Source: an uncultured Lachnospiraceae bacterium
GTDB taxonomy: Bacteria > Bacillota > Clostridia > Christensenellales > UBA1242
Direction of reading: 5' to 3'
DNA: 64,000 nt
NCBI GenBank assembly: GCA_964405555.1
Contig: CAYOOB010000004.1
Location: forward strand, 10,165 to 74,164
Under the pieces are notes generated by a model, which was not told the DNA's origin, searched no databases, and saw only the letters and a list, made by a program, of their open reading frames with translations. Shown in pieces: positions 1 through 64,000 of the stretch (within the stretch, counting starts at the first letter, position 1; each line of letters starts with the position of its first letter). The position numbers and the translations under genes are program-made.

Positions 1-527
1 TTATATTTTCAATTGTGTTTTCGATTGTGGGTAATCTATCGAATAATGTTAAACTCGACAAATTTGTTTCGTTCATACAATCAACTTTTAAATGGGTGAT
101 TGGACTTTGTTTTACAATCTTTTTAGGTTTTGTTAGCATTCAAGGGATAATGGCAGGTGCTGTTGACGGACTTTCAATAAGAACGGCAAAATATGCCATA
201 AAAAGTTATATTCCTATTGTTGGAAGTTATATTTCGGACGGACTGTCAATTATTATTGCAAGCAGTATGTTGATTAAAAATGCTGTGGGTGGGGTTGGAC
301 TTTTCTTATTACTTTCAATCATAATTTCGCCTGTGATTAATCTTGTGCTTTTTATATTGGCGTTGAAGTTTATGGCAGGAATTATTGAACCTCTTGGCGA
401 TAAAAAAATTGCTAACTTCATTAGCGATGTTTCTAAAAGTATGTCGCTTTTGGTGGCACTCTTGATTGCTGTGGCGTTTATGTATTTCGTTCTTACAGGA
501 CTTATTATGTGCAGTGCTAATTTATAA
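1..527 (+). CDS. spoIIIAE: Stage III sporulation protein AE, C-terminal part (5' end lies outside the window)
   Basis: The frame is open from the window edge. Polytopic membrane sequence (GAVDGLSIRTAKYAIKSYIPIVG..LIKNAVGGVG) is typical of SpoIIIAE, and spoIIIAF/AG/AH follow it. Confidence 0.8.
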   Translation, partial: IFSIVFSIVGNLSNNVKLDKFVSFIQSTFKWVIGLCFTIFLGFVSIQGIMAGAVDGLSIRTAKYAIKSYIPIVGSYISDGLSIIIASSMLIKNAVGGVGLFLLLSIIISPVINLVLFILALKFMAGIIEPLGDKKIANFISDVSKSMSLLVALLIAVAFMYFVLTGLIMCSANL

Positions 528-735
528 ATGGTGGTGGCATTGGTGGTGGCATTGCCACTTTCTATAGATATATTTGCATAAACTATGACCAATGGTGGCA
601 GTGCCACTTTCTATAGATATATAAGGCTAAGATTTGCATAAAGTTTGACCAATGGTGGCAGTGCCACTTTCTATAGATATATAAGGTTAAATTTGCATAA
701 AGGTTTGACCATTGGTGGCATTGCCACTTTCTATT
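528..735. repeat. Tandem repeat of ~60 bp, 3.5 copies, each carrying the palindrome GTGGCAnTGCCAC plus TTTGCATAAA
   Basis: Units lie at 528-590, 591-650, 651-710 and 711-735, e.g. AATGGTGGCAGTGCCACTTTCTATAGATATATAAGG..TTTGCATAAAGTTTGACC. The array starts directly after the spoIIIAE stop codon. Confidence 0.9.
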
Positions 736-816
736 AAACTGTTGAACTATTTTCTATTAAACTATTAAACTGCTGAACTATTAAATTATTAAACTGTTAA
801 TTAATAAAATGTTAAA
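731..816. repeat. Short degenerate tandem repeat (ATTAAACTGYTGAACT-like units)
   Basis: CTATTAAACTGTTGAACTA / TTAAACTGCTGAACTA / TTAAACTGTTAATTA are read directly from the sequence. Confidence 0.7.
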
Positions 817-916
817 TTTCAAGTGAATATCTATTTATCTGAACACTTATTTAACAACTATTTGGATTTTAGATATGGTTGTTAGTTTAAGATATCTTTA
901 TTAAAGGAGAAGTGAG

Positions 917-1414
917 ATGTCTGGAATTTCAGCATGGCTTCTTGGCATTGCAGGTGTGGTTATTTTGTCCGTGCTTGCTGAGTTGATTCTGCCAGAAGGT
1001 CAAATGAACAAATATATTAAAGTGATGTTCTCGTTCGTTATCCTTTTGGTTATTATCTCTCCGCTTCCAAGTTTGCTTGGTATGGAGTTTAGTTTTGAAA
1101 GCATTTTTGAAGGTAGTTCAACTGAACTGCAAGAGGACTATCTATATCAACTGAATTTAGACAAACTCACTGCTGTTAGCGAAGACCTAAGTGCCAGCAT
1201 CGAAGAGGTGGGGCTAAAAAATGTCCAAATCTCCATAAATGCAAATATTTTGTCTGATAACCTTGAAATTAAAAGTATTTATGTCGATTTGAGCGAAATT
1301 GAATATGACCAAAATTTCGTAAGTAAGAATATCGTAAGTGCAAAGACAACAATCACAGAAATTATTTCACAGTTTTCTTTGCTTCAAAATGTGGAGGTGA
1401 ATTTTAGTGAGTAA
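917..1414 (+). CDS. spoIIIAF: Stage III sporulation protein AF
   Basis: Two N-terminal TM helices (ELILPEG..KYIKV pattern), position between AE and AG, and an AAAGGAG SD before the ATG. Confidence 0.7.
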   Translation: MSGISAWLLGIAGVVILSVLAELILPEGQMNKYIKVMFSFVILLVIISPLPSLLGMEFSFESIFEGSSTELQEDYLYQLNLDKLTAVSEDLSASIEEVGLKNVQISINANILSDNLEIKSIYVDLSEIEYDQNFVSKNIVSAKTTITEIISQFSLLQNVEVNFSE

Positions 1415-1931
1415 CTTAAAAGTTTTCTGGAACAAATTTAAAAATATAAAACATATCCAAATTATTTGTGCAGTGGTGGTGGGAGTGGTGCTTGTGGTTG
1501 CTTATTATGCTCTTTGTTCTTCCTCTTCGTCCAGCAGTGACAATTCCAGCGATAATTCGACAGAAACATACTCTTCTGCTGAGGAATATGTGGACATACT
1601 TGAGAATAAGTTATGTAATGTATTGTCCAAGGTTTCTGGGGTGGAAGAGGTTAGCGTTGTTATCACTTTGGAGTGTGGTTTCACATACGAGTACGCAACC
1701 GACTCCGAAACTAACACTGTCATTTCGGGAGGAACAGAAACGACAATAACAACCGAAACGGTTATACTTGTTTCAGGTGAGCCTATCGTTGTCAAGCAAA
1801 ATTATCCAGTAATAAAGGGGGTGGTGATTGTTGCAAAAGGTGCCGAGAATTTTAGTGTAAAAATGAATTTGATATCTGCTGTCGAAACGGTTTTGCAGAT
1901 TGACCAAGACAAAATTATCATCTTATATTGA
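1407..1931 (+). CDS. spoIIIAG: Stage III sporulation protein AG
   Basis: The C-terminal motif VIKGVVIVAKGAENFSVKMNLISAVETVL is typical of SpoIIIAG. A GTG start overlaps the AF stop. Confidence 0.75.
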   Translation: MSNLKVFWNKFKNIKHIQIICAVVVGVVLVVAYYALCSSSSSSSDNSSDNSTETYSSAEEYVDILENKLCNVLSKVSGVEEVSVVITLECGFTYEYATDSETNTVISGGTETTITTETVILVSGEPIVVKQNYPVIKGVVIVAKGAENFSVKMNLISAVETVLQIDQDKIIILY

Positions 1932-1967
1932 TTAACATTTGCCATTATGGCATTAAAAGGGGTTTTT

Positions 1968-2438
1968 ATGAAAAAAAGAACAAAAATCATCATTCTCACT
2001 CTTATGATTGTGCTTTTGGGTGTGACAGGCTATTTGAACATAGTGCTAAACAATTCTGTTAGCGAAACAACAAGCACAACAACAACGTCAACAAGTTACT
2101 TCACTTCATATCGCACCGACAGAGAAAGCACTCGTGATCAAGAAATTTTGTATTACGATGCCATAATTGAAAGCGAATCTTCTTCGGAAGCGGCCATTGC
2201 AGCAGCGGAAGAGGCTAAACTTGAACTTATTGCCACAATGGAAAAAGAACTCACAGTTGAGGGATTGATTAAGGCTCAGGGGTTTAGCGATTGCATTATT
2301 GCTATTTCAGACACAAAAGTTAATGTGGTTGTGCAAGCAGAATCTCTTACAGAAACCGAAGTTGCTCAAATTGCAACCATTGTAACTGAACAATTAGGCA
2401 CAAGTTTGAAAAATATTGTGATAATGTGGGCAGAATAG
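1968..2438 (+). CDS. spoIIIAH: Stage III sporulation protein AH
   Basis: N-terminal TM helix, then a C-terminal E..IKAQGFSDCIIAISDTKVNVVV pattern (YscJ/FliF-like fold of SpoIIIAH). I prefer the ATG at 1968 with an AAAGGGG SD over the ORF-track start at 1947. Confidence 0.7.
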   Translation: MKKRTKIIILTLMIVLLGVTGYLNIVLNNSVSETTSTTTTSTSYFTSYRTDRESTRDQEILYYDAIIESESSSEAAIAAAEEAKLELIATMEKELTVEGLIKAQGFSDCIIAISDTKVNVVVQAESLTETEVAQIATIVTEQLGTSLKNIVIMWAE

Positions 2439-2495
2439 TTTGCAAAATTAAATACATTGTGATAAAATGTTTAAAGAAAACATAAGGAGAATTTT

Positions 2496-2861
2496 ATGGC
2501 AGTAAAAAACCAAGAAGGCAGTGGAAAAATCACCTTAGACCGCAAAATTTTGGTTTCTATTATCAATTTGGCATCAAAGGAAATAAGCGGTGTGGAAAGT
2601 GTCACAAACTCTGCAAGACCGTGGTTCAAAAAACTTTTCAAGCGCTATGATGACGGTGTGGAAATTAAATTCGAGAAAAACGGTGCTTTAACGGTGGATG
2701 TGTATATCAATGTGTATGTGGATTGCAACGTGCCAGATGTGGCATATCGTGTGCAAGAGAATATAAGAAATGCTCTCTCCACAATGGTGGCTTTAAAACC
2801 GCTGAAAATAAACATCCACGTGAACGATGTCGATTGCGATTTAGAGGTTCAAAATGCGTAA
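2496..2861 (+). CDS. Asp23/Gls24-family alkaline shock protein
   Basis: The size and the N-terminal I..IA..A..E..GV pattern fit the family. It occupies the same position as yqhY between spoIIIAH and nusB in B. subtilis. Confidence 0.7.
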   Translation: MAVKNQEGSGKITLDRKILVSIINLASKEISGVESVTNSARPWFKKLFKRYDDGVEIKFEKNGALTVDVYINVYVDCNVPDVAYRVQENIRNALSTMVALKPLKINIHVNDVDCDLEVQNA

Positions 2862-3240
2862 AGATGCCCGTGTGAATGCGTTTATTCTTATCTTTGAAGG
2901 ACTATTTCACGAAACTGATGAAAATCTTTCAAAAGAGAACCTCACTGAGTTGAAAAAGGAAGAGGACAAGCAGTTTTTTGAGAAAATTATGTCCTCTTTT
3001 AAACAACACAAGGAAGAATTAAAACAGCAAATTAAAGAACACCTAAAAAATTTTGAGTTTGACAGGCTTTTCAAGATAGATTTGGCACTTGTCTTTTTGG
3101 CACTCACAGAAATTGAGTTTTGTGAAACTCCAAAGGCGGTTGCCATAAACGAAATTTTAGAACTTGCCAAAAAATACAGCACCGAAAAATCACATAAGTT
3201 CATAAATGGTTTAATTTCTGCCATAATAAACGAAAAATGA
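2854..3240 (+). CDS. nusB: Transcription antitermination factor NusB
   Basis: The C-terminal motif AINEILELAKKYSTEKSHKFINGLI matches the NusB signature. Confidence 0.85.
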   Translation: MRKDARVNAFILIFEGLFHETDENLSKENLTELKKEEDKQFFEKIMSSFKQHKEELKQQIKEHLKNFEFDRLFKIDLALVFLALTEIEFCETPKAVAINEILELAKKYSTEKSHKFINGLISAIINEK

Positions 3241-4418
3241 CGAACTACACTCTTTCAGTCACAAAATTTAATAGCATTGTCAGAGATATTTTCAATGCAG
3301 AAGAACTTCTCCACGGCGTAAAAATTGTTGGAGAAGTTTTTGGCGTTTCATCAGCAAGGGGAGTTATCTATTTTTCTATTAAAGACGAAGAAAGCACTCT
3401 GCCTTGCGTTTGTTTTTATGCTGATTTTGCTGAATATCTCAAAGAGGGAGAGCAAGTTGTTGTGACTGGTTCGCCAAATTATTATGTGAAAGGTGGACGG
3501 TTTAATTTTAATGTTTCAAAAGTGGAACCTTATGGGCAGGGTGTGTTGTTTCAAAGGTTTTTAGAACTTAAAAATAAATTAGAAAAAGAGGGGCTTTTTG
3601 ATGTAAGCCACAAGAAACCATTGCCAAAAACAGTTAAGCGTGTGGGAGTTGTCACTTCTCGTGATGGGGCGGTTATTCAGGATATCAAAAACGTGACATG
3701 GAGGCGAAATCCATCCATTGATATCGTGTTATATAACACAAAAGTGCAGGGCAAAAATGCCGAAGAAGAAATTGCACAAGGCATAGATTTCTTTTCTGAT
3801 TATGATGCCGTGGATGTTGTGATTGTGGCAAGAGGTGGCGGAAGTTTGGAAGATTTGTCGGCATATAACACCGAAGTTGTGGCAAGAGCAACATATAACT
3901 GCCAAAAACCAATCATATCGGCGGTTGGACATGAAACAGATTTCACTATTATCGATTTTGTAAGCGACCTCCGTGCACCAACACCAAGTGCTGCCGCAGA
4001 ACTCGTATCTCATGACACCAGCAATTTATTGATCTCTTTAAGAAAGGACATAAATCGTCTTTCAAGGTTGATTGAAACTTTCATTGCCGATAAAAACTTG
4101 CAGTTTCAAGGTACCAAAAATCTTTTATGGGGATTGGCAGAAAGTTACATCGAAGAGAAAAAAATAAGTTTTAAAAGATTACTTGAAAATCTCTCAATAA
4201 AAATCAACACCATTGCAACGGAGAAAAATTTTTCATTAAAACTTAAAATATCCGAACTTTCTAAGCATAATCCACTTGACATCTTGCGTTTGGGTTATGC
4301 TAAAATAGAACAACAAGGCAAAACAATAGGCACAAGCAGAGAATTAGATTTATCAAAACCTATTGAAATTAATTTTGTGGACGGAAGAATTGATGTTGTC
4401 CCTTCACAGGAAGATTAG
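3237..4418 (+). CDS. xseA: Exodeoxyribonuclease VII large subunit
   Basis: OB-fold N-terminus, then the GVVTS..GA..DI and ARGGGS.EDL motifs. An ATGA overlap links it to nusB. Confidence 0.9.
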   Translation: MTNYTLSVTKFNSIVRDIFNAEELLHGVKIVGEVFGVSSARGVIYFSIKDEESTLPCVCFYADFAEYLKEGEQVVVTGSPNYYVKGGRFNFNVSKVEPYGQGVLFQRFLELKNKLEKEGLFDVSHKKPLPKTVKRVGVVTSRDGAVIQDIKNVTWRRNPSIDIVLYNTKVQGKNAEEEIAQGIDFFSDYDAVDVVIVARGGGSLEDLSAYNTEVVARATYNCQKPIISAVGHETDFTIIDFVSDLRAPTPSAAAELVSHDTSNLLISLRKDINRLSRLIETFIADKNLQFQGTKNLLWGLAESYIEEKKISFKRLLENLSIKINTIATEKNFSLKLKISELSKHNPLDILRLGYAKIEQQGKTIGTSRELDLSKPIEINFVDGRIDVVPSQED

Positions 4419-4456
4419 TGAAAAATATTCAAAAATTAGCGAAATAATAACAAATT

Positions 4457-4518
4457 AATAGATGGAATAAAAAGAATAGATGGTATAATAGATGGAATGA
4501 TAGATGGAATGATAGATT
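4457..4518. repeat. Tandem ATAGATGGAAT-like repeat (about 5 units) in the xseA-xseB spacer
   Basis: AATAGATGGAAT..ATAGATGGTAT..ATAGATGGAATG ATAGATGGAATG ATAGATT is read directly. Confidence 0.8.
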
Positions 4519-4646
4519 AAAAAATAAGGATAAATCGGCATAATAATATTTTGCAGGTAAGATTAGAGAAAAATTGTCAACATAAAAATCGGCAATAAAG
4601 AATTAAAAAGAACTGAAAATGTTAAAGATTAAGCAGGGAGGCAAAC

Positions 4647-4850
4647 ATGAACTACGAAGAAAGCATTAAAGAAATGGAAGAAATTATTGAGAAGTTAGAT
4701 AAAGGAAATTTGCCCTTAAAAGAGGCAAAAGAACTTTTTGAAAGGGCAAGCGTGCTTGCCAAGTTTTCGCAGGAAGAACTTTCAAAAACCACAGGTAAAC
4801 TTTTTGAGATAAAAAAAGAATTGGATGAAATAAGGGAGGAAGAGGTATGA
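4647..4850 (+). CDS. xseB: Exodeoxyribonuclease VII small subunit
   Basis: 67 aa with the typical N-terminus (E.L.ELE.IV..LE.G.L.LEE). Confidence 0.85.
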   Translation: MNYEESIKEMEEIIEKLDKGNLPLKEAKELFERASVLAKFSQEELSKTTGKLFEIKKELDEIREEEV

Positions 4851-6586
4851 AACTTTCAAAACTAATCGGAGAAAGGTTGAAAGAAAATCCAAGTGGGGCA
4901 AGTCTTAAAAGCCACATATTACTTTTGCGTGCAGGCTACATAAAACAGGTTAGTGCAGGTATTTTCTCGCTACTTCCACCAGCACAAAGGGTTAGTTTAA
5001 AAATTCAAAACATAATCAGAGAGGAAATGGATGCTATTGGTGGTCAAGAGGTGCTCTTCCCTGTGGTTATGCCACGAGAACTTTGGGAAATGTCTGGCAG
5101 ATATTCTTCAATTCAGGGCGAACTTGTGCGTTTTAAAGACCGAACAGGTCACGATATGGTGCTTGGTATGACACACGAAGAAGCATCTGTTCAGATGGCA
5201 CTAAACACAATCAAAAGTCATGACCAACTTCCATTTATGATTTATCAAATTCAAACAAAATTTAGAGATGAGGCACGTCCACGTGGAGGGCTTGTTCGTG
5301 TGAGAGAATTCACGATGAAAGATGCCTATTCTTTTCATATAAGCCAAGAAGATTTGGAGCAATACTATCAAAAAGTTTTTGATGCTTATGTTAGAATTTA
5401 CAAACGCATTGGTTTTAAAAAATTCATATCAGTTAAAAGCGACACAGGTATGATGGGTGGAAAGGTTGCTGACGAATTTATGGCAGTCACGGATGCTGGC
5501 GAGGACCGCTTGGTGATTTGTCCTCATTGCAACTATGCCAGCAACATGGAAGTTGCCGTTTCAATCAAAAAAGCAAACGATAACTTTGTTGCAGGAGAAA
5601 TGGAAGAGGTTTTCACAGGAAATGCTCACACCATTGAAGAAATTTGTGCGTTTATGGAAGTTGATGCCTCGCACACAGCAAAGGCGGTTTGTTATAAAAC
5701 ACAAACTGATGGAAAATTGGTGGTGGCATTTATCCGTGGAGATTATGAAGTTAATGAAATCAAACTGAAAAAGTTTGTCCAATCCGAACTTTTGCCAGCG
5801 GATGTTGAAGAATTTGGTTTGCAGGCGGGTAACATTGGTTGTGTGAACTTGAAAGTTCCAGAGGGGACTTATGTTTTCTATGACGAAACGCTTAAAGGAC
5901 TCGAAAATTTTGTTACTGGGGCAAACAAAAAAGATTTTCATATTAAGAATGTCAGTGCTTCAAGAGATTTGAATGGTGTGAACTTTGTGGACATATCATT
6001 TGTGAAAGTTGGTGATTGTTGCACTTGTTGTGGAAGTCGTTTAAATTTAACACGTGGTATTGAAATTGGAAATATCTTTCAACTTGGCACAAAATACACG
6101 AAGAGTATGGGCATGAAGGTTACAATGCCAGACGGAACGGCAAGAGAACCAATTATGGGTTGTTATGGAATTGGTGTTGGGCGAAGTTTGGCAAGTATAA
6201 TCGAGGAAAAGGCAGACGAAAAAGGTCTTGTTTGGCCAATGACTATTGCACCTTGGCAAGTTCATCTTTGTCCGTTGAGGTTGGATAACGAAAATGTAAG
6301 TGCCATTGCGGATGAGGTTTACAAAAACATGAAAAATGCTGGCATTGAAGTGCTTTATGACGACCGTGTTTTATCCGCTGGTGTAAAACTTACCGACAGC
6401 GAACTTATGGGCGTGCCAATTAGAGTTGTCATCAGTCCAAAAACTATGGCTAACGGTCAGGTTGAGGTTACATTGCGTGAAACAGGAGAACAATTATTCA
6501 TACCTATTGCCGAACTCATAAGCGAACTTAAGGTTATGATTAAGGATGAAATTGACGAGATTGAAAACTATGCCAAAACAAAGTAG
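4847..6586 (+). CDS. proS: Prolyl-tRNA synthetase (bacterial type)
   Basis: The N-terminal LKE.P..A...SH.LLLRAGYI motif and class II motifs are present. Its start overlaps the xseB stop (ATGA). Confidence 0.95.
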   Translation: MKLSKLIGERLKENPSGASLKSHILLLRAGYIKQVSAGIFSLLPPAQRVSLKIQNIIREEMDAIGGQEVLFPVVMPRELWEMSGRYSSIQGELVRFKDRTGHDMVLGMTHEEASVQMALNTIKSHDQLPFMIYQIQTKFRDEARPRGGLVRVREFTMKDAYSFHISQEDLEQYYQKVFDAYVRIYKRIGFKKFISVKSDTGMMGGKVADEFMAVTDAGEDRLVICPHCNYASNMEVAVSIKKANDNFVAGEMEEVFTGNAHTIEEICAFMEVDASHTAKAVCYKTQTDGKLVVAFIRGDYEVNEIKLKKFVQSELLPADVEEFGLQAGNIGCVNLKVPEGTYVFYDETLKGLENFVTGANKKDFHIKNVSASRDLNGVNFVDISFVKVGDCCTCCGSRLNLTRGIEIGNIFQLGTKYTKSMGMKVTMPDGTAREPIMGCYGIGVGRSLASIIEEKADEKGLVWPMTIAPWQVHLCPLRLDNENVSAIADEVYKNMKNAGIEVLYDDRVLSAGVKLTDSELMGVPIRVVISPKTMANGQVEVTLRETGEQLFIPIAELISELKVMIKDEIDEIENYAKTK

Positions 6587-6631
6587 ACTTTGAAATTAAG
6601 TTTAATGTTAAATATTTACTAATTAAACAAG

Positions 6632-6663
6632 AGTTGTGGAATAATTTTTTCGCAACTTTTTTC
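6632..6663 (+). terminator. Rho-independent terminator after proS
   Basis: Stem AGTTGTG / CGCAACT (one G-U pair) followed by TTTTTT. Confidence 0.5.
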
Positions 6664-6851
6664 TTGTTGAACTTCTTTTATCTCACCAAAATATGTTGAT
6701 GTTTTAGATTTTTAATAAAAATATAGTGAAAGTTTTAATCTTAAAATTTATCTTTATAACTTGTTTGAATACTTTAAATACTTTGTAAGCTTTTAATTTA
6801 AATACTTCGTCAAGCCACTTTGTAAAGCTTTAACAAGTTTTAAGTTGCATA

Positions 6852-6879
6852 TTGACTTTTTGAAAATTTGTGATATAAT
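6852..6879 (+). promoter_or_regulatory. Near-consensus sigma-A promoter for the giant ORF
   Basis: TTGACT, a 16 nt spacer, then TGaTATAAT (extended -10). Confidence 0.7.
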
Positions 6880-6937
6880 ATTCATTGTTAAAAAACAAAT
6901 TCAAAATGTTATAAAACAAGATATAGAGGAGTTAAGA

Positions 6938-9541
6938 TTGGAAAAGAAATTAAAGCCAGAAGAAGTTGAAGTGTTATTAGAAGAGGATGAAATTGCCAGA
7001 GAGTTAGCACTCAATTTAGCGGGGTATTTTAAAGAACATTTTTATCTTACAGAATCAGAAATAAAGAAGAAAATTCAAGATATTTTTTCTCGTGAAAATT
7101 TGAGAGTTGCCGAACAAATATCTGAGGTTGTTCAGCAGTTTGCATATATCGAAATTCCAGAGAATAACCAGAAACTTGACGATACACAAAACTATGACTG
7201 CAAACGCTTTGCACGCAACGCAATCAACAAAATATTAGAAATATATTTGAAAGATGACGAACAAATTGAATCGGAAGTTTTTAAGATTCTGGAGGAAGCA
7301 AAAGAACAATTTAAAATCAATGTTATGTCGGTGGCATATAAGGGTGTTTTTAGGCTTTTAACCAGAGAACGTTATAAAGATTTCCTTTCTTCTCTTGATG
7401 TAATTGAAGAAGCAGGTTTTAGTTTAGAAAATGAAGAAGTTAAAGGAATGATTGAAAAGTGTTCTTCTTTGCTTTATAGAGCAAACACCGAAAAAATTAG
7501 AGATACATTGGAATACCTAAAAGCATTTTCAAAAGATGAAAATGGAAACTTTGTTTTGGATGTAAAGAATATTATAAAGTGTGCACCAAGTGTTTTGTTG
7601 AGGTCTGCCGACCAAATTAATGAAACCGTATGCTTTTTGGAAAGTAATTTCAGCCGAAAAGATATTGTGGAATATGTGAAAAATTATCCATCAATCTTAG
7701 CAACAAGTCCAAACACGGTCACCAAATTCGAAAATGCTTTGGAAGCGGGCATTAGAAAAATTTGCGAACTTAATGGAGTGGAAGCAAATGACGATGTGAA
7801 AGAGGAAGTTCAAAATACTTGTCGAAAGTTGGACAGAATGATAACTATAACAGGATTTTCTGCAGACCAGATGCGAATTATTGCTCAACTGCCAGAGATT
7901 TTCCAGAAGCATAACATTCATCCAGATAAAGCTATTGAAAAAATGTTGGATATAAATTTCCTTTCAAAGTTCAATAAAGAAAAATTTAACACACTTATTT
8001 TTGATGCACTTTTATTGAAACTTGAAATTGAATCAGAAAAAACTGGCACCAACTATATACAACAATTCTTTAATAATCCAAATTCAATATTCAACTTTGA
8101 AGATAAGAAAGAAGCAAAACCTAAAAGCGAAAAATCACTTTCCAAACCAAGAAACAGAAGATATAGCACTCCAACTGAGATTGATTGTGGGCTTTCGGCG
8201 GATGAGGCAGAGAATGAATTTAATACCTTGCCAGAGAGTATGAAGAAAAAAGTGGAAGAGTTGTTTGATAACTTGAAAGAAAACAACGAAAACTCACAAG
8301 AAGGTGAAGGATATTTCACAAAACTACTAATTATTTCTGCAATGAACGAGTTGGATAAAAAGGAGTATGAACATCCTTTTCTTGCAATTATCGATCGTAT
8401 TGAAACAGCATTTGATATCAAGTATGGAAAGGGTTACGCCGAAAAAAAATATTTTACGAGTTCAATGAAGAAAATGTTTGAAAAGCATCTTCAAAACATG
8501 AGTGAAGTTCCAAGTTTAGAGGAAGTTAAGGATGCTATTGCAAAAATAAAATATACCATAGACTATTGCACTGAATTAGCCGAAAAAGGATATACCGACA
8601 AAAAACTTATCAACCAAAAAGGCAAAGAGAATGGTGTTGTAAGTTATCTTTCTGGTGCATTGCAAATTGCTGAAAAATTAGGAGAAATAAGAAAATCAGA
8701 AATAAAAATATTCTATGATGAAGTAAAAGAATTCTTGTGTTATAAGTCGAAAGATGGAATGGAAAGTTTACAAACTTGCACTTACTTAATGGTTGATGGG
8801 TTGATGTTAAACTACATTTTTTATCCTATGGTTGAAGTTCGTACAGAATTTTCAGACCAAGAAATACAAGCAATTCTTCCAGAAAATTTGGTTAAAGAAT
8901 ATAGTCATCAAGAATTCACAACAAAGGAATTTATGATGGCGGTGGAACCACTTTTTGAAGTTGTAAATAATAATAGTAAAAAACTTTTTATTAAGATGAA
9001 AACATGGCATAAAAATATTGAAGAAGCACAAGATTCAACAAACAACATCTTAGAAAAAGAAACCTTGAACAACCAAATAAAAAAATACAACAGAATGGTG
9101 GATGAATATAAGGATTTACAAAATAAAGTGATTTGTAAAATACAGCTTTATCTTTGTCCTAAAAATAGGTTTAAGGAAACATTTGATGGGCAATTATGTT
9201 ATGTTAAAAATGCATCAAAAAATGGTATAAAAGTCGAAGATGGTTTGTATTATTTTAGAAGAAAAGGAAAAATTGCGCTCTATTTTCCTGTAAACAATAT
9301 CGACGAAAAGGAAATGGATGAACTTGGAATTAAATCTTATGAAGAGGTTGTGAACAAAGGTGAACTTCCTGATTTAACCTCATATACCACCATCATAAAA
9401 CTAACACCAGAAGTGTTTGCCTCTAAAATTTTAGAGGAAAAAGTTGTTCCTATTGCTTACAGTCTTTTTAATCCAACCAAAAATGTTGATGGAGATAATG
9501 GTCAAGGTTCCGGTACATCATTAACTAAACAAAAACAATAA
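6938..9541 (+). CDS. Large (~867 aa) acidic/lysine-rich hypothetical protein with mTERF-like helical repeats in its N-terminal third
   Basis: A long ORF with its own promoter and terminator. I prefer the TTG at 6938, which has an AGAGGAG SD 6 nt upstream; the ORF-track start at 6845 lies inside the promoter. See the findings for the repeat pattern. Confidence 0.75.
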   Translation: MEKKLKPEEVEVLLEEDEIARELALNLAGYFKEHFYLTESEIKKKIQDIFSRENLRVAEQISEVVQQFAYIEIPENNQKLDDTQNYDCKRFARNAINKILEIYLKDDEQIESEVFKILEEAKEQFKINVMSVAYKGVFRLLTRERYKDFLSSLDVIEEAGFSLENEEVKGMIEKCSSLLYRANTEKIRDTLEYLKAFSKDENGNFVLDVKNIIKCAPSVLLRSADQINETVCFLESNFSRKDIVEYVKNYPSILATSPNTVTKFENALEAGIRKICELNGVEANDDVKEEVQNTCRKLDRMITITGFSADQMRIIAQLPEIFQKHNIHPDKAIEKMLDINFLSKFNKEKFNTLIFDALLLKLEIESEKTGTNYIQQFFNNPNSIFNFEDKKEAKPKSEKSLSKPRNRRYSTPTEIDCGLSADEAENEFNTLPESMKKKVEELFDNLKENNENSQEGEGYFTKLLIISAMNELDKKEYEHPFLAIIDRIETAFDIKYGKGYAEKKYFTSSMKKMFEKHLQNMSEVPSLEEVKDAIAKIKYTIDYCTELAEKGYTDKKLINQKGKENGVVSYLSGALQIAEKLGEIRKSEIKIFYDEVKEFLCYKSKDGMESLQTCTYLMVDGLMLNYIFYPMVEVRTEFSDQEIQAILPENLVKEYSHQEFTTKEFMMAVEPLFEVVNNNSKKLFIKMKTWHKNIEEAQDSTNNILEKETLNNQIKKYNRMVDEYKDLQNKVICKIQLYLCPKNRFKETFDGQLCYVKNASKNGIKVEDGLYYFRRKGKIALYFPVNNIDEKEMDELGIKSYEEVVNKGELPDLTSYTTIIKLTPEVFASKILEEKVVPIAYSLFNPTKNVDGDNGQGSGTSLTKQKQ

Positions 9542-9802
9542 CAAATAACCAACACAAAATCTATATCAAATCATAAAATCACATTAAAACAAAATAAAAT
9601 TGAATAAACAATTAAATCGGTATTGATTAATTAACATTCAATTTGCTTTTAAACCAAATTAAAATCATAAACTAAATATCGCAATTAAATTAAAGTCATA
9701 AGCTAAATTATCATCAAATAATTCAAAATAAGCAAAATTATTTAACCTAAAACAAAAAATTAATTTAACGCATTAAGCGAAATAAATAAAAATCAGCAAG
9801 AA

Positions 9803-18955: not shown

Positions 18956-19290
18956 AGTGAATGTGATACATATTTCATACATAATTATTACATATTGTAT
19001 ACATTCGTTGTATAATAATGTTTGATGTTTGGTTGATATGGTCATTATATTATGAAATTTGGATATTGTTTAGATTTTGTTTTTTATCAGGAGCTAAATT
19101 TTGTGTTATAGTTAAAGTTTTTTGTATTTAATTCTCTGTTTAATTCTTTGTTTAATCTTTTTTAAGTTTTAGTTGAAGTTCTAGTTGAATTTAGTTGATA
19201 AAATTATCTTATTTAAGGTTAAAGGTTATTAAAACAAAAAATATTTAACTTTCTAAAATCTAAATTCTATAATATAAATAGGAGAAAAAT

Positions 19291-20364
19291 TTGGATACAA
19301 GAGATAGATTTGTGGTTTTGATGTCTATGTGTGAGATTGCAAACAAGAAGCAAGAAATGTTGCTTGAAAGTTTGGATGATTTTTCTTTTGACAGCATAAT
19401 CAATTCATCTGTCACGCAAAAGATTTTGTCCAAAGAAGAAATTAGAAAATTGCTGGATACTTACGATGCAAGAACTCTCGACTCTATCATAAGCAATATG
19501 CAAGCAAAAGGTATCCAAATTCTGACGGTTTTTTCGTCATTATATCCAAAAAGTTTAATTGATTTGCCAGACCGTCCTTTAATTTTGTATGCTAAGGGTG
19601 ATTTATCTCTTCTAAACGAAAAATGCGTTGCTATTGTTGGAACTCGTATGCCAACAAATTACGGCAAAATTGTCACTGAAAAGTTTGCAAAAAGACTTGC
19701 TGAAAGCGGTTTTGTGATTGTGAGCGGACTTTGTTATGGTGTTGATTCAATTGCTCACAAGAGCACTTTGGAAGTTGGTGGGAAAACCATTGCAATTATC
19801 GGCAGTGGATTTAATCACATCTATCCTTCAACAAATAATCAACTTGCAGAAGAAATTGCACAAAAGGGATTGATTTTATCCGAATATCCGCCGTCCTTCG
19901 TTGCGAAAAAATACACTTTTCCAAAAAGAAATCGAATTGTTGCAGGTGTGTCTGATGGTGTGCTTATCACAGAGGCAGGTATAAAAAGTGGCACTGTTCA
20001 CACCAAGGAGTTCGCTCTTTTATACAGCAAGGATGTTTTTGCTGTTCCTGGCAACATCACCAACAACAAAAGCGAACTGCCAAATCATATTATAAAAACC
20101 GCACAGGCAGAGTGTGTAGCTTCGCCAGAAGACATCATTGAATTTTATGGAATGAAGCCAAAAGTAAAAGAAAAACAGGTGTTAAGCCTCAATTTTGACG
20201 AACAAGAAATTATCAAAATTTTGGAAAAAGGAGAGCAGAGTTTTCAATTTTTGGCGGAAAAAACAAAAATTCCTATAAATATTTTGAATAGTTGTTTGAC
20301 AACTTTGGAAATTCGTGGTTTAATAAGAAAGTTGCCAGCACAAATGTATGCACTCACAAGTTAG
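19291..20364 (+). CDS. dprA: DNA processing protein DprA (Smf)
   Basis: Rossmann core VAIVGTR..YG....LA..L...G..IVSGLA.G.D is present. TTG start after an AGGAG SD. Confidence 0.9.
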   Translation: MDTRDRFVVLMSMCEIANKKQEMLLESLDDFSFDSIINSSVTQKILSKEEIRKLLDTYDARTLDSIISNMQAKGIQILTVFSSLYPKSLIDLPDRPLILYAKGDLSLLNEKCVAIVGTRMPTNYGKIVTEKFAKRLAESGFVIVSGLCYGVDSIAHKSTLEVGGKTIAIIGSGFNHIYPSTNNQLAEEIAQKGLILSEYPPSFVAKKYTFPKRNRIVAGVSDGVLITEAGIKSGTVHTKEFALLYSKDVFAVPGNITNNKSELPNHIIKTAQAECVASPEDIIEFYGMKPKVKEKQVLSLNFDEQEIIKILEKGEQSFQFLAEKTKIPINILNSCLTTLEIRGLIRKLPAQMYALTS

Positions 20365-20479
20365 GTGACACTTAATTAAAATTTGGTCTAAGATTTATTT
20401 GATGTAACATTTAATGAAAGACCTACTAAAAAACACAAAGATTTAAAACTAAAATTAAATAGAAAAGGAGTTTTTTGAT

Positions 20480-22591
20480 TTGAAACTTGTTGTTATCGAA
20501 GCGCCAGCAAAGCGAGATACTTTAAAGAAGTATTTAGGAAACGGATATGAGGTTTTTGCCACAAAAGGTCACATAAGAGATTTACCTACAAAATCTTTTG
20601 CAATTGATTTAAGCACTTTTGAACCTCACTATGAGAACAATCCAGATAAAGAAGAACTTATTTCAGATTTGAAAAAGAAGGCTGAAAATGCAGATGAAGT
20701 TCTGATTGCAACCGACCCGGATAGAGAAGGTGAGGCAATCTCTTGGCACGTTGCTCATGTTTTAGGGCTTGACCCAAACACAAAATGCCGTATTCAGTTT
20801 AACGAAATTTCAAAGAAAGCGGTATTAAAAGCACTAACAGAACCAAGAACAATCAATTTGAACCTTGTGAATGCTCAACAGGCTCGCAGAGTTATGGACA
20901 GAATTGTTGGTTATAAACTTTCACCTATTTTATCCAAAAAAATCGCACCAAAACTCTCTGCTGGCAGGGTGCAATCGGTGGCACTCAAACTTGTTGTGGA
21001 AAGAGAGCGGGAAATTGAAAACTTCAAACCAGAAGAATATTGGAATGTGACAGCTTTCCACGAAAAGGATAAAATCAAGTTTAAATCAACACTCACAAGC
21101 CACAAAGGTAAAAAGATTAAACTCTCCAACAAAGAGGAGGTTGATGTTGCTCTTGAACATATTAAAAATTCAAATTTTGTGGTGGAAAGCATTAAGAGAA
21201 CAAAGACCAAATCGCACGCACCAGCACCATTCACCACCAGTACCATGCAACAAGATGCTTTAAACAAACTTGGTATGAGTCTTAAACGCACAACATCTTC
21301 TGCACAAGAATTATATGAGGGTGTGAATGTGAAAGGTGAAGGTAAGATTGCTCTTATCACATATATAAGAACAGACTCCACACGTGTGTCCACTGATGCA
21401 CAAGATGCTTGCCGAGAGTTTATTGCAGAAAAATACGGCAAGGATTATGTTCCAAAAGAACCAAACATCTATACCAGCAAGAAAAACGCACAGGATGCTC
21501 ACGAGGCTATTCGTCCAATTTCCTTACAAATCACGCCAGAAATGGTGAAAGATTCGTTGAGTAAGGATAATTACAGGCTTTACAAATTAATTTACGAGCG
21601 TTTTGTTGCCAGTCAAATGAGTGAGGCATTATATTCAAACGTGAATGTTTCCATAGACGCTGGCGAATACACTTTCAAAGCAGTTGGTAAGACTCTTGAT
21701 TTTGCGGGTTTTACTGCAGTATATAAGGAATATGTCGATGACGACAAAGATGATAAGGACAACAAGGATAACAAAGATAAAGATAAAAAAGATAAAGAGA
21801 TATCCAAACTTCCTCAACTTGATGAAGGAGAAAATTTAAAGGTTGAAGAAATAAAGTCCGAACAGAAATTTACCAAACCACCAGCAAGATACACAGAAGC
21901 AAGTCTTGTTAAAGCCATGGAAGAAAAAGGGATTGGCAGACCGGCAACCTATGCTGCCACAATCACCATTTTAACAGCACGAAATTACTGTACAAAAGAC
22001 GGCAAGTTCCTTGTTCCAACTGAACTTGGCAAGAAGATGACTGCATATTTGGAAAAATTTTTCAACAGTGTTATAAATGTAAAATTCACCGCTTACATGG
22101 AAAATCGTTTAGACGATATTGCTGAAAACAAAGATGAGTGGCATAGTGTGGTTGAAAGTTTTTGGAGTGGTTTTAAAGGTCTTTTGGAAAATGCTGATTC
22201 AAGCAGTGTAACAATGAAAGCAGAACCAATTGAAACGGATATTGTCTGCGAAAAATGTGGACATAAAATGCTTATCCGTGAGGGGCGATATGGCAAATTT
22301 TTGGGATGTTCAAATTTTCCAAAGTGTAGAAATGTTAAACCACTTGAAAACAATGAGAAAAAACCTGTTGCGGAATGTCCTGAATGTCATAAAAACGTAT
22401 ATGCTTGCAGGACAAAAAAGGGTAAAACATTCTATGCTTGTGAGGACCGTGAGGGTTGTCATTTCATGAGTTGGGATATACCACTTGAAAAAAAATGCCC
22501 AAATTGCAACTCTTATCTCGTCAAGAAAGAAAATCAAATTAAGTGTTCATCTCCATCGTGTGATTATAGTGTGGAAGTGGAAAACCAATAA
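20480..22591 (+). CDS. topA: DNA topoisomerase I
   Basis: Toprim N-terminus (LVVIEAPAK), catalytic core, and 3-4 C-terminal Cys4 zinc ribbons. It contains a D/K-rich low-complexity insert. Confidence 0.95.
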   Translation: MKLVVIEAPAKRDTLKKYLGNGYEVFATKGHIRDLPTKSFAIDLSTFEPHYENNPDKEELISDLKKKAENADEVLIATDPDREGEAISWHVAHVLGLDPNTKCRIQFNEISKKAVLKALTEPRTINLNLVNAQQARRVMDRIVGYKLSPILSKKIAPKLSAGRVQSVALKLVVEREREIENFKPEEYWNVTAFHEKDKIKFKSTLTSHKGKKIKLSNKEEVDVALEHIKNSNFVVESIKRTKTKSHAPAPFTTSTMQQDALNKLGMSLKRTTSSAQELYEGVNVKGEGKIALITYIRTDSTRVSTDAQDACREFIAEKYGKDYVPKEPNIYTSKKNAQDAHEAIRPISLQITPEMVKDSLSKDNYRLYKLIYERFVASQMSEALYSNVNVSIDAGEYTFKAVGKTLDFAGFTAVYKEYVDDDKDDKDNKDNKDKDKKDKEISKLPQLDEGENLKVEEIKSEQKFTKPPARYTEASLVKAMEEKGIGRPATYAATITILTARNYCTKDGKFLVPTELGKKMTAYLEKFFNSVINVKFTAYMENRLDDIAENKDEWHSVVESFWSGFKGLLENADSSSVTMKAEPIETDIVCEKCGHKMLIREGRYGKFLGCSNFPKCRNVKPLENNEKKPVAECPECHKNVYACRTKKGKTFYACEDREGCHFMSWDIPLEKKCPNCNSYLVKKENQIKCSSPSCDYSVEVENQ

Positions 22592-22915
22592 AATAAATTT
22601 TCAAGATAAATTCAATTTAGTGATAGTTTCAATTTAGTTGGATAATTTTAAAATAAAATCTATAAATAATTCAAATTGGTAAAGTTAAAATTAGGCAAGT
22701 TGAAACAAATTGAAGTAAATTGAAATTAAAGTCAAAAACTTATTTGGATGATAAAATAATCAAGAAGATTAATTGACAAAGTCAATAATTAAAAGTAAAA
22801 TACAAGTAAAATTATAGGTAAAATTATAAGTAAATATTAATTATTGATAAATAATATTTACTGAAAGCGACTTATAATTTAAAGAAGTGATTTAATAGGT
22901 GGAAAAAGATAATTA

Positions 22916-24175
22916 ATGATTCAAAATATTGCACCAAAATTTTCAAAGAAACCAATCAAGATAATTGGGTGTGGGTTGGCAGGAGCAGAAGTTGCTCTCA
23001 TTCTTGCTAACAATGGTTTTGATGTTCATATTTTTGATAATGAAGAAAATCAGCCAAATCACAAGTTTTACTATTACGACCAATTTGAAAATTTCATGTT
23101 GGAAAACATGAGTTATGAGTTAGACTGCTTGAACAGTCCACTCTTTTTCATTGCCAAAAAGTTAGGATTGGAGAATTTTTGGCATGAATACTCTAAGGAT
23201 TTTATGTTTTCTGTTCGGCGAGAATTGGAGTTAAATAATAAAATCAAAATATTTAAAGCAGATATTAACAGTTTGAACAGTTCGGAAACACAGGTGATTG
23301 CCACAGGTCACAAAACAACAAAACCACTGCTTGACGAATTGAAAAATTATATAGGAAAAATGCACACACGTTTTTATAATCCAACTAAAATGGTGATTGA
23401 TGCATCAAGTGTAAATTTTGATGAACTGAATTTTATCAGCAAATTTGATTGTTTTGCTAATTTATCAAAAGAAGATTACCAAAACTTATGCCAAAAGGTA
23501 AGCGAGTTTGACGAAAAATATGACAAATCAGAAAATATTTTCAATGAGCGTCAAATTACTATTGAAGGAATGGTTAGATACTCAGTGGAGAGTTTACGAA
23601 ATTCAACTCTGCGACCATATTTTAATAAAAAATCAAAGTGTTATGCAAGCCTAAAATTAAACTTTAATCCATATCTTAATATTTTGTTTGTTGAGAATTT
23701 TTTCTCAGCAATGGACGAAGAAGAACAAACAAAAATTATAAAAACAATACCTGCTCTTAGAAATGCCAATGTTTTGAGGTGTAGTTCTGTGAACAGAAAA
23801 ACATATCTTTTAGCACCAGCGTGTATTAATAAAAATATGCAAATTGCGGATAACATTTTTGTATGCGGAGGGTTTGCTGGCACATCTGGAAGTTTTGAAA
23901 GTTTGCTTATGGCAAATCTTTGTGCATATAGCATAATTTGTGATAAAATTGGAAATTCTGCAGTGGAACTCCTACACGAAAACACTTGCATTGGAAAAAT
24001 AATTGATGGTTTGTTAAAAAAAAGTGTGATAAATTTTAGGTTATTTAATTTGAAATATGATATAATGGAAGAGGTTGATTTAGAAAAATTCAATCGAGAA
24101 ACACAAATTCAAAAGATTTTATCAAAATCTCAAATCGAAAAATTTAAGGAGAAGTTATATGGAAAATATTTTTAG
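22916..24175 (+). CDS. Highly divergent TrmFO (Gid)-like FAD protein
   Basis: N-terminal [12 protein letters not shown] dinucleotide-binding motif, a C-terminal [16 protein letters not shown] motif (compare FAGQ.TGVEGYVES), and the syntenic position between topA and hslV. Confidence 0.5.
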
Positions 24176-24698
24176 AGGCACCACCATTTGTGCAGTAAAA
24201 AAAGATGGTAAAATTGCTGTTGCTGGTGACGGTCAGGTTACAATGTCAAACAGCATCATTTTTAAGAATAACGCAAGAAAAGTTAGAAGAATTTATCATA
24301 ACAGTGTTGTGATTGGTTTTGCAGGCTCGGTGGCTGATGCTTTTTCGCTATGCGAAAGGTTTGAAAGTATGTTAAATAAGTTTTCAGGGAACTTGATGCG
24401 TAGTGCCGTGGCACTGGCTCAAACTTGGAGGGAAGACCAAGTGCATAGACAACTTGACGCAATGATGATTGTTGCGGATAAAAATCAAATTTTAATCTTG
24501 GACGGTGCAGGGAACGTTATTGAACCACAAGATGGAATTTGTGCCATCGGTTCCGGTGGAAATTATGCACTTGCGGCTGCAAGAGCTCTTATTCAAAACA
24601 CCAAATTCACGGCTGAAGAGGTTGCATACAAATCACTTAAAATTGCCAGCGAAATTTGCGTGTTCACAAATGAAAATATTATAGTTGAAAAGCTATAA
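24159..24698 (+). CDS. hslV: ATP-dependent protease subunit HslV (ClpQ)
   Basis: [12 protein letters not shown]-terminal threonine protease motif. It overlaps the preceding gene by 17 nt. Confidence 0.9.
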
Positions 24699-24838
24699 AT
24701 TGAAAACTATAATTTAATGATAAGAAATTTATTAGGTTTTAGAATTAAAATTTATTAAAAAAACTTGTTGAAAATTAATCTAATAAAACTAGTTTAATGA
24801 AAAATAAGAGTAAAGAATATTATGGAGGTTAAATTTAT

Positions 24839-26134
24839 ATGAATTACACACCAAAACAAATTGTTAAAGAATTGGATAAATACATTGTGGGGCAAGCCAA
24901 TGCAAAAAGAGCGGTTGCTGTTGCGTTGCGAAATAGATATCGCAGAAGTAAACTACCTATTGAAGTTCGTGATGAAATCACTCCGAAAAACATTGTTATG
25001 AGTGGTCCAACAGGAGTTGGTAAAACAGAAATCGCAAGACGTCTTGCAAAACTTGTAGGTTCGCCATTTGTGAAAGTGGAAGCAACCAAATACACCGAAG
25101 TTGGCTATGTTGGTAGAGATGTTGAAAGTATGGTTCGTGACCTTGTGGAAGTGGCTGTCAGAATGATTAAAGATAAAAAGAAGAAAGAAGTTGAAGACAA
25201 AGTTATGCCAATTGTTGAAAATAAACTTGTGGATGCTCTCTTCCAAAATCGTAGAGTAACAATGATGGAAGTGAACAGAGATTCTTTATTTGAAGAGTTA
25301 CACTCTGGCAAATGTGAAGATGAAACCATTGAGGTTGTTGTGTTGGAAACTCCAAAACCAATGATGGCTTTAGGTGGAAATGAAATATCCTTAGGTTCTA
25401 TGCTTGAAGGACTCGCACCACAAAGACACAAAAAGAAAAAAATGACTGTAAGGCACGCAAGAGAGGTTCTTTTACAAGAAGAAAGCGATAAAATTATTGA
25501 TATGGACAATGTCAATGAAGAGGCAATCACACTTGCTGAAGAGCAGGGTATTATATTTATTGACGAAATTGATAAGATTATTGGGAAAAGCCAAGCAAGC
25601 AACACAGCAGATGTTTCAAGAGAAGGTGTTCAAAGAGATATTTTGCCAATAGTTGAGGGAAGCACAATTCCAACAAAGTATGGTAATGTTAAAACAGATT
25701 TCATTCTATTTATTGCAGCAGGGGCTTTCCATGTTTCAAAGATTGAGGATATGATTCCAGAACTTCAAGGAAGATTTCCAATTCGTGTGGAACTTGAAAG
25801 TTTAACAAAGAATGATTTTAAAAAGATTTTAACAACTCCAAAAAATGCTGTAACGGTTCAATATGCCAATATGCTTAAAGTTGACAATATCAATTTGGTC
25901 TTTAAAGAAGATGCACTTGATGAAATTGCAGAAATGGCTGAAAGAGAAAACGAAACAAGTGAAGACTTAGGGGCAAGAAGACTTCACACCATAATGGAAA
26001 CAGTTTTGGAGGATGTGTCATTCAACGCAACAGGGGAACATCCAATGCTTGATGTTGTTATTGATAAAAAGTATGTACAAAATGTATTCAAAGATAAACA
26101 ACAGCAATTTGATTTGAAAAAGTTTGTTTTATAA
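24839..26134 (+). CDS. hslU: ATP-dependent protease ATPase subunit HslU (ClpY)
   Basis: TPKQIV.ELD.YIVGQ..AKRAVA, Walker A GPTGVGKTEIAR and GIIFIDEIDK. Confidence 0.95.
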   Translation: MNYTPKQIVKELDKYIVGQANAKRAVAVALRNRYRRSKLPIEVRDEITPKNIVMSGPTGVGKTEIARRLAKLVGSPFVKVEATKYTEVGYVGRDVESMVRDLVEVAVRMIKDKKKKEVEDKVMPIVENKLVDALFQNRRVTMMEVNRDSLFEELHSGKCEDETIEVVVLETPKPMMALGGNEISLGSMLEGLAPQRHKKKKMTVRHAREVLLQEESDKIIDMDNVNEEAITLAEEQGIIFIDEIDKIIGKSQASNTADVSREGVQRDILPIVEGSTIPTKYGNVKTDFILFIAAGAFHVSKIEDMIPELQGRFPIRVELESLTKNDFKKILTTPKNAVTVQYANMLKVDNINLVFKEDALDEIAEMAERENETSEDLGARRLHTIMETVLEDVSFNATGEHPMLDVVIDKKYVQNVFKDKQQQFDLKKFVL

Positions 26135-26294
26135 TTTTAATTTTAGCAAATGTTATAATGTTAAGTTAAAACTTTAAAATTAAATCAAATCTTAAAAATA
26201 GTTTAAAATCTAAAAAGTATTGAAGATTGAAAGTATGATTGTGGCGAAATTTTTTGAATGGTGTACTTTTGGTTTAATATAGGAGCTTAAAAAC

Positions 26295-26546
26295 ATGAAA
26301 ATCAATAATATGTGTGCGTTAGCTGCTAAGTTACTAAAATTAGACATTAAAGAAATAGAAAATAATAGCACCTACGACAAAAGTATAGAAGCACTATACG
26401 TTTCTGTTCCTATCAAAGGCGGTGCTTCATTGCTTGTTGGGAAAGATGGCACAGTTTTATATGCCGATTCATCTATTTCATATAGTGATCATATTAAAGA
26501 ATTTAGTGCAGGGAAAAGAACTCCCTTGGAGGACTTTTTGGATTGA
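26295..26546 (+). CDS. Small hypothetical protein (83 aa)
   Basis: The ORF has an AGGAG SD. I do not recognise the family. Confidence 0.45.
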   Translation: MKINNMCALAAKLLKLDIKEIENNSTYDKSIEALYVSVPIKGGASLLVGKDGTVLYADSSISYSDHIKEFSAGKRTPLEDFLD

Positions 26547-26787
26547 TTTAGTAGGGGTTAATGATTGTGAATGTATACAATACATCATTTGGTTCAATAC
26601 CTATTATTATTGCGAGTGAATTTATACAGTCGAAGGTCTTCTGGTAATATTAGTATATTTATGAATGCCGTAAATTTACTTCTATTGTTTCTATTATTAA
26701 TTTCTATATTGTTTCCAATTGTTACAGAAATAAATCTAAAATAAGACTTTTGAAAGGTGGTAACAAATAAATATAGGGGTGATCTAG

Positions 26788-26846
26788 ATTGTGGTAATTA
26801 TTGCATAATACACTATATATTGTGGTATTATGCATTGCATACCACC
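26788..26846. repeat. Palindromic spacer element, copy A
   Basis: TTGCATAATACACTATATATTGTGGTATTATGCA (26801-26834), flanked by half arms ATTGTGGTAATTA and TTGCATACCACC. Confidence 0.85.
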
Positions 26847-27118
26847 AAAATACATCATTATAACATATAATATAAAACAAGTTTTTTTTCAAAAATCTTA
26901 AAGCTACAACAAACAAATACATTCAAGCAAATTATTTAAGATTGTTAGTTAAAATAAAAACAAACAAAAAAAATAATCGATGAAAATTGAAAGATCAAAA
27001 TAGAAAGATGAAAAAAGATGAAAATAGAAATAGTAAAGAGATAAATAAGAAGTATGAAAAAAATCAACTTATCAAAATTTAATTTAAATTCTTAAACAAA
27101 AGGAAAAAGGGAAAATTT

Positions 27119-27808
27119 GTGTGGACAGATAGAACAGAAATTTTAGTTGGAAAAAGTGGCATTGAAAAACTAAAAAACTCACATATTATAATTGTTGGCA
27201 TTGGTGGTGTTGGCGGTTTTGTGTGTGAGTTGCTTGCTCGTGCTGGAATTGGCGAACTTACCATTATAGATTTTGATGTTGTTGATGAAACAAACATTAA
27301 TAGACAAGTTGTGGCAAATGCGGACACAGTTGGTAAATTAAAAGTTGAGGTTATGTCTGAAATCATAAAAAAAATTAATCCAAATTGTAAAGTGAATGCC
27401 ATCAGCGAACGATTTTGCAAAGAAAACTTACAAAACTTCAATAAATTGTTTAATTCTCAGAATTGTTCTTATGTGGTGGATGCCATTGATGATGTCAGAG
27501 GGAAAGTCGAACTGATTTGTTTGTGTAAAAACAAGAATATTCCAATTGTTTCAGCAATGGGTGCTGGCAATAGGGTTGAAATTCCGCAGTTTAAAGTTAT
27601 GGATATATACCAAACAACAAACGATGGCTTAGCAAAAGTTATGCGTAGGAATTTAAGACAAAGAAATATCGACCACTTGGATGTTGTCACTTCTCAACAA
27701 ATTCCATTAAAAACTGAAAATACAACAGTGGGCAGTATTTCGTATTTTCCTGCAATGTGTGGATGTGTTTTATCTGGATATATTGTTCAACAAATTTTAT
27801 CTAAATAA
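27119..27808 (+). CDS. tcdA: ThiF/HesA-family protein, tRNA threonylcarbamoyladenosine dehydratase (TcdA)-like
   Basis: IIIVGIGGVGGFVCELLARAGIGELTIIDFDVVDETNINRQ nucleotide-binding motif, and a size of about 230 aa. Confidence 0.7.
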   Translation: MWTDRTEILVGKSGIEKLKNSHIIIVGIGGVGGFVCELLARAGIGELTIIDFDVVDETNINRQVVANADTVGKLKVEVMSEIIKKINPNCKVNAISERFCKENLQNFNKLFNSQNCSYVVDAIDDVRGKVELICLCKNKNIPIVSAMGAGNRVEIPQFKVMDIYQTTNDGLAKVMRRNLRQRNIDHLDVVTSQQIPLKTENTTVGSISYFPAMCGCVLSGYIVQQILSK

Positions 27809-27927
27809 AACAAAATAAATGAAAATTGTCACAAAAAAAATAGTTTTTTTACAAAATTGTAAATAATATTATCATATTATAAAACAATGTAAAAATCGCT
27901 TTAAGTTAAGAAAAAAAATCAAAACAA

Positions 27928-27956
27928 TTGTAATTTATACTAATAAGTGTTACAAT
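27928..27956 (+). promoter_or_regulatory. Sigma-A promoter of trxA
   Basis: TTGTAA, a 17 nt spacer, then TGtTACAAT. Confidence 0.55.
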
Positions 27957-27997
27957 AATTATGACAATTTATATTTGAAAAGGAGAAAGATTAATTA

Positions 27998-28306
27998 ATG
28001 GAAATTATAAACGAACAAGAGTTTAAAGAAAAAACAAAAAAAGGAGTCGTTTTGATTGATTTTTTTGCTACATGGTGCGGACCTTGTCGTATGATGAATC
28101 CTATTTTAGAAGATGTTCAAACGGAACTTGGTGATAAAGTGCAAATTTATAAGGTTGATGTCGACCATGAAGAAAAACTTGCTAAAAATCATGGAATTAT
28201 GAGTATTCCAACACTCATTTTATTCGTCGACGGACAGCAAAAAGAAAAACATATCGGGCTTTGGATGAAAGAGGATTTACTCGCAACAATAAAAAATTAC
28301 ATTTAA
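27998..28306 (+). CDS. trxA: Thioredoxin
   Basis: WCGPC active site; 102 aa. Confidence 0.95.
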   Translation: MEIINEQEFKEKTKKGVVLIDFFATWCGPCRMMNPILEDVQTELGDKVQIYKVDVDHEEKLAKNHGIMSIPTLILFVDGQQKEKHIGLWMKEDLLATIKNYI

Positions 28307-28540
28307 GTTGCCATATAATTATTATTTAATGTTTGCATTCATTCAAACATTCACTAAACCAATCATTCAACTCATCACAACTTACAACTTTTAAATATAA
28401 AGAGTGCTTTTGGTGTGCTTCTACATGGGGTGCTTCTACATTTTGATTGCTTTTATATGAATATTTACGAAATTAACTCTAAATTTTAACATTTAATTTA
28501 AAGATGTAATAAAATTTATTTATAAAAACAAATTTAACTA

Positions 28541-28569
28541 TTGACAATCATGATTTTTAGTGATAAAAT
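28541..28569 (+). promoter_or_regulatory. Sigma-A promoter of the iscS-iscU pair
   Basis: TTGACA, a 17 nt spacer, then TGaTAAAAT. Confidence 0.65.
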
Positions 28570-28648
28570 TGTCTTGAATATACCAATTTGCTGAAACTGT
28601 TAAAAAGTTCTATTTTCACAGCAAATTGTTAAAAGGGTTTTGAGATCT

Positions 28649-29824
28649 ATGGAAAGAAGAATTTATTTAGACAATGCTTCCACAACTTATGTTTCTAACG
28701 AAGTTCTTAATGAAATGTTGCCATGTTTCAACTCGATATATGGTAATGCTGGTTCGTTGCATAGTTATGGAAGAGATGCAATGGCAATCGTTGATCATGC
28801 TCGTGACAGAATCAAAGAAGCTATAAATGCACAAAAAGCCAATGAAATTTATTTCACAAGTGGCGGAACAGAAGCAGACAACTGGGCAATTATTGGAGTT
28901 GCTCACGCAAATGCAAACAGAGGAAAACACATAATCACAAGCCAAATTGAACATCATGCTGTACTTAATGCGTGTGCTCAACTTGAAAAGGAAGGTTTTG
29001 AAATTACCTATTTACCTGTGGACAGCACAGGGCTCGTTAAATTGCCAGAACTTCTTCATTCAATTAGAAAAGACACAATTTTAATTTCTATTATGGCTGT
29101 GAATAATGAAGTTGGAACTATTCAAAATGTTAAAGCAATTGCAAAAATTGCTCATGATTACGGAATTTTGTTCCATACAGATGCAGTGCAAGCAATCGGA
29201 AACATTGCAATTGATGTTCAGGACATGGAAATCGATTTACTTTCAATATCTGCACATAAAATTCATGGTCCAAAAGGTGTTGGTGCACTTTACGTGAAGA
29301 ATGGTGTTAGAATTGAACAAATCACTTATGGTGGCGAGAGTCAAGAACGAGGAAAAAGAGCAGGAACAGAGAATGTGCCAGCAATTGCTGGTTTTGGAAA
29401 GGCAATTGAATTAGCTTGCAAAAATCATATTATTGACAATAAAAAAATTAGAGCAATTAGAGAATATTTCCTTGATAAACTGAACGAAAAAGTTGAGTAT
29501 TTCCAAATTAATGGACATCCATATCAAAAGTCTAATGCTATTTTAAACATTTCGTTCTATGGTATTGAAGGAGAATCAATTTTAATGTTGTTAGATTTGG
29601 CTGGAATTGCCGTTTCGACATCTTCAGCGTGCACATCAAAATCATTGCTTCCTTCTCATGTTCTTAAAGCAATGGGCATTTCAGATGAGATTGCACAAGG
29701 TTCAATAAGATTTTCATTTGGAACAAACATTTCAAAGTCTGATGTAGATTATGTTGTTGACGAAGTTGCAAAAGCAGTTGCTAAACTTCGAGCAATTTCA
29801 CCAATTCAAGCAGGGAGGTTGTGA
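28649..29824 (+). CDS. iscS: Cysteine desulfurase (NifS/IscS type)
   Basis: YLDNASTT N-terminus, PLP-lysine motif SAHKIHGPKG, and SSACTS. I prefer the ATG at 28649. Confidence 0.9.
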   Translation: MERRIYLDNASTTYVSNEVLNEMLPCFNSIYGNAGSLHSYGRDAMAIVDHARDRIKEAINAQKANEIYFTSGGTEADNWAIIGVAHANANRGKHIITSQIEHHAVLNACAQLEKEGFEITYLPVDSTGLVKLPELLHSIRKDTILISIMAVNNEVGTIQNVKAIAKIAHDYGILFHTDAVQAIGNIAIDVQDMEIDLLSISAHKIHGPKGVGALYVKNGVRIEQITYGGESQERGKRAGTENVPAIAGFGKAIELACKNHIIDNKKIRAIREYFLDKLNEKVEYFQINGHPYQKSNAILNISFYGIEGESILMLLDLAGIAVSTSSACTSKSLLPSHVLKAMGISDEIAQGSIRFSFGTNISKSDVDYVVDEVAKAVAKLRAISPIQAGRL

Positions 29825-29827
29825 TTT

Positions 29828-30241
29828 ATGTATAGCAAAACAGTAATTGATAGGTTTCAAAATCCAAGAAATGCAGGTGGAATGCATGGTGCTAATGCCA
29901 TTGGACAAGTAGGAAATGTTGCCTGTGGCGATATTATGAAGATGTATTTAAAAATCACTGATGACGGGGTGATTGAGAATGCAAGATTTAAGACATTTGG
30001 TTGTTGTGTGGCAATTGCTTCAATTGATATGGCGTGCGATTTAATTAAAGGAAAAACAATAGAAGACGCACTAAAAGTAACAAACAAGAACATTCTTGAT
30101 ATGTTAGGAGAACTTCCTCCACATAAAATTCATTGCTCAATATTGGCAGAAGAATCAATCAGATCAGCAATCGAAGACTATTACAAACGCAAAGAAAAAA
30201 AGATAAAAAAAGAAACAAAATTAGCACAAATGGACGACTAA
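29828..30241 (+). CDS. iscU: Fe-S cluster scaffold protein IscU/NifU
   Basis: NPRNAG.......G.VGN.ACGD, FKTFGC and HCS motifs. Confidence 0.9.
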   Translation: MYSKTVIDRFQNPRNAGGMHGANAIGQVGNVACGDIMKMYLKITDDGVIENARFKTFGCCVAIASIDMACDLIKGKTIEDALKVTNKNILDMLGELPPHKIHCSILAEESIRSAIEDYYKRKEKKIKKETKLAQMDD

Positions 30242-30359
30242 CAAAAACAAATAATTATACTTGATAAATCGTAATTTTGTCTTTTATAAGATAAATATCA
30301 TTTAAAACAAATTGTATTGATGCTTCTTGTCGCAAATTAGAGGAGTAAGGTTATAGATT

Positions 30360-30851
30360 ATGACATACGGAGAATTAATTAGTCGTGCATTTGATGTTTA
30401 TTACGAAAATGGACGCAACTACCCAGCCAACCTGCTGTATCCCGTTGTATCGTCAAACAACGAGAAAGTGGCTGTTGACATTTTTATGGATTGTTATGTT
30501 TTGCGAGATCAAACCGGGAAAGTGATTCAGATAAAAGAACCGCTTGAAATTCTGAGTTGTACTTTGGATGGTAAAAGCGCAGAATTCGTTAATGCTAGTA
30601 CCATCGATGGAAATTACTGGTTGGCGAGTCCTAAATTTGATATAAGTTCATCCATAGATGACTTTCAAGAGCTTTATATGCAGGTAAGACAGTTTGTGTT
30701 TATGGATTGTTTGTCCATTGAACAGTTAGAAGCATTAAAAAAACTTTTATACATCTATGATTGTCTTTTTGAGCAGGAGTTAAAGGACATTTATCATAGG
30801 TTTGGTGCCAAATTCTTTGAATGGGCTTATCATGTACTTGGGGCAATATAA
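30360..30851 (+). CDS. Hypothetical protein (163 aa), orphan
   Basis: The ORF has a GAGGAG SD. I recognise no motif. It looks slightly GC-richer than its neighbours by eye; this was not computed. Confidence 0.5.
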   Translation: MTYGELISRAFDVYYENGRNYPANLLYPVVSSNNEKVAVDIFMDCYVLRDQTGKVIQIKEPLEILSCTLDGKSAEFVNASTIDGNYWLASPKFDISSSIDDFQELYMQVRQFVFMDCLSIEQLEALKKLLYIYDCLFEQELKDIYHRFGAKFFEWAYHVLGAI

Positions 30852-30864
30852 CGGACATTGAATC

Positions 30865-30896
30865 AGTGCTATCTAATAAAAGTGCTATCTAATAAA
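30865..30896. repeat. Perfect 16 bp tandem duplication (AGTGCTATCTAATAAA x2)
   Basis: Read directly; it lies just after the stop codon of the 30360 ORF. Confidence 0.9.
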
Positions 30897-31112
30897 ATAG
30901 TCATAGTATGGTTGACAGAAAAAAAATACGCTTGAAAGTATCTGCTGTACTCATTTTGCTTTTTTGCAAGAACAGTAAGCGAAAAGAGATTCAATGGTGA
31001 ACAATTTCTAAGTTGATTGACTGAGCGAATGAGCAAACTATGATTAAAGATTCGGTTTTTATAAAACAAGCAAAAACTTTTAAGGATACCGGCATAGAGC
31101 TTACGGAGAATT

Positions 31113-31148
31113 CTTCTTAAATACGAGGTTATTTAAGAAGTTTTTTTT
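31113..31148 (+). terminator. Strong Rho-independent terminator
   Basis: Perfect 10 bp stem CTTCTTAAAT / ATTTAAGAAG, 8 nt loop, then T8. Confidence 0.8.
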
Positions 31149-31201
31149 ATGATATTGAATGTAAATTCGATGCTAATTGATAAACTAGATGAAATTTAAT
31201 A

Positions 31202-31256
31202 AGTTTTAAAATTTGAAACCGTTTTAAAATTTTGAAAATGTTTTAAAATTTGAAAG
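31202..31256. repeat. Three direct repeats of GTTTTAAAATTTGAAA
   Basis: GTTTTAAAATTTGAAACC GTTTTAAAATTTTGAAAAT GTTTTAAAATTTGAAAG. Confidence 0.85.
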
Positions 31257-31280
31257 AAAATACAAAAACATAAAGAGATT

Positions 31281-31301
31281 ATTGTGTGGAGGTATTATGC
31301 A
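31281..31301. repeat. Palindromic spacer element, half copy B (right arm)
   Basis: ATTGTGTGGAGGTATTATGCA. Confidence 0.6.
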
Positions 31302-31496
31302 AGGTTTACAAAATTTTAAAATTTAAGTTATTGTATTACATACAAATAAGATTGAATAAAATTTAATTAAAAAAATCATGCATAAGGTAAATTGGAATAT
31401 ATTGATAAAATTAAAGAAATAAAAGTAAGATTAGAGATATAATTTTAATTTACAAATAAAAACACCAAATGATAAAAATCTTACAAAAAAGTTAAA

Positions 31497-31515
31497 GGTA
31501 TTATGCATTATAATC
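31497..31515. repeat. Palindromic spacer element, half copy C
   Basis: GGTATTATGCATTATAATC. Confidence 0.5.
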
Positions 31516-31737
31516 AAACAAAAAAATGAAATTAAATGAAACTATAATAAAATTGAATTTATAAGAAAGATGTTTAAAAAAGAAATTACAAAATAATAAA
31601 ACAAAGAGATAAAAAGAGATAAGATGTTGTAAAAGAGAATTTGTATTAATAAAAGAAATAAAAAACAAATTTAATTAAATAAGATATAATTAAGAAACAT
31701 AAACAAAATTTTTTAATTTAAAAAAAAGATAAAAACT

Positions 31738-31780
31738 TTGCATAATACAATATATTGATGTTGTAAATTGCATAATACGC
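31738..31780. repeat. Palindromic spacer element, copy D (two left arms)
   Basis: TTTGCATAATACAATATATTGATGTTG followed by TTGCATAATACGC. Confidence 0.75.
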
Positions 31781-32586
31781 AAAATATAGCCTATCTATGC
31801 GTAAAACCTGTCTTTTGCGAATAGATTTAGATTGTTTTATAACATAAAAAATGATAATCTCCCAAAAAAATTTCATAAAATTTGATTTGTTTCTTTCTAC
31901 TATTCCTACTTTCTTATCTATTGAAATTCTCTATTTTTAAATCTTATAATTTTTAACTCACACCTTTTATCAGAACTTAATTAAAAACTTTTGATTTTTG
32001 TATATATTTTTATATCGTCCCTCTTGTGCTTGCAAAAAGTTGTTTATTAAACACTTCACGCATTATTATTCAAAAATCGATTGATTATATAAAGCAATTT
32101 TATTAATTTTGTATTAGTTGATTTTTGTAATAGATTTTAGTTTTTTTTAAAGACTTCCAATATTTTCTGCGTCCCCTAAAAAAAAGAATTTCTTTGTGGG
32201 AGTTGTAGAATTTTGGTCTTATCCCCCAATATTTTTTGGTAAGTTTTTGTATTCGTTAAACAAAACTTCTGGTCACCTATTGAAAAATCTTTGCAATAAA
32301 ATAAGTTCTCCATTCAATTTCACTACTACACCCTGATATTGATTATAAAGAGTTGAAATCTAATTTGTGTAATACCTTTTCCATTCATTTATATTAAACC
32401 CAAAATCAAAATTTTAATTTGTCAATTCATCTCGCTTCTAAAATAAATCTTGTCCTTTGACATTAAAATTTCGATTTGTTGTCACTTAATAAAAATTTTT
32501 GTTTACAACTTTCATTTACATTATCCGCTGTTTTGATTTCGTTTACAATTTATCTTTTTATTTCTTACCACCACCTATCTTTAATT

Positions 32587-33759
<1,173 letters not shown>

Positions 33760-33842
33760 TTAAATTGTAATAGTGATTTCTATTTTGTCTATACTTATTT
33801 ATCTATTCTTATTTATTATTGTCTTATTTATTATTGTCTTAT

Positions 33843-34544
33843 TTACTCTTGCGATATGTTCATGGAAAATTCTTCAATATACATATCAATAAAATCTTTC
33901 ATCAATTTAGTTTTCTTTTTTGCGATTGTTTTTGCAGTTTCTGTGTTCATATTCTCGCCTAACCTTAAAAGTTTGTTATTAATATGGTGAATTGAAGACG
34001 CATCAAGTGCGCTCTCATCAAATTTATTTTGATAAAGCGGAACATTTGGGTCGTAAACCTTAACATTATTGCTAAATCCAAATTTTAAACACCTTACTAT
34101 ACCTATTGCACCAATAGCATCAAGGTTATCTGCATCTTGAAGTATCTTAGTTTCAATATCAGTAACTTTTACTCCATTGCCAAAAGCATATTCTTCGTGG
34201 TGTTCTACCGCATACAAAATGTGCTTCTTTTGTTCTGGTGTTATGTCGAGTCCGTCTAAAAATTTTTCAACAACTGGCAAGCTTTCTTTTGGTGAAACAT
34301 ACCTTTTCTCTTCACCACTCATTATTCTGTGTATGTCATGTATGAACGCAGAAATCGCAATAACCACAACATCTCCACCTTCCTTTGATTGAAGATATAA
34401 GGCAAAATTTAATGTTCGTTCAAGGTGGTCAATGCTGTGTCCTGTTGTATCTTCTTTAAAATAGTTGTAAATCTTATCTCTCAATTTACTTATATACACT
34501 CTCACATCAACTTCTTTCTTATTAACATTTTCCTTAACTTCCAT
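33843..34544 (-). CDS. HD-domain metal-dependent phosphohydrolase
   Basis: H..DH..RT and AAF.HDI motifs (HSIDHLERT, SAFIHDIHR). Confidence 0.75.
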   Translation of the reverse strand: MEVKENVNKKEVDVRVYISKLRDKIYNYFKEDTTGHSIDHLERTLNFALYLQSKEGGDVVVIAISAFIHDIHRIMSGEEKRYVSPKESLPVVEKFLDGLDITPEQKKHILYAVEHHEEYAFGNGVKVTDIETKILQDADNLDAIGAIGIVRCLKFGFSNNVKVYDPNVPLYQNKFDESALDASSIHHINNKLLRLGENMNTETAKTIAKKKTKLMKDFIDMYIEEFSMNISQE

Positions 34545-34600
34545 TCTTCTTATCTCTCCTTTTATTCCTATTTAGAATTGTTTATTTCCCTCGTTAATCA

Positions 34601-35659
34601 TTACTCTATAAACATTGCATCGCCAAAACTGAAAAAACGATATTTTTCTTTGACGGCGGTATTATAGATTTCAAGAGTTTTATCAACATTTCCAACAAAT
34701 GCTGAAACAAGCATAATTAGTGTGCTTTCTGGCAAGTGAAAGTTTGTTATGAGTGCGTCCACCATTTTAAACTTATATGGCGGATATATGAAAATTTGCG
34801 TTTCTCGTTTTTGTGCTTGTAACAAACCATTTTCGTCTACTCCGCTTTCCAAAACTCGCACAGATGTTGTTCCAACCGCAATTATGCGTCTTCCTTCTCG
34901 CTTTGCTTGGTTGATTTTGTCAGCAACCTCCTGAGTGATTTCAAAATATTCGCTGTGCATTTCATGGTTGAGAATGTTCTCTTCCTTGACCGGTCTAAAA
35001 GTTCCAAGTCCAACATGAAGCAAAACTTCCAATACGTCCACACCCTTCGCCTTGATTTTTTCCAAGAGTTCTGGTGTGAAGTGAAGTCCGGCAGTTGGTG
35101 CCGCACTTGAACCCTCCACCTTTGCATACACCGTTTGATAGCGGTCAGAATTTTTTAGTTTTTCCTTGATGTATGGTGGTAGTGGAACAGTGCCAATCTC
35201 CATGAGATGTTCTTCAAAAGTTTTAGATGCGTCAAAATTAAAGCAAATCTTACAAGCACCATAATCACCTTTTTTAGTAACCACGCACGAAATATTTTCA
35301 TTGAAAACAATCTCTGTGCCAACATCCAGCCTTTTTGCTGGTTTTGCTATAACTTCCCAATTTTTAAGGTCTATTCTCTTTTGTAGTAACACTTCAATTT
35401 TGGCACCTGTTTGAGTTTTAAAACCAAACAATCTTGCTGGTAGAACTTTGGTGTTATTTATCACTAAAATATCACCTTCGTGCAAAAAATCTAATATGTC
35501 ATAAAAATGTTTATGTTCCAACTTATTGATTTCTCGATTGTAGCACAGCAAACGAGAATGGTCACGTGGTTCAATAGGTGTTTGTGCTATTTGTTCCTGT
35601 GGCAATTCGTAAAAATAAGTTTTTCGCAGTAGTTCTTTTTTAATTACGTCCTCTTGCAT
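34601..35659 (-). CDS. queA: S-adenosylmethionine:tRNA ribosyltransferase-isomerase
   Basis: YELPQEQIAQTPIEPRD.SRLL N-terminus, PLPPYI and AAPTAGLHFT. Confidence 0.95.
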   Translation of the reverse strand: MQEDVIKKELLRKTYFYELPQEQIAQTPIEPRDHSRLLCYNREINKLEHKHFYDILDFLHEGDILVINNTKVLPARLFGFKTQTGAKIEVLLQKRIDLKNWEVIAKPAKRLDVGTEIVFNENISCVVTKKGDYGACKICFNFDASKTFEEHLMEIGTVPLPPYIKEKLKNSDRYQTVYAKVEGSSAAPTAGLHFTPELLEKIKAKGVDVLEVLLHVGLGTFRPVKEENILNHEMHSEYFEITQEVADKINQAKREGRRIIAVGTTSVRVLESGVDENGLLQAQKRETQIFIYPPYKFKMVDALITNFHLPESTLIMLVSAFVGNVDKTLEIYNTAVKEKYRFFSFGDAMFIE

Positions 35660-35915
35660 TACATCCTCTTTATAATTTGTTTTTTCTTTATAATTTGTTT
35701 GTTAATTTTGTTTTTCTTGTTAATGTTGAATTTATATTTAACTAATATTAAACTGAATATTAAACTGAATATATTTTATTATTGATTATTCCATTTTTTT
35801 AATGTAATTTTTATGTTGATTGTTTATGTTATTTCAATGTTTTTATTGTATATAATTTTGTTTCTGTCTTGATTGTGTGAAATTTATTAAACCGATTTTT
35901 ATGTTCGCTTACTCC

Positions 35916-36917
35916 TTATTTGTCAGGATAAGAAATTCCTAAATGACGATAAGCTGGCTCTAATGCCACACGCCCACGTGGAGTTCTTGCAATAAAACCA
36001 AGTTGAAGAAGATATGGTTCGTACACATCCTCGATTGTTCCAGAATCTTCGCTTATTGTGGCAGAGAGCGTATCCAACCCAACCGGCCCACCACCAAATT
36101 TATAAATAATACTCTCCAAAATTTTGCGGTCAATAAAATCTAAACCAAGTTCGTCAATTTCCATTTTAGAAAGTGCCTGGTCGGTAATATCTTTGGTGAT
36201 TTCACCTGTGCCTAAAACCTCCGCATAGTCACGCACACGTTTGAGAAGTCGGTTTGCAATTCGTGGTGTGCCACGAGAACGCTTTGCTATGTCAAGGCTG
36301 GCTTGTTGATTGATGTCGATGTGTAAAATCTTTGCAGAACGATTGATAATCTCTTGCAATTCGTAATCTTGATATAACTCCAACCTACAAATAACTCCAA
36401 AGCGGTCACGCAACGGACTTGTTAACATTCCCGGCTTTGTGGTTGCTCCAATCAATGTGAAAGGTTGAATTTTCAAACGCATATTCTTTGCAGAAGGTCC
36501 CTTACCAACAATGAAGTCGAGTGCAAAATCTTCCATGGCTGGATATAAAATTTCTTCCACACTTTTGTTTAATCTGTGAATTTCATCTATGAAAAGCACA
36601 TCTCCTTTACCAAGATTTGTAAGAATTGCAGCAAGGTCGGCAGCGTGTTCTATTGCCGGCCCAGATGTCACCTTAAATTGAGAACCAAGTTCGTTTGCAA
36701 TAATGTGCGAAAGTGTTGTTTTGCCCAAGCCTGGTGGTCCATATAAAAGCACGTGGTCGAGAGCATCTCTACGTGATTTTGCCGCTTGAATGTAAATTCC
36801 TAAACTTTCTTTAACTTTGTCTTGTCCAACATACTCTTTAAGCGAAGTTGGTCTTAAAGAATTTTCGATTTCGGCATCCGTCCAATTCTTACTGCTTGTG
36901 ATAAATCTATCTTCCAT
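35916..36917 (-). CDS. ruvB: Holliday junction helicase RuvB
   Basis: [18 protein letters not shown] and DEIHRL. Confidence 0.95.
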
Positions 36918-37054
36918 TATGTTCTACCTTCTTTATTTATTTCTTTTTTTTTATTAACTTCTTTTTTTTGTTAACTTCTTTTTTTGTTTATCCCTTTGTT
37001 TTTTCAATTCTTGTTATTTATCTCTCTCGTTCTTAACTTTATAATTTTATTTAT

Positions 37055-37110
37055 CAATATATGGTGTATTATACAGTATTATTGATAGCATACCACAACA
37101 ACATATTGTG
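37055..37110. repeat. Palindromic spacer element, copy E (right arm plus left arm) in the ruvA-ruvB spacer
   Basis: CAATATATGGTGTATTATACA .. GCATACCACAACAACATATTGTG. Confidence 0.7.
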
Positions 37111-37163
37111 TTTTATATTTTGTGATGGTTTTTATAGTTTTTGTTTAATTATTGAAATAAATT

Positions 37164-37766
37164 TTATTTTCCCAATTCTTTCAATACCTTTAATATGATT
37201 TCTTCTGCCGTTGTTTCTGCCGTTGCCTTCGAGCGAGCCAAACGATAAGCCTCGTTCTTGTTCACTCCCAAACTAATCAAAGTTACAACCGCATCATTTA
37301 ATGCCGACTCATTATACACTTCTTCTGTCACACTCAACCCATCCAAAAGTGGAAGTCCATTTGTGGAAATTTTGTCTTTAAGTTCTAAACAAATCCTTTC
37401 GGCACTTTTTTTGCCAAGCCCCTTAATTCTGGAAAGTGCGTTGCTATCTCCACTTATGATAGATGTTACCAAGTCAGAAAGTTTCATACCAGAAAGCACC
37501 CCTATTGCACTTTTTGGCCCAACCCCAGAAACCGTTATTAACTTCATAAAAAGTGATTTTTCTTCCTCTGTTGCAAAACCATATAAGCAAACACCCACAT
37601 TTTCGCCAACTTGAAGATATGTAAACACCTTTGCTGTTTCGTGTTCCATAGGCAAGGAAACAAGTGTGTTATTTGATATAGTCAACTCATAACCAACACC
37701 GTTTACATCCATTATAAGTAAGTTTTCATGCTTTTCTTCAATAGTTCCAACCAAAAATGAAATCAT
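37164..37766 (-). CDS. ruvA: Holliday junction DNA-binding protein RuvA
   Basis: MI..L.G N-terminus, HhH motifs (L..V.GVGPK.A and I.GLGKK.AERI). Confidence 0.9.
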   Translation of the reverse strand: MISFLVGTIEEKHENLLIMDVNGVGYELTISNNTLVSLPMEHETAKVFTYLQVGENVGVCLYGFATEEEKSLFMKLITVSGVGPKSAIGVLSGMKLSDLVTSIISGDSNALSRIKGLGKKSAERICLELKDKISTNGLPLLDGLSVTEEVYNESALNDAVVTLISLGVNKNEAYRLARSKATAETTAEEIILKVLKELGK

Positions 37767-37917
37767 ACTAAATTTCCTCTTTAACTTTTCTTTTTTTTAC
37801 TTTTATTTCTTTTTTTTTATTTTTATTTCGATTTTTAATTTTTCGTTTTTCTGCTTTATTTAAATTTAATTTTGTTCTATATCGCCACACTCAACACTAC
37901 TCAAACCCACTCAGCTA

Positions 37918-38406
37918 CTAAATCATGTTGTTGTTTAAGTTCGGATTGATTTGGCTATGGCACAATGCCACCGCAAGAGCATCCGCTGCATCATCCGGTT
38001 TTGGAACTTTTTCCAAACCAAGCACCGCCTTAACCATAAACTGCATTTGCTTTTTGTCCGCCCGTCCATTGCCTGTGAGTGCTTGTTTGATTTGCATCGG
38101 TGTGTATTCAAAGAGTCGTTCGCAATACTTTTGTGCAGTCAACACAATAACTCCACGTGCCTCTGCAACAGGTATTACGGTTGTTTGGTTATGAAAATAA
38201 AACAATTCCTCAATTGCCACTTCATCCGGCCTATACCTTTCAAAAAGCACCCTAAATGCCTCTTCAATACGCATAAGCCTAACCGGCAATGAGTCCTCTT
38301 TTGGTGTTTCAACCACTCCAAAATCCACAACTGTATTGTTTCGATGTGTGTCTATAATTCCATATCCAACAATGCCATAACCAGGGTCTATTCCTAAAAT
38401 TCTCAT
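37918..38406 (-). CDS. ruvC: Crossover junction endodeoxyribonuclease RuvC
   Basis: MRILGIDPGYG N-terminus and DAADALAVALCH. I prefer the ATG at 38406; the ORF-track TTG at 38442 lies inside a terminator hairpin. Confidence 0.85.
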   Translation of the reverse strand: MRILGIDPGYGIVGYGIIDTHRNNTVVDFGVVETPKEDSLPVRLMRIEEAFRVLFERYRPDEVAIEELFYFHNQTTVIPVAEARGVIVLTAQKYCERLFEYTPMQIKQALTGNGRADKKQMQFMVKAVLGLEKVPKPDDAADALAVALCHSQINPNLNNNMI

Positions 38407-38419
38407 AAATAGATTGTAT

Positions 38420-38456
38420 AAAAAAACACCCCGCTTTGTCAAATAAAAACGGAGTG
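38420..38456 (-). terminator. Putative Rho-independent terminator upstream of ruvC
   Basis: On the - strand, CACTCCG ..16 nt.. CGGGGTG followed by T7. Confidence 0.4.
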
Positions 38457-38593
38457 TTATTTAAAGTTTGACTTCCAATTTAAATTCATAATTAATTTCA
38501 TTAATTCTTTTTAATTCTTTTCTAATTCAAACATATATTAAAATTAATTTTGTAGTAGAACAATTTTATTTATATACAAATAATTTTTTGTTC

Positions 38594-39382
38594 TTAAATT
38601 TCCAGAACATCCAAATCTTTGGGAACAATCACTTTTCCGCTAAAAACACTTTTCGCCTCTTTAATATATTCTTTTTTAACTTTGTGATGATTGTCTGCAC
38701 TATGCCACAAAATCAAATTTTCCGCATTGAGAATCTGTGCCACTTCTCCTGCCTCTTTTACTGTTTTGTGCTTTTTAAGTGGAAGTTCATCTTTCATTCT
38801 TTCTTTTTCAATACAAAATGCCTCCAAACACAACCATTTTGCGTTTTTAAACTTTTTATAATAAGACTCATCAAGAGGAACATCGCCACAAAAATAAAAA
38901 CTTTCTTCTTTTATATAAAACGCCATTTGTGGCATATCCTTTGCCAATGTATCGAAGAATGTTACATCAAGTCCAACAATCTTTTTATGTTGTCCATCTT
39001 TAACTTCTTCAAAATGAATTAAAGTTCCAAAGAGTTTATCACACCATTTTTTTCCTGCCGTCAATCTTGTCATAGTCATCAAAGCATCTAAACATTCAGC
39101 ACTTCCATAAATGGTAAAATTTTTTGTTCTAAAACCCTTTAAATAGTTTTGCATAACCAATCTAAGAACCCACACAAATCCTAAAATATGGTCGGTATGA
39201 TTATGAGAAATAAAACCGTACTCAATTTCATTTATATCAATTTTTGAAAGTTTTAGTTGTTTCAAAATTCGATTTCCACCGCCTGCATCAACAAGAAAAT
39301 ACCCCGTGTTCTCAATAGCAAAACAAGTGTTATATTCATCTATCACACCAGCATGACCTGTTCCTAAAACATGAATTTTCAT
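38594..39382 (-). CDS. MBL-fold metallo-hydrolase
   Basis: HxHxDH motif (SHNHTDHILG). Confidence 0.75.
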   Translation of the reverse strand: MKIHVLGTGHAGVIDEYNTCFAIENTGYFLVDAGGGNRILKQLKLSKIDINEIEYGFISHNHTDHILGFVWVLRLVMQNYLKGFRTKNFTIYGSAECLDALMTMTRLTAGKKWCDKLFGTLIHFEEVKDGQHKKIVGLDVTFFDTLAKDMPQMAFYIKEESFYFCGDVPLDESYYKKFKNAKWLCLEAFCIEKERMKDELPLKKHKTVKEAGEVAQILNAENLILWHSADNHHKVKKEYIKEAKSVFSGKVIVPKDLDVLEI

Positions 39383-39487
39383 AGAAGCACCTCAATATTG
39401 TTAGTTAAATAATTAGATTAAACTATTAACAAGCAATTTACAAAAAACAATCTTATAAAACAACTTTTCTTAGTTATTTCTCGTTAA

Positions 39488-40216
39488 TTACTCTTCCTCA
39501 TTTAAATTGACGTTGTGATAAACCTCTTGAACATCGTCCAAGTCTTCAAGTGCGTCAATCATACGTTTAAATTTGCCTTCTTGTTCGGCATTTAAATCAA
39601 CATAAAGGTCTGGAACAAGTGCAGTTTCAGAAGATACAACATGATAACCTTTCTTTTCAAGTGCTTCACGCATTTTGCCGTCTTCGTTTGCTTCAGTGAT
39701 GATTTCCACACTATCCTCATCTTCTAAAACATCCACTGCACCCTCTTCGATAGCGTCAAGCATGAGAGTTTCGGCATCTTTAACATCCACAACAATCACA
39801 CTACCTTTACGCTTGAAAAGATAGGACACACAACCGTTTGAACCTAAACTTCCGCCGTGTTTATCAAATGCATGACGAACATCGCCTGCCGTGCGGTTTT
39901 TATTATCAGTTAAGCACTCCACGATAACCGCAGAACCGCCAACACCATATCCTTCGTAAGTACTACTCTCATAATTTACACCAGAAAGTTCCCCAGACGC
40001 TTTCTTAATTGAACGCTCAATATTTTCGTTTGGCATATTGTTCTGTTTTGCTTTGGCGATGATATCTTTCAATTTACTATTAACATTAGGGTCTGGTCCA
40101 CCAGCCTTCACACAAACCGCAATCTCTCTGCCGATTTTAGTGAAGATTTTACCTCTTGCTGCGTCTGTTTTACCTTTCTTTGCTTGAATGTTATGCCATT
40201 TTGAATGTCCCGACAT
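39488..40216 (-). CDS. yebC: YebC/PmpR-family DNA-binding regulator
   Basis: MSGHSKWHNIQAKKGKTDAARGKIFTK signature N-terminus. Confidence 0.95.
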   Translation of the reverse strand: MSGHSKWHNIQAKKGKTDAARGKIFTKIGREIAVCVKAGGPDPNVNSKLKDIIAKAKQNNMPNENIERSIKKASGELSGVNYESSTYEGYGVGGSAVIVECLTDNKNRTAGDVRHAFDKHGGSLGSNGCVSYLFKRKGSVIVVDVKDAETLMLDAIEEGAVDVLEDEDSVEIITEANEDGKMREALEKKGYHVVSSETALVPDLYVDLNAEQEGKFKRMIDALEDLDDVQEVYHNVNLNEEE

Positions 40217-40563
40217 GATTTTCTCCTTTTAATTTCTTGTGTAATGCAAATTTTTAGATGAACAAGCACCGTTCATACAACACTAGATATATAATAAAAC
40301 AAAAATGATATGTTTGTCAAACAAATACAAATTAATAAAACAATTAAATGTAAATTAATGTAAATTTAATACAAATTAAATATAGTTAAATACAAATTTT
40401 AAATAATAAAACAAACAAAATTTATAAAACAAAATAAATATAAGAACAAATTTATAAAAAATATATAAAAAATATATAAAGATAATTACAAAGCTAACCA
40501 CAATGCAAATATGAACATTCATATCGTTTGCAAATCGTCAAAAACAAAAAAATTAAAGACACT

Positions 40564-40611
40564 AAAAAAGGATGTTTAAAATATTTCAACAACTCTTAAA
40601 CATCTTTTTTT
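40564..40611. terminator. Bidirectional-type hairpin terminator downstream of clpX
   Basis: Perfect 9 bp stem GATGTTTAA / TTAAACATC, with A6 on one side and T7 on the other. Confidence 0.55.
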
Positions 40612-40882
40612 AATTTTTAGCGAAAGAATATTTTTGCAAACTCTTTAATAACTTGTTTAATAATCTACAGATAACATACAATAAACACCAATGTTATTAT
40701 ATAAATTTTACAATTTTAGATTTTTTTATTCCGTTATTGCAATAATTTATTATATGTTATAAATTAATTATATCTATCCAAAAGTGTTCTAAAGTATTCT
40801 TTGGTTTAAGATTCGTTATTTAACATTGAATTCGTATTTATCAAAAAATCATCAAACTCAATAAGCATTTATAGACTTTTGC

Positions 40883-42187
40883 CTAAACCGCTTTTTTATC
40901 TTCAGTTTTATCTTCCGAGTCTTTTTTTACTAAAATTGGTTCGCTACCTTTCTCAATAAAATCTCTCGTGATGATAATTTTGTTATAAACATTAGGGTCT
41001 GGCAAGTCGAACATAAGTTCCAACATTCTTGTTTCCATGATTGTACGAATTCCTCGTGCACCTGTTTTGAGGTCGATTGCTTTCTGCGACACATACGCAA
41101 TAGCATCCTTATCAAATTCAATTTCAAATCCGTCAATCTTGAAAAGTTGTTTATATTGTTTGATAAGAGAATTCTTTGGTTCAACCAAAATGCGTTGCAG
41201 TGCTTTGTCATCAAGATTGTCAAGCCCTGTTATAATTGGTAACCTTCCCACAAACTCTGGAATTAAACCAAATTTGATAAGGTCATCAGGTTGAACATCC
41301 TTTGAATAATCAATTTTTGCCTTTTCTTCCGCATTTTTTATATTGGCATTGAAACCGATTGATGATGCCGATTTACGTTTATATATTATGTCGTCAAGTC
41401 CAACAAAAGCTCCTCCACAAATAAACAAAATGTTTGTTGTGTCAATTTGTAACATCTCTTGATGTGGATGTTTTCTTCCGCCTTGTGGTGGCACACTGGC
41501 AATGGTGCTTTCAATAATCTTTAAAAGTGCTTGTTGAACACCCTCTCCACCAACATCTCGTGTCAATGAGCGGTTTTCACTCTTGCGAGCAAGTTTATCA
41601 ATTTCATCAATATAAATAATTCCACGCTCTGCTTTTTCGATGTCGTAATCGGCATTTTGAATAAGTTTTAAAAGAACATTTTCAACATCTTCACCAACAT
41701 ATCCAGCCTCTGTTAAAGTTGTGGCATCTGCACAGGCAAATGGCACATCCAAAATTTTAGCCAAGGTCTTTACAAGGAGTGTTTTTCCAGAACCTGTTGG
41801 ACCAATCATCAAAACATTACTCTTTTCAAGTTCCAAAACATTCTTATCTTGCACCTTTTCCTTACTTTTCTTTGAAGCATTAATCTTATTGTGATAGTTG
41901 TAATTAATTCTTTTATAATGATTGAAAACTGCCACAGATAGCACTTTTTTTGCTTGCTCCTGACCTATAACATAGCCATCCAATGCCTTTTTAATATCCT
42001 TTGGTGCAGGGATTTCAAGATCTTTGAAAACCTTAACCCTCATTGTTTCTTCTTTGATTATTTCAGAACAAATTTTTATGCAGTCATCACAAATGAAAGC
42101 ATCTCCGTTTGGACTTGCAATCAATTTTCTTGCCGCTTTTTGTGGTCTTCCGCAGAATGTACAAGAACACGTATCAACGTCTTTCAT
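40883..42187 (-). CDS. clpX: ATP-dependent Clp protease ATP-binding subunit ClpX
   Basis: N-terminal Zn ribbon C.FCG....C..C, Walker [11 protein letters not shown] and [10 protein letters not shown] prefer the ATG at 42187, preceded by a GAGGTGAT SD. Confidence 0.95.
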
Positions 42188-42482
42188 AATCACCTCATTC
42201 AAATTTATTTTTTTGTTGTTAGTTGTTTGTGCTGATTGTTAAAACATCTAATCTAATGATTAATCTAATAATTCATTAGGTTTTTATTAGTTATGTTCTT
42301 ATAAGTAAAATATAACAGTTAATGTTGTTTTTTTATGTTTTGTTAATTTGTCTTATTTTCTAATATTTACTGTATTTTTTTATTTAATCTTAAACCAAAT
42401 TTAAGTTAACTAAATCGAATGTTTTGTCGCAATATTTCACAAATATAACATTTACCATGTTTAACAAACAATATAAGAAAAT

Positions 42483-43100
42483 TTACTTCTCTTTCTTGCC
42501 ATTACCAGCATTCTTACTTGTTTTTCTGGTAACGAAAATGTTGTCAATAAGCCCATATTTTTTCGCTTCTTCTGCTGACATATAATTATCTCTGTCGGTA
42601 TCTTTTTCAATTACCTCCAAACTTTTTCCAGTGTTTTCGCTTAAAATTTTGTTTAACATATTCTTTATTTTCTTCATCTGTTTGGCTTGAATTTCAATGT
42701 CGCTTGCCTGACCTCGTGTTCCACCAAGTGGCTGATGGATCATAATTTCGCTGTTAGGCAACGCATAACGTTTTCCTTTAGTTCCGCTTGAAAGAAGGAA
42801 TGCTCCCATAGAAGCCGCCATACCAATACAAATTGTGGAAACATCACATTTGATATAATTCATAGTGTCATATATGGCAATGCCTGCACTCACAGAACCG
42901 CCCGGACTGTTAATATAAAGGAAAATATCCTTATCTGGATTCTTACCTTCCAAATAAATCAACTGTGCGATAACCACATTTGCCGAAGCATCGTTTATTT
43001 CGCCTGTCAAAAACACAATTCTGTCTTCGAGTAGTCTTGAATAGATATCATAAGACCTTTCACTTCCACCGGTTTGGTCTACAACCATTGGTATTAACAT
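42483..43100 (-). CDS. clpP: ATP-dependent Clp protease proteolytic subunit ClpP
   Basis: [11 protein letters not shown], catalytic [11 protein letters not shown] and HQPLGG. I prefer the ATG at 43100, preceded by a GGAGGTG SD. Confidence 0.95.
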
Positions 43101-43132
43101 ATTTTCACCTCCAAAATTATTTATACATTTCT

Positions 43133-43152
43133 GCCCACATTTGCCCACATTT
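43133..43152 (-). promoter_or_regulatory. Perfect 10 bp direct repeat x2 just upstream of the clpP SD (candidate operator)
   Basis: GCCCACATTT GCCCACATTT on the + strand, i.e. AAATGTGGGC x2 on the coding strand, 33-52 nt before the ATG. Confidence 0.4.
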
Positions 43153-43422
43153 ATGTTTACATTTTTCTTTTTTTTGTTTTCAATCAGTTGCAAGCTATTT
43201 TTGTTTATTGTTTCGTTTACTGATAAATTATGTCCACATAAATCCTACTCATATTATTTGCAAAAGTAAATTCTAAATTCATTTGCATTCAATTACGTTG
43301 CGTTCAATCGGTTAAACATATTTAATTTTTATTTTGTTGCACATTAGTTTTGAATTAATTTTGCATTAAAATTAATTAATGTGGTTATTTTTAATTCTCA
43401 ACTTTAAGCAATTCCTATTTGA

Positions 43423-44706
43423 TTACTCTTCTTTTGGTTTTTGGTTATCTTCATCGTCTTTCACGATAACCTTTTTATTATTATCCCATAAAAAGTCACG
43501 CAGTTTACCAAGCAACAGTTCGTTTTCTTTTTTAACTATTTCGTCTTGGTCTGTTGTTTCTTTTGTGGCTTCTTCAAGTTCTTCTTTGGAAACAGTGATA
43601 TTTAATTCTTTAATCATTTTGCGATAGATTTGACGTGACCTTGTGCTTCTTTCAACATTCTTCTTTATGCGGTCTACAAATTCTTCTTCTGTGCCACCGC
43701 CCGTGAAACCGATGTAGTCAGCAAGAGTGAGATGATATGCTTCAAGTGATTTCTTCAAACCCTCAACTTCATAAGCCACATAGTTATCAATCATGATTTG
43801 TGGAATTTCAATTTTAGTGTTATCAATAAGATAATCTCTCATTCTGCAATCAAACTCAACTTTTTGTTGATTTTCTTTCATAGTTTGAATATGAGCAAAA
43901 AGGTGTTTTCTATACTCTTCAACAGTTTCATATTCTGTCGCATTAGATATAAATTTGTCATCTAATGTTGGAACACGCTTTTCTCTTACTGCCTTAATCT
44001 CAACTCTAAATTCTGCCTGTTGACCAGCAAGGTCTTCGTTGAAATATTCTTTTGGAAAAGTTGCTTTAACATCCACAACATCGCCCTTTTTATGTCCAAC
44101 AAGTTGGTCTTCAAAGTTATCTATAAATGTGTGTGAACCAATCTCCAAAGGATAATTTTGTGCAGAGCCACCGTCAAATTCAACTCCATTCAAGAAACCA
44201 TTGTAATCAATCAAAACACTGTCATTTACTTTTATTGCCCTATCAACTTCTTCAAATTTTGCGTTGTCATTTAAAAGCACTTTGATAGAGTTTTCAACTT
44301 CTTCATCTGTCACTTCTGCCGAATGAATTTCAATTGGAACATCCACATATTTGCAAAGTTCAAACGGTGGAATTGTTTCAAAGATAATCTTCATTTTTAA
44401 GCCGTCTTTAAGTGTAAAACTTTCAAATTGAGTTGTTGGTTGAGCAACAGGTTCTAATTCAGGTTGTTTATCAAAAACTTCATCCAAAGTTTTCTCTAAA
44501 AAATAGTTTACAGTATCGTCAAAGAAAATGCTGTCACCATAAGTTTTTTCAATAACCTTTCTTGGTGCATGACCTTTTCTAAAGCCCTCAACGTTATACT
44601 TTCCCTTGTTTTTCTCGTAAGTTGACTGAACACCAGCTTCCCATTCATCTGCGCTGATAGATAACTCAACTTCAACTTTTGTTTTGTCTTGTTTTAAAGT
44701 GTACAT
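43423..44706 (-). CDS. tig: Trigger factor
   Basis: N-terminal GFRKGHAPRKVIEKTYG motif and a central FKBP-type PPIase. I prefer the ATG at 44706, preceded by a GGAAGGG SD. Confidence 0.9.
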   Translation of the reverse strand: MYTLKQDKTKVEVELSISADEWEAGVQSTYEKNKGKYNVEGFRKGHAPRKVIEKTYGDSIFFDDTVNYFLEKTLDEVFDKQPELEPVAQPTTQFESFTLKDGLKMKIIFETIPPFELCKYVDVPIEIHSAEVTDEEVENSIKVLLNDNAKFEEVDRAIKVNDSVLIDYNGFLNGVEFDGGSAQNYPLEIGSHTFIDNFEDQLVGHKKGDVVDVKATFPKEYFNEDLAGQQAEFRVEIKAVREKRVPTLDDKFISNATEYETVEEYRKHLFAHIQTMKENQQKVEFDCRMRDYLIDNTKIEIPQIMIDNYVAYEVEGLKKSLEAYHLTLADYIGFTGGGTEEEFVDRIKKNVERSTRSRQIYRKMIKELNITVSKEELEEATKETTDQDEIVKKENELLLGKLRDFLWDNNKKVIVKDDEDNQKPKEE

Positions 44707-45088
44707 AATTTCCCTTCCTTTTTTAGTTTTTGATTTTCTTTTGCTTGTTTTTGATGTCGTTTCGCAGTATATCAAGCCCATAAATCTTGCCAATAAGTAA
44801 CAACTTATTTATTCTAAAACTTTCTTACAAAACATGAGATTTTTGTATTAATAAATATGTATGAATTGTCTTTCTCAAACATATTAAGTTTTACATTATT
44901 TAAGTCTTTCCGTTTATCGTGCTAACCTACTTTTATCATGTAGATTTAAAATATACTCCAACACATTCTAAGCAAACATAAACAGTATGAATTTTATCAC
45001 ATAAAAAATAAAAAAGCAACAATATTGCGTCAATTTTACATTAATTTATAACAAATTTTGTATATATTTGGATATATCATAAATATAC

Positions 45089-45148
45089 TACGAAAATAAT
45101 ATCGAAAAGTCCCAATATAAGTCGAAAATGCTTAAACTTGGTCGAAAT
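45089..45148 (+). promoter_or_regulatory. Cluster of four TCGAAA (Spo0A-box-like) motifs
   Basis: TACGAAAA, ATCGAAAA, GTCGAAAA and GTCGAAAT start at 45089, 45101, 45121 and 45141. The last three each match the 0A box TGNCGAA at 6/7. Confidence 0.25.
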
Positions 45149-45466
45149 TCATCTGTTTTATTTTTTATATCTAAATTTTGTCAACATTCAATTCGTCTAC
45201 ATCTAAATTTAATTTATGTTTGTTTAGTTTTATTTACATTCGTTTTTATTTAATTGAATTTATCTAAACGAAATATTACGAAAAATTCCCTAAACAATTA
45301 TTTCTAATCCAACTTCTAACTATCTCTAATCCCACTCTCCATATCTCTCTATTTTCTTTAAACTTTGTTTTTACATTGTTAACATTGTCTATGTATTACC
45401 TACCTTAACTAACCAAAACTAACAGCACACATTAATCTTAAATTCGCAGCAATTTTTTATAATAAA

Positions 45467-45556
45467 CAATATTTTGTGTAGTATGTATGCATAATACACC
45501 ATAATTAGGTGGTATGCAAATGCATACTACCGGTGTTATGCACTTGCATACTACCC
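45467..45556. repeat. Palindromic spacer element, copy F (array of about 3.5 units)
   Basis: GTGTAGTATGTA TGCATAATACACCATAATTAGGTGGTATGCA AA TGCATACTACCGGTGTTATGCA CT TGCATACTACCC. Confidence 0.85.
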
Positions 45557-45608
45557 ATTCCCCAAACAACCACACACCACAGAATGTATTTTATTTGTTA
45601 ACATATAA

Positions 45609-46784
45609 CTATAACATCCAATCAACATACACCCCATAACCTTTTGAAGGGTCGTTTAAAAATACGTGCGTCACTGCTCCAATAATCTTTCCGTCTTGCA
45701 TTATTGGAGAACCACTCATACCCTGCACAATTCCACCAGAAAGGTCAAGCAACCTTTTATCTGTCACACGAAAAACAATACTTTTATCATTCGCAGTTTT
45801 TTGATTACTGGTTTTTATAATTTCAATATCATATTCTTCTCTTATCCCACTGATTGTTGAAACAATTTTAGCCTTTCCCATTTTAACACCAAGTCTACCA
45901 CCAAGTTTTGCTGTCACATTCTCATCCACAAGATTTGAAACATCACTCAAAACTCCTTTAACACCATATTTAGTGTTAGATTCAATCACACCCTTACCAC
46001 CACTTGTAGAAACAAAAACACATTTAAGTTCACCAGGATCATTTTTCTTTCCTTTTTCAATCCCTATCAAATTACATTCAAACACTTTTCCACTTGACAC
46101 AGGAACAGCATTTCCTCCATTTACCTCTATTATAGAATGCCCTAATGCACCAAAACTTAAATTTTTAGTATTAACAAAAGTTAATGTTCCAACACCAGTC
46201 ACATCATCTTTAACCCAAAGTCCAAGTTTCAACATTCCTTTGTCATCTCGTGTGGTTTTTATCAAAGTTTTGTAAGTCTTGTTTTTTCGCAAATATTCAA
46301 CTTCTGCCTCTTCCGACAACTCACCAGAACTATCGTTCAAAAGTTCTTCAATCTGGTCTAAACTTTCAACTTTTTCTCCATTAATCTTTGTTATAATATC
46401 CCCTTCTTTTAATGTAGAAGAATTTTCACCAACCACAATAGCCCCATCTGCGTTAATCAAGAGTCCAATTGGCACCCCACCAACATAATATACATCATCG
46501 TCTGTTAACGTCACCTCAACCCTTTTAATTGGAATAATTCCAAAAAGCTTAAACACAATTTCCCCTTGTTTCTGTTTTTCACCTCCCACAATTGTTTCTT
46601 TCTCTTCCATCTGCGAATTTATAAAACTACCAAACTTATGCGTCTGGTTAATCGTTTCAACATCCTCATAACTTGCCAAAAGACCATCTTCTAACTGCAA
46701 AATTTCCCTCACAGGAAGCAAAACAGTAAAACTTACAATAAAAATAAATACAAATGTAAATAATGATAAATAAGCGTTTTTCAT
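45609..46784 (-). CDS. spoIVB: SpoIVB peptidase (S55 family)
   Basis: N-terminal TM helix, PDZ domain, catalytic GTLTF..FGALGH and GMSGSPI motifs. Confidence 0.9.
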   Translation of the reverse strand: MKNAYLSLFTFVFIFIVSFTVLLPVREILQLEDGLLASYEDVETINQTHKFGSFINSQMEEKETIVGGEKQKQGEIVFKLFGIIPIKRVEVTLTDDDVYYVGGVPIGLLINADGAIVVGENSSTLKEGDIITKINGEKVESLDQIEELLNDSSGELSEEAEVEYLRKNKTYKTLIKTTRDDKGMLKLGLWVKDDVTGVGTLTFVNTKNLSFGALGHSIIEVNGGNAVPVSSGKVFECNLIGIEKGKKNDPGELKCVFVSTSGGKGVIESNTKYGVKGVLSDVSNLVDENVTAKLGGRLGVKMGKAKIVSTISGIREEYDIEIIKTSNQKTANDKSIVFRVTDKRLLDLSGGIVQGMSGSPIMQDGKIIGAVTHVFLNDPSKGYGVYVDWML

Positions 46785-47050
46785 ACGCTTTATTTTTTGT
46801 ACTTTTTGTTATATTATTCTTTACCACAAACATTTTATTAAAAACATTAAACCTTTTATACAACAAACCACCAACCTAACAATATAAACTCAAAATAAAA
46901 CCAATTAGCATTAATTAAGTCTATAATGCGTGGTTGCTAGTGTATAAAGTGAAATTGCGGAATAACATATAGCAAGTACTTTATAAATAAACATACTATA
47001 AATATTTTACAATAGATTAAATATTGAATAGATTTTTAAATCTCTTTATA

Positions 47051-47150
47051 TTCACACCAATTTACCTTTCATACCGATTTAACTTTCATACCAATTTAAC
47101 TTTCACGCCAATTTAACTTTCATACCAATTTAACTTTCACGCCAATTTTT
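47051..47150. repeat. 17 bp tandem repeat (about 6 units) reiterating the 3' end and stop codon of the adjacent gene
   Basis: TTTCATACCAATTTAAC / TTTCACGCCAATTTAAC units. The last unit encodes the C-terminus ..NWRES-stop on the - strand. Confidence 0.9.
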
Positions 47151-47783
47151 GAGAACAAATCCATAAGATGTTAATTCTTTCTTTAATGCTTTGTAATTAG
47201 GACATATCTTGTTCACATCCACCCAAAATTGTGGCTTATGATTTAAATGTAAACTATGACAAAGTTCATGACAAATAACATACCTCACCAATCTTTCGGG
47301 CAAAATAAGTAATTTCCAATTCAACTTCATCTCACCCTTAGAGTTATAACTTCCCCAAATACGAACAGAATCAGTCGGTTTTACACTTATAAATTTTAAA
47401 CCTGTTTCAGCCGAGATTTTGTATACTAAATTAGAAAGTGTTTCAAAAAGCGAAAGGTAGTACTTTTTTATTATCTTATACCTTTTCTCTTTGTTTTGTT
47501 TATCAAAATCCATAAACAGTTGATTAACCGACATTTCTTGTTCACCATTGAGATAGATAAATTTATCAAACTCAAATTTATTTGAAAGTTGGTCAACTTC
47601 TTTAAATTTCTCCTCAATCCTTGATAACCATTTCTGTTTACTTTGCAAGAACTCAACAATCTTTCTGTCACTAACCCTTACCGGCACTTTTAACACTGCC
47701 TTTTCAGCACTCTCCACTTTTAAAACCATTGTTCTGCGTTTCATCTTTATTATTTCAATTTTCATTTCAATATCATAACACAT
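47130..47783 (-). CDS. YgjP-like (DUF45/COG1451) zinc metallohydrolase
   Basis: HELCHSLHLNHKPQFW (HExxH..NH..FW) near the C-terminus. The exact start is uncertain. Confidence 0.65.
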   Translation of the reverse strand: MCYDIEMKIEIIKMKRRTMVLKVESAEKAVLKVPVRVSDRKIVEFLQSKQKWLSRIEEKFKEVDQLSNKFEFDKFIYLNGEQEMSVNQLFMDFDKQNKEKRYKIIKKYYLSLFETLSNLVYKISAETGLKFISVKPTDSVRIWGSYNSKGEMKLNWKLLILPERLVRYVICHELCHSLHLNHKPQFWVDVNKICPNYKALKKELTSYGFVLKNWRES

Positions 47784-47969
47784 TTTCCATTCATATACAA
47801 AATGTTTATCTCATTAAAAAGTTATTTTTACCCAAAACTTATTAAATTCTTAATCAGAAACCTATAATTTTTATATAATCTACCAACATGATAACACACA
47901 AAATTTTATAAAATAAAAATCCTTCACTTTTTGTCTAAAATCAAATTTTGATATAATTCTTATAATAAT

Positions 47970-48075
47970 AATACCACAATATATTGTATATTCTTTTTGC
48001 ATAATACAATATATTTTGATGTATTATGCAAATTATATCCTTAAAAAAATATTTTGCATAACACATCAATTTTGT
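47970..48075. repeat. Palindromic spacer element, copy G (three units) in a divergent promoter region
   Basis: AATACCACAATATATTGTATA; TTGCATAATACAATATATTTTGATGTATTATGCA (47997-48030); TTGCATAACACATCAATTTTG. Confidence 0.85.
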
Positions 48076-48105
48076 TTGACAAACACTTTATTAATGGATT
48101 AAAAT
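48076..48105 (+). promoter_or_regulatory. Possible sigma-A promoter of the PadR-fusion gene
   Basis: TTGACA, an 18 nt spacer, then TAAAAT. Confidence 0.35.
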
Positions 48106-48346
48106 ATTATATGTAATGAATAGAGTTGAAGTGCTTTTATGTCAATTACATATAGCCCCGCTTATAACCATAATCAACACAACAAGAAAAAACAAAAGAT
48201 AACAAAAGATAACAAAAGATAACAACGATAAAACAGTGAAATAGCTGAAAACTTAACATCAAAAATGATAAATCTTAAAACTTCTAATAAATAAACTCAA
48301 AAATAAACAAACTCAAAAAATTAAAATAAAATTATAGGAGAAATCT

Positions 48347-50299
48347 ATGGCTTTCAATTCAACTGGTGAAACACAATTTCTAATTTTGGACAGCCTGTCA
48401 AGTGGTTCCAAATACGGCTTAGAAATGATTGACTACATTTCAACAAGGTCTGGCGGAAACTATATACTTAAAAAACCAACCCTATATTCCTGCCTAACCC
48501 GCATGGAGAAGAAAGGATGGGTTTCTTCTTCGTTTTGGGGCGAAAGTGAATTTGGTGGAAAACGCCATTACTATTCCATAACTGATGAAGGAAGAAAAGT
48601 TTTAGATGAACTAGAAAAAGAAAGTGCTAATTTTTCTTTCAACAATAAATATGGTGACGGCGTAAACCAAAACAGCCAAATTGATTTAAATATTTCAACC
48701 TCAGAAGAAACAAAACCACATAGTTCTATCTATCTTCAACAAGATAACATTTTCAGCATGATTGAAAAGAATAAATCCGATTTAAATACTCAAACACAAA
48801 GCCAAAACACCAAACAAGACGAAAAAGGGATTGTTTCTCCTAATCAAATAGATTTATTTTCTTTTCAGAACACAACATCTCAAACTTCCACCAATTCTTA
48901 TCAAGAGAATTTTAAAAGTTTAGATGAAAACAACAAATTTAATAGTGAAGAACAAACCTCAAAAGAGAGGTATTATAAATCGATTTTAGAACAAAATTCA
49001 CAATCTCAAATCTTTAATAACTATCAAAACGCAAAAAACAACGAAAATTTAGAAGGTATCTCATATAAGAAAGATGATGCCAGATTTTTACATGAGGATG
49101 AAAGGTTAACCCCAGATCAAGAAGAACAAAACAAACGCCTTTACGACACTTCGAACGAACTTAAAAAATTCCGTAAAAAGAAGAGTTTTTCCGAAAACCA
49201 AATCGAACTTTCTGTTGTGTATGAGAACGAAGAAGACAGAGAAATTCAAAAACAGCGAATTGAACAACTTAAAGCTTCTATGTTAAATTTAAAAGAGAAT
49301 GGATTCCAAACAGAAAAGGTAGATCTCTCCTTATATTCTCAAGATTCAAACAAACAAGAACATTTACAACCTCAATTTTTTCAAGGTCAAGACAATTCAC
49401 AAAATTTATCACAAACATACGAAGAAAAAACAACACAACCACAGTATTCACAAGTGGATGATGGTCGACTTATTTACAGGCAAGATACCATACAAACTCG
49501 AAATATCACTTCAGACGAGCCTGAAAACTCAAAAGACGATGCAATTTTCATCACTTCAAGAATTAAAGAGAATGAGATACCTGTTCAACGAAAAATTCTC
49601 CCAACAAATATTGAAGTTGATATTAGTAGTCACCTGCCAGCACCTAAACGCAACAGTAACCTTGAACCAACTTATAAAGATATGATGTCAAGGTTATTTG
49701 AAAGGAAAAAGGAAAAATGGCAAAACAAAACAACAGTGAAAACTGTTGAACAAGAAACCCCAACGCAGTTAAGCGAGAATTATTCTGATGTTGGCAGTTT
49801 TGGAGATTATGGCAGTTTGAAGAAATATTATGCTGGTCACAACATTGAATTTAAAGAATTTAAGAGTTCAAATGTTGAACGCGAACATAACACCAACTAC
49901 CTACTCCTACTAAATTCAATCGCTCTATTCTTGCTGAGCGGAATTGGTTGTTTAATCACCTATGGAATACTTGCTGGTGTTGGCATATTGAATGTAAGCA
50001 CTAATTTCTTGTTATACACCTTGCCTATACTCTTCCTAATTTACGCAATTTATTCATTCATTAAATACAAATTATATCCAAGTAAAAAAGCCTCGCTAAC
50101 CTATGGGTGTCTTGTAAACTGGTCAATATTTTTGCTTGGCACGATGATTGTGGTTATTGCAAATGTAATTGCTGGTATGCAAGTGGAAACATTTAGTGAA
50201 TATTGCACATCATTGGTAATTCCAATTTTTGCACTTTTACTTACATTCCCTATTAACTACCACATAAAAAAAGCTTTATTTAAAAAATATGCAAAATAA
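48347..50299 (+). CDS. PadR-family winged-helix regulator fused to a long low-complexity linker and a C-terminal 4-TM domain
   Basis: N-terminal LILDSL..G.KYGLEMIDYI...LKKPTLYSCLTRMEKKGWV..GGKRHYYSITDEGRK; about 400 aa rich in Q/N/S/E/K; hydrophobic helices in the last ~140 aa. Confidence 0.7.
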   Translation: MAFNSTGETQFLILDSLSSGSKYGLEMIDYISTRSGGNYILKKPTLYSCLTRMEKKGWVSSSFWGESEFGGKRHYYSITDEGRKVLDELEKESANFSFNNKYGDGVNQNSQIDLNISTSEETKPHSSIYLQQDNIFSMIEKNKSDLNTQTQSQNTKQDEKGIVSPNQIDLFSFQNTTSQTSTNSYQENFKSLDENNKFNSEEQTSKERYYKSILEQNSQSQIFNNYQNAKNNENLEGISYKKDDARFLHEDERLTPDQEEQNKRLYDTSNELKKFRKKKSFSENQIELSVVYENEEDREIQKQRIEQLKASMLNLKENGFQTEKVDLSLYSQDSNKQEHLQPQFFQGQDNSQNLSQTYEEKTTQPQYSQVDDGRLIYRQDTIQTRNITSDEPENSKDDAIFITSRIKENEIPVQRKILPTNIEVDISSHLPAPKRNSNLEPTYKDMMSRLFERKKEKWQNKTTVKTVEQETPTQLSENYSDVGSFGDYGSLKKYYAGHNIEFKEFKSSNVEREHNTNYLLLLNSIALFLLSGIGCLITYGILAGVGILNVSTNFLLYTLPILFLIYAIYSFIKYKLYPSKKASLTYGCLVNWSIFLLGTMIVVIANVIAGMQVETFSEYCTSLVIPIFALLLTFPINYHIKKALFKKYAK

Positions 50300-50595
50300 G
50301 CACTTTGATTTTAGCAGTTTTAATACAGTAATTTTATTATCAAGATTAAGCATTAAATGTTGAATAATTTACTAATTACAACAAACTTACCACCATTAAT
50401 TACATTGACAAAACAGAAAAATTATAACACAACCGCTATCATAAATCACTTAATATGAAGAAAACTAAAAAATTTTAAAATTTTATGAATAAAACAAAAG
50501 AAACAACACAATATAAGAGTAAGTTAGACAGGTGCAACAACCTTAAAAATAATATGTAAAAGTAAGTTGTATTGCGTTTGTTTAACTTAAATAAC

Positions 50596-50649
50596 GAAAA
50601 GAGATGATTAGTTCGTGAAGGACAAATTTTACATCTCTTTTCTTTTTTT
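50596..50649 (+). terminator. Rho-independent terminator (long loop)
   Basis: Perfect 11 bp stem GAAAAGAGATG / CATCTCTTTTC, 25 nt loop, then T7. Confidence 0.55.
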
Positions 50650-50857
50650 ATATACTCTCAGATAAATACTTATTTATATTCAGATAAACTTTTAGATATT
50701 TTAATTAATATTTGGTTATACTTAAATAAGTATTTAGTTGTATTTAGAAAGCTTTTATATATACTTTTATATATTTATTCTTTTGTTATATAGATTTACA
50801 TTACACTTACACTTTCATGCTTACACTATTTTAGTTGTTATCAAATGCAATAACATT

Positions 50858-51502
50858 TTAATTCTCAGTATTTAATTCAATTTCTTCATTTCTCTTGTTG
50901 GTATAACGCTTTATCATTTTTTTGAAGAAGAAAATTAATAAACCAACAACTGCAAAAACTGCAATCAACGCAAGCGAAAACAAGAAAATATAATATGTTG
51001 AGTTTCCAAATAGAATACACACCAGCAACACGATAACGCACGATATAATCTCACCAATTAAGACAGACAAAAAACCTTGCCAAAACTTTAAATTTGTTAA
51101 ACCTGCGATTATAGAGCCTGAATACACCCCTGTTAATGGCAAAGGAACAGAAACAAAAGCTACCAATGTTAAACATTTCTTAAGTGTGGAGGTTTTTGAT
51201 TGAACTTTATCAATCTTGGCATGATATTTCGACTGAATGGCAGATAAGAACTTTTCGTGAACAAATCCACTTGTTTTACTTTTTATTTTCCTTACCAACC
51301 ATATTATAAATATTGAAGGTATCATACCACCTAAAAGAGCCACAAAGAAGGCAATAACTGGCGATAGAACATTATCTCCCCAAATAACTGCTGAAAGAGC
51401 CAAAGGAATTGCCACCCTACTTTCCACCATTGGAAACATTGCTAATAACAACACTGCAAGAATCACACATTCCGAAAAATTATCTGCAAAAAAATCAACC
51501 AT
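50858..51502 (-). CDS. Small multidrug-export-like membrane protein (COG2426-like)
   Basis: Polytopic, with a VESRVAIPLA motif near the N-terminus. The family assignment is from memory. Confidence 0.5.
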   Translation of the reverse strand: MVDFFADNFSECVILAVLLLAMFPMVESRVAIPLALSAVIWGDNVLSPVIAFFVALLGGMIPSIFIIWLVRKIKSKTSGFVHEKFLSAIQSKYHAKIDKVQSKTSTLKKCLTLVAFVSVPLPLTGVYSGSIIAGLTNLKFWQGFLSVLIGEIISCVIVLLVCILFGNSTYYIFLFSLALIAVFAVVGLLIFFFKKMIKRYTNKRNEEIELNTEN

Positions 51503-51534
51503 AAAAAAGACCTCAATTCATTTATATGAGGTCT
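51503..51534 (-). promoter_or_regulatory. Terminator-like hairpin abutting the start codon that sequesters the SD
   Basis: On the - strand: AGACCTCA-11 nt-TGAGGTCT-TTTTT-ATG. The only GAGG SD sits in the 3' arm. Confidence 0.5.
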
Positions 51535-51841
51535 ATCCTTAAAATAGCACAACATTACAAAATTACTAAAAATTACATTTTTATCTTTACCTTTAGTAAG
51601 TTTTCTAAAAGTTGTTATTATTTAAACATAATTATATTTCTATAACTATTAAAATTAGTTATATTTTAATAATTATATAATTATAATTATTTAGTTTTTT
51701 TATAGTTAAATAAAACAGTCCAATCTATATTCTAAGATTTTTTATATACAAATATTCACTTTAAAATGTCACTGATGAGCGAATTTAAAAATATAAACTA
51801 ACATATTAAAAACATACTTTATACTGATTTTTGATAAGGCA

Positions 51842-53500
51842 TTATCTTTCACTGATAAGTTTTCTTGCGTGTTGAAAAGCTGTTTGAGATACGTTTTCGT
51901 CATCATCAATAAGTCTTGCAACCTCTGTGATTATCTCTTCATTTTCAAGATGTCGAACTGTTGATATAGTACTTCCATTCTCCACTTTTTTACTAACAAG
52001 TAAGAAATTATCCGCTTTTGATGCCACAACTGGTGTGTGAGTTATACAAATAATTTGAGTGAATTTTGATATGTTTACAAGTTTTTCGGATAATCTCCCA
52101 GCAGTTTGCCCACTTATTCCAGAGTCTATCTCATCAAAAACAACCGTTTGGACATTTTCTTTGTCTAACATAACATTCTTAAATGCCAACATAAGTCGAG
52201 ATAATTCCCCTCCTGATGCTGTTTTATGTAAATCTCGAACATCTTGTCCAACATTTGCCGAAAACATAAATTTAACATCGTCAAAACCATTCCTTGAACA
52301 TTCTTTTTGTTCAAAATAAACCTTAAAACTCGTACCTTTCATCTCCAAATCGGCAAGTTCACCGCAAATCTTATTTGCAAAAACTTCGGCATAGTGTTTT
52401 CGTGTTATGGACAGTTTCTGGCAAGCATCTAAAAGTGCCTCTTGCTTGTTTTTTCTCTCTCTTTCAAGTTTTTCAAGCAGTTCAGCACTGTTTTCAAGTT
52501 CTTCTAACCTTGCCTTACTCTTAGTTTGAAATTCTAAAACAGCCTCCACATCTTTACCATATTTTCTAAATAGTCCTTTCAATAAGTCTAATCTTGCATC
52601 AATTCTTTCAAGTTCAATAGGGTCAAACTCTGTGCTTTGTCTAACAGTTTCCAAAACATCCACAACATCTTGAATTTCATAGTAGCAACTTTCAATACGT
52701 GTACGACTCGCCTCAATATCCTCAAAATTTGACAATCCAGACAGTTCATTTTTGGCAGAATAGAGCAAAGATAGAACATTCTCATTCTGGTTATCTAACT
52801 TATTCAAAACCTCACTTACTGCATCGAAAATCTTTTCTGAGGACGAAATAAAGTCAAAGCGAGTTTTCAACTCTTCTTCCTCGCCAAGTTGAAGATGTGC
52901 ATTTTCAATTTCATTCACTTGAAATTCAAGTATTTCTTTTTCTCTTGCTCTCTCAGCCTCATTTCCTCCCAAAGAAGCAAACTTCTGTTCCACTTCTTTA
53001 AGTTCATCATAACACTTTAAAACTTTCTCTTTTAAAATTGAAACTTCTTCGCCTGCAAACTTGTCTAAAAGAGATAGGTGATTGTTTGAATTTAAAAGCC
53101 CAACACTCTCGTGCTGTCCGCAGAAATCGGCAAGTTTCTCAGAAAGACTTTGAAGCATTTTAATTGTTGCTGGAAATCCACAGATTTTCACAGAAGACTT
53201 CCCATCAACTGATAGTGTTCTTGTGATGATAAGTTCTTCATCACACTCCAAATCCCACTCTCGCAACATCTGCAAAACTTCTTCGTTTAGGTCAGTGAAA
53301 ATTCCGTCCACCCTCATGGATGTTTCACCAGATCGTATGAGGTTTTTATCCGCCTTCGCACCCAACAAAAAACTCAAAGCAGAAATAATGATACTTTTTC
53401 CAGCACCAGACTGCCCTAAAAGACAATTAAAACCATTTTCAAACTCTATAGTTTGTTTTTTTATTAATGCCACATTTGACAACATTAAAGATGAAAGCAT
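51842..53500 (-). CDS. recN: DNA repair protein RecN
   Basis: MLSSLMLSNVALI..GQSGAGKSII N-terminus, coiled coil, and a C-terminal SGGE..R signature. I prefer the start at 53500 (or 53503) over the ORF-track 53596. Confidence 0.9.
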   Translation of the reverse strand: MLSSLMLSNVALIKKQTIEFENGFNCLLGQSGAGKSIIISALSFLLGAKADKNLIRSGETSMRVDGIFTDLNEEVLQMLREWDLECDEELIITRTLSVDGKSSVKICGFPATIKMLQSLSEKLADFCGQHESVGLLNSNNHLSLLDKFAGEEVSILKEKVLKCYDELKEVEQKFASLGGNEAERAREKEILEFQVNEIENAHLQLGEEEELKTRFDFISSSEKIFDAVSEVLNKLDNQNENVLSLLYSAKNELSGLSNFEDIEASRTRIESCYYEIQDVVDVLETVRQSTEFDPIELERIDARLDLLKGLFRKYGKDVEAVLEFQTKSKARLEELENSAELLEKLERERKNKQEALLDACQKLSITRKHYAEVFANKICGELADLEMKGTSFKVYFEQKECSRNGFDDVKFMFSANVGQDVRDLHKTASGGELSRLMLAFKNVMLDKENVQTVVFDEIDSGISGQTAGRLSEKLVNISKFTQIICITHTPVVASKADNFLLVSKKVENGSTISTVRHLENEEIITEVARLIDDDENVSQTAFQHARKLISER

Positions 53501-53759
53501 CATAAACCTCACGTCAATTTTCACTATCATTTTACAACATATCACAAAAATTTGCAAGCAAACTTCCAATATTACAAAGCCTATTTCTCTTAACAAAAGA
53601 GTATAAGTTGAAGGAGTTTACAAATAAATTGAAAAAGATAAAAAGAAGAATAAAGAATAAGCAAAATTTAAAAAATAAGAATATTAGATTAACAACCAAT
53701 CAATTACTTAAATAGAATAGAGAACATAAATCATTAAGTAATACAAATAAAAAAACTCT

Positions 53760-54212
53760 CTAAGAGAGTAGTTGTTGAAGTGTTGAAACTGCATCAGATG
53801 CAAACACCACAGTTGGAAAAATCAAAAGAATTGTGTCATCTCCATAAGTAGAACCCATTAACTCATTCAAGTTGAATTTATCAATGAAAGAAGACACCCC
53901 AGACCCCATACCTTTAATAGTTTTTATAACCGCCAAATTGAGTGCTGGCTTCACAGATATAACACATTCCTTAAAGATATTTATGTATTTATTAGAAACG
54001 ACTTGTTGTTCATTTCCTAAAATAGCATACTTATATCTTCCAGAACTACCCAAAATTTTTGTCAAACCAAGCTCTTTGATATCACGTGAGATTGTTGCTT
54101 GTGTGATATCAAAGTTAGCATTTTTCAATTCTTTTGCAAGGTCATCTTGAGTTTCAATCTCTTTTGTGGAGATTAATTCCAAAATTTTGGATTGTCTTGC
54201 ACTTCTTGCCAT
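53760..54212 (-). CDS. argR: Arginine repressor ArgR/AhrC
   Basis: R...I..I......I.TQ..L...L......TQATISRDI.EL N-terminus and a C-terminal GT.AGDDT-like motif. Confidence 0.9.
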   Translation of the reverse strand: MARSARQSKILELISTKEIETQDDLAKELKNANFDITQATISRDIKELGLTKILGSSGRYKYAILGNEQQVVSNKYINIFKECVISVKPALNLAVIKTIKGMGSGVSSFIDKFNLNELMGSTYGDDTILLIFPTVVFASDAVSTLQQLLS

Positions 54213-54282
54213 TTCTTTCTCCTTGAAGCCTACACACGCCTATTTTAGGGATATGTAGCGATTTTGCATAAATATAAATTCA

Positions 54283-54432
54283 TGAATATTCATGCATTTT
54301 TGATTATTATACAATAAAATTTATAAATATGCAAGTGATTTTTGTATATTTATTCACTCATTTTTTATAAAAATTTCAAATCTTGCAAATTTATAAAAAC
54401 GAAATTCATAATTATAAGTGAATATACATTTT
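54283..54432 (-). promoter_or_regulatory. Candidate ARG boxes upstream of argR
   Basis: TGAATATTCATGCA (54283-54296), TGTATATTTATTCA (54343-54356) and TGAATATACATTTT (54419-54432), compared with the core TGAATwwwwATTCA. Confidence 0.35.
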
Positions 54433-54731
54433 CATTTATAAACGCCATACAAACAATAACTTACACACCACAATCATCATATATACCAACCCACATATAA
54501 TCTTAAACCAAACCGTGAATTATACTTACATCAATTCACAACAACCCATCATCATCAATAATCACCAATTATCAATAAGTCAATTAGAAACAAAACAATT
54601 AACAATAAGTTAATTAACAATAAACCAATTACAACAATTCAATAAGCAACAAACCAATTAACAGTAAACCAGATAAAACAACTATTCAACAATAAGCATA
54701 AGTATTATTTAACGAACTGATTATAAACAAT

Positions 54732-54766
54732 AAAAAATGACATATCAACACAATATGTCATTTTTC
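54732..54766. terminator. Bidirectional-type terminator downstream of thiI
   Basis: Perfect 9 bp stem ATGACATAT / ATATGTCAT, with A6 on one side and T5 on the other. Confidence 0.65.
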
Positions 54767-54927
54767 TATAATTTCAATAGCTTTATTTATTATTTTCTTT
54801 TTTTATTATCTTTGATTATAATCACAACAACAACCTTTCACCACCAACCTCAAACACCTAAATATCAAATACTTAAACCATTACAAAAGTGTAAGTGTTG
54901 CCATATTGTATTTTTTAGAATGTTTAA

Positions 54928-56121
54928 TTAGTAGTTATTTATAATCATAACCTCTTCGTTATTAACAGCAATTTCCACCAACCTTTCAATATCCAACCTT
55001 TCTTCCAACTTTTCCGCACGAGAGATAGTTGGTCGAATCACTGGGTTCTTTGGAAGAAACACCGTACAACAATCTTCATAAGGTAATATAGATGTTTCGT
55101 AAGTTTTAATTTTCTTTGCTACATCCATAATCTCCTCTTTGTCAAAAGCAATCACTGGACGAAACACCGGTAATGAAACCACCGAATTTGTAACACTCAT
55201 ACTTTGCATAGTTTGACTTGCCACCTGTCCCAAACTCTCACCAGTGATAATTGCACCCAAATTGTTTTGTTGACAAATTTTCTGTGCAATTCTCATCATA
55301 ATACGACGCATAATTGTAATCATATATTCACTATCGCAAAATCTGTGAATTTGCTCTTGGATATCCGTAAAAGAAACTATATGTAATTTAATTTCTCCAC
55401 AGTAAACAGAAATCTGTTTGGCGAGTTCAATAACCTTTTCTTTCGCCTGAACACTTGTGTATGGAAACGAGTGAAAATGTACCGCTTCAAGTTTAAGTCC
55501 ACGCTTTGCCATTAGATAACCAGCAACAGGACTGTCAATTCCGCCAGATAACAACAGCAAACCCATGCCAGCACTTCCAAGAGGCAACCCGCCAACACAT
55601 TTAATCAATCTATCATATATATATGTTTTTCCATTTGTTCTAACTTCAACATATAAGGTCTTTTCCGGATGATATAAATCAACTTTCAACTTAGTTGACG
55701 AAGCACCCTCTTTATATCTTTTTTCACTTTCATTAAGCACCACTTCACCCAAATGCGATGCCAGTTCCATTGATGTCATCTCAAACTTCTTATCCGCTCT
55801 TTTAGCCTCAACCTTAAATGTTGAAACGTTATTCATATCAACCTTTTTAACTTGGCTTTCAATTTCTGTTAGCGTACTTTCAACCTCGTAAGCATCGGCA
55901 ACAGCAATTAAACCAAAAACCTCTTGCAGTTTAGATATAATTTCATCTTCAAATGAAAGGTCATATTCACAAACAATCAGCCTACCCTGAGTTTCCACAA
56001 CCGCACAATCAAACTCACGAAGCTTCTTCCTTATATTTAACATCAAAAGTTTGATAAAATCATGGCGATTTTTACCTTTCAAGAACAATTCACCAAACTT
56101 TAACAATAAAACTTTTTTCAT
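54928..56121 (-). CDS. thiI: tRNA 4-thiouridine synthase ThiI
   Basis: KFGELFLKGKNR N-terminus, THUMP domain, and PP-loop LLLSGGIDSPVA. Confidence 0.9.
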   Translation of the reverse strand: MKKVLLLKFGELFLKGKNRHDFIKLLMLNIRKKLREFDCAVVETQGRLIVCEYDLSFEDEIISKLQEVFGLIAVADAYEVESTLTEIESQVKKVDMNNVSTFKVEAKRADKKFEMTSMELASHLGEVVLNESEKRYKEGASSTKLKVDLYHPEKTLYVEVRTNGKTYIYDRLIKCVGGLPLGSAGMGLLLLSGGIDSPVAGYLMAKRGLKLEAVHFHSFPYTSVQAKEKVIELAKQISVYCGEIKLHIVSFTDIQEQIHRFCDSEYMITIMRRIMMRIAQKICQQNNLGAIITGESLGQVASQTMQSMSVTNSVVSLPVFRPVIAFDKEEIMDVAKKIKTYETSILPYEDCCTVFLPKNPVIRPTISRAEKLEERLDIERLVEIAVNNEEVMIINNY

Positions 56122-57386
56122 AACACTTTTTCCTTAATCTCTTGATATGTTTCTTTTATAATATTACCTGCTTTAACAACTTCATCCTCACTCATATAAG
56201 CATTAAAACTAATTCTCACACTCGAAATAATTTCATCTGCATTCAAACCAATCTTATCAAGCACTCTATTACCAGCTTTTTTAGAAGAACACGCACTACC
56301 AAGCCCCACAATAACACCTTTCTTATTAAGTGCATGAAGCATCGTTTCCCCCTTCACACCTTGAAAAATAAGGTTTTCAATGTATGGAGAACCTCCAAAA
56401 TCCTTAATTAAAATTTGGTTTATATCTTTACTTACTTGGTTTAATTGTTTAATATCTATCTTTTTCAACACTTCATTGGTATTCGCATCTAAATTCTTAA
56501 TCTGTCTTTTTTCATGTTTCAAAGCAACTTCCACATTCTCGATATTTCCCATATTTCCGATATTTTCATCACTTTGCAAAGTGGAGTTAAACAAACTTTT
56601 AAGATTACTTACCTTTTCAAAGTTAACTTTTTCATCAATCATTTCAACCGCCTTTCTAAGTTGCATTATACCAGAAACATTTTCTGTTCCCGAACGCAAC
56701 CCATATTGTTGACCACCACCTTGAAAAAATTCTTTAAGCCCACCTTTATTTTTCACATAAAGTCCAGCAATACCCTTCGGCGCATGAAACTTATGACCAC
56801 TAAAAGAATATAAATCAACCGCAGTTTGCTTTAAAGAAAAAGGAATTTTCATAAAACCTTGCACACCATCAATATGCAAAATCGCTCTAGGACAATATTT
56901 TAGTTTAATTTTTGATATTTTTTCAAGGTTGTTAATCGCACCAGTTTCATTACCTACATGAATTATGCTTATTAACCTAGTTTTTTCGTTAACAACTTTC
57001 TCTAATTCATCATAATCCACACAACCATTAGATTGAAGTGGCACAAAATGAACTTTATAACCTTCCATTTCTAATTTTTTCGCAACATTATAGACCGAAG
57101 GATGTTCCCCTTCGGAAAAAACATACTCCCAATTACCAGAACGCAATGAACCCTTAATTGCAAGATTATTACTTTCAGTTGCACACCCAGTGAAAAGAAT
57201 ATTTCCTTCTGTAACACCCAACCTTTTTAAAATGTATTTTTCAGTTTCTACAATTTGCTTATAAGTTTGCATAGATTCAATAGAAAGTGCAGAAGGATTA
57301 AAGAACTGATTACACGAAAACTCTCTATGAATTTCCACGCATTCATCAAACATCTTTGTCGTTCCAGCATTATTAAGATAAATCAT
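56118..57386 (-). CDS. Cysteine desulfurase paired with thiI (like nifZ-thiI of B. subtilis), with a low-complexity insert
   Basis: YLNNAGTT N-terminus and PLP lysine FSGHKFHAPKG. A 4 nt overlap links it to thiI. I prefer the ATG at 57386. Confidence 0.85.
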   Translation of the reverse strand: MIYLNNAGTTKMFDECVEIHREFSCNQFFNPSALSIESMQTYKQIVETEKYILKRLGVTEGNILFTGCATESNNLAIKGSLRSGNWEYVFSEGEHPSVYNVAKKLEMEGYKVHFVPLQSNGCVDYDELEKVVNEKTRLISIIHVGNETGAINNLEKISKIKLKYCPRAILHIDGVQGFMKIPFSLKQTAVDLYSFSGHKFHAPKGIAGLYVKNKGGLKEFFQGGGQQYGLRSGTENVSGIMQLRKAVEMIDEKVNFEKVSNLKSLFNSTLQSDENIGNMGNIENVEVALKHEKRQIKNLDANTNEVLKKIDIKQLNQVSKDINQILIKDFGGSPYIENLIFQGVKGETMLHALNKKGVIVGLGSACSSKKAGNRVLDKIGLNADEIISSVRISFNAYMSEDEVVKAGNIIKETYQEIKEKVL

Positions 57387-57717
57387 TTTCACCTTCACCT
57401 CTCAAAAAAAATCAACTACAATAAACAACCTCAAAAACAAACTATTGCAATATAGCCTCAAGCCATGAATAATTTTTATTTTTTATTTATTCTTCATTAT
57501 CTTCTTTTATTTTTCATTATCTTCTTTATTTATTCTTTATTATTTCCTTTATCTATTCCAGATTTTTTCTTTTTATTGTCATTGTCAAAATATTCTGATT
57601 AACTAAAATTTAATATAACAATCTAAATTGACATTAATATAACATTGACACAAAATTGAATTAAATAAGAAATTCAAACAATATCTATCTCTCTTTAATT
57701 ATAACCAAATTACAAAT

Positions 57718-57769
57718 CAATATATTGTGGTGTTACGCATTATATTAATTGAATAACACCACAATATTT
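57718..57769. repeat. Palindromic spacer element, copy H (perfect 12 bp hairpin)
   Basis: ATTGTGGTGTTA (57724-57735) pairs with TAACACCACAAT (57754-57765). The flanks are CAATATATTGTGG..CGCATTAT. Confidence 0.8.
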
Positions 57770-57801
57770 AGTTTTGAATTAATCAAACAAAACTCATTTT
57801 A

Positions 57802-60228
57802 TTAATTATCTCTTAGTTTCGCACCACATCTAAACTGCAAACTTTTCAAAACTTTGTTCATAACCTGATTAATCTCATCCCCCGTCAATGTTTTATCTTC
57901 ACTAATAAACACAATTTTGTAAGCCATACTTTTCTTTCCCTCACCGAGAGAAGAACTTCGATAAACATCAAACAAGTTAACATCATAAAACATTTTACCA
58001 GATGCAGATTTTATCACTTCCATAAGTTCTTCGTTCGTGACTTTTTCATCAACCACAACTGCAATATCACGTTCAACAGGAGGAAATTTAGAAATTTCTT
58101 TAGTAGAAAATTCTTTCTCTGGCAAACTTGAAAGATAATCAGTGTCCAATTCCCCATAATACACATCTTGACTTATATCATAGTTCTTCAAAACTAACTT
58201 GTGCACCTTACCAAACCAACCAACAACACTGCCATCCTCAGCCACAATATCAGCACTAACTCCGCCATGCAAATAAGGTTCTTTGGAACGTCTTAAAGAA
58301 TATTTTAAAGAAGTTCCAATCAATAAATTCTCCACAATTCCTTTCATCTGAAAGAAATCAAACCCAACCTCACAAATTGCAAAAGAAAGGCGATTATTTT
58401 CCACAGGGAGTTCAGTTAAAGGTAATGATTTTGGCAAGTACACCCTACCTTGTTCAAAGAATCTAAAATCTTTATTTCCAACAGACAAGTTATATGTCAC
58501 ATCCAGCAACATAGCATGAGCCATAACAGTTCTTGCCGTGGATAAATCTTCACTTATAGGATTTGCAACCTTAATAACATTTCTTCTAACATCATTATCA
58601 TCAAGCAAAAGTTTATCACACGCAGATGCCGAATATAAAGAGTAGTTCAAAGTTTCATAAAAACCCATATCAACCAAAATGTTTTTCAACCCATTTTCAA
58701 ACTGTAAGCGAGGCTCAAACTTACCAAGCGTGGTAGCAGAATTTTCAAACGCAACACCCTCAATGTTATTATAGACATCATAACCATATATTCTAATAAT
58801 TTCTTCAGCAATATCATTCACAGTGTTAATATCCTCACGTGTTACAGGTGGAATACAAACAAGTTGGTCGCCGTCAATCGAACTTTCAATAGCAAGCCCA
58901 TTCAAAATTTTCAACATTTTCTTTTTATCGATTTCAAAACCTAAAATCTTACATACTTTTGAATACGAAACTTTTATCTCTTTTCGCTGGTTCAACTTCT
59001 GACTGCAAATATCAATAATACCATCAACAATCTCTCCACATTTCAATTTGTCAACTAAATGAAGTGCCCTCTTCATGGCTACACTTGGAAGATTTATATT
59101 CACACCCTTTGAATACCTTGCTGATGAATCTGTGTTCAAACCAAACTTTTTAGCAGTCAAGCGAACACTCTTCAAATCAAACACCGCACATTCAAAAACA
59201 GTTTCAGTTGTGGTTTCTGTAACACAAGAATTCACACCTCCAATAACACCAGCAATTACAACAGGTTTTTTAGAGTCAGCAATCACCATAACATCTTTGT
59301 CGAGATTGTATGTTTGTCCGTTCAACACAGCAATTTTCTCATCCGACTTTGCTTGACGAACACAAATATGCCCACCTTCAAGATATTTATAATCAAAAGT
59401 ATGCATAGGTTGCCCCTGCTCAATTAGAATATAATTCGTTATATCAACCATGGTGTTAATCGGTTTAATACCAACCGCATGAAGTCTACTTCTCATCCAA
59501 AGTGGTGCCTTTTCAAGTTTTATATTTTTAATATAACCAGCCATATATCTTGGGCAGTTTGGTGTTTTAACTTCCACACTAACATATTTGTTTACATCTT
59601 CATCATTTTTACTTGTTTTGGTTGTTTTATAGGAGATATCAAAATCGATAAACTTTCTGTCAAACATAGCACAAACTTCACGAGCAATACCAACAACACT
59701 ATTGCAATCAGGACGATTTGGAGTGACATTAACATCAAAAACAACATCATTTAGCAACAAAGCATCCTCAATTTTTGTTCCCGGAACAAAGTCGTTTGGC
59801 AAGATTAAAATTCCATTAATTCCGGCACCTTCAAAGTAGTTTTCATCGATACCAAGTTCCTCTCCAGAACAGAACATTCCATCACTCTTCACACCTCGAA
59901 AATTGGTAGGCTTGATTTTAACACCATTACACAAATCCGCACCTTCTAACGAAACAGGAACCACAGCTCCTTCAAAAACATTGGTTGCTGAAGTGATAAT
60001 TTGAACCTTTTTAAAGCCCACATCAACCTGACAAATAACAAGCCTGTCAGCGGTTGGATGTTTTTCAATCTTTGTGATTTTGGACACATAAACATCGTGA
60101 AGATGTTCATTCATATAATCAATTTCTTCCACCTCAAACCCAGATACTGTCAACTTTTCTGCAACTTCTTCTGCGGTTAAATCTTTCAAATCTACAAAAT
60201 CTTTAAGCCAATTATATGAAACTTTCAT
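57802..60228 (-). CDS. pheT: Phenylalanyl-tRNA synthetase beta subunit
   Basis: MKVSYNWLKDFV N-terminus, with tRNA-binding, B3/4, B5 and FDX-ACB regions at the expected length. Confidence 0.95.
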   Translation of the reverse strand: MKVSYNWLKDFVDLKDLTAEEVAEKLTVSGFEVEEIDYMNEHLHDVYVSKITKIEKHPTADRLVICQVDVGFKKVQIITSATNVFEGAVVPVSLEGADLCNGVKIKPTNFRGVKSDGMFCSGEELGIDENYFEGAGINGILILPNDFVPGTKIEDALLLNDVVFDVNVTPNRPDCNSVVGIAREVCAMFDRKFIDFDISYKTTKTSKNDEDVNKYVSVEVKTPNCPRYMAGYIKNIKLEKAPLWMRSRLHAVGIKPINTMVDITNYILIEQGQPMHTFDYKYLEGGHICVRQAKSDEKIAVLNGQTYNLDKDVMVIADSKKPVVIAGVIGGVNSCVTETTTETVFECAVFDLKSVRLTAKKFGLNTDSSARYSKGVNINLPSVAMKRALHLVDKLKCGEIVDGIIDICSQKLNQRKEIKVSYSKVCKILGFEIDKKKMLKILNGLAIESSIDGDQLVCIPPVTREDINTVNDIAEEIIRIYGYDVYNNIEGVAFENSATTLGKFEPRLQFENGLKNILVDMGFYETLNYSLYSASACDKLLLDDNDVRRNVIKVANPISEDLSTARTVMAHAMLLDVTYNLSVGNKDFRFFEQGRVYLPKSLPLTELPVENNRLSFAICEVGFDFFQMKGIVENLLIGTSLKYSLRRSKEPYLHGGVSADIVAEDGSVVGWFGKVHKLVLKNYDISQDVYYGELDTDYLSSLPEKEFSTKEISKFPPVERDIAVVVDEKVTNEELMEVIKSASGKMFYDVNLFDVYRSSSLGEGKKSMAYKIVFISEDKTLTGDEINQVMNKVLKSLQFRCGAKLRDN

Positions 60229-60423
60229 TTCCTTTCTCCCTTATTTTTTAATCTTATAATCTTTCCATTTATTTCTTAAATTATTTCTTTTTTATTACAT
60301 TATTTCATATTTCAACATTATTTCATATTTCAACATTATTTTATCTTTCATTACCTAATATCTATTAATTCTATCATCTCACTTGCTCACTTGTTTATTT
60401 CAAATTGTCAAAATTGTAATGCT

Positions 60424-60488
60424 TTGCATAATACACAATATATGGTGTAGTATGCACGCATAATACACTTTATGTAGTGTAGTATGCA
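60424..60488. repeat. Palindromic spacer element, copy I (two tandem full units, ~32-33 bp period) in the pheS-pheT spacer
   Basis: TTGCATAATACACAATATATGGTGTAGTATGCA (60424-60456) followed by CGCATAATACACTTTATGTAGTGTAGTATGCA (60457-60488). Confidence 0.9.
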
Positions 60489-60546
60489 AACTATTGTTTT
60501 TACTATAATTCCACACAATCAAACAATCAGCAACAACCTTACAACT

Positions 60547-64000: not shown

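Follow-up and report, generated by a model that had tools for sequence, protein, structure and literature searches.

In the window, by which we mean the whole 64-kb stretch of DNA analysed, a short palindromic element recurs at a density of roughly ten clusters per 64 kb. Because the core of this element looks exactly like an NrdR-binding site, protein binding is a more probable role for the copies than that of RNA hairpins, and they are probably not junk. Our leading, though tentative, interpretation is that the elements are selected, putative double-stranded DNA-binding sites for NrdR or an NrdR-like recognition protein, with a distribution resembling that of REPs and BIMEs. They would then be candidate sites for an oligomeric protein that have multiplied through an uncultured gut Christensenellales lineage and are kept there by selection. 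NrdR is a repressor known so far from no genes but those of ribonucleotide reductase; here, many conserved NrdR-box-like copies lie between genes.

Anatomy of the element

Each unit consists of a 16 bp core (A-C-a-C-w-A-t-A-T-a-T-w-G-t-G-T) with the 8 bp flanks TGCATAMY and RKTATGCA, giving a palindrome of 32 bp (32–33 bp) with 12 nt arms, termed L and R, and the half-site consensus TGCATAMYAC(AC). The original prediction had noted that conserved flanks extend beyond an NrdR box, as these 8 bp sequences do, and had written the arm with a single variable position; the arm TGCATAMYAC has two, namely position 7 (A/C) and position 8 (T/C). In a logo of 29 units with an 8 nt centre, box positions 4, 6, 8, 9, 11 and 13 were conserved at 81–88% and positions 5, 7, 10 and 12 at 45–64%, and occasional C-N9-G variants of the core were also found. 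Eleven strict boxes adjoin arms in the 64-kb window, and the copies are located as follows.

12431–12482: copy within the coding sequence of a SpoU-type rRNA methyltransferase; R arm 12444–12455, 1 nt, L arm 12457–12468, core ACACAAGATATAGTAA at 12467–12482
26788–26847: array (degenerate R)-L-core-R-1 nt-L in the spacer upstream of tcdA/thiF; L 26802–26813, core 26810–26825, R 26823–26834, L 26836–26847
31281–31301: lone R arm (31290–31301) in a 1.7-kb convergent spacer; score 17.7
31496–31515: lone R arm (31496–31507), its partner degenerate, also in this 1.7-kb convergent spacer; score 15.6
31738–31792: two direct L arms (31739–31750 and 31769–31780), each followed by a core (31745–31760 and 31777–31792); inter-core linker 16 bp
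37052–37111: ruvA/ruvB spacer; core 37052–37067, R arm 37064–37075, 11 nt gap, L arm 37087–37098, core 37096–37111
45464–45556: array core-R-L-core-R, L-R, L, 52 nt past the stop codon of spoIVB, with tig ~700 nt downstream
47974–48066: divergent spacer between a YgjP-like gene and a PadR-domain gene; lone core 47974–47989, unit L 47998–48009/R 48019–48030, further L 48055–48066
57715–57774: pheT/iscS-like spacer; core 57715–57730, R 57728–57739, 10 nt gap, L 57750–57761, core 57759–57774
60424–60489: pheS/pheT spacer with two full 32 bp tandem units; L 60425, core 60433–60448, R 60445–60456, then L 60457, R 60477–60488; inter-core linker 16 bp

All nine loci of the original prediction carry arms as described (9/9), and these nine do lie in spacers; the claim that the family is restricted to spacers does not strictly hold, since a clear R–L junction plus core in the SpoU-type methyltransferase coding sequence (12444–12482) had been missed. 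The look-alike at 4538 was not significant. All six critical positions are matched by the cores at 26810, 31745, 31777, 37052, 37096, 45464, 47974, 57715, 57759 and 60433, including both cores of the ruvA/ruvB copy despite its degenerate arms, and single-box sites occur at 12467 and 47974. The two cores of the 60.4 kb array lie 32 bp apart start to start, as had been estimated, and the second of them carries 5/6 critical positions. In the divergent spacer, the L arm at 48055–48066 abuts a promoter-like TTGACA-18-TAAAAT at 48076.

The linker between cores is formed by the arm pair RKTATGCA/TGCATAMY, with most positions ~90–100% conserved, and this linker, ATTATGCA-N0-1 or N9-11-TGCATAAT, is strongly conserved. 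Two gap sizes predominate between facing arms, 0–1 nt (n=28) and 9–11 nt (n=20). The linkers between arm-associated cores measure 15–18 bp (n=16) or 25–28 bp (n=10), two classes approximately one helical turn apart, the longer of which peaks at 27–28 bp.

Enrichment and genomic distribution

The motif TGCATAATAC, allowing up to one mismatch, gave 23 matches, compared with 6.0 ± 2.6 (maximum 14) in 100 shuffles. A half-site weight matrix likewise detected 23 arms in 16470 nt of spacer (23% G+C), compared with 0.70 ± 0.78 (maximum 4) when the window's own spacers were shuffled 200 times with their dinucleotides preserved; a comparison with AT-matched spacers had originally been proposed as a check. 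In 314 kb of protein-anchored loci the arm density was 1.4–2.8 per kb in spacers and 0.083 per kb in coding sequence, and elements were present in 15% of the spacers between co-directional genes, 22% of those between divergent genes and 32% of those between convergent genes. Eight clusters lie between convergent genes and five between divergent genes, and neighbouring genes face the clusters about equally often with their ends (45) and with their starts (37). The typical positions are 10–65 nt past stop codons, operon interiors, convergent spacers (the densest) and, once, a coding sequence, and are not promoters.

These positions bear on the idea that the L-core-R unit is a portable bidirectional σA promoter (−35 TTGCAT, 18–19 nt, −10 TATTAT/TAGTAT) with a built-in operator, which we regard as very improbable. 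The arms do contain −35-like and −10-like hexamers, some units lie 25–55 nt upstream of start codons, and in the related locus L135 the right arm is now TGGTATAAT and lies 18 nt before the start of ruvB. However, σ70 promoters have a 16–18 nt spacer and lie upstream of a gene start, and the element departs from this: its hexamers are 18–19 nt apart, the −35 matches at only three of six positions, and the common R-gap-L form is left without a usable −35. The last arm can fall as close as 2 nt before the pheT Shine–Dalgarno sequence (L207) or 21 nt before the ATG (L128), and the eight clusters between convergent genes also speak against such a scheme. Overall, promoter-like sequences are no more frequent than expected by chance, and canonical TTGACA/TATAAT promoters are found elsewhere in the genome (61953, 48076, 28541 and 40320).

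Comparison with NrdR operators

The NrdR box is a 16 bp, partially palindromic sequence with conserved C4, A6, A8, T9, T11 and G13 and an A+T-rich centre (PMC13584703), with which the consensus given in the original prediction agrees. The core of the element is of equal length, has the same six conserved and the same weak positions, is also A+T-rich at its centre and shares the occasional C-N9-G variants. NrdR proteins bind pairs of boxes separated by linkers of 14–17 or 24–27 bp (PMC13584703), and the element cores are similarly paired, with linkers either ~16 bp long or longer by about one helical turn. Neighbouring boxes in this way lie ~3 or ~4 helical turns apart, the geometry needed by an NrdR tetramer, and the combination of an NrdR-type box with a tetramer-fitting spacing makes the most likely binder either NrdR itself or another protein that shares its recognition geometry. 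The sequences show the anatomy and phasing of the elements, the lack of stem covariation, their spread across the lineage and purifying selection on the critical bases; that a protein binds the elements at all, that NrdR is the binder and what binding would bring about are inferred.

There are also clear differences. NrdR is described as ribonucleotide reductase gene-specific, with one to three operators per genome that overlap promoters, whereas the element forms ~ten clusters per 64 kb at gene ends, in operon interiors and convergent spacers and in one coding sequence. The sequence of NrdR linkers is not conserved (PMC13584703), in contrast with the arms, which make the linker the best conserved part of the element, and the long linker class of 27–28 bp, rather than 25–26 bp, only just reaches the upper limit known for NrdR. 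Classical NrdR operators have neither a conserved linker nor such positions away from promoters, and this counts against our preferred reading; the conserved flanks may add contacts or serve as a site for a second factor. As originally noted, no nrd gene was present among the annotated open reading frames of the window, nor near the clusters in the loci examined. Searches by tblastn for nrd genes and nrdR found none in the window or in 208 loci (~1.8 Mb, small parts of the genomes), the NrdR queries being approximate E. coli and B. subtilis sequences.

Stem pairing and RNA folding

The elements could instead act as RNA hairpins in operon transcripts, stabilizing upstream messages, marking processing sites or tuning translation of the next gene, an explanation that we consider improbable. 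Most copies are transcribed within operons, and transcription of pheT starts at the pheS promoter, which is under T-box control, and runs through the array; the Shine–Dalgarno sequence directly adjoins the last arm or core in compact relatives. The predicted RNA folds are stable, at −20 to −34 kcal/mol, with z values of −3.3 to −4.7 in four of five loci. However, the window's own ruvA/ruvB copy folds no better than shuffles (z=−0.59) and nevertheless keeps both boxes.

Among 52 facing pairs, the arms change without compensation: position 6 was the same in 18/52 pairs, compared with 26.4 expected, and position 7 in 30/52, compared with 27.8 expected, so that the variable positions of paired arms are independent or anticorrelated. 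A mid-stem A.G or C.U mismatch is present in 34/52 pairs, whereas a true hairpin nearby displays two compensatory pairs among only six species. The transcribed strand has 32 G-U but only 14 A-C mismatches, an imbalance that could hint at a role as RNA, but the non-template strand has a known C-to-T bias from which such an excess is expected. In addition, loops would have no need of a palindromic conserved pattern, and copies also occur between convergent and divergent genes. A scan with Rfam 15 gave no match at the gathering threshold in the whole window, and at E≤1 only the pheS T-box leader, and no element, was matched in 26000–64000. With no compensatory changes and one conserved copy that barely folds, the hairpin reading put forward in the original prediction is weakened.

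Orthologous sites and selection

The 32 bp unit is also found in dozens of related MAGs (Christensenellales, Ca. Caccovivens-like), where the family occupies orthologous places, for example pheS/pheT, ruvA/ruvB and hslU/tcdA, and sites are kept between species whose spacers otherwise cannot be aligned. An array is likewise present in the pheS/pheT spacer of L204–L208 and ~nine loci of a genome scan, the pheT/iscS-like copies have orthologues in L204–L207 and are absent from L208, and the site at 31738–31792 is orthologous and conserved in L120, L122, L127, L129 and L130. In the hslU/thiF spacer, L120, L122, L124, L127 and L129–L131 share the form R-10 nt-L, which in the window has been rearranged to L-R-L. 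The ruvA/ruvB spacer measures 0–12 bp in relatives with a RuvA identity of ≤67% and 67–246 bp, nearly all of it element, in closer ones; the element is missing in L131 and L132 and differently arranged in L135, which together indicate that the DNA was inserted, probably more than once.

Across six to seven species, the ruvA/ruvB and hslU/thiF spacers keep the six box positions, and positions 5, 7, 10 and 12 and the gaps vary. In the SpoU coding sequence, the codons of conserved residues were identical at 9/10 sites within the copy in seven species, compared with 12/81 elsewhere in the gene (Fisher p=3.3e-6), and the six core positions were retained in 7/7 species despite amino acid replacements. 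Judged by these sequence comparisons, the box-critical bases are under purifying selection, including at synonymous sites in the SpoU coding sequence, although the conservation of orthologous sites could in part reflect gene conversion among copies and not local selection.

This conservation has to be weighed against a rival explanation that we consider unlikely, although far from negligible, namely that the element is a REP/BIME-like selfish palindrome, spread and homogenized through gene conversion or the action of a transposase, of RAYT type or another, and tolerated at gene ends, its resemblance to the NrdR box being coincidental or a relic of the mobilized sequence. REPs and BIMEs, known from Enterobacteria and Pseudomonas and associated with RAYTs, include some that bind host proteins (IHF and gyrase). 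The element is similarly a short, imperfect, extragenic palindrome in high copy, located 10–65 nt past stops, within operons and most densely in convergent spacers, and its clusters are lineage-specific, BIME-like arrays in which arms alternate in orientation with short, fixed-length linkers. The insertion in ruvA/ruvB and the rearrangement of hslU/thiF are also in keeping with mobility. Against this, the stem is not maintained by the compensatory changes that REP hairpins normally show, and the symmetric conservation of the loop fits a dimeric double-stranded DNA-binding site. Sites are retained in otherwise unalignable spacers, and the SpoU copy is in frame and conserved at synonymous sites, and is not an insertion. 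The arms are, unlike those of REPs, only 12 nt long, the centre is itself a protein-site-like palindrome, and the GTAG-plus-hairpin signature was not demonstrated. No match to a RAYT (Y1 HUH transposase) was found by tblastn in the sampled loci, weak evidence given the small fraction of the genomes sampled, and viral contigs gave no matches. Only the distribution lends support to the REP/MITE reading of the original prediction.

MITEs offer a related comparison, and those carrying host-factor sites include the Correia elements of Neisseria, which have IHF sites and promoters. Like these, the element is a dispersed intergenic inverted repeat that brings a putative protein site to many loci, also within operons. 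Its unit of 32–33 bp is, however, far smaller and forms phased tandem arrays. Both empty and filled ruvA/ruvB spacers exist among species, but neither target-site duplications, for which the flanks are too diverged, nor defined termini could be shown.

Possible roles of the sites

Of the three readings originally offered without a preference, the NrdR-like operator is the best supported, by the logo, the linker phasing, the lack of arm covariation and the conservation of critical bases. The location of the elements past stop codons, in operons, between convergent genes and in a coding sequence points to an occupied site that would act as a roadblock, an insulator or an architectural or decoy site, which differs from the role of a classical operator at a promoter. 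It is hard to see, however, what purpose a roadblock would serve between pheS and pheT, which share one T-box-controlled promoter. We regard it as rather doubtful that, in these bacteria, the nucleotide-sensing, RNR-specific repressor NrdR, or a paralogue of it, has become a genome-wide DNA-binding protein whose sites spread as a REP-like repeat. If it had, extrapolation from the window density would predict hundreds of phased, extended operator pairs at gene ends and within operons, and transcription read-through or chromosome architecture would be coupled to the dATP/ATP balance. A decoy role has parallels in datA and DnaA-box clusters, which are conserved chromosomal titration sites away from regulated promoters. 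The element likewise forms conserved clusters of boxes away from regulated promoters, but, whereas DnaA-box clusters are few per genome, it consists of extended palindromes that are nearly identical and occupy a considerable share of the spacers.

Anatomy of the element and its enrichment in spacers

The element is a palindromic unit of approx. 32 bp, found in full or half copies at ten loci of the window, in which two arms, L [TGCATAMYAC(AC)] and its reverse complement R, flank a 16-bp core resembling the box of NrdR, the repressor of ribonucleotide reductase (nrd) genes. All nine loci listed in the original prediction were read, and the arms described were present in every one. With at most one mismatch, the half-site TGCATAATAC gave 23 matches in the window compared with 6.0 ± 2.6 in shuffles, and none of 100 shuffles reached 23. 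A half-site weight matrix, which we built from loci fetched via protein homology and not via the motif, found 27 arms in the window, 23 of them in the 16,470 nt called intergenic (23% G+C), whereas the same spacers shuffled 200 times with dinucleotides preserved gave 0.70 ± 0.78 arms (maximum 4). The enrichment over AT-matched shuffled spacers is therefore real, and these comparisons exclude chance or a low-complexity artefact as the source of the element. The supposed restriction to spacers did not hold; the look-alike at 4538 was rightly called weak, its score not being significant, but a clear copy in the first 26 kb had been missed inside a gene. Arms within coding sequences include the following.

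12444-12482: copy in the SpoU-type methyltransferase coding sequence (R arm, one base, L arm, core)
62522-62533 (+): lone arm TTGCATACCACT in the RluA-family pseudouridine synthase coding sequence (score 20.2), with neither partner arm nor core, which may be due to chance

The window has 32% G+C and encodes SpoIVB, RecN, ArgR, ClpX, Tig, RuvABC, QueA/Tgt and PheST. Many gut MAGs encode proteins with 76-95% identity to its RuvB and PheS; some of these MAGs carry the label Candidatus Caccovivens, a genus placed in the Christensenellales, family UBA1242. The coding share is only ~74% (~26% non-coding), long A+T-rich spacers divide operons that are tight elsewhere, and clusters of the element occur at roughly one per 6 kb. 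The spacers are 2-4× longer than those of relatives (ruvA|ruvB, the spacer between these two genes, 246 bp compared with 77-171 bp; pheS|pheT 318 bp compared with 62-220 bp). Low-coding examples lie at 36918-37163, 44782-45608, 48160-48240, 57440-57570 and 60229-60420, and short tandem A+T-rich repeats, such as (AACAAAAGAT)n and (TTATTTCATATTTCAACA)n, also occur within window spacers.

Likeness to NrdR operators

In the L-centre-R arrangement, the 12-nt arms are separated by 8 nt in 20 cases and by 9 nt in 12; in the R-gap-L arrangement, the gap is 0-1 nt in 28 cases and 9-11 nt in 20. The two arrangements alternate in arrays with a period of 32-33 bp. Alignment of 29 units with an 8-nt centre gave the logo TGCATAMY-A-C-a-C-w-A-t-A-T-a-T-w-G-t-G-T-RKTATGCA, in which core positions 4, 6, 8, 9, 11 and 13 are 81-88% conserved and positions 5, 7, 10 and 12 are 45-64% conserved. 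The published 16-bp NrdR box has conserved positions C4, A6, A8, T9, T11 and G13, with C-N9-G tolerated in one box and an A+T-rich centre required (PMC13584703). These are the six core positions that are 81-88% conserved in the element, so the consensus given in the original prediction was accurate. The likeness extends to phasing: linkers between arm-associated cores are 15-18 bp in 16 cases and 25-28 bp in 10 cases, and NrdR tetramers, which need two boxes, bind well with a 14-17 bp linker and again at 24-27 bp, one helical turn more (PMC12051234). The window has 37 strict boxes, 11 of which adjoin arms; a control pattern gave 19.

The suggestion of an NrdR-like operator thus stands as regards the six core positions and the two linker classes about one helical turn apart, but none of the clusters examined lies at an nrd promoter and the linker is conserved, whereas that of NrdR operators is not. 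The suggestion of a REP/MITE-like repeat stands as regards how many copies there are, where they lie and how they spread, all of which agree with REP/BIME-like repeats, but not as regards stem covariation, a REP feature that the element does not have. As two NrdR-operator features and one REP feature failed, we assign the element to neither group. Our tentative reading of these sequence patterns, which we put at somewhat short of an even chance, is a lineage-wide family of selected, putative double-stranded-DNA protein-binding sites, with the core and phasing of NrdR operators and a REP/BIME-like copy number, distribution and spread. That NrdR itself would be the binder seems doubtful. Binding might create a roadblock or insulator, serve chromosome architecture or titrate the regulator.

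NrdR is seen as a repressor that serves ribonucleotide reductase genes alone. If these are NrdR sites, they would form the first massively expanded NrdR site repertoire, with a nucleotide-pool sensor acting genome-wide; the alternative outcome would be that Firmicutes have a new class of REP-like elements that bind protein. The element also offers an explanation of the unusual spacers that divide otherwise tight operons (pheST and ruvAB) in an abundant, uncultured gut lineage.

Selection on the box bases

In six or seven species, the first core at the orthologous ruvA|ruvB and hslU|thiF sites has every one of the six critical bases. Variation occurs in the gap, in the outer flanks and at core positions 5, 7, 10 and 12. 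The array in pheS|pheT is shared by the window, the related gut MAG loci L204-L208 (with PheS identity as low as 76%) and about nine loci among the genome-scan matches listed, and the spacer outside it is unalignable. The copy in the SpoU-type gene is not an insertion, as outgroup proteins align without a gap. Across this copy, the codons of conserved residues are identical in seven species at 9 of 10 positions compared with 12 of 81 in the remaining gene (Fisher P = 3.3e-6), and C4, A6, A8, T9, T11 and G13 of its core are kept in 7/7 species despite residue changes (D/H/N/Y and I/V), the variable bases being those that NrdR does not need. These alignments indicate that purifying selection acts on the bases critical to the box, within coding sequence too. 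Part of the conservation could stem from gene conversion between copies, but this does not explain a pattern that follows the NrdR logo.

DNA site or RNA hairpin

Variable arm position 6 was identical in 17/38 (18.9 expected) and 18/52 (26.4 expected) paired arms, and position 7 in 30/52 (27.8 expected). As these positions are independent in pairs, most potential stems would contain an A·G or C·U mismatch, and no compensatory changes were found among the paired arms compared. In a true hairpin 15 nt away, at 31794-31827, as few as six species sufficed to reveal two compensatory pairs. This 14-bp hairpin (ATCTATGCGTAAAA / TTTTGCGAATAGAT) directly follows the second core of the 31738-31792 pair, is highly conserved (window, L120, L122, L127, L129 and L130) and has A-rich and T-rich stretches beside it; it resembles a terminator that would serve the convergent nifSU and queA-tgt operons in both directions, or else a small RNA.

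The RNA hairpin also put forward for the element in the original prediction would account for the stable folds predicted at four of five loci (-20 to -34 kcal/mol; z between -3.3 and -4.7) and for the excess of G-U over A-C mismatches on the transcribed strand (32 compared with 14). However, this excess is also expected from a non-template-strand C-to-T bias, paired arms are without compensation, and both cores are retained in the ruvA|ruvB copy of the window although its fold is no more stable than that of shuffled sequences (z = -0.59); we consider an RNA hairpin improbable. No Rfam family matched at the elements. The symmetric conservation of the 'loop' and the gaps approx. one helical turn apart fit a putative dimeric protein on duplex DNA.

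Genomic positions, spread and history

A scan of species-representative genomes with the pattern GCATAMTAC-N8-14-GTAKTATGC gave at least 119 loci. About two thirds of the matches listed are chance palindromes from unrelated taxa, and ~40 among those listed are from related Clostridia MAGs and have the same core and tandem arrangement. No match to the element was found in viral contigs. Arm density was determined in an unbiased sample of 314.5 kb of loci fetched through RuvA, RuvB and PheS homologues, the reversed-sequence control of which gave 0-0.21 arms per kb.

Table. Arm density in the 314.5-kb sample
Coding sequences: 0.083 arms per kb
Co-directional spacers: 1.76 arms per kb; 29/197 spacers with at least one arm
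Divergent spacers: 1.39 arms per kb; 4/18 spacers with at least one arm
Convergent spacers: 2.84 arms per kb; 9/28 spacers with at least one arm

Clusters in co-directional spacers begin 10-65 nt past the upstream stop codon; in compact relatives they occupy the spacer up to the ribosome-binding site. Genes adjoining well-preserved units elsewhere include polA (twice), ftsH (twice), gyrA, smc, recJ and pheST, with no ribonucleotide reductase gene among them. The outgroups L136, L137, L141 and L144 have fewer copies, for example in queA|tgt.

Where RuvA identity is 67% or lower, ruvA and ruvB are 0-12 bp apart and the element is absent; in closer relatives the spacer is 67-246 bp and consists almost wholly of core-R-11 nt-L-core. 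The element is also absent in L131 and L132, L127 has an unrelated spacer and L135 another arrangement. The hslU|thiF site reads R-10 nt-L in seven species compared with L-core-R-L in the window. The empty and filled ruvA|ruvB spacers and the rearranged hslU|thiF site show that unit-bearing DNA was inserted and rearranged, as in REP or MITE families. This history favours the main rival explanation, a selfish REP-like repeat with an incidental likeness to NrdR boxes, which we nevertheless find unlikely, as the stem covariation of REPs is absent.

A synteny break was seen between 12956-13399 of the window and 7589-7770 of L120: relatives have the SpoU-type gene followed by yebC-ruvC-ruvA-ruvB, whereas the window has RNase Y in that place and the yebC-ruv block ~25 kb away on the opposite strand.

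Promoters, terminators and other identities

A portable promoter is hardly credible. Promoter-like and terminator-like matches in the window are at chance level overall, and a general promoter of the lineage is excluded by canonical promoters elsewhere, such as TTGACA/TATAAT upstream of pheS (61953), nifS (28541) and a PadR-domain gene (48076), and by incompatible positions. The last arm ends 2 nt short of the pheT ribosome-binding site in L207 and 21 nt short of the ruvB ATG in L128, leaving no space for a promoter. Among the genome-scan matches listed, eight clusters lie between convergent and five between divergent genes, and the neighbouring gene boundary that faces a cluster is a gene end in 45 cases and a gene start in 37.

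An intrinsic terminator was rejected because the element has no U-tract and the lineage has ordinary terminators (for example that of the T-box and the conserved 31794-31827 hairpin). The pheS T-box leader at 61613-61893 (-), which scored 88.5 bits, just below the Rfam gathering score of 93, and so escaped the search at default settings, has an ordinary terminator (stem 61624-61601) and is also present in L204-L208. Given the pheS promoter and this leader with its terminator, pheT is transcribed through the pheS|pheT array.

Around ~30852-32586, GC skew and gene orientation both switch across 1.7 kb without an ORF of at least 80 amino acids, as a replication terminus would look. A dif/Xer site at this switch was rejected, since no dif-like sequence was found with B. 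subtilis and E. coli dif at up to seven mismatches. A DnaA box, a Fur-type 7-1-7 box, sporulation sigma -10 elements and a PadR operator were rejected by eye, each being at odds with the variable arm positions or the spacing.

Candidate binders and mobile elements

Searches by tblastn of the fetched loci, which are small parts of genomes, gave no match to nrdR or to a RAYT/IS200 Y1 transposase with approximate queries for each. The ten largest unassigned ORFs near clusters included SMC, PolA (twice), GyrA, FtsH (twice), RecJ and an ABC transporter, and no ribonucleotide reductase was among them. An alternative candidate binder is a 650-residue protein encoded at 48347-50299 (+), the only recognised domain of which is an N-terminal PadR domain and which occupies the same position in L204-L207 (538-656 residues). 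The TTGACA-18-TAAAAT promoter-like site of its gene adjoins the last arm of the 47974-48066 cluster.

Other observations

Between proS and infC, a protein of 850-900 residues is conserved in the lineage (window 6845-9541 (+), L120 1751-4342, L122 2031-4580); it had no Pfam or NCBIfam match. Upstream of thiI, a cysteine desulfurase-like protein (56118-57398 (-)), two stretches of which match NifS/IscS models, is ~50 residues longer than those of relatives (426 compared with 373-396 residues), which suggests that it carries an insertion within the domain. Finally, upstream of polA in three relatives (L204 2351-2895, L206 3833-4066 and L207 3910-4143), several consecutive unannotated ORFs accompany phage holin genes, which suggests a conserved prophage remnant.
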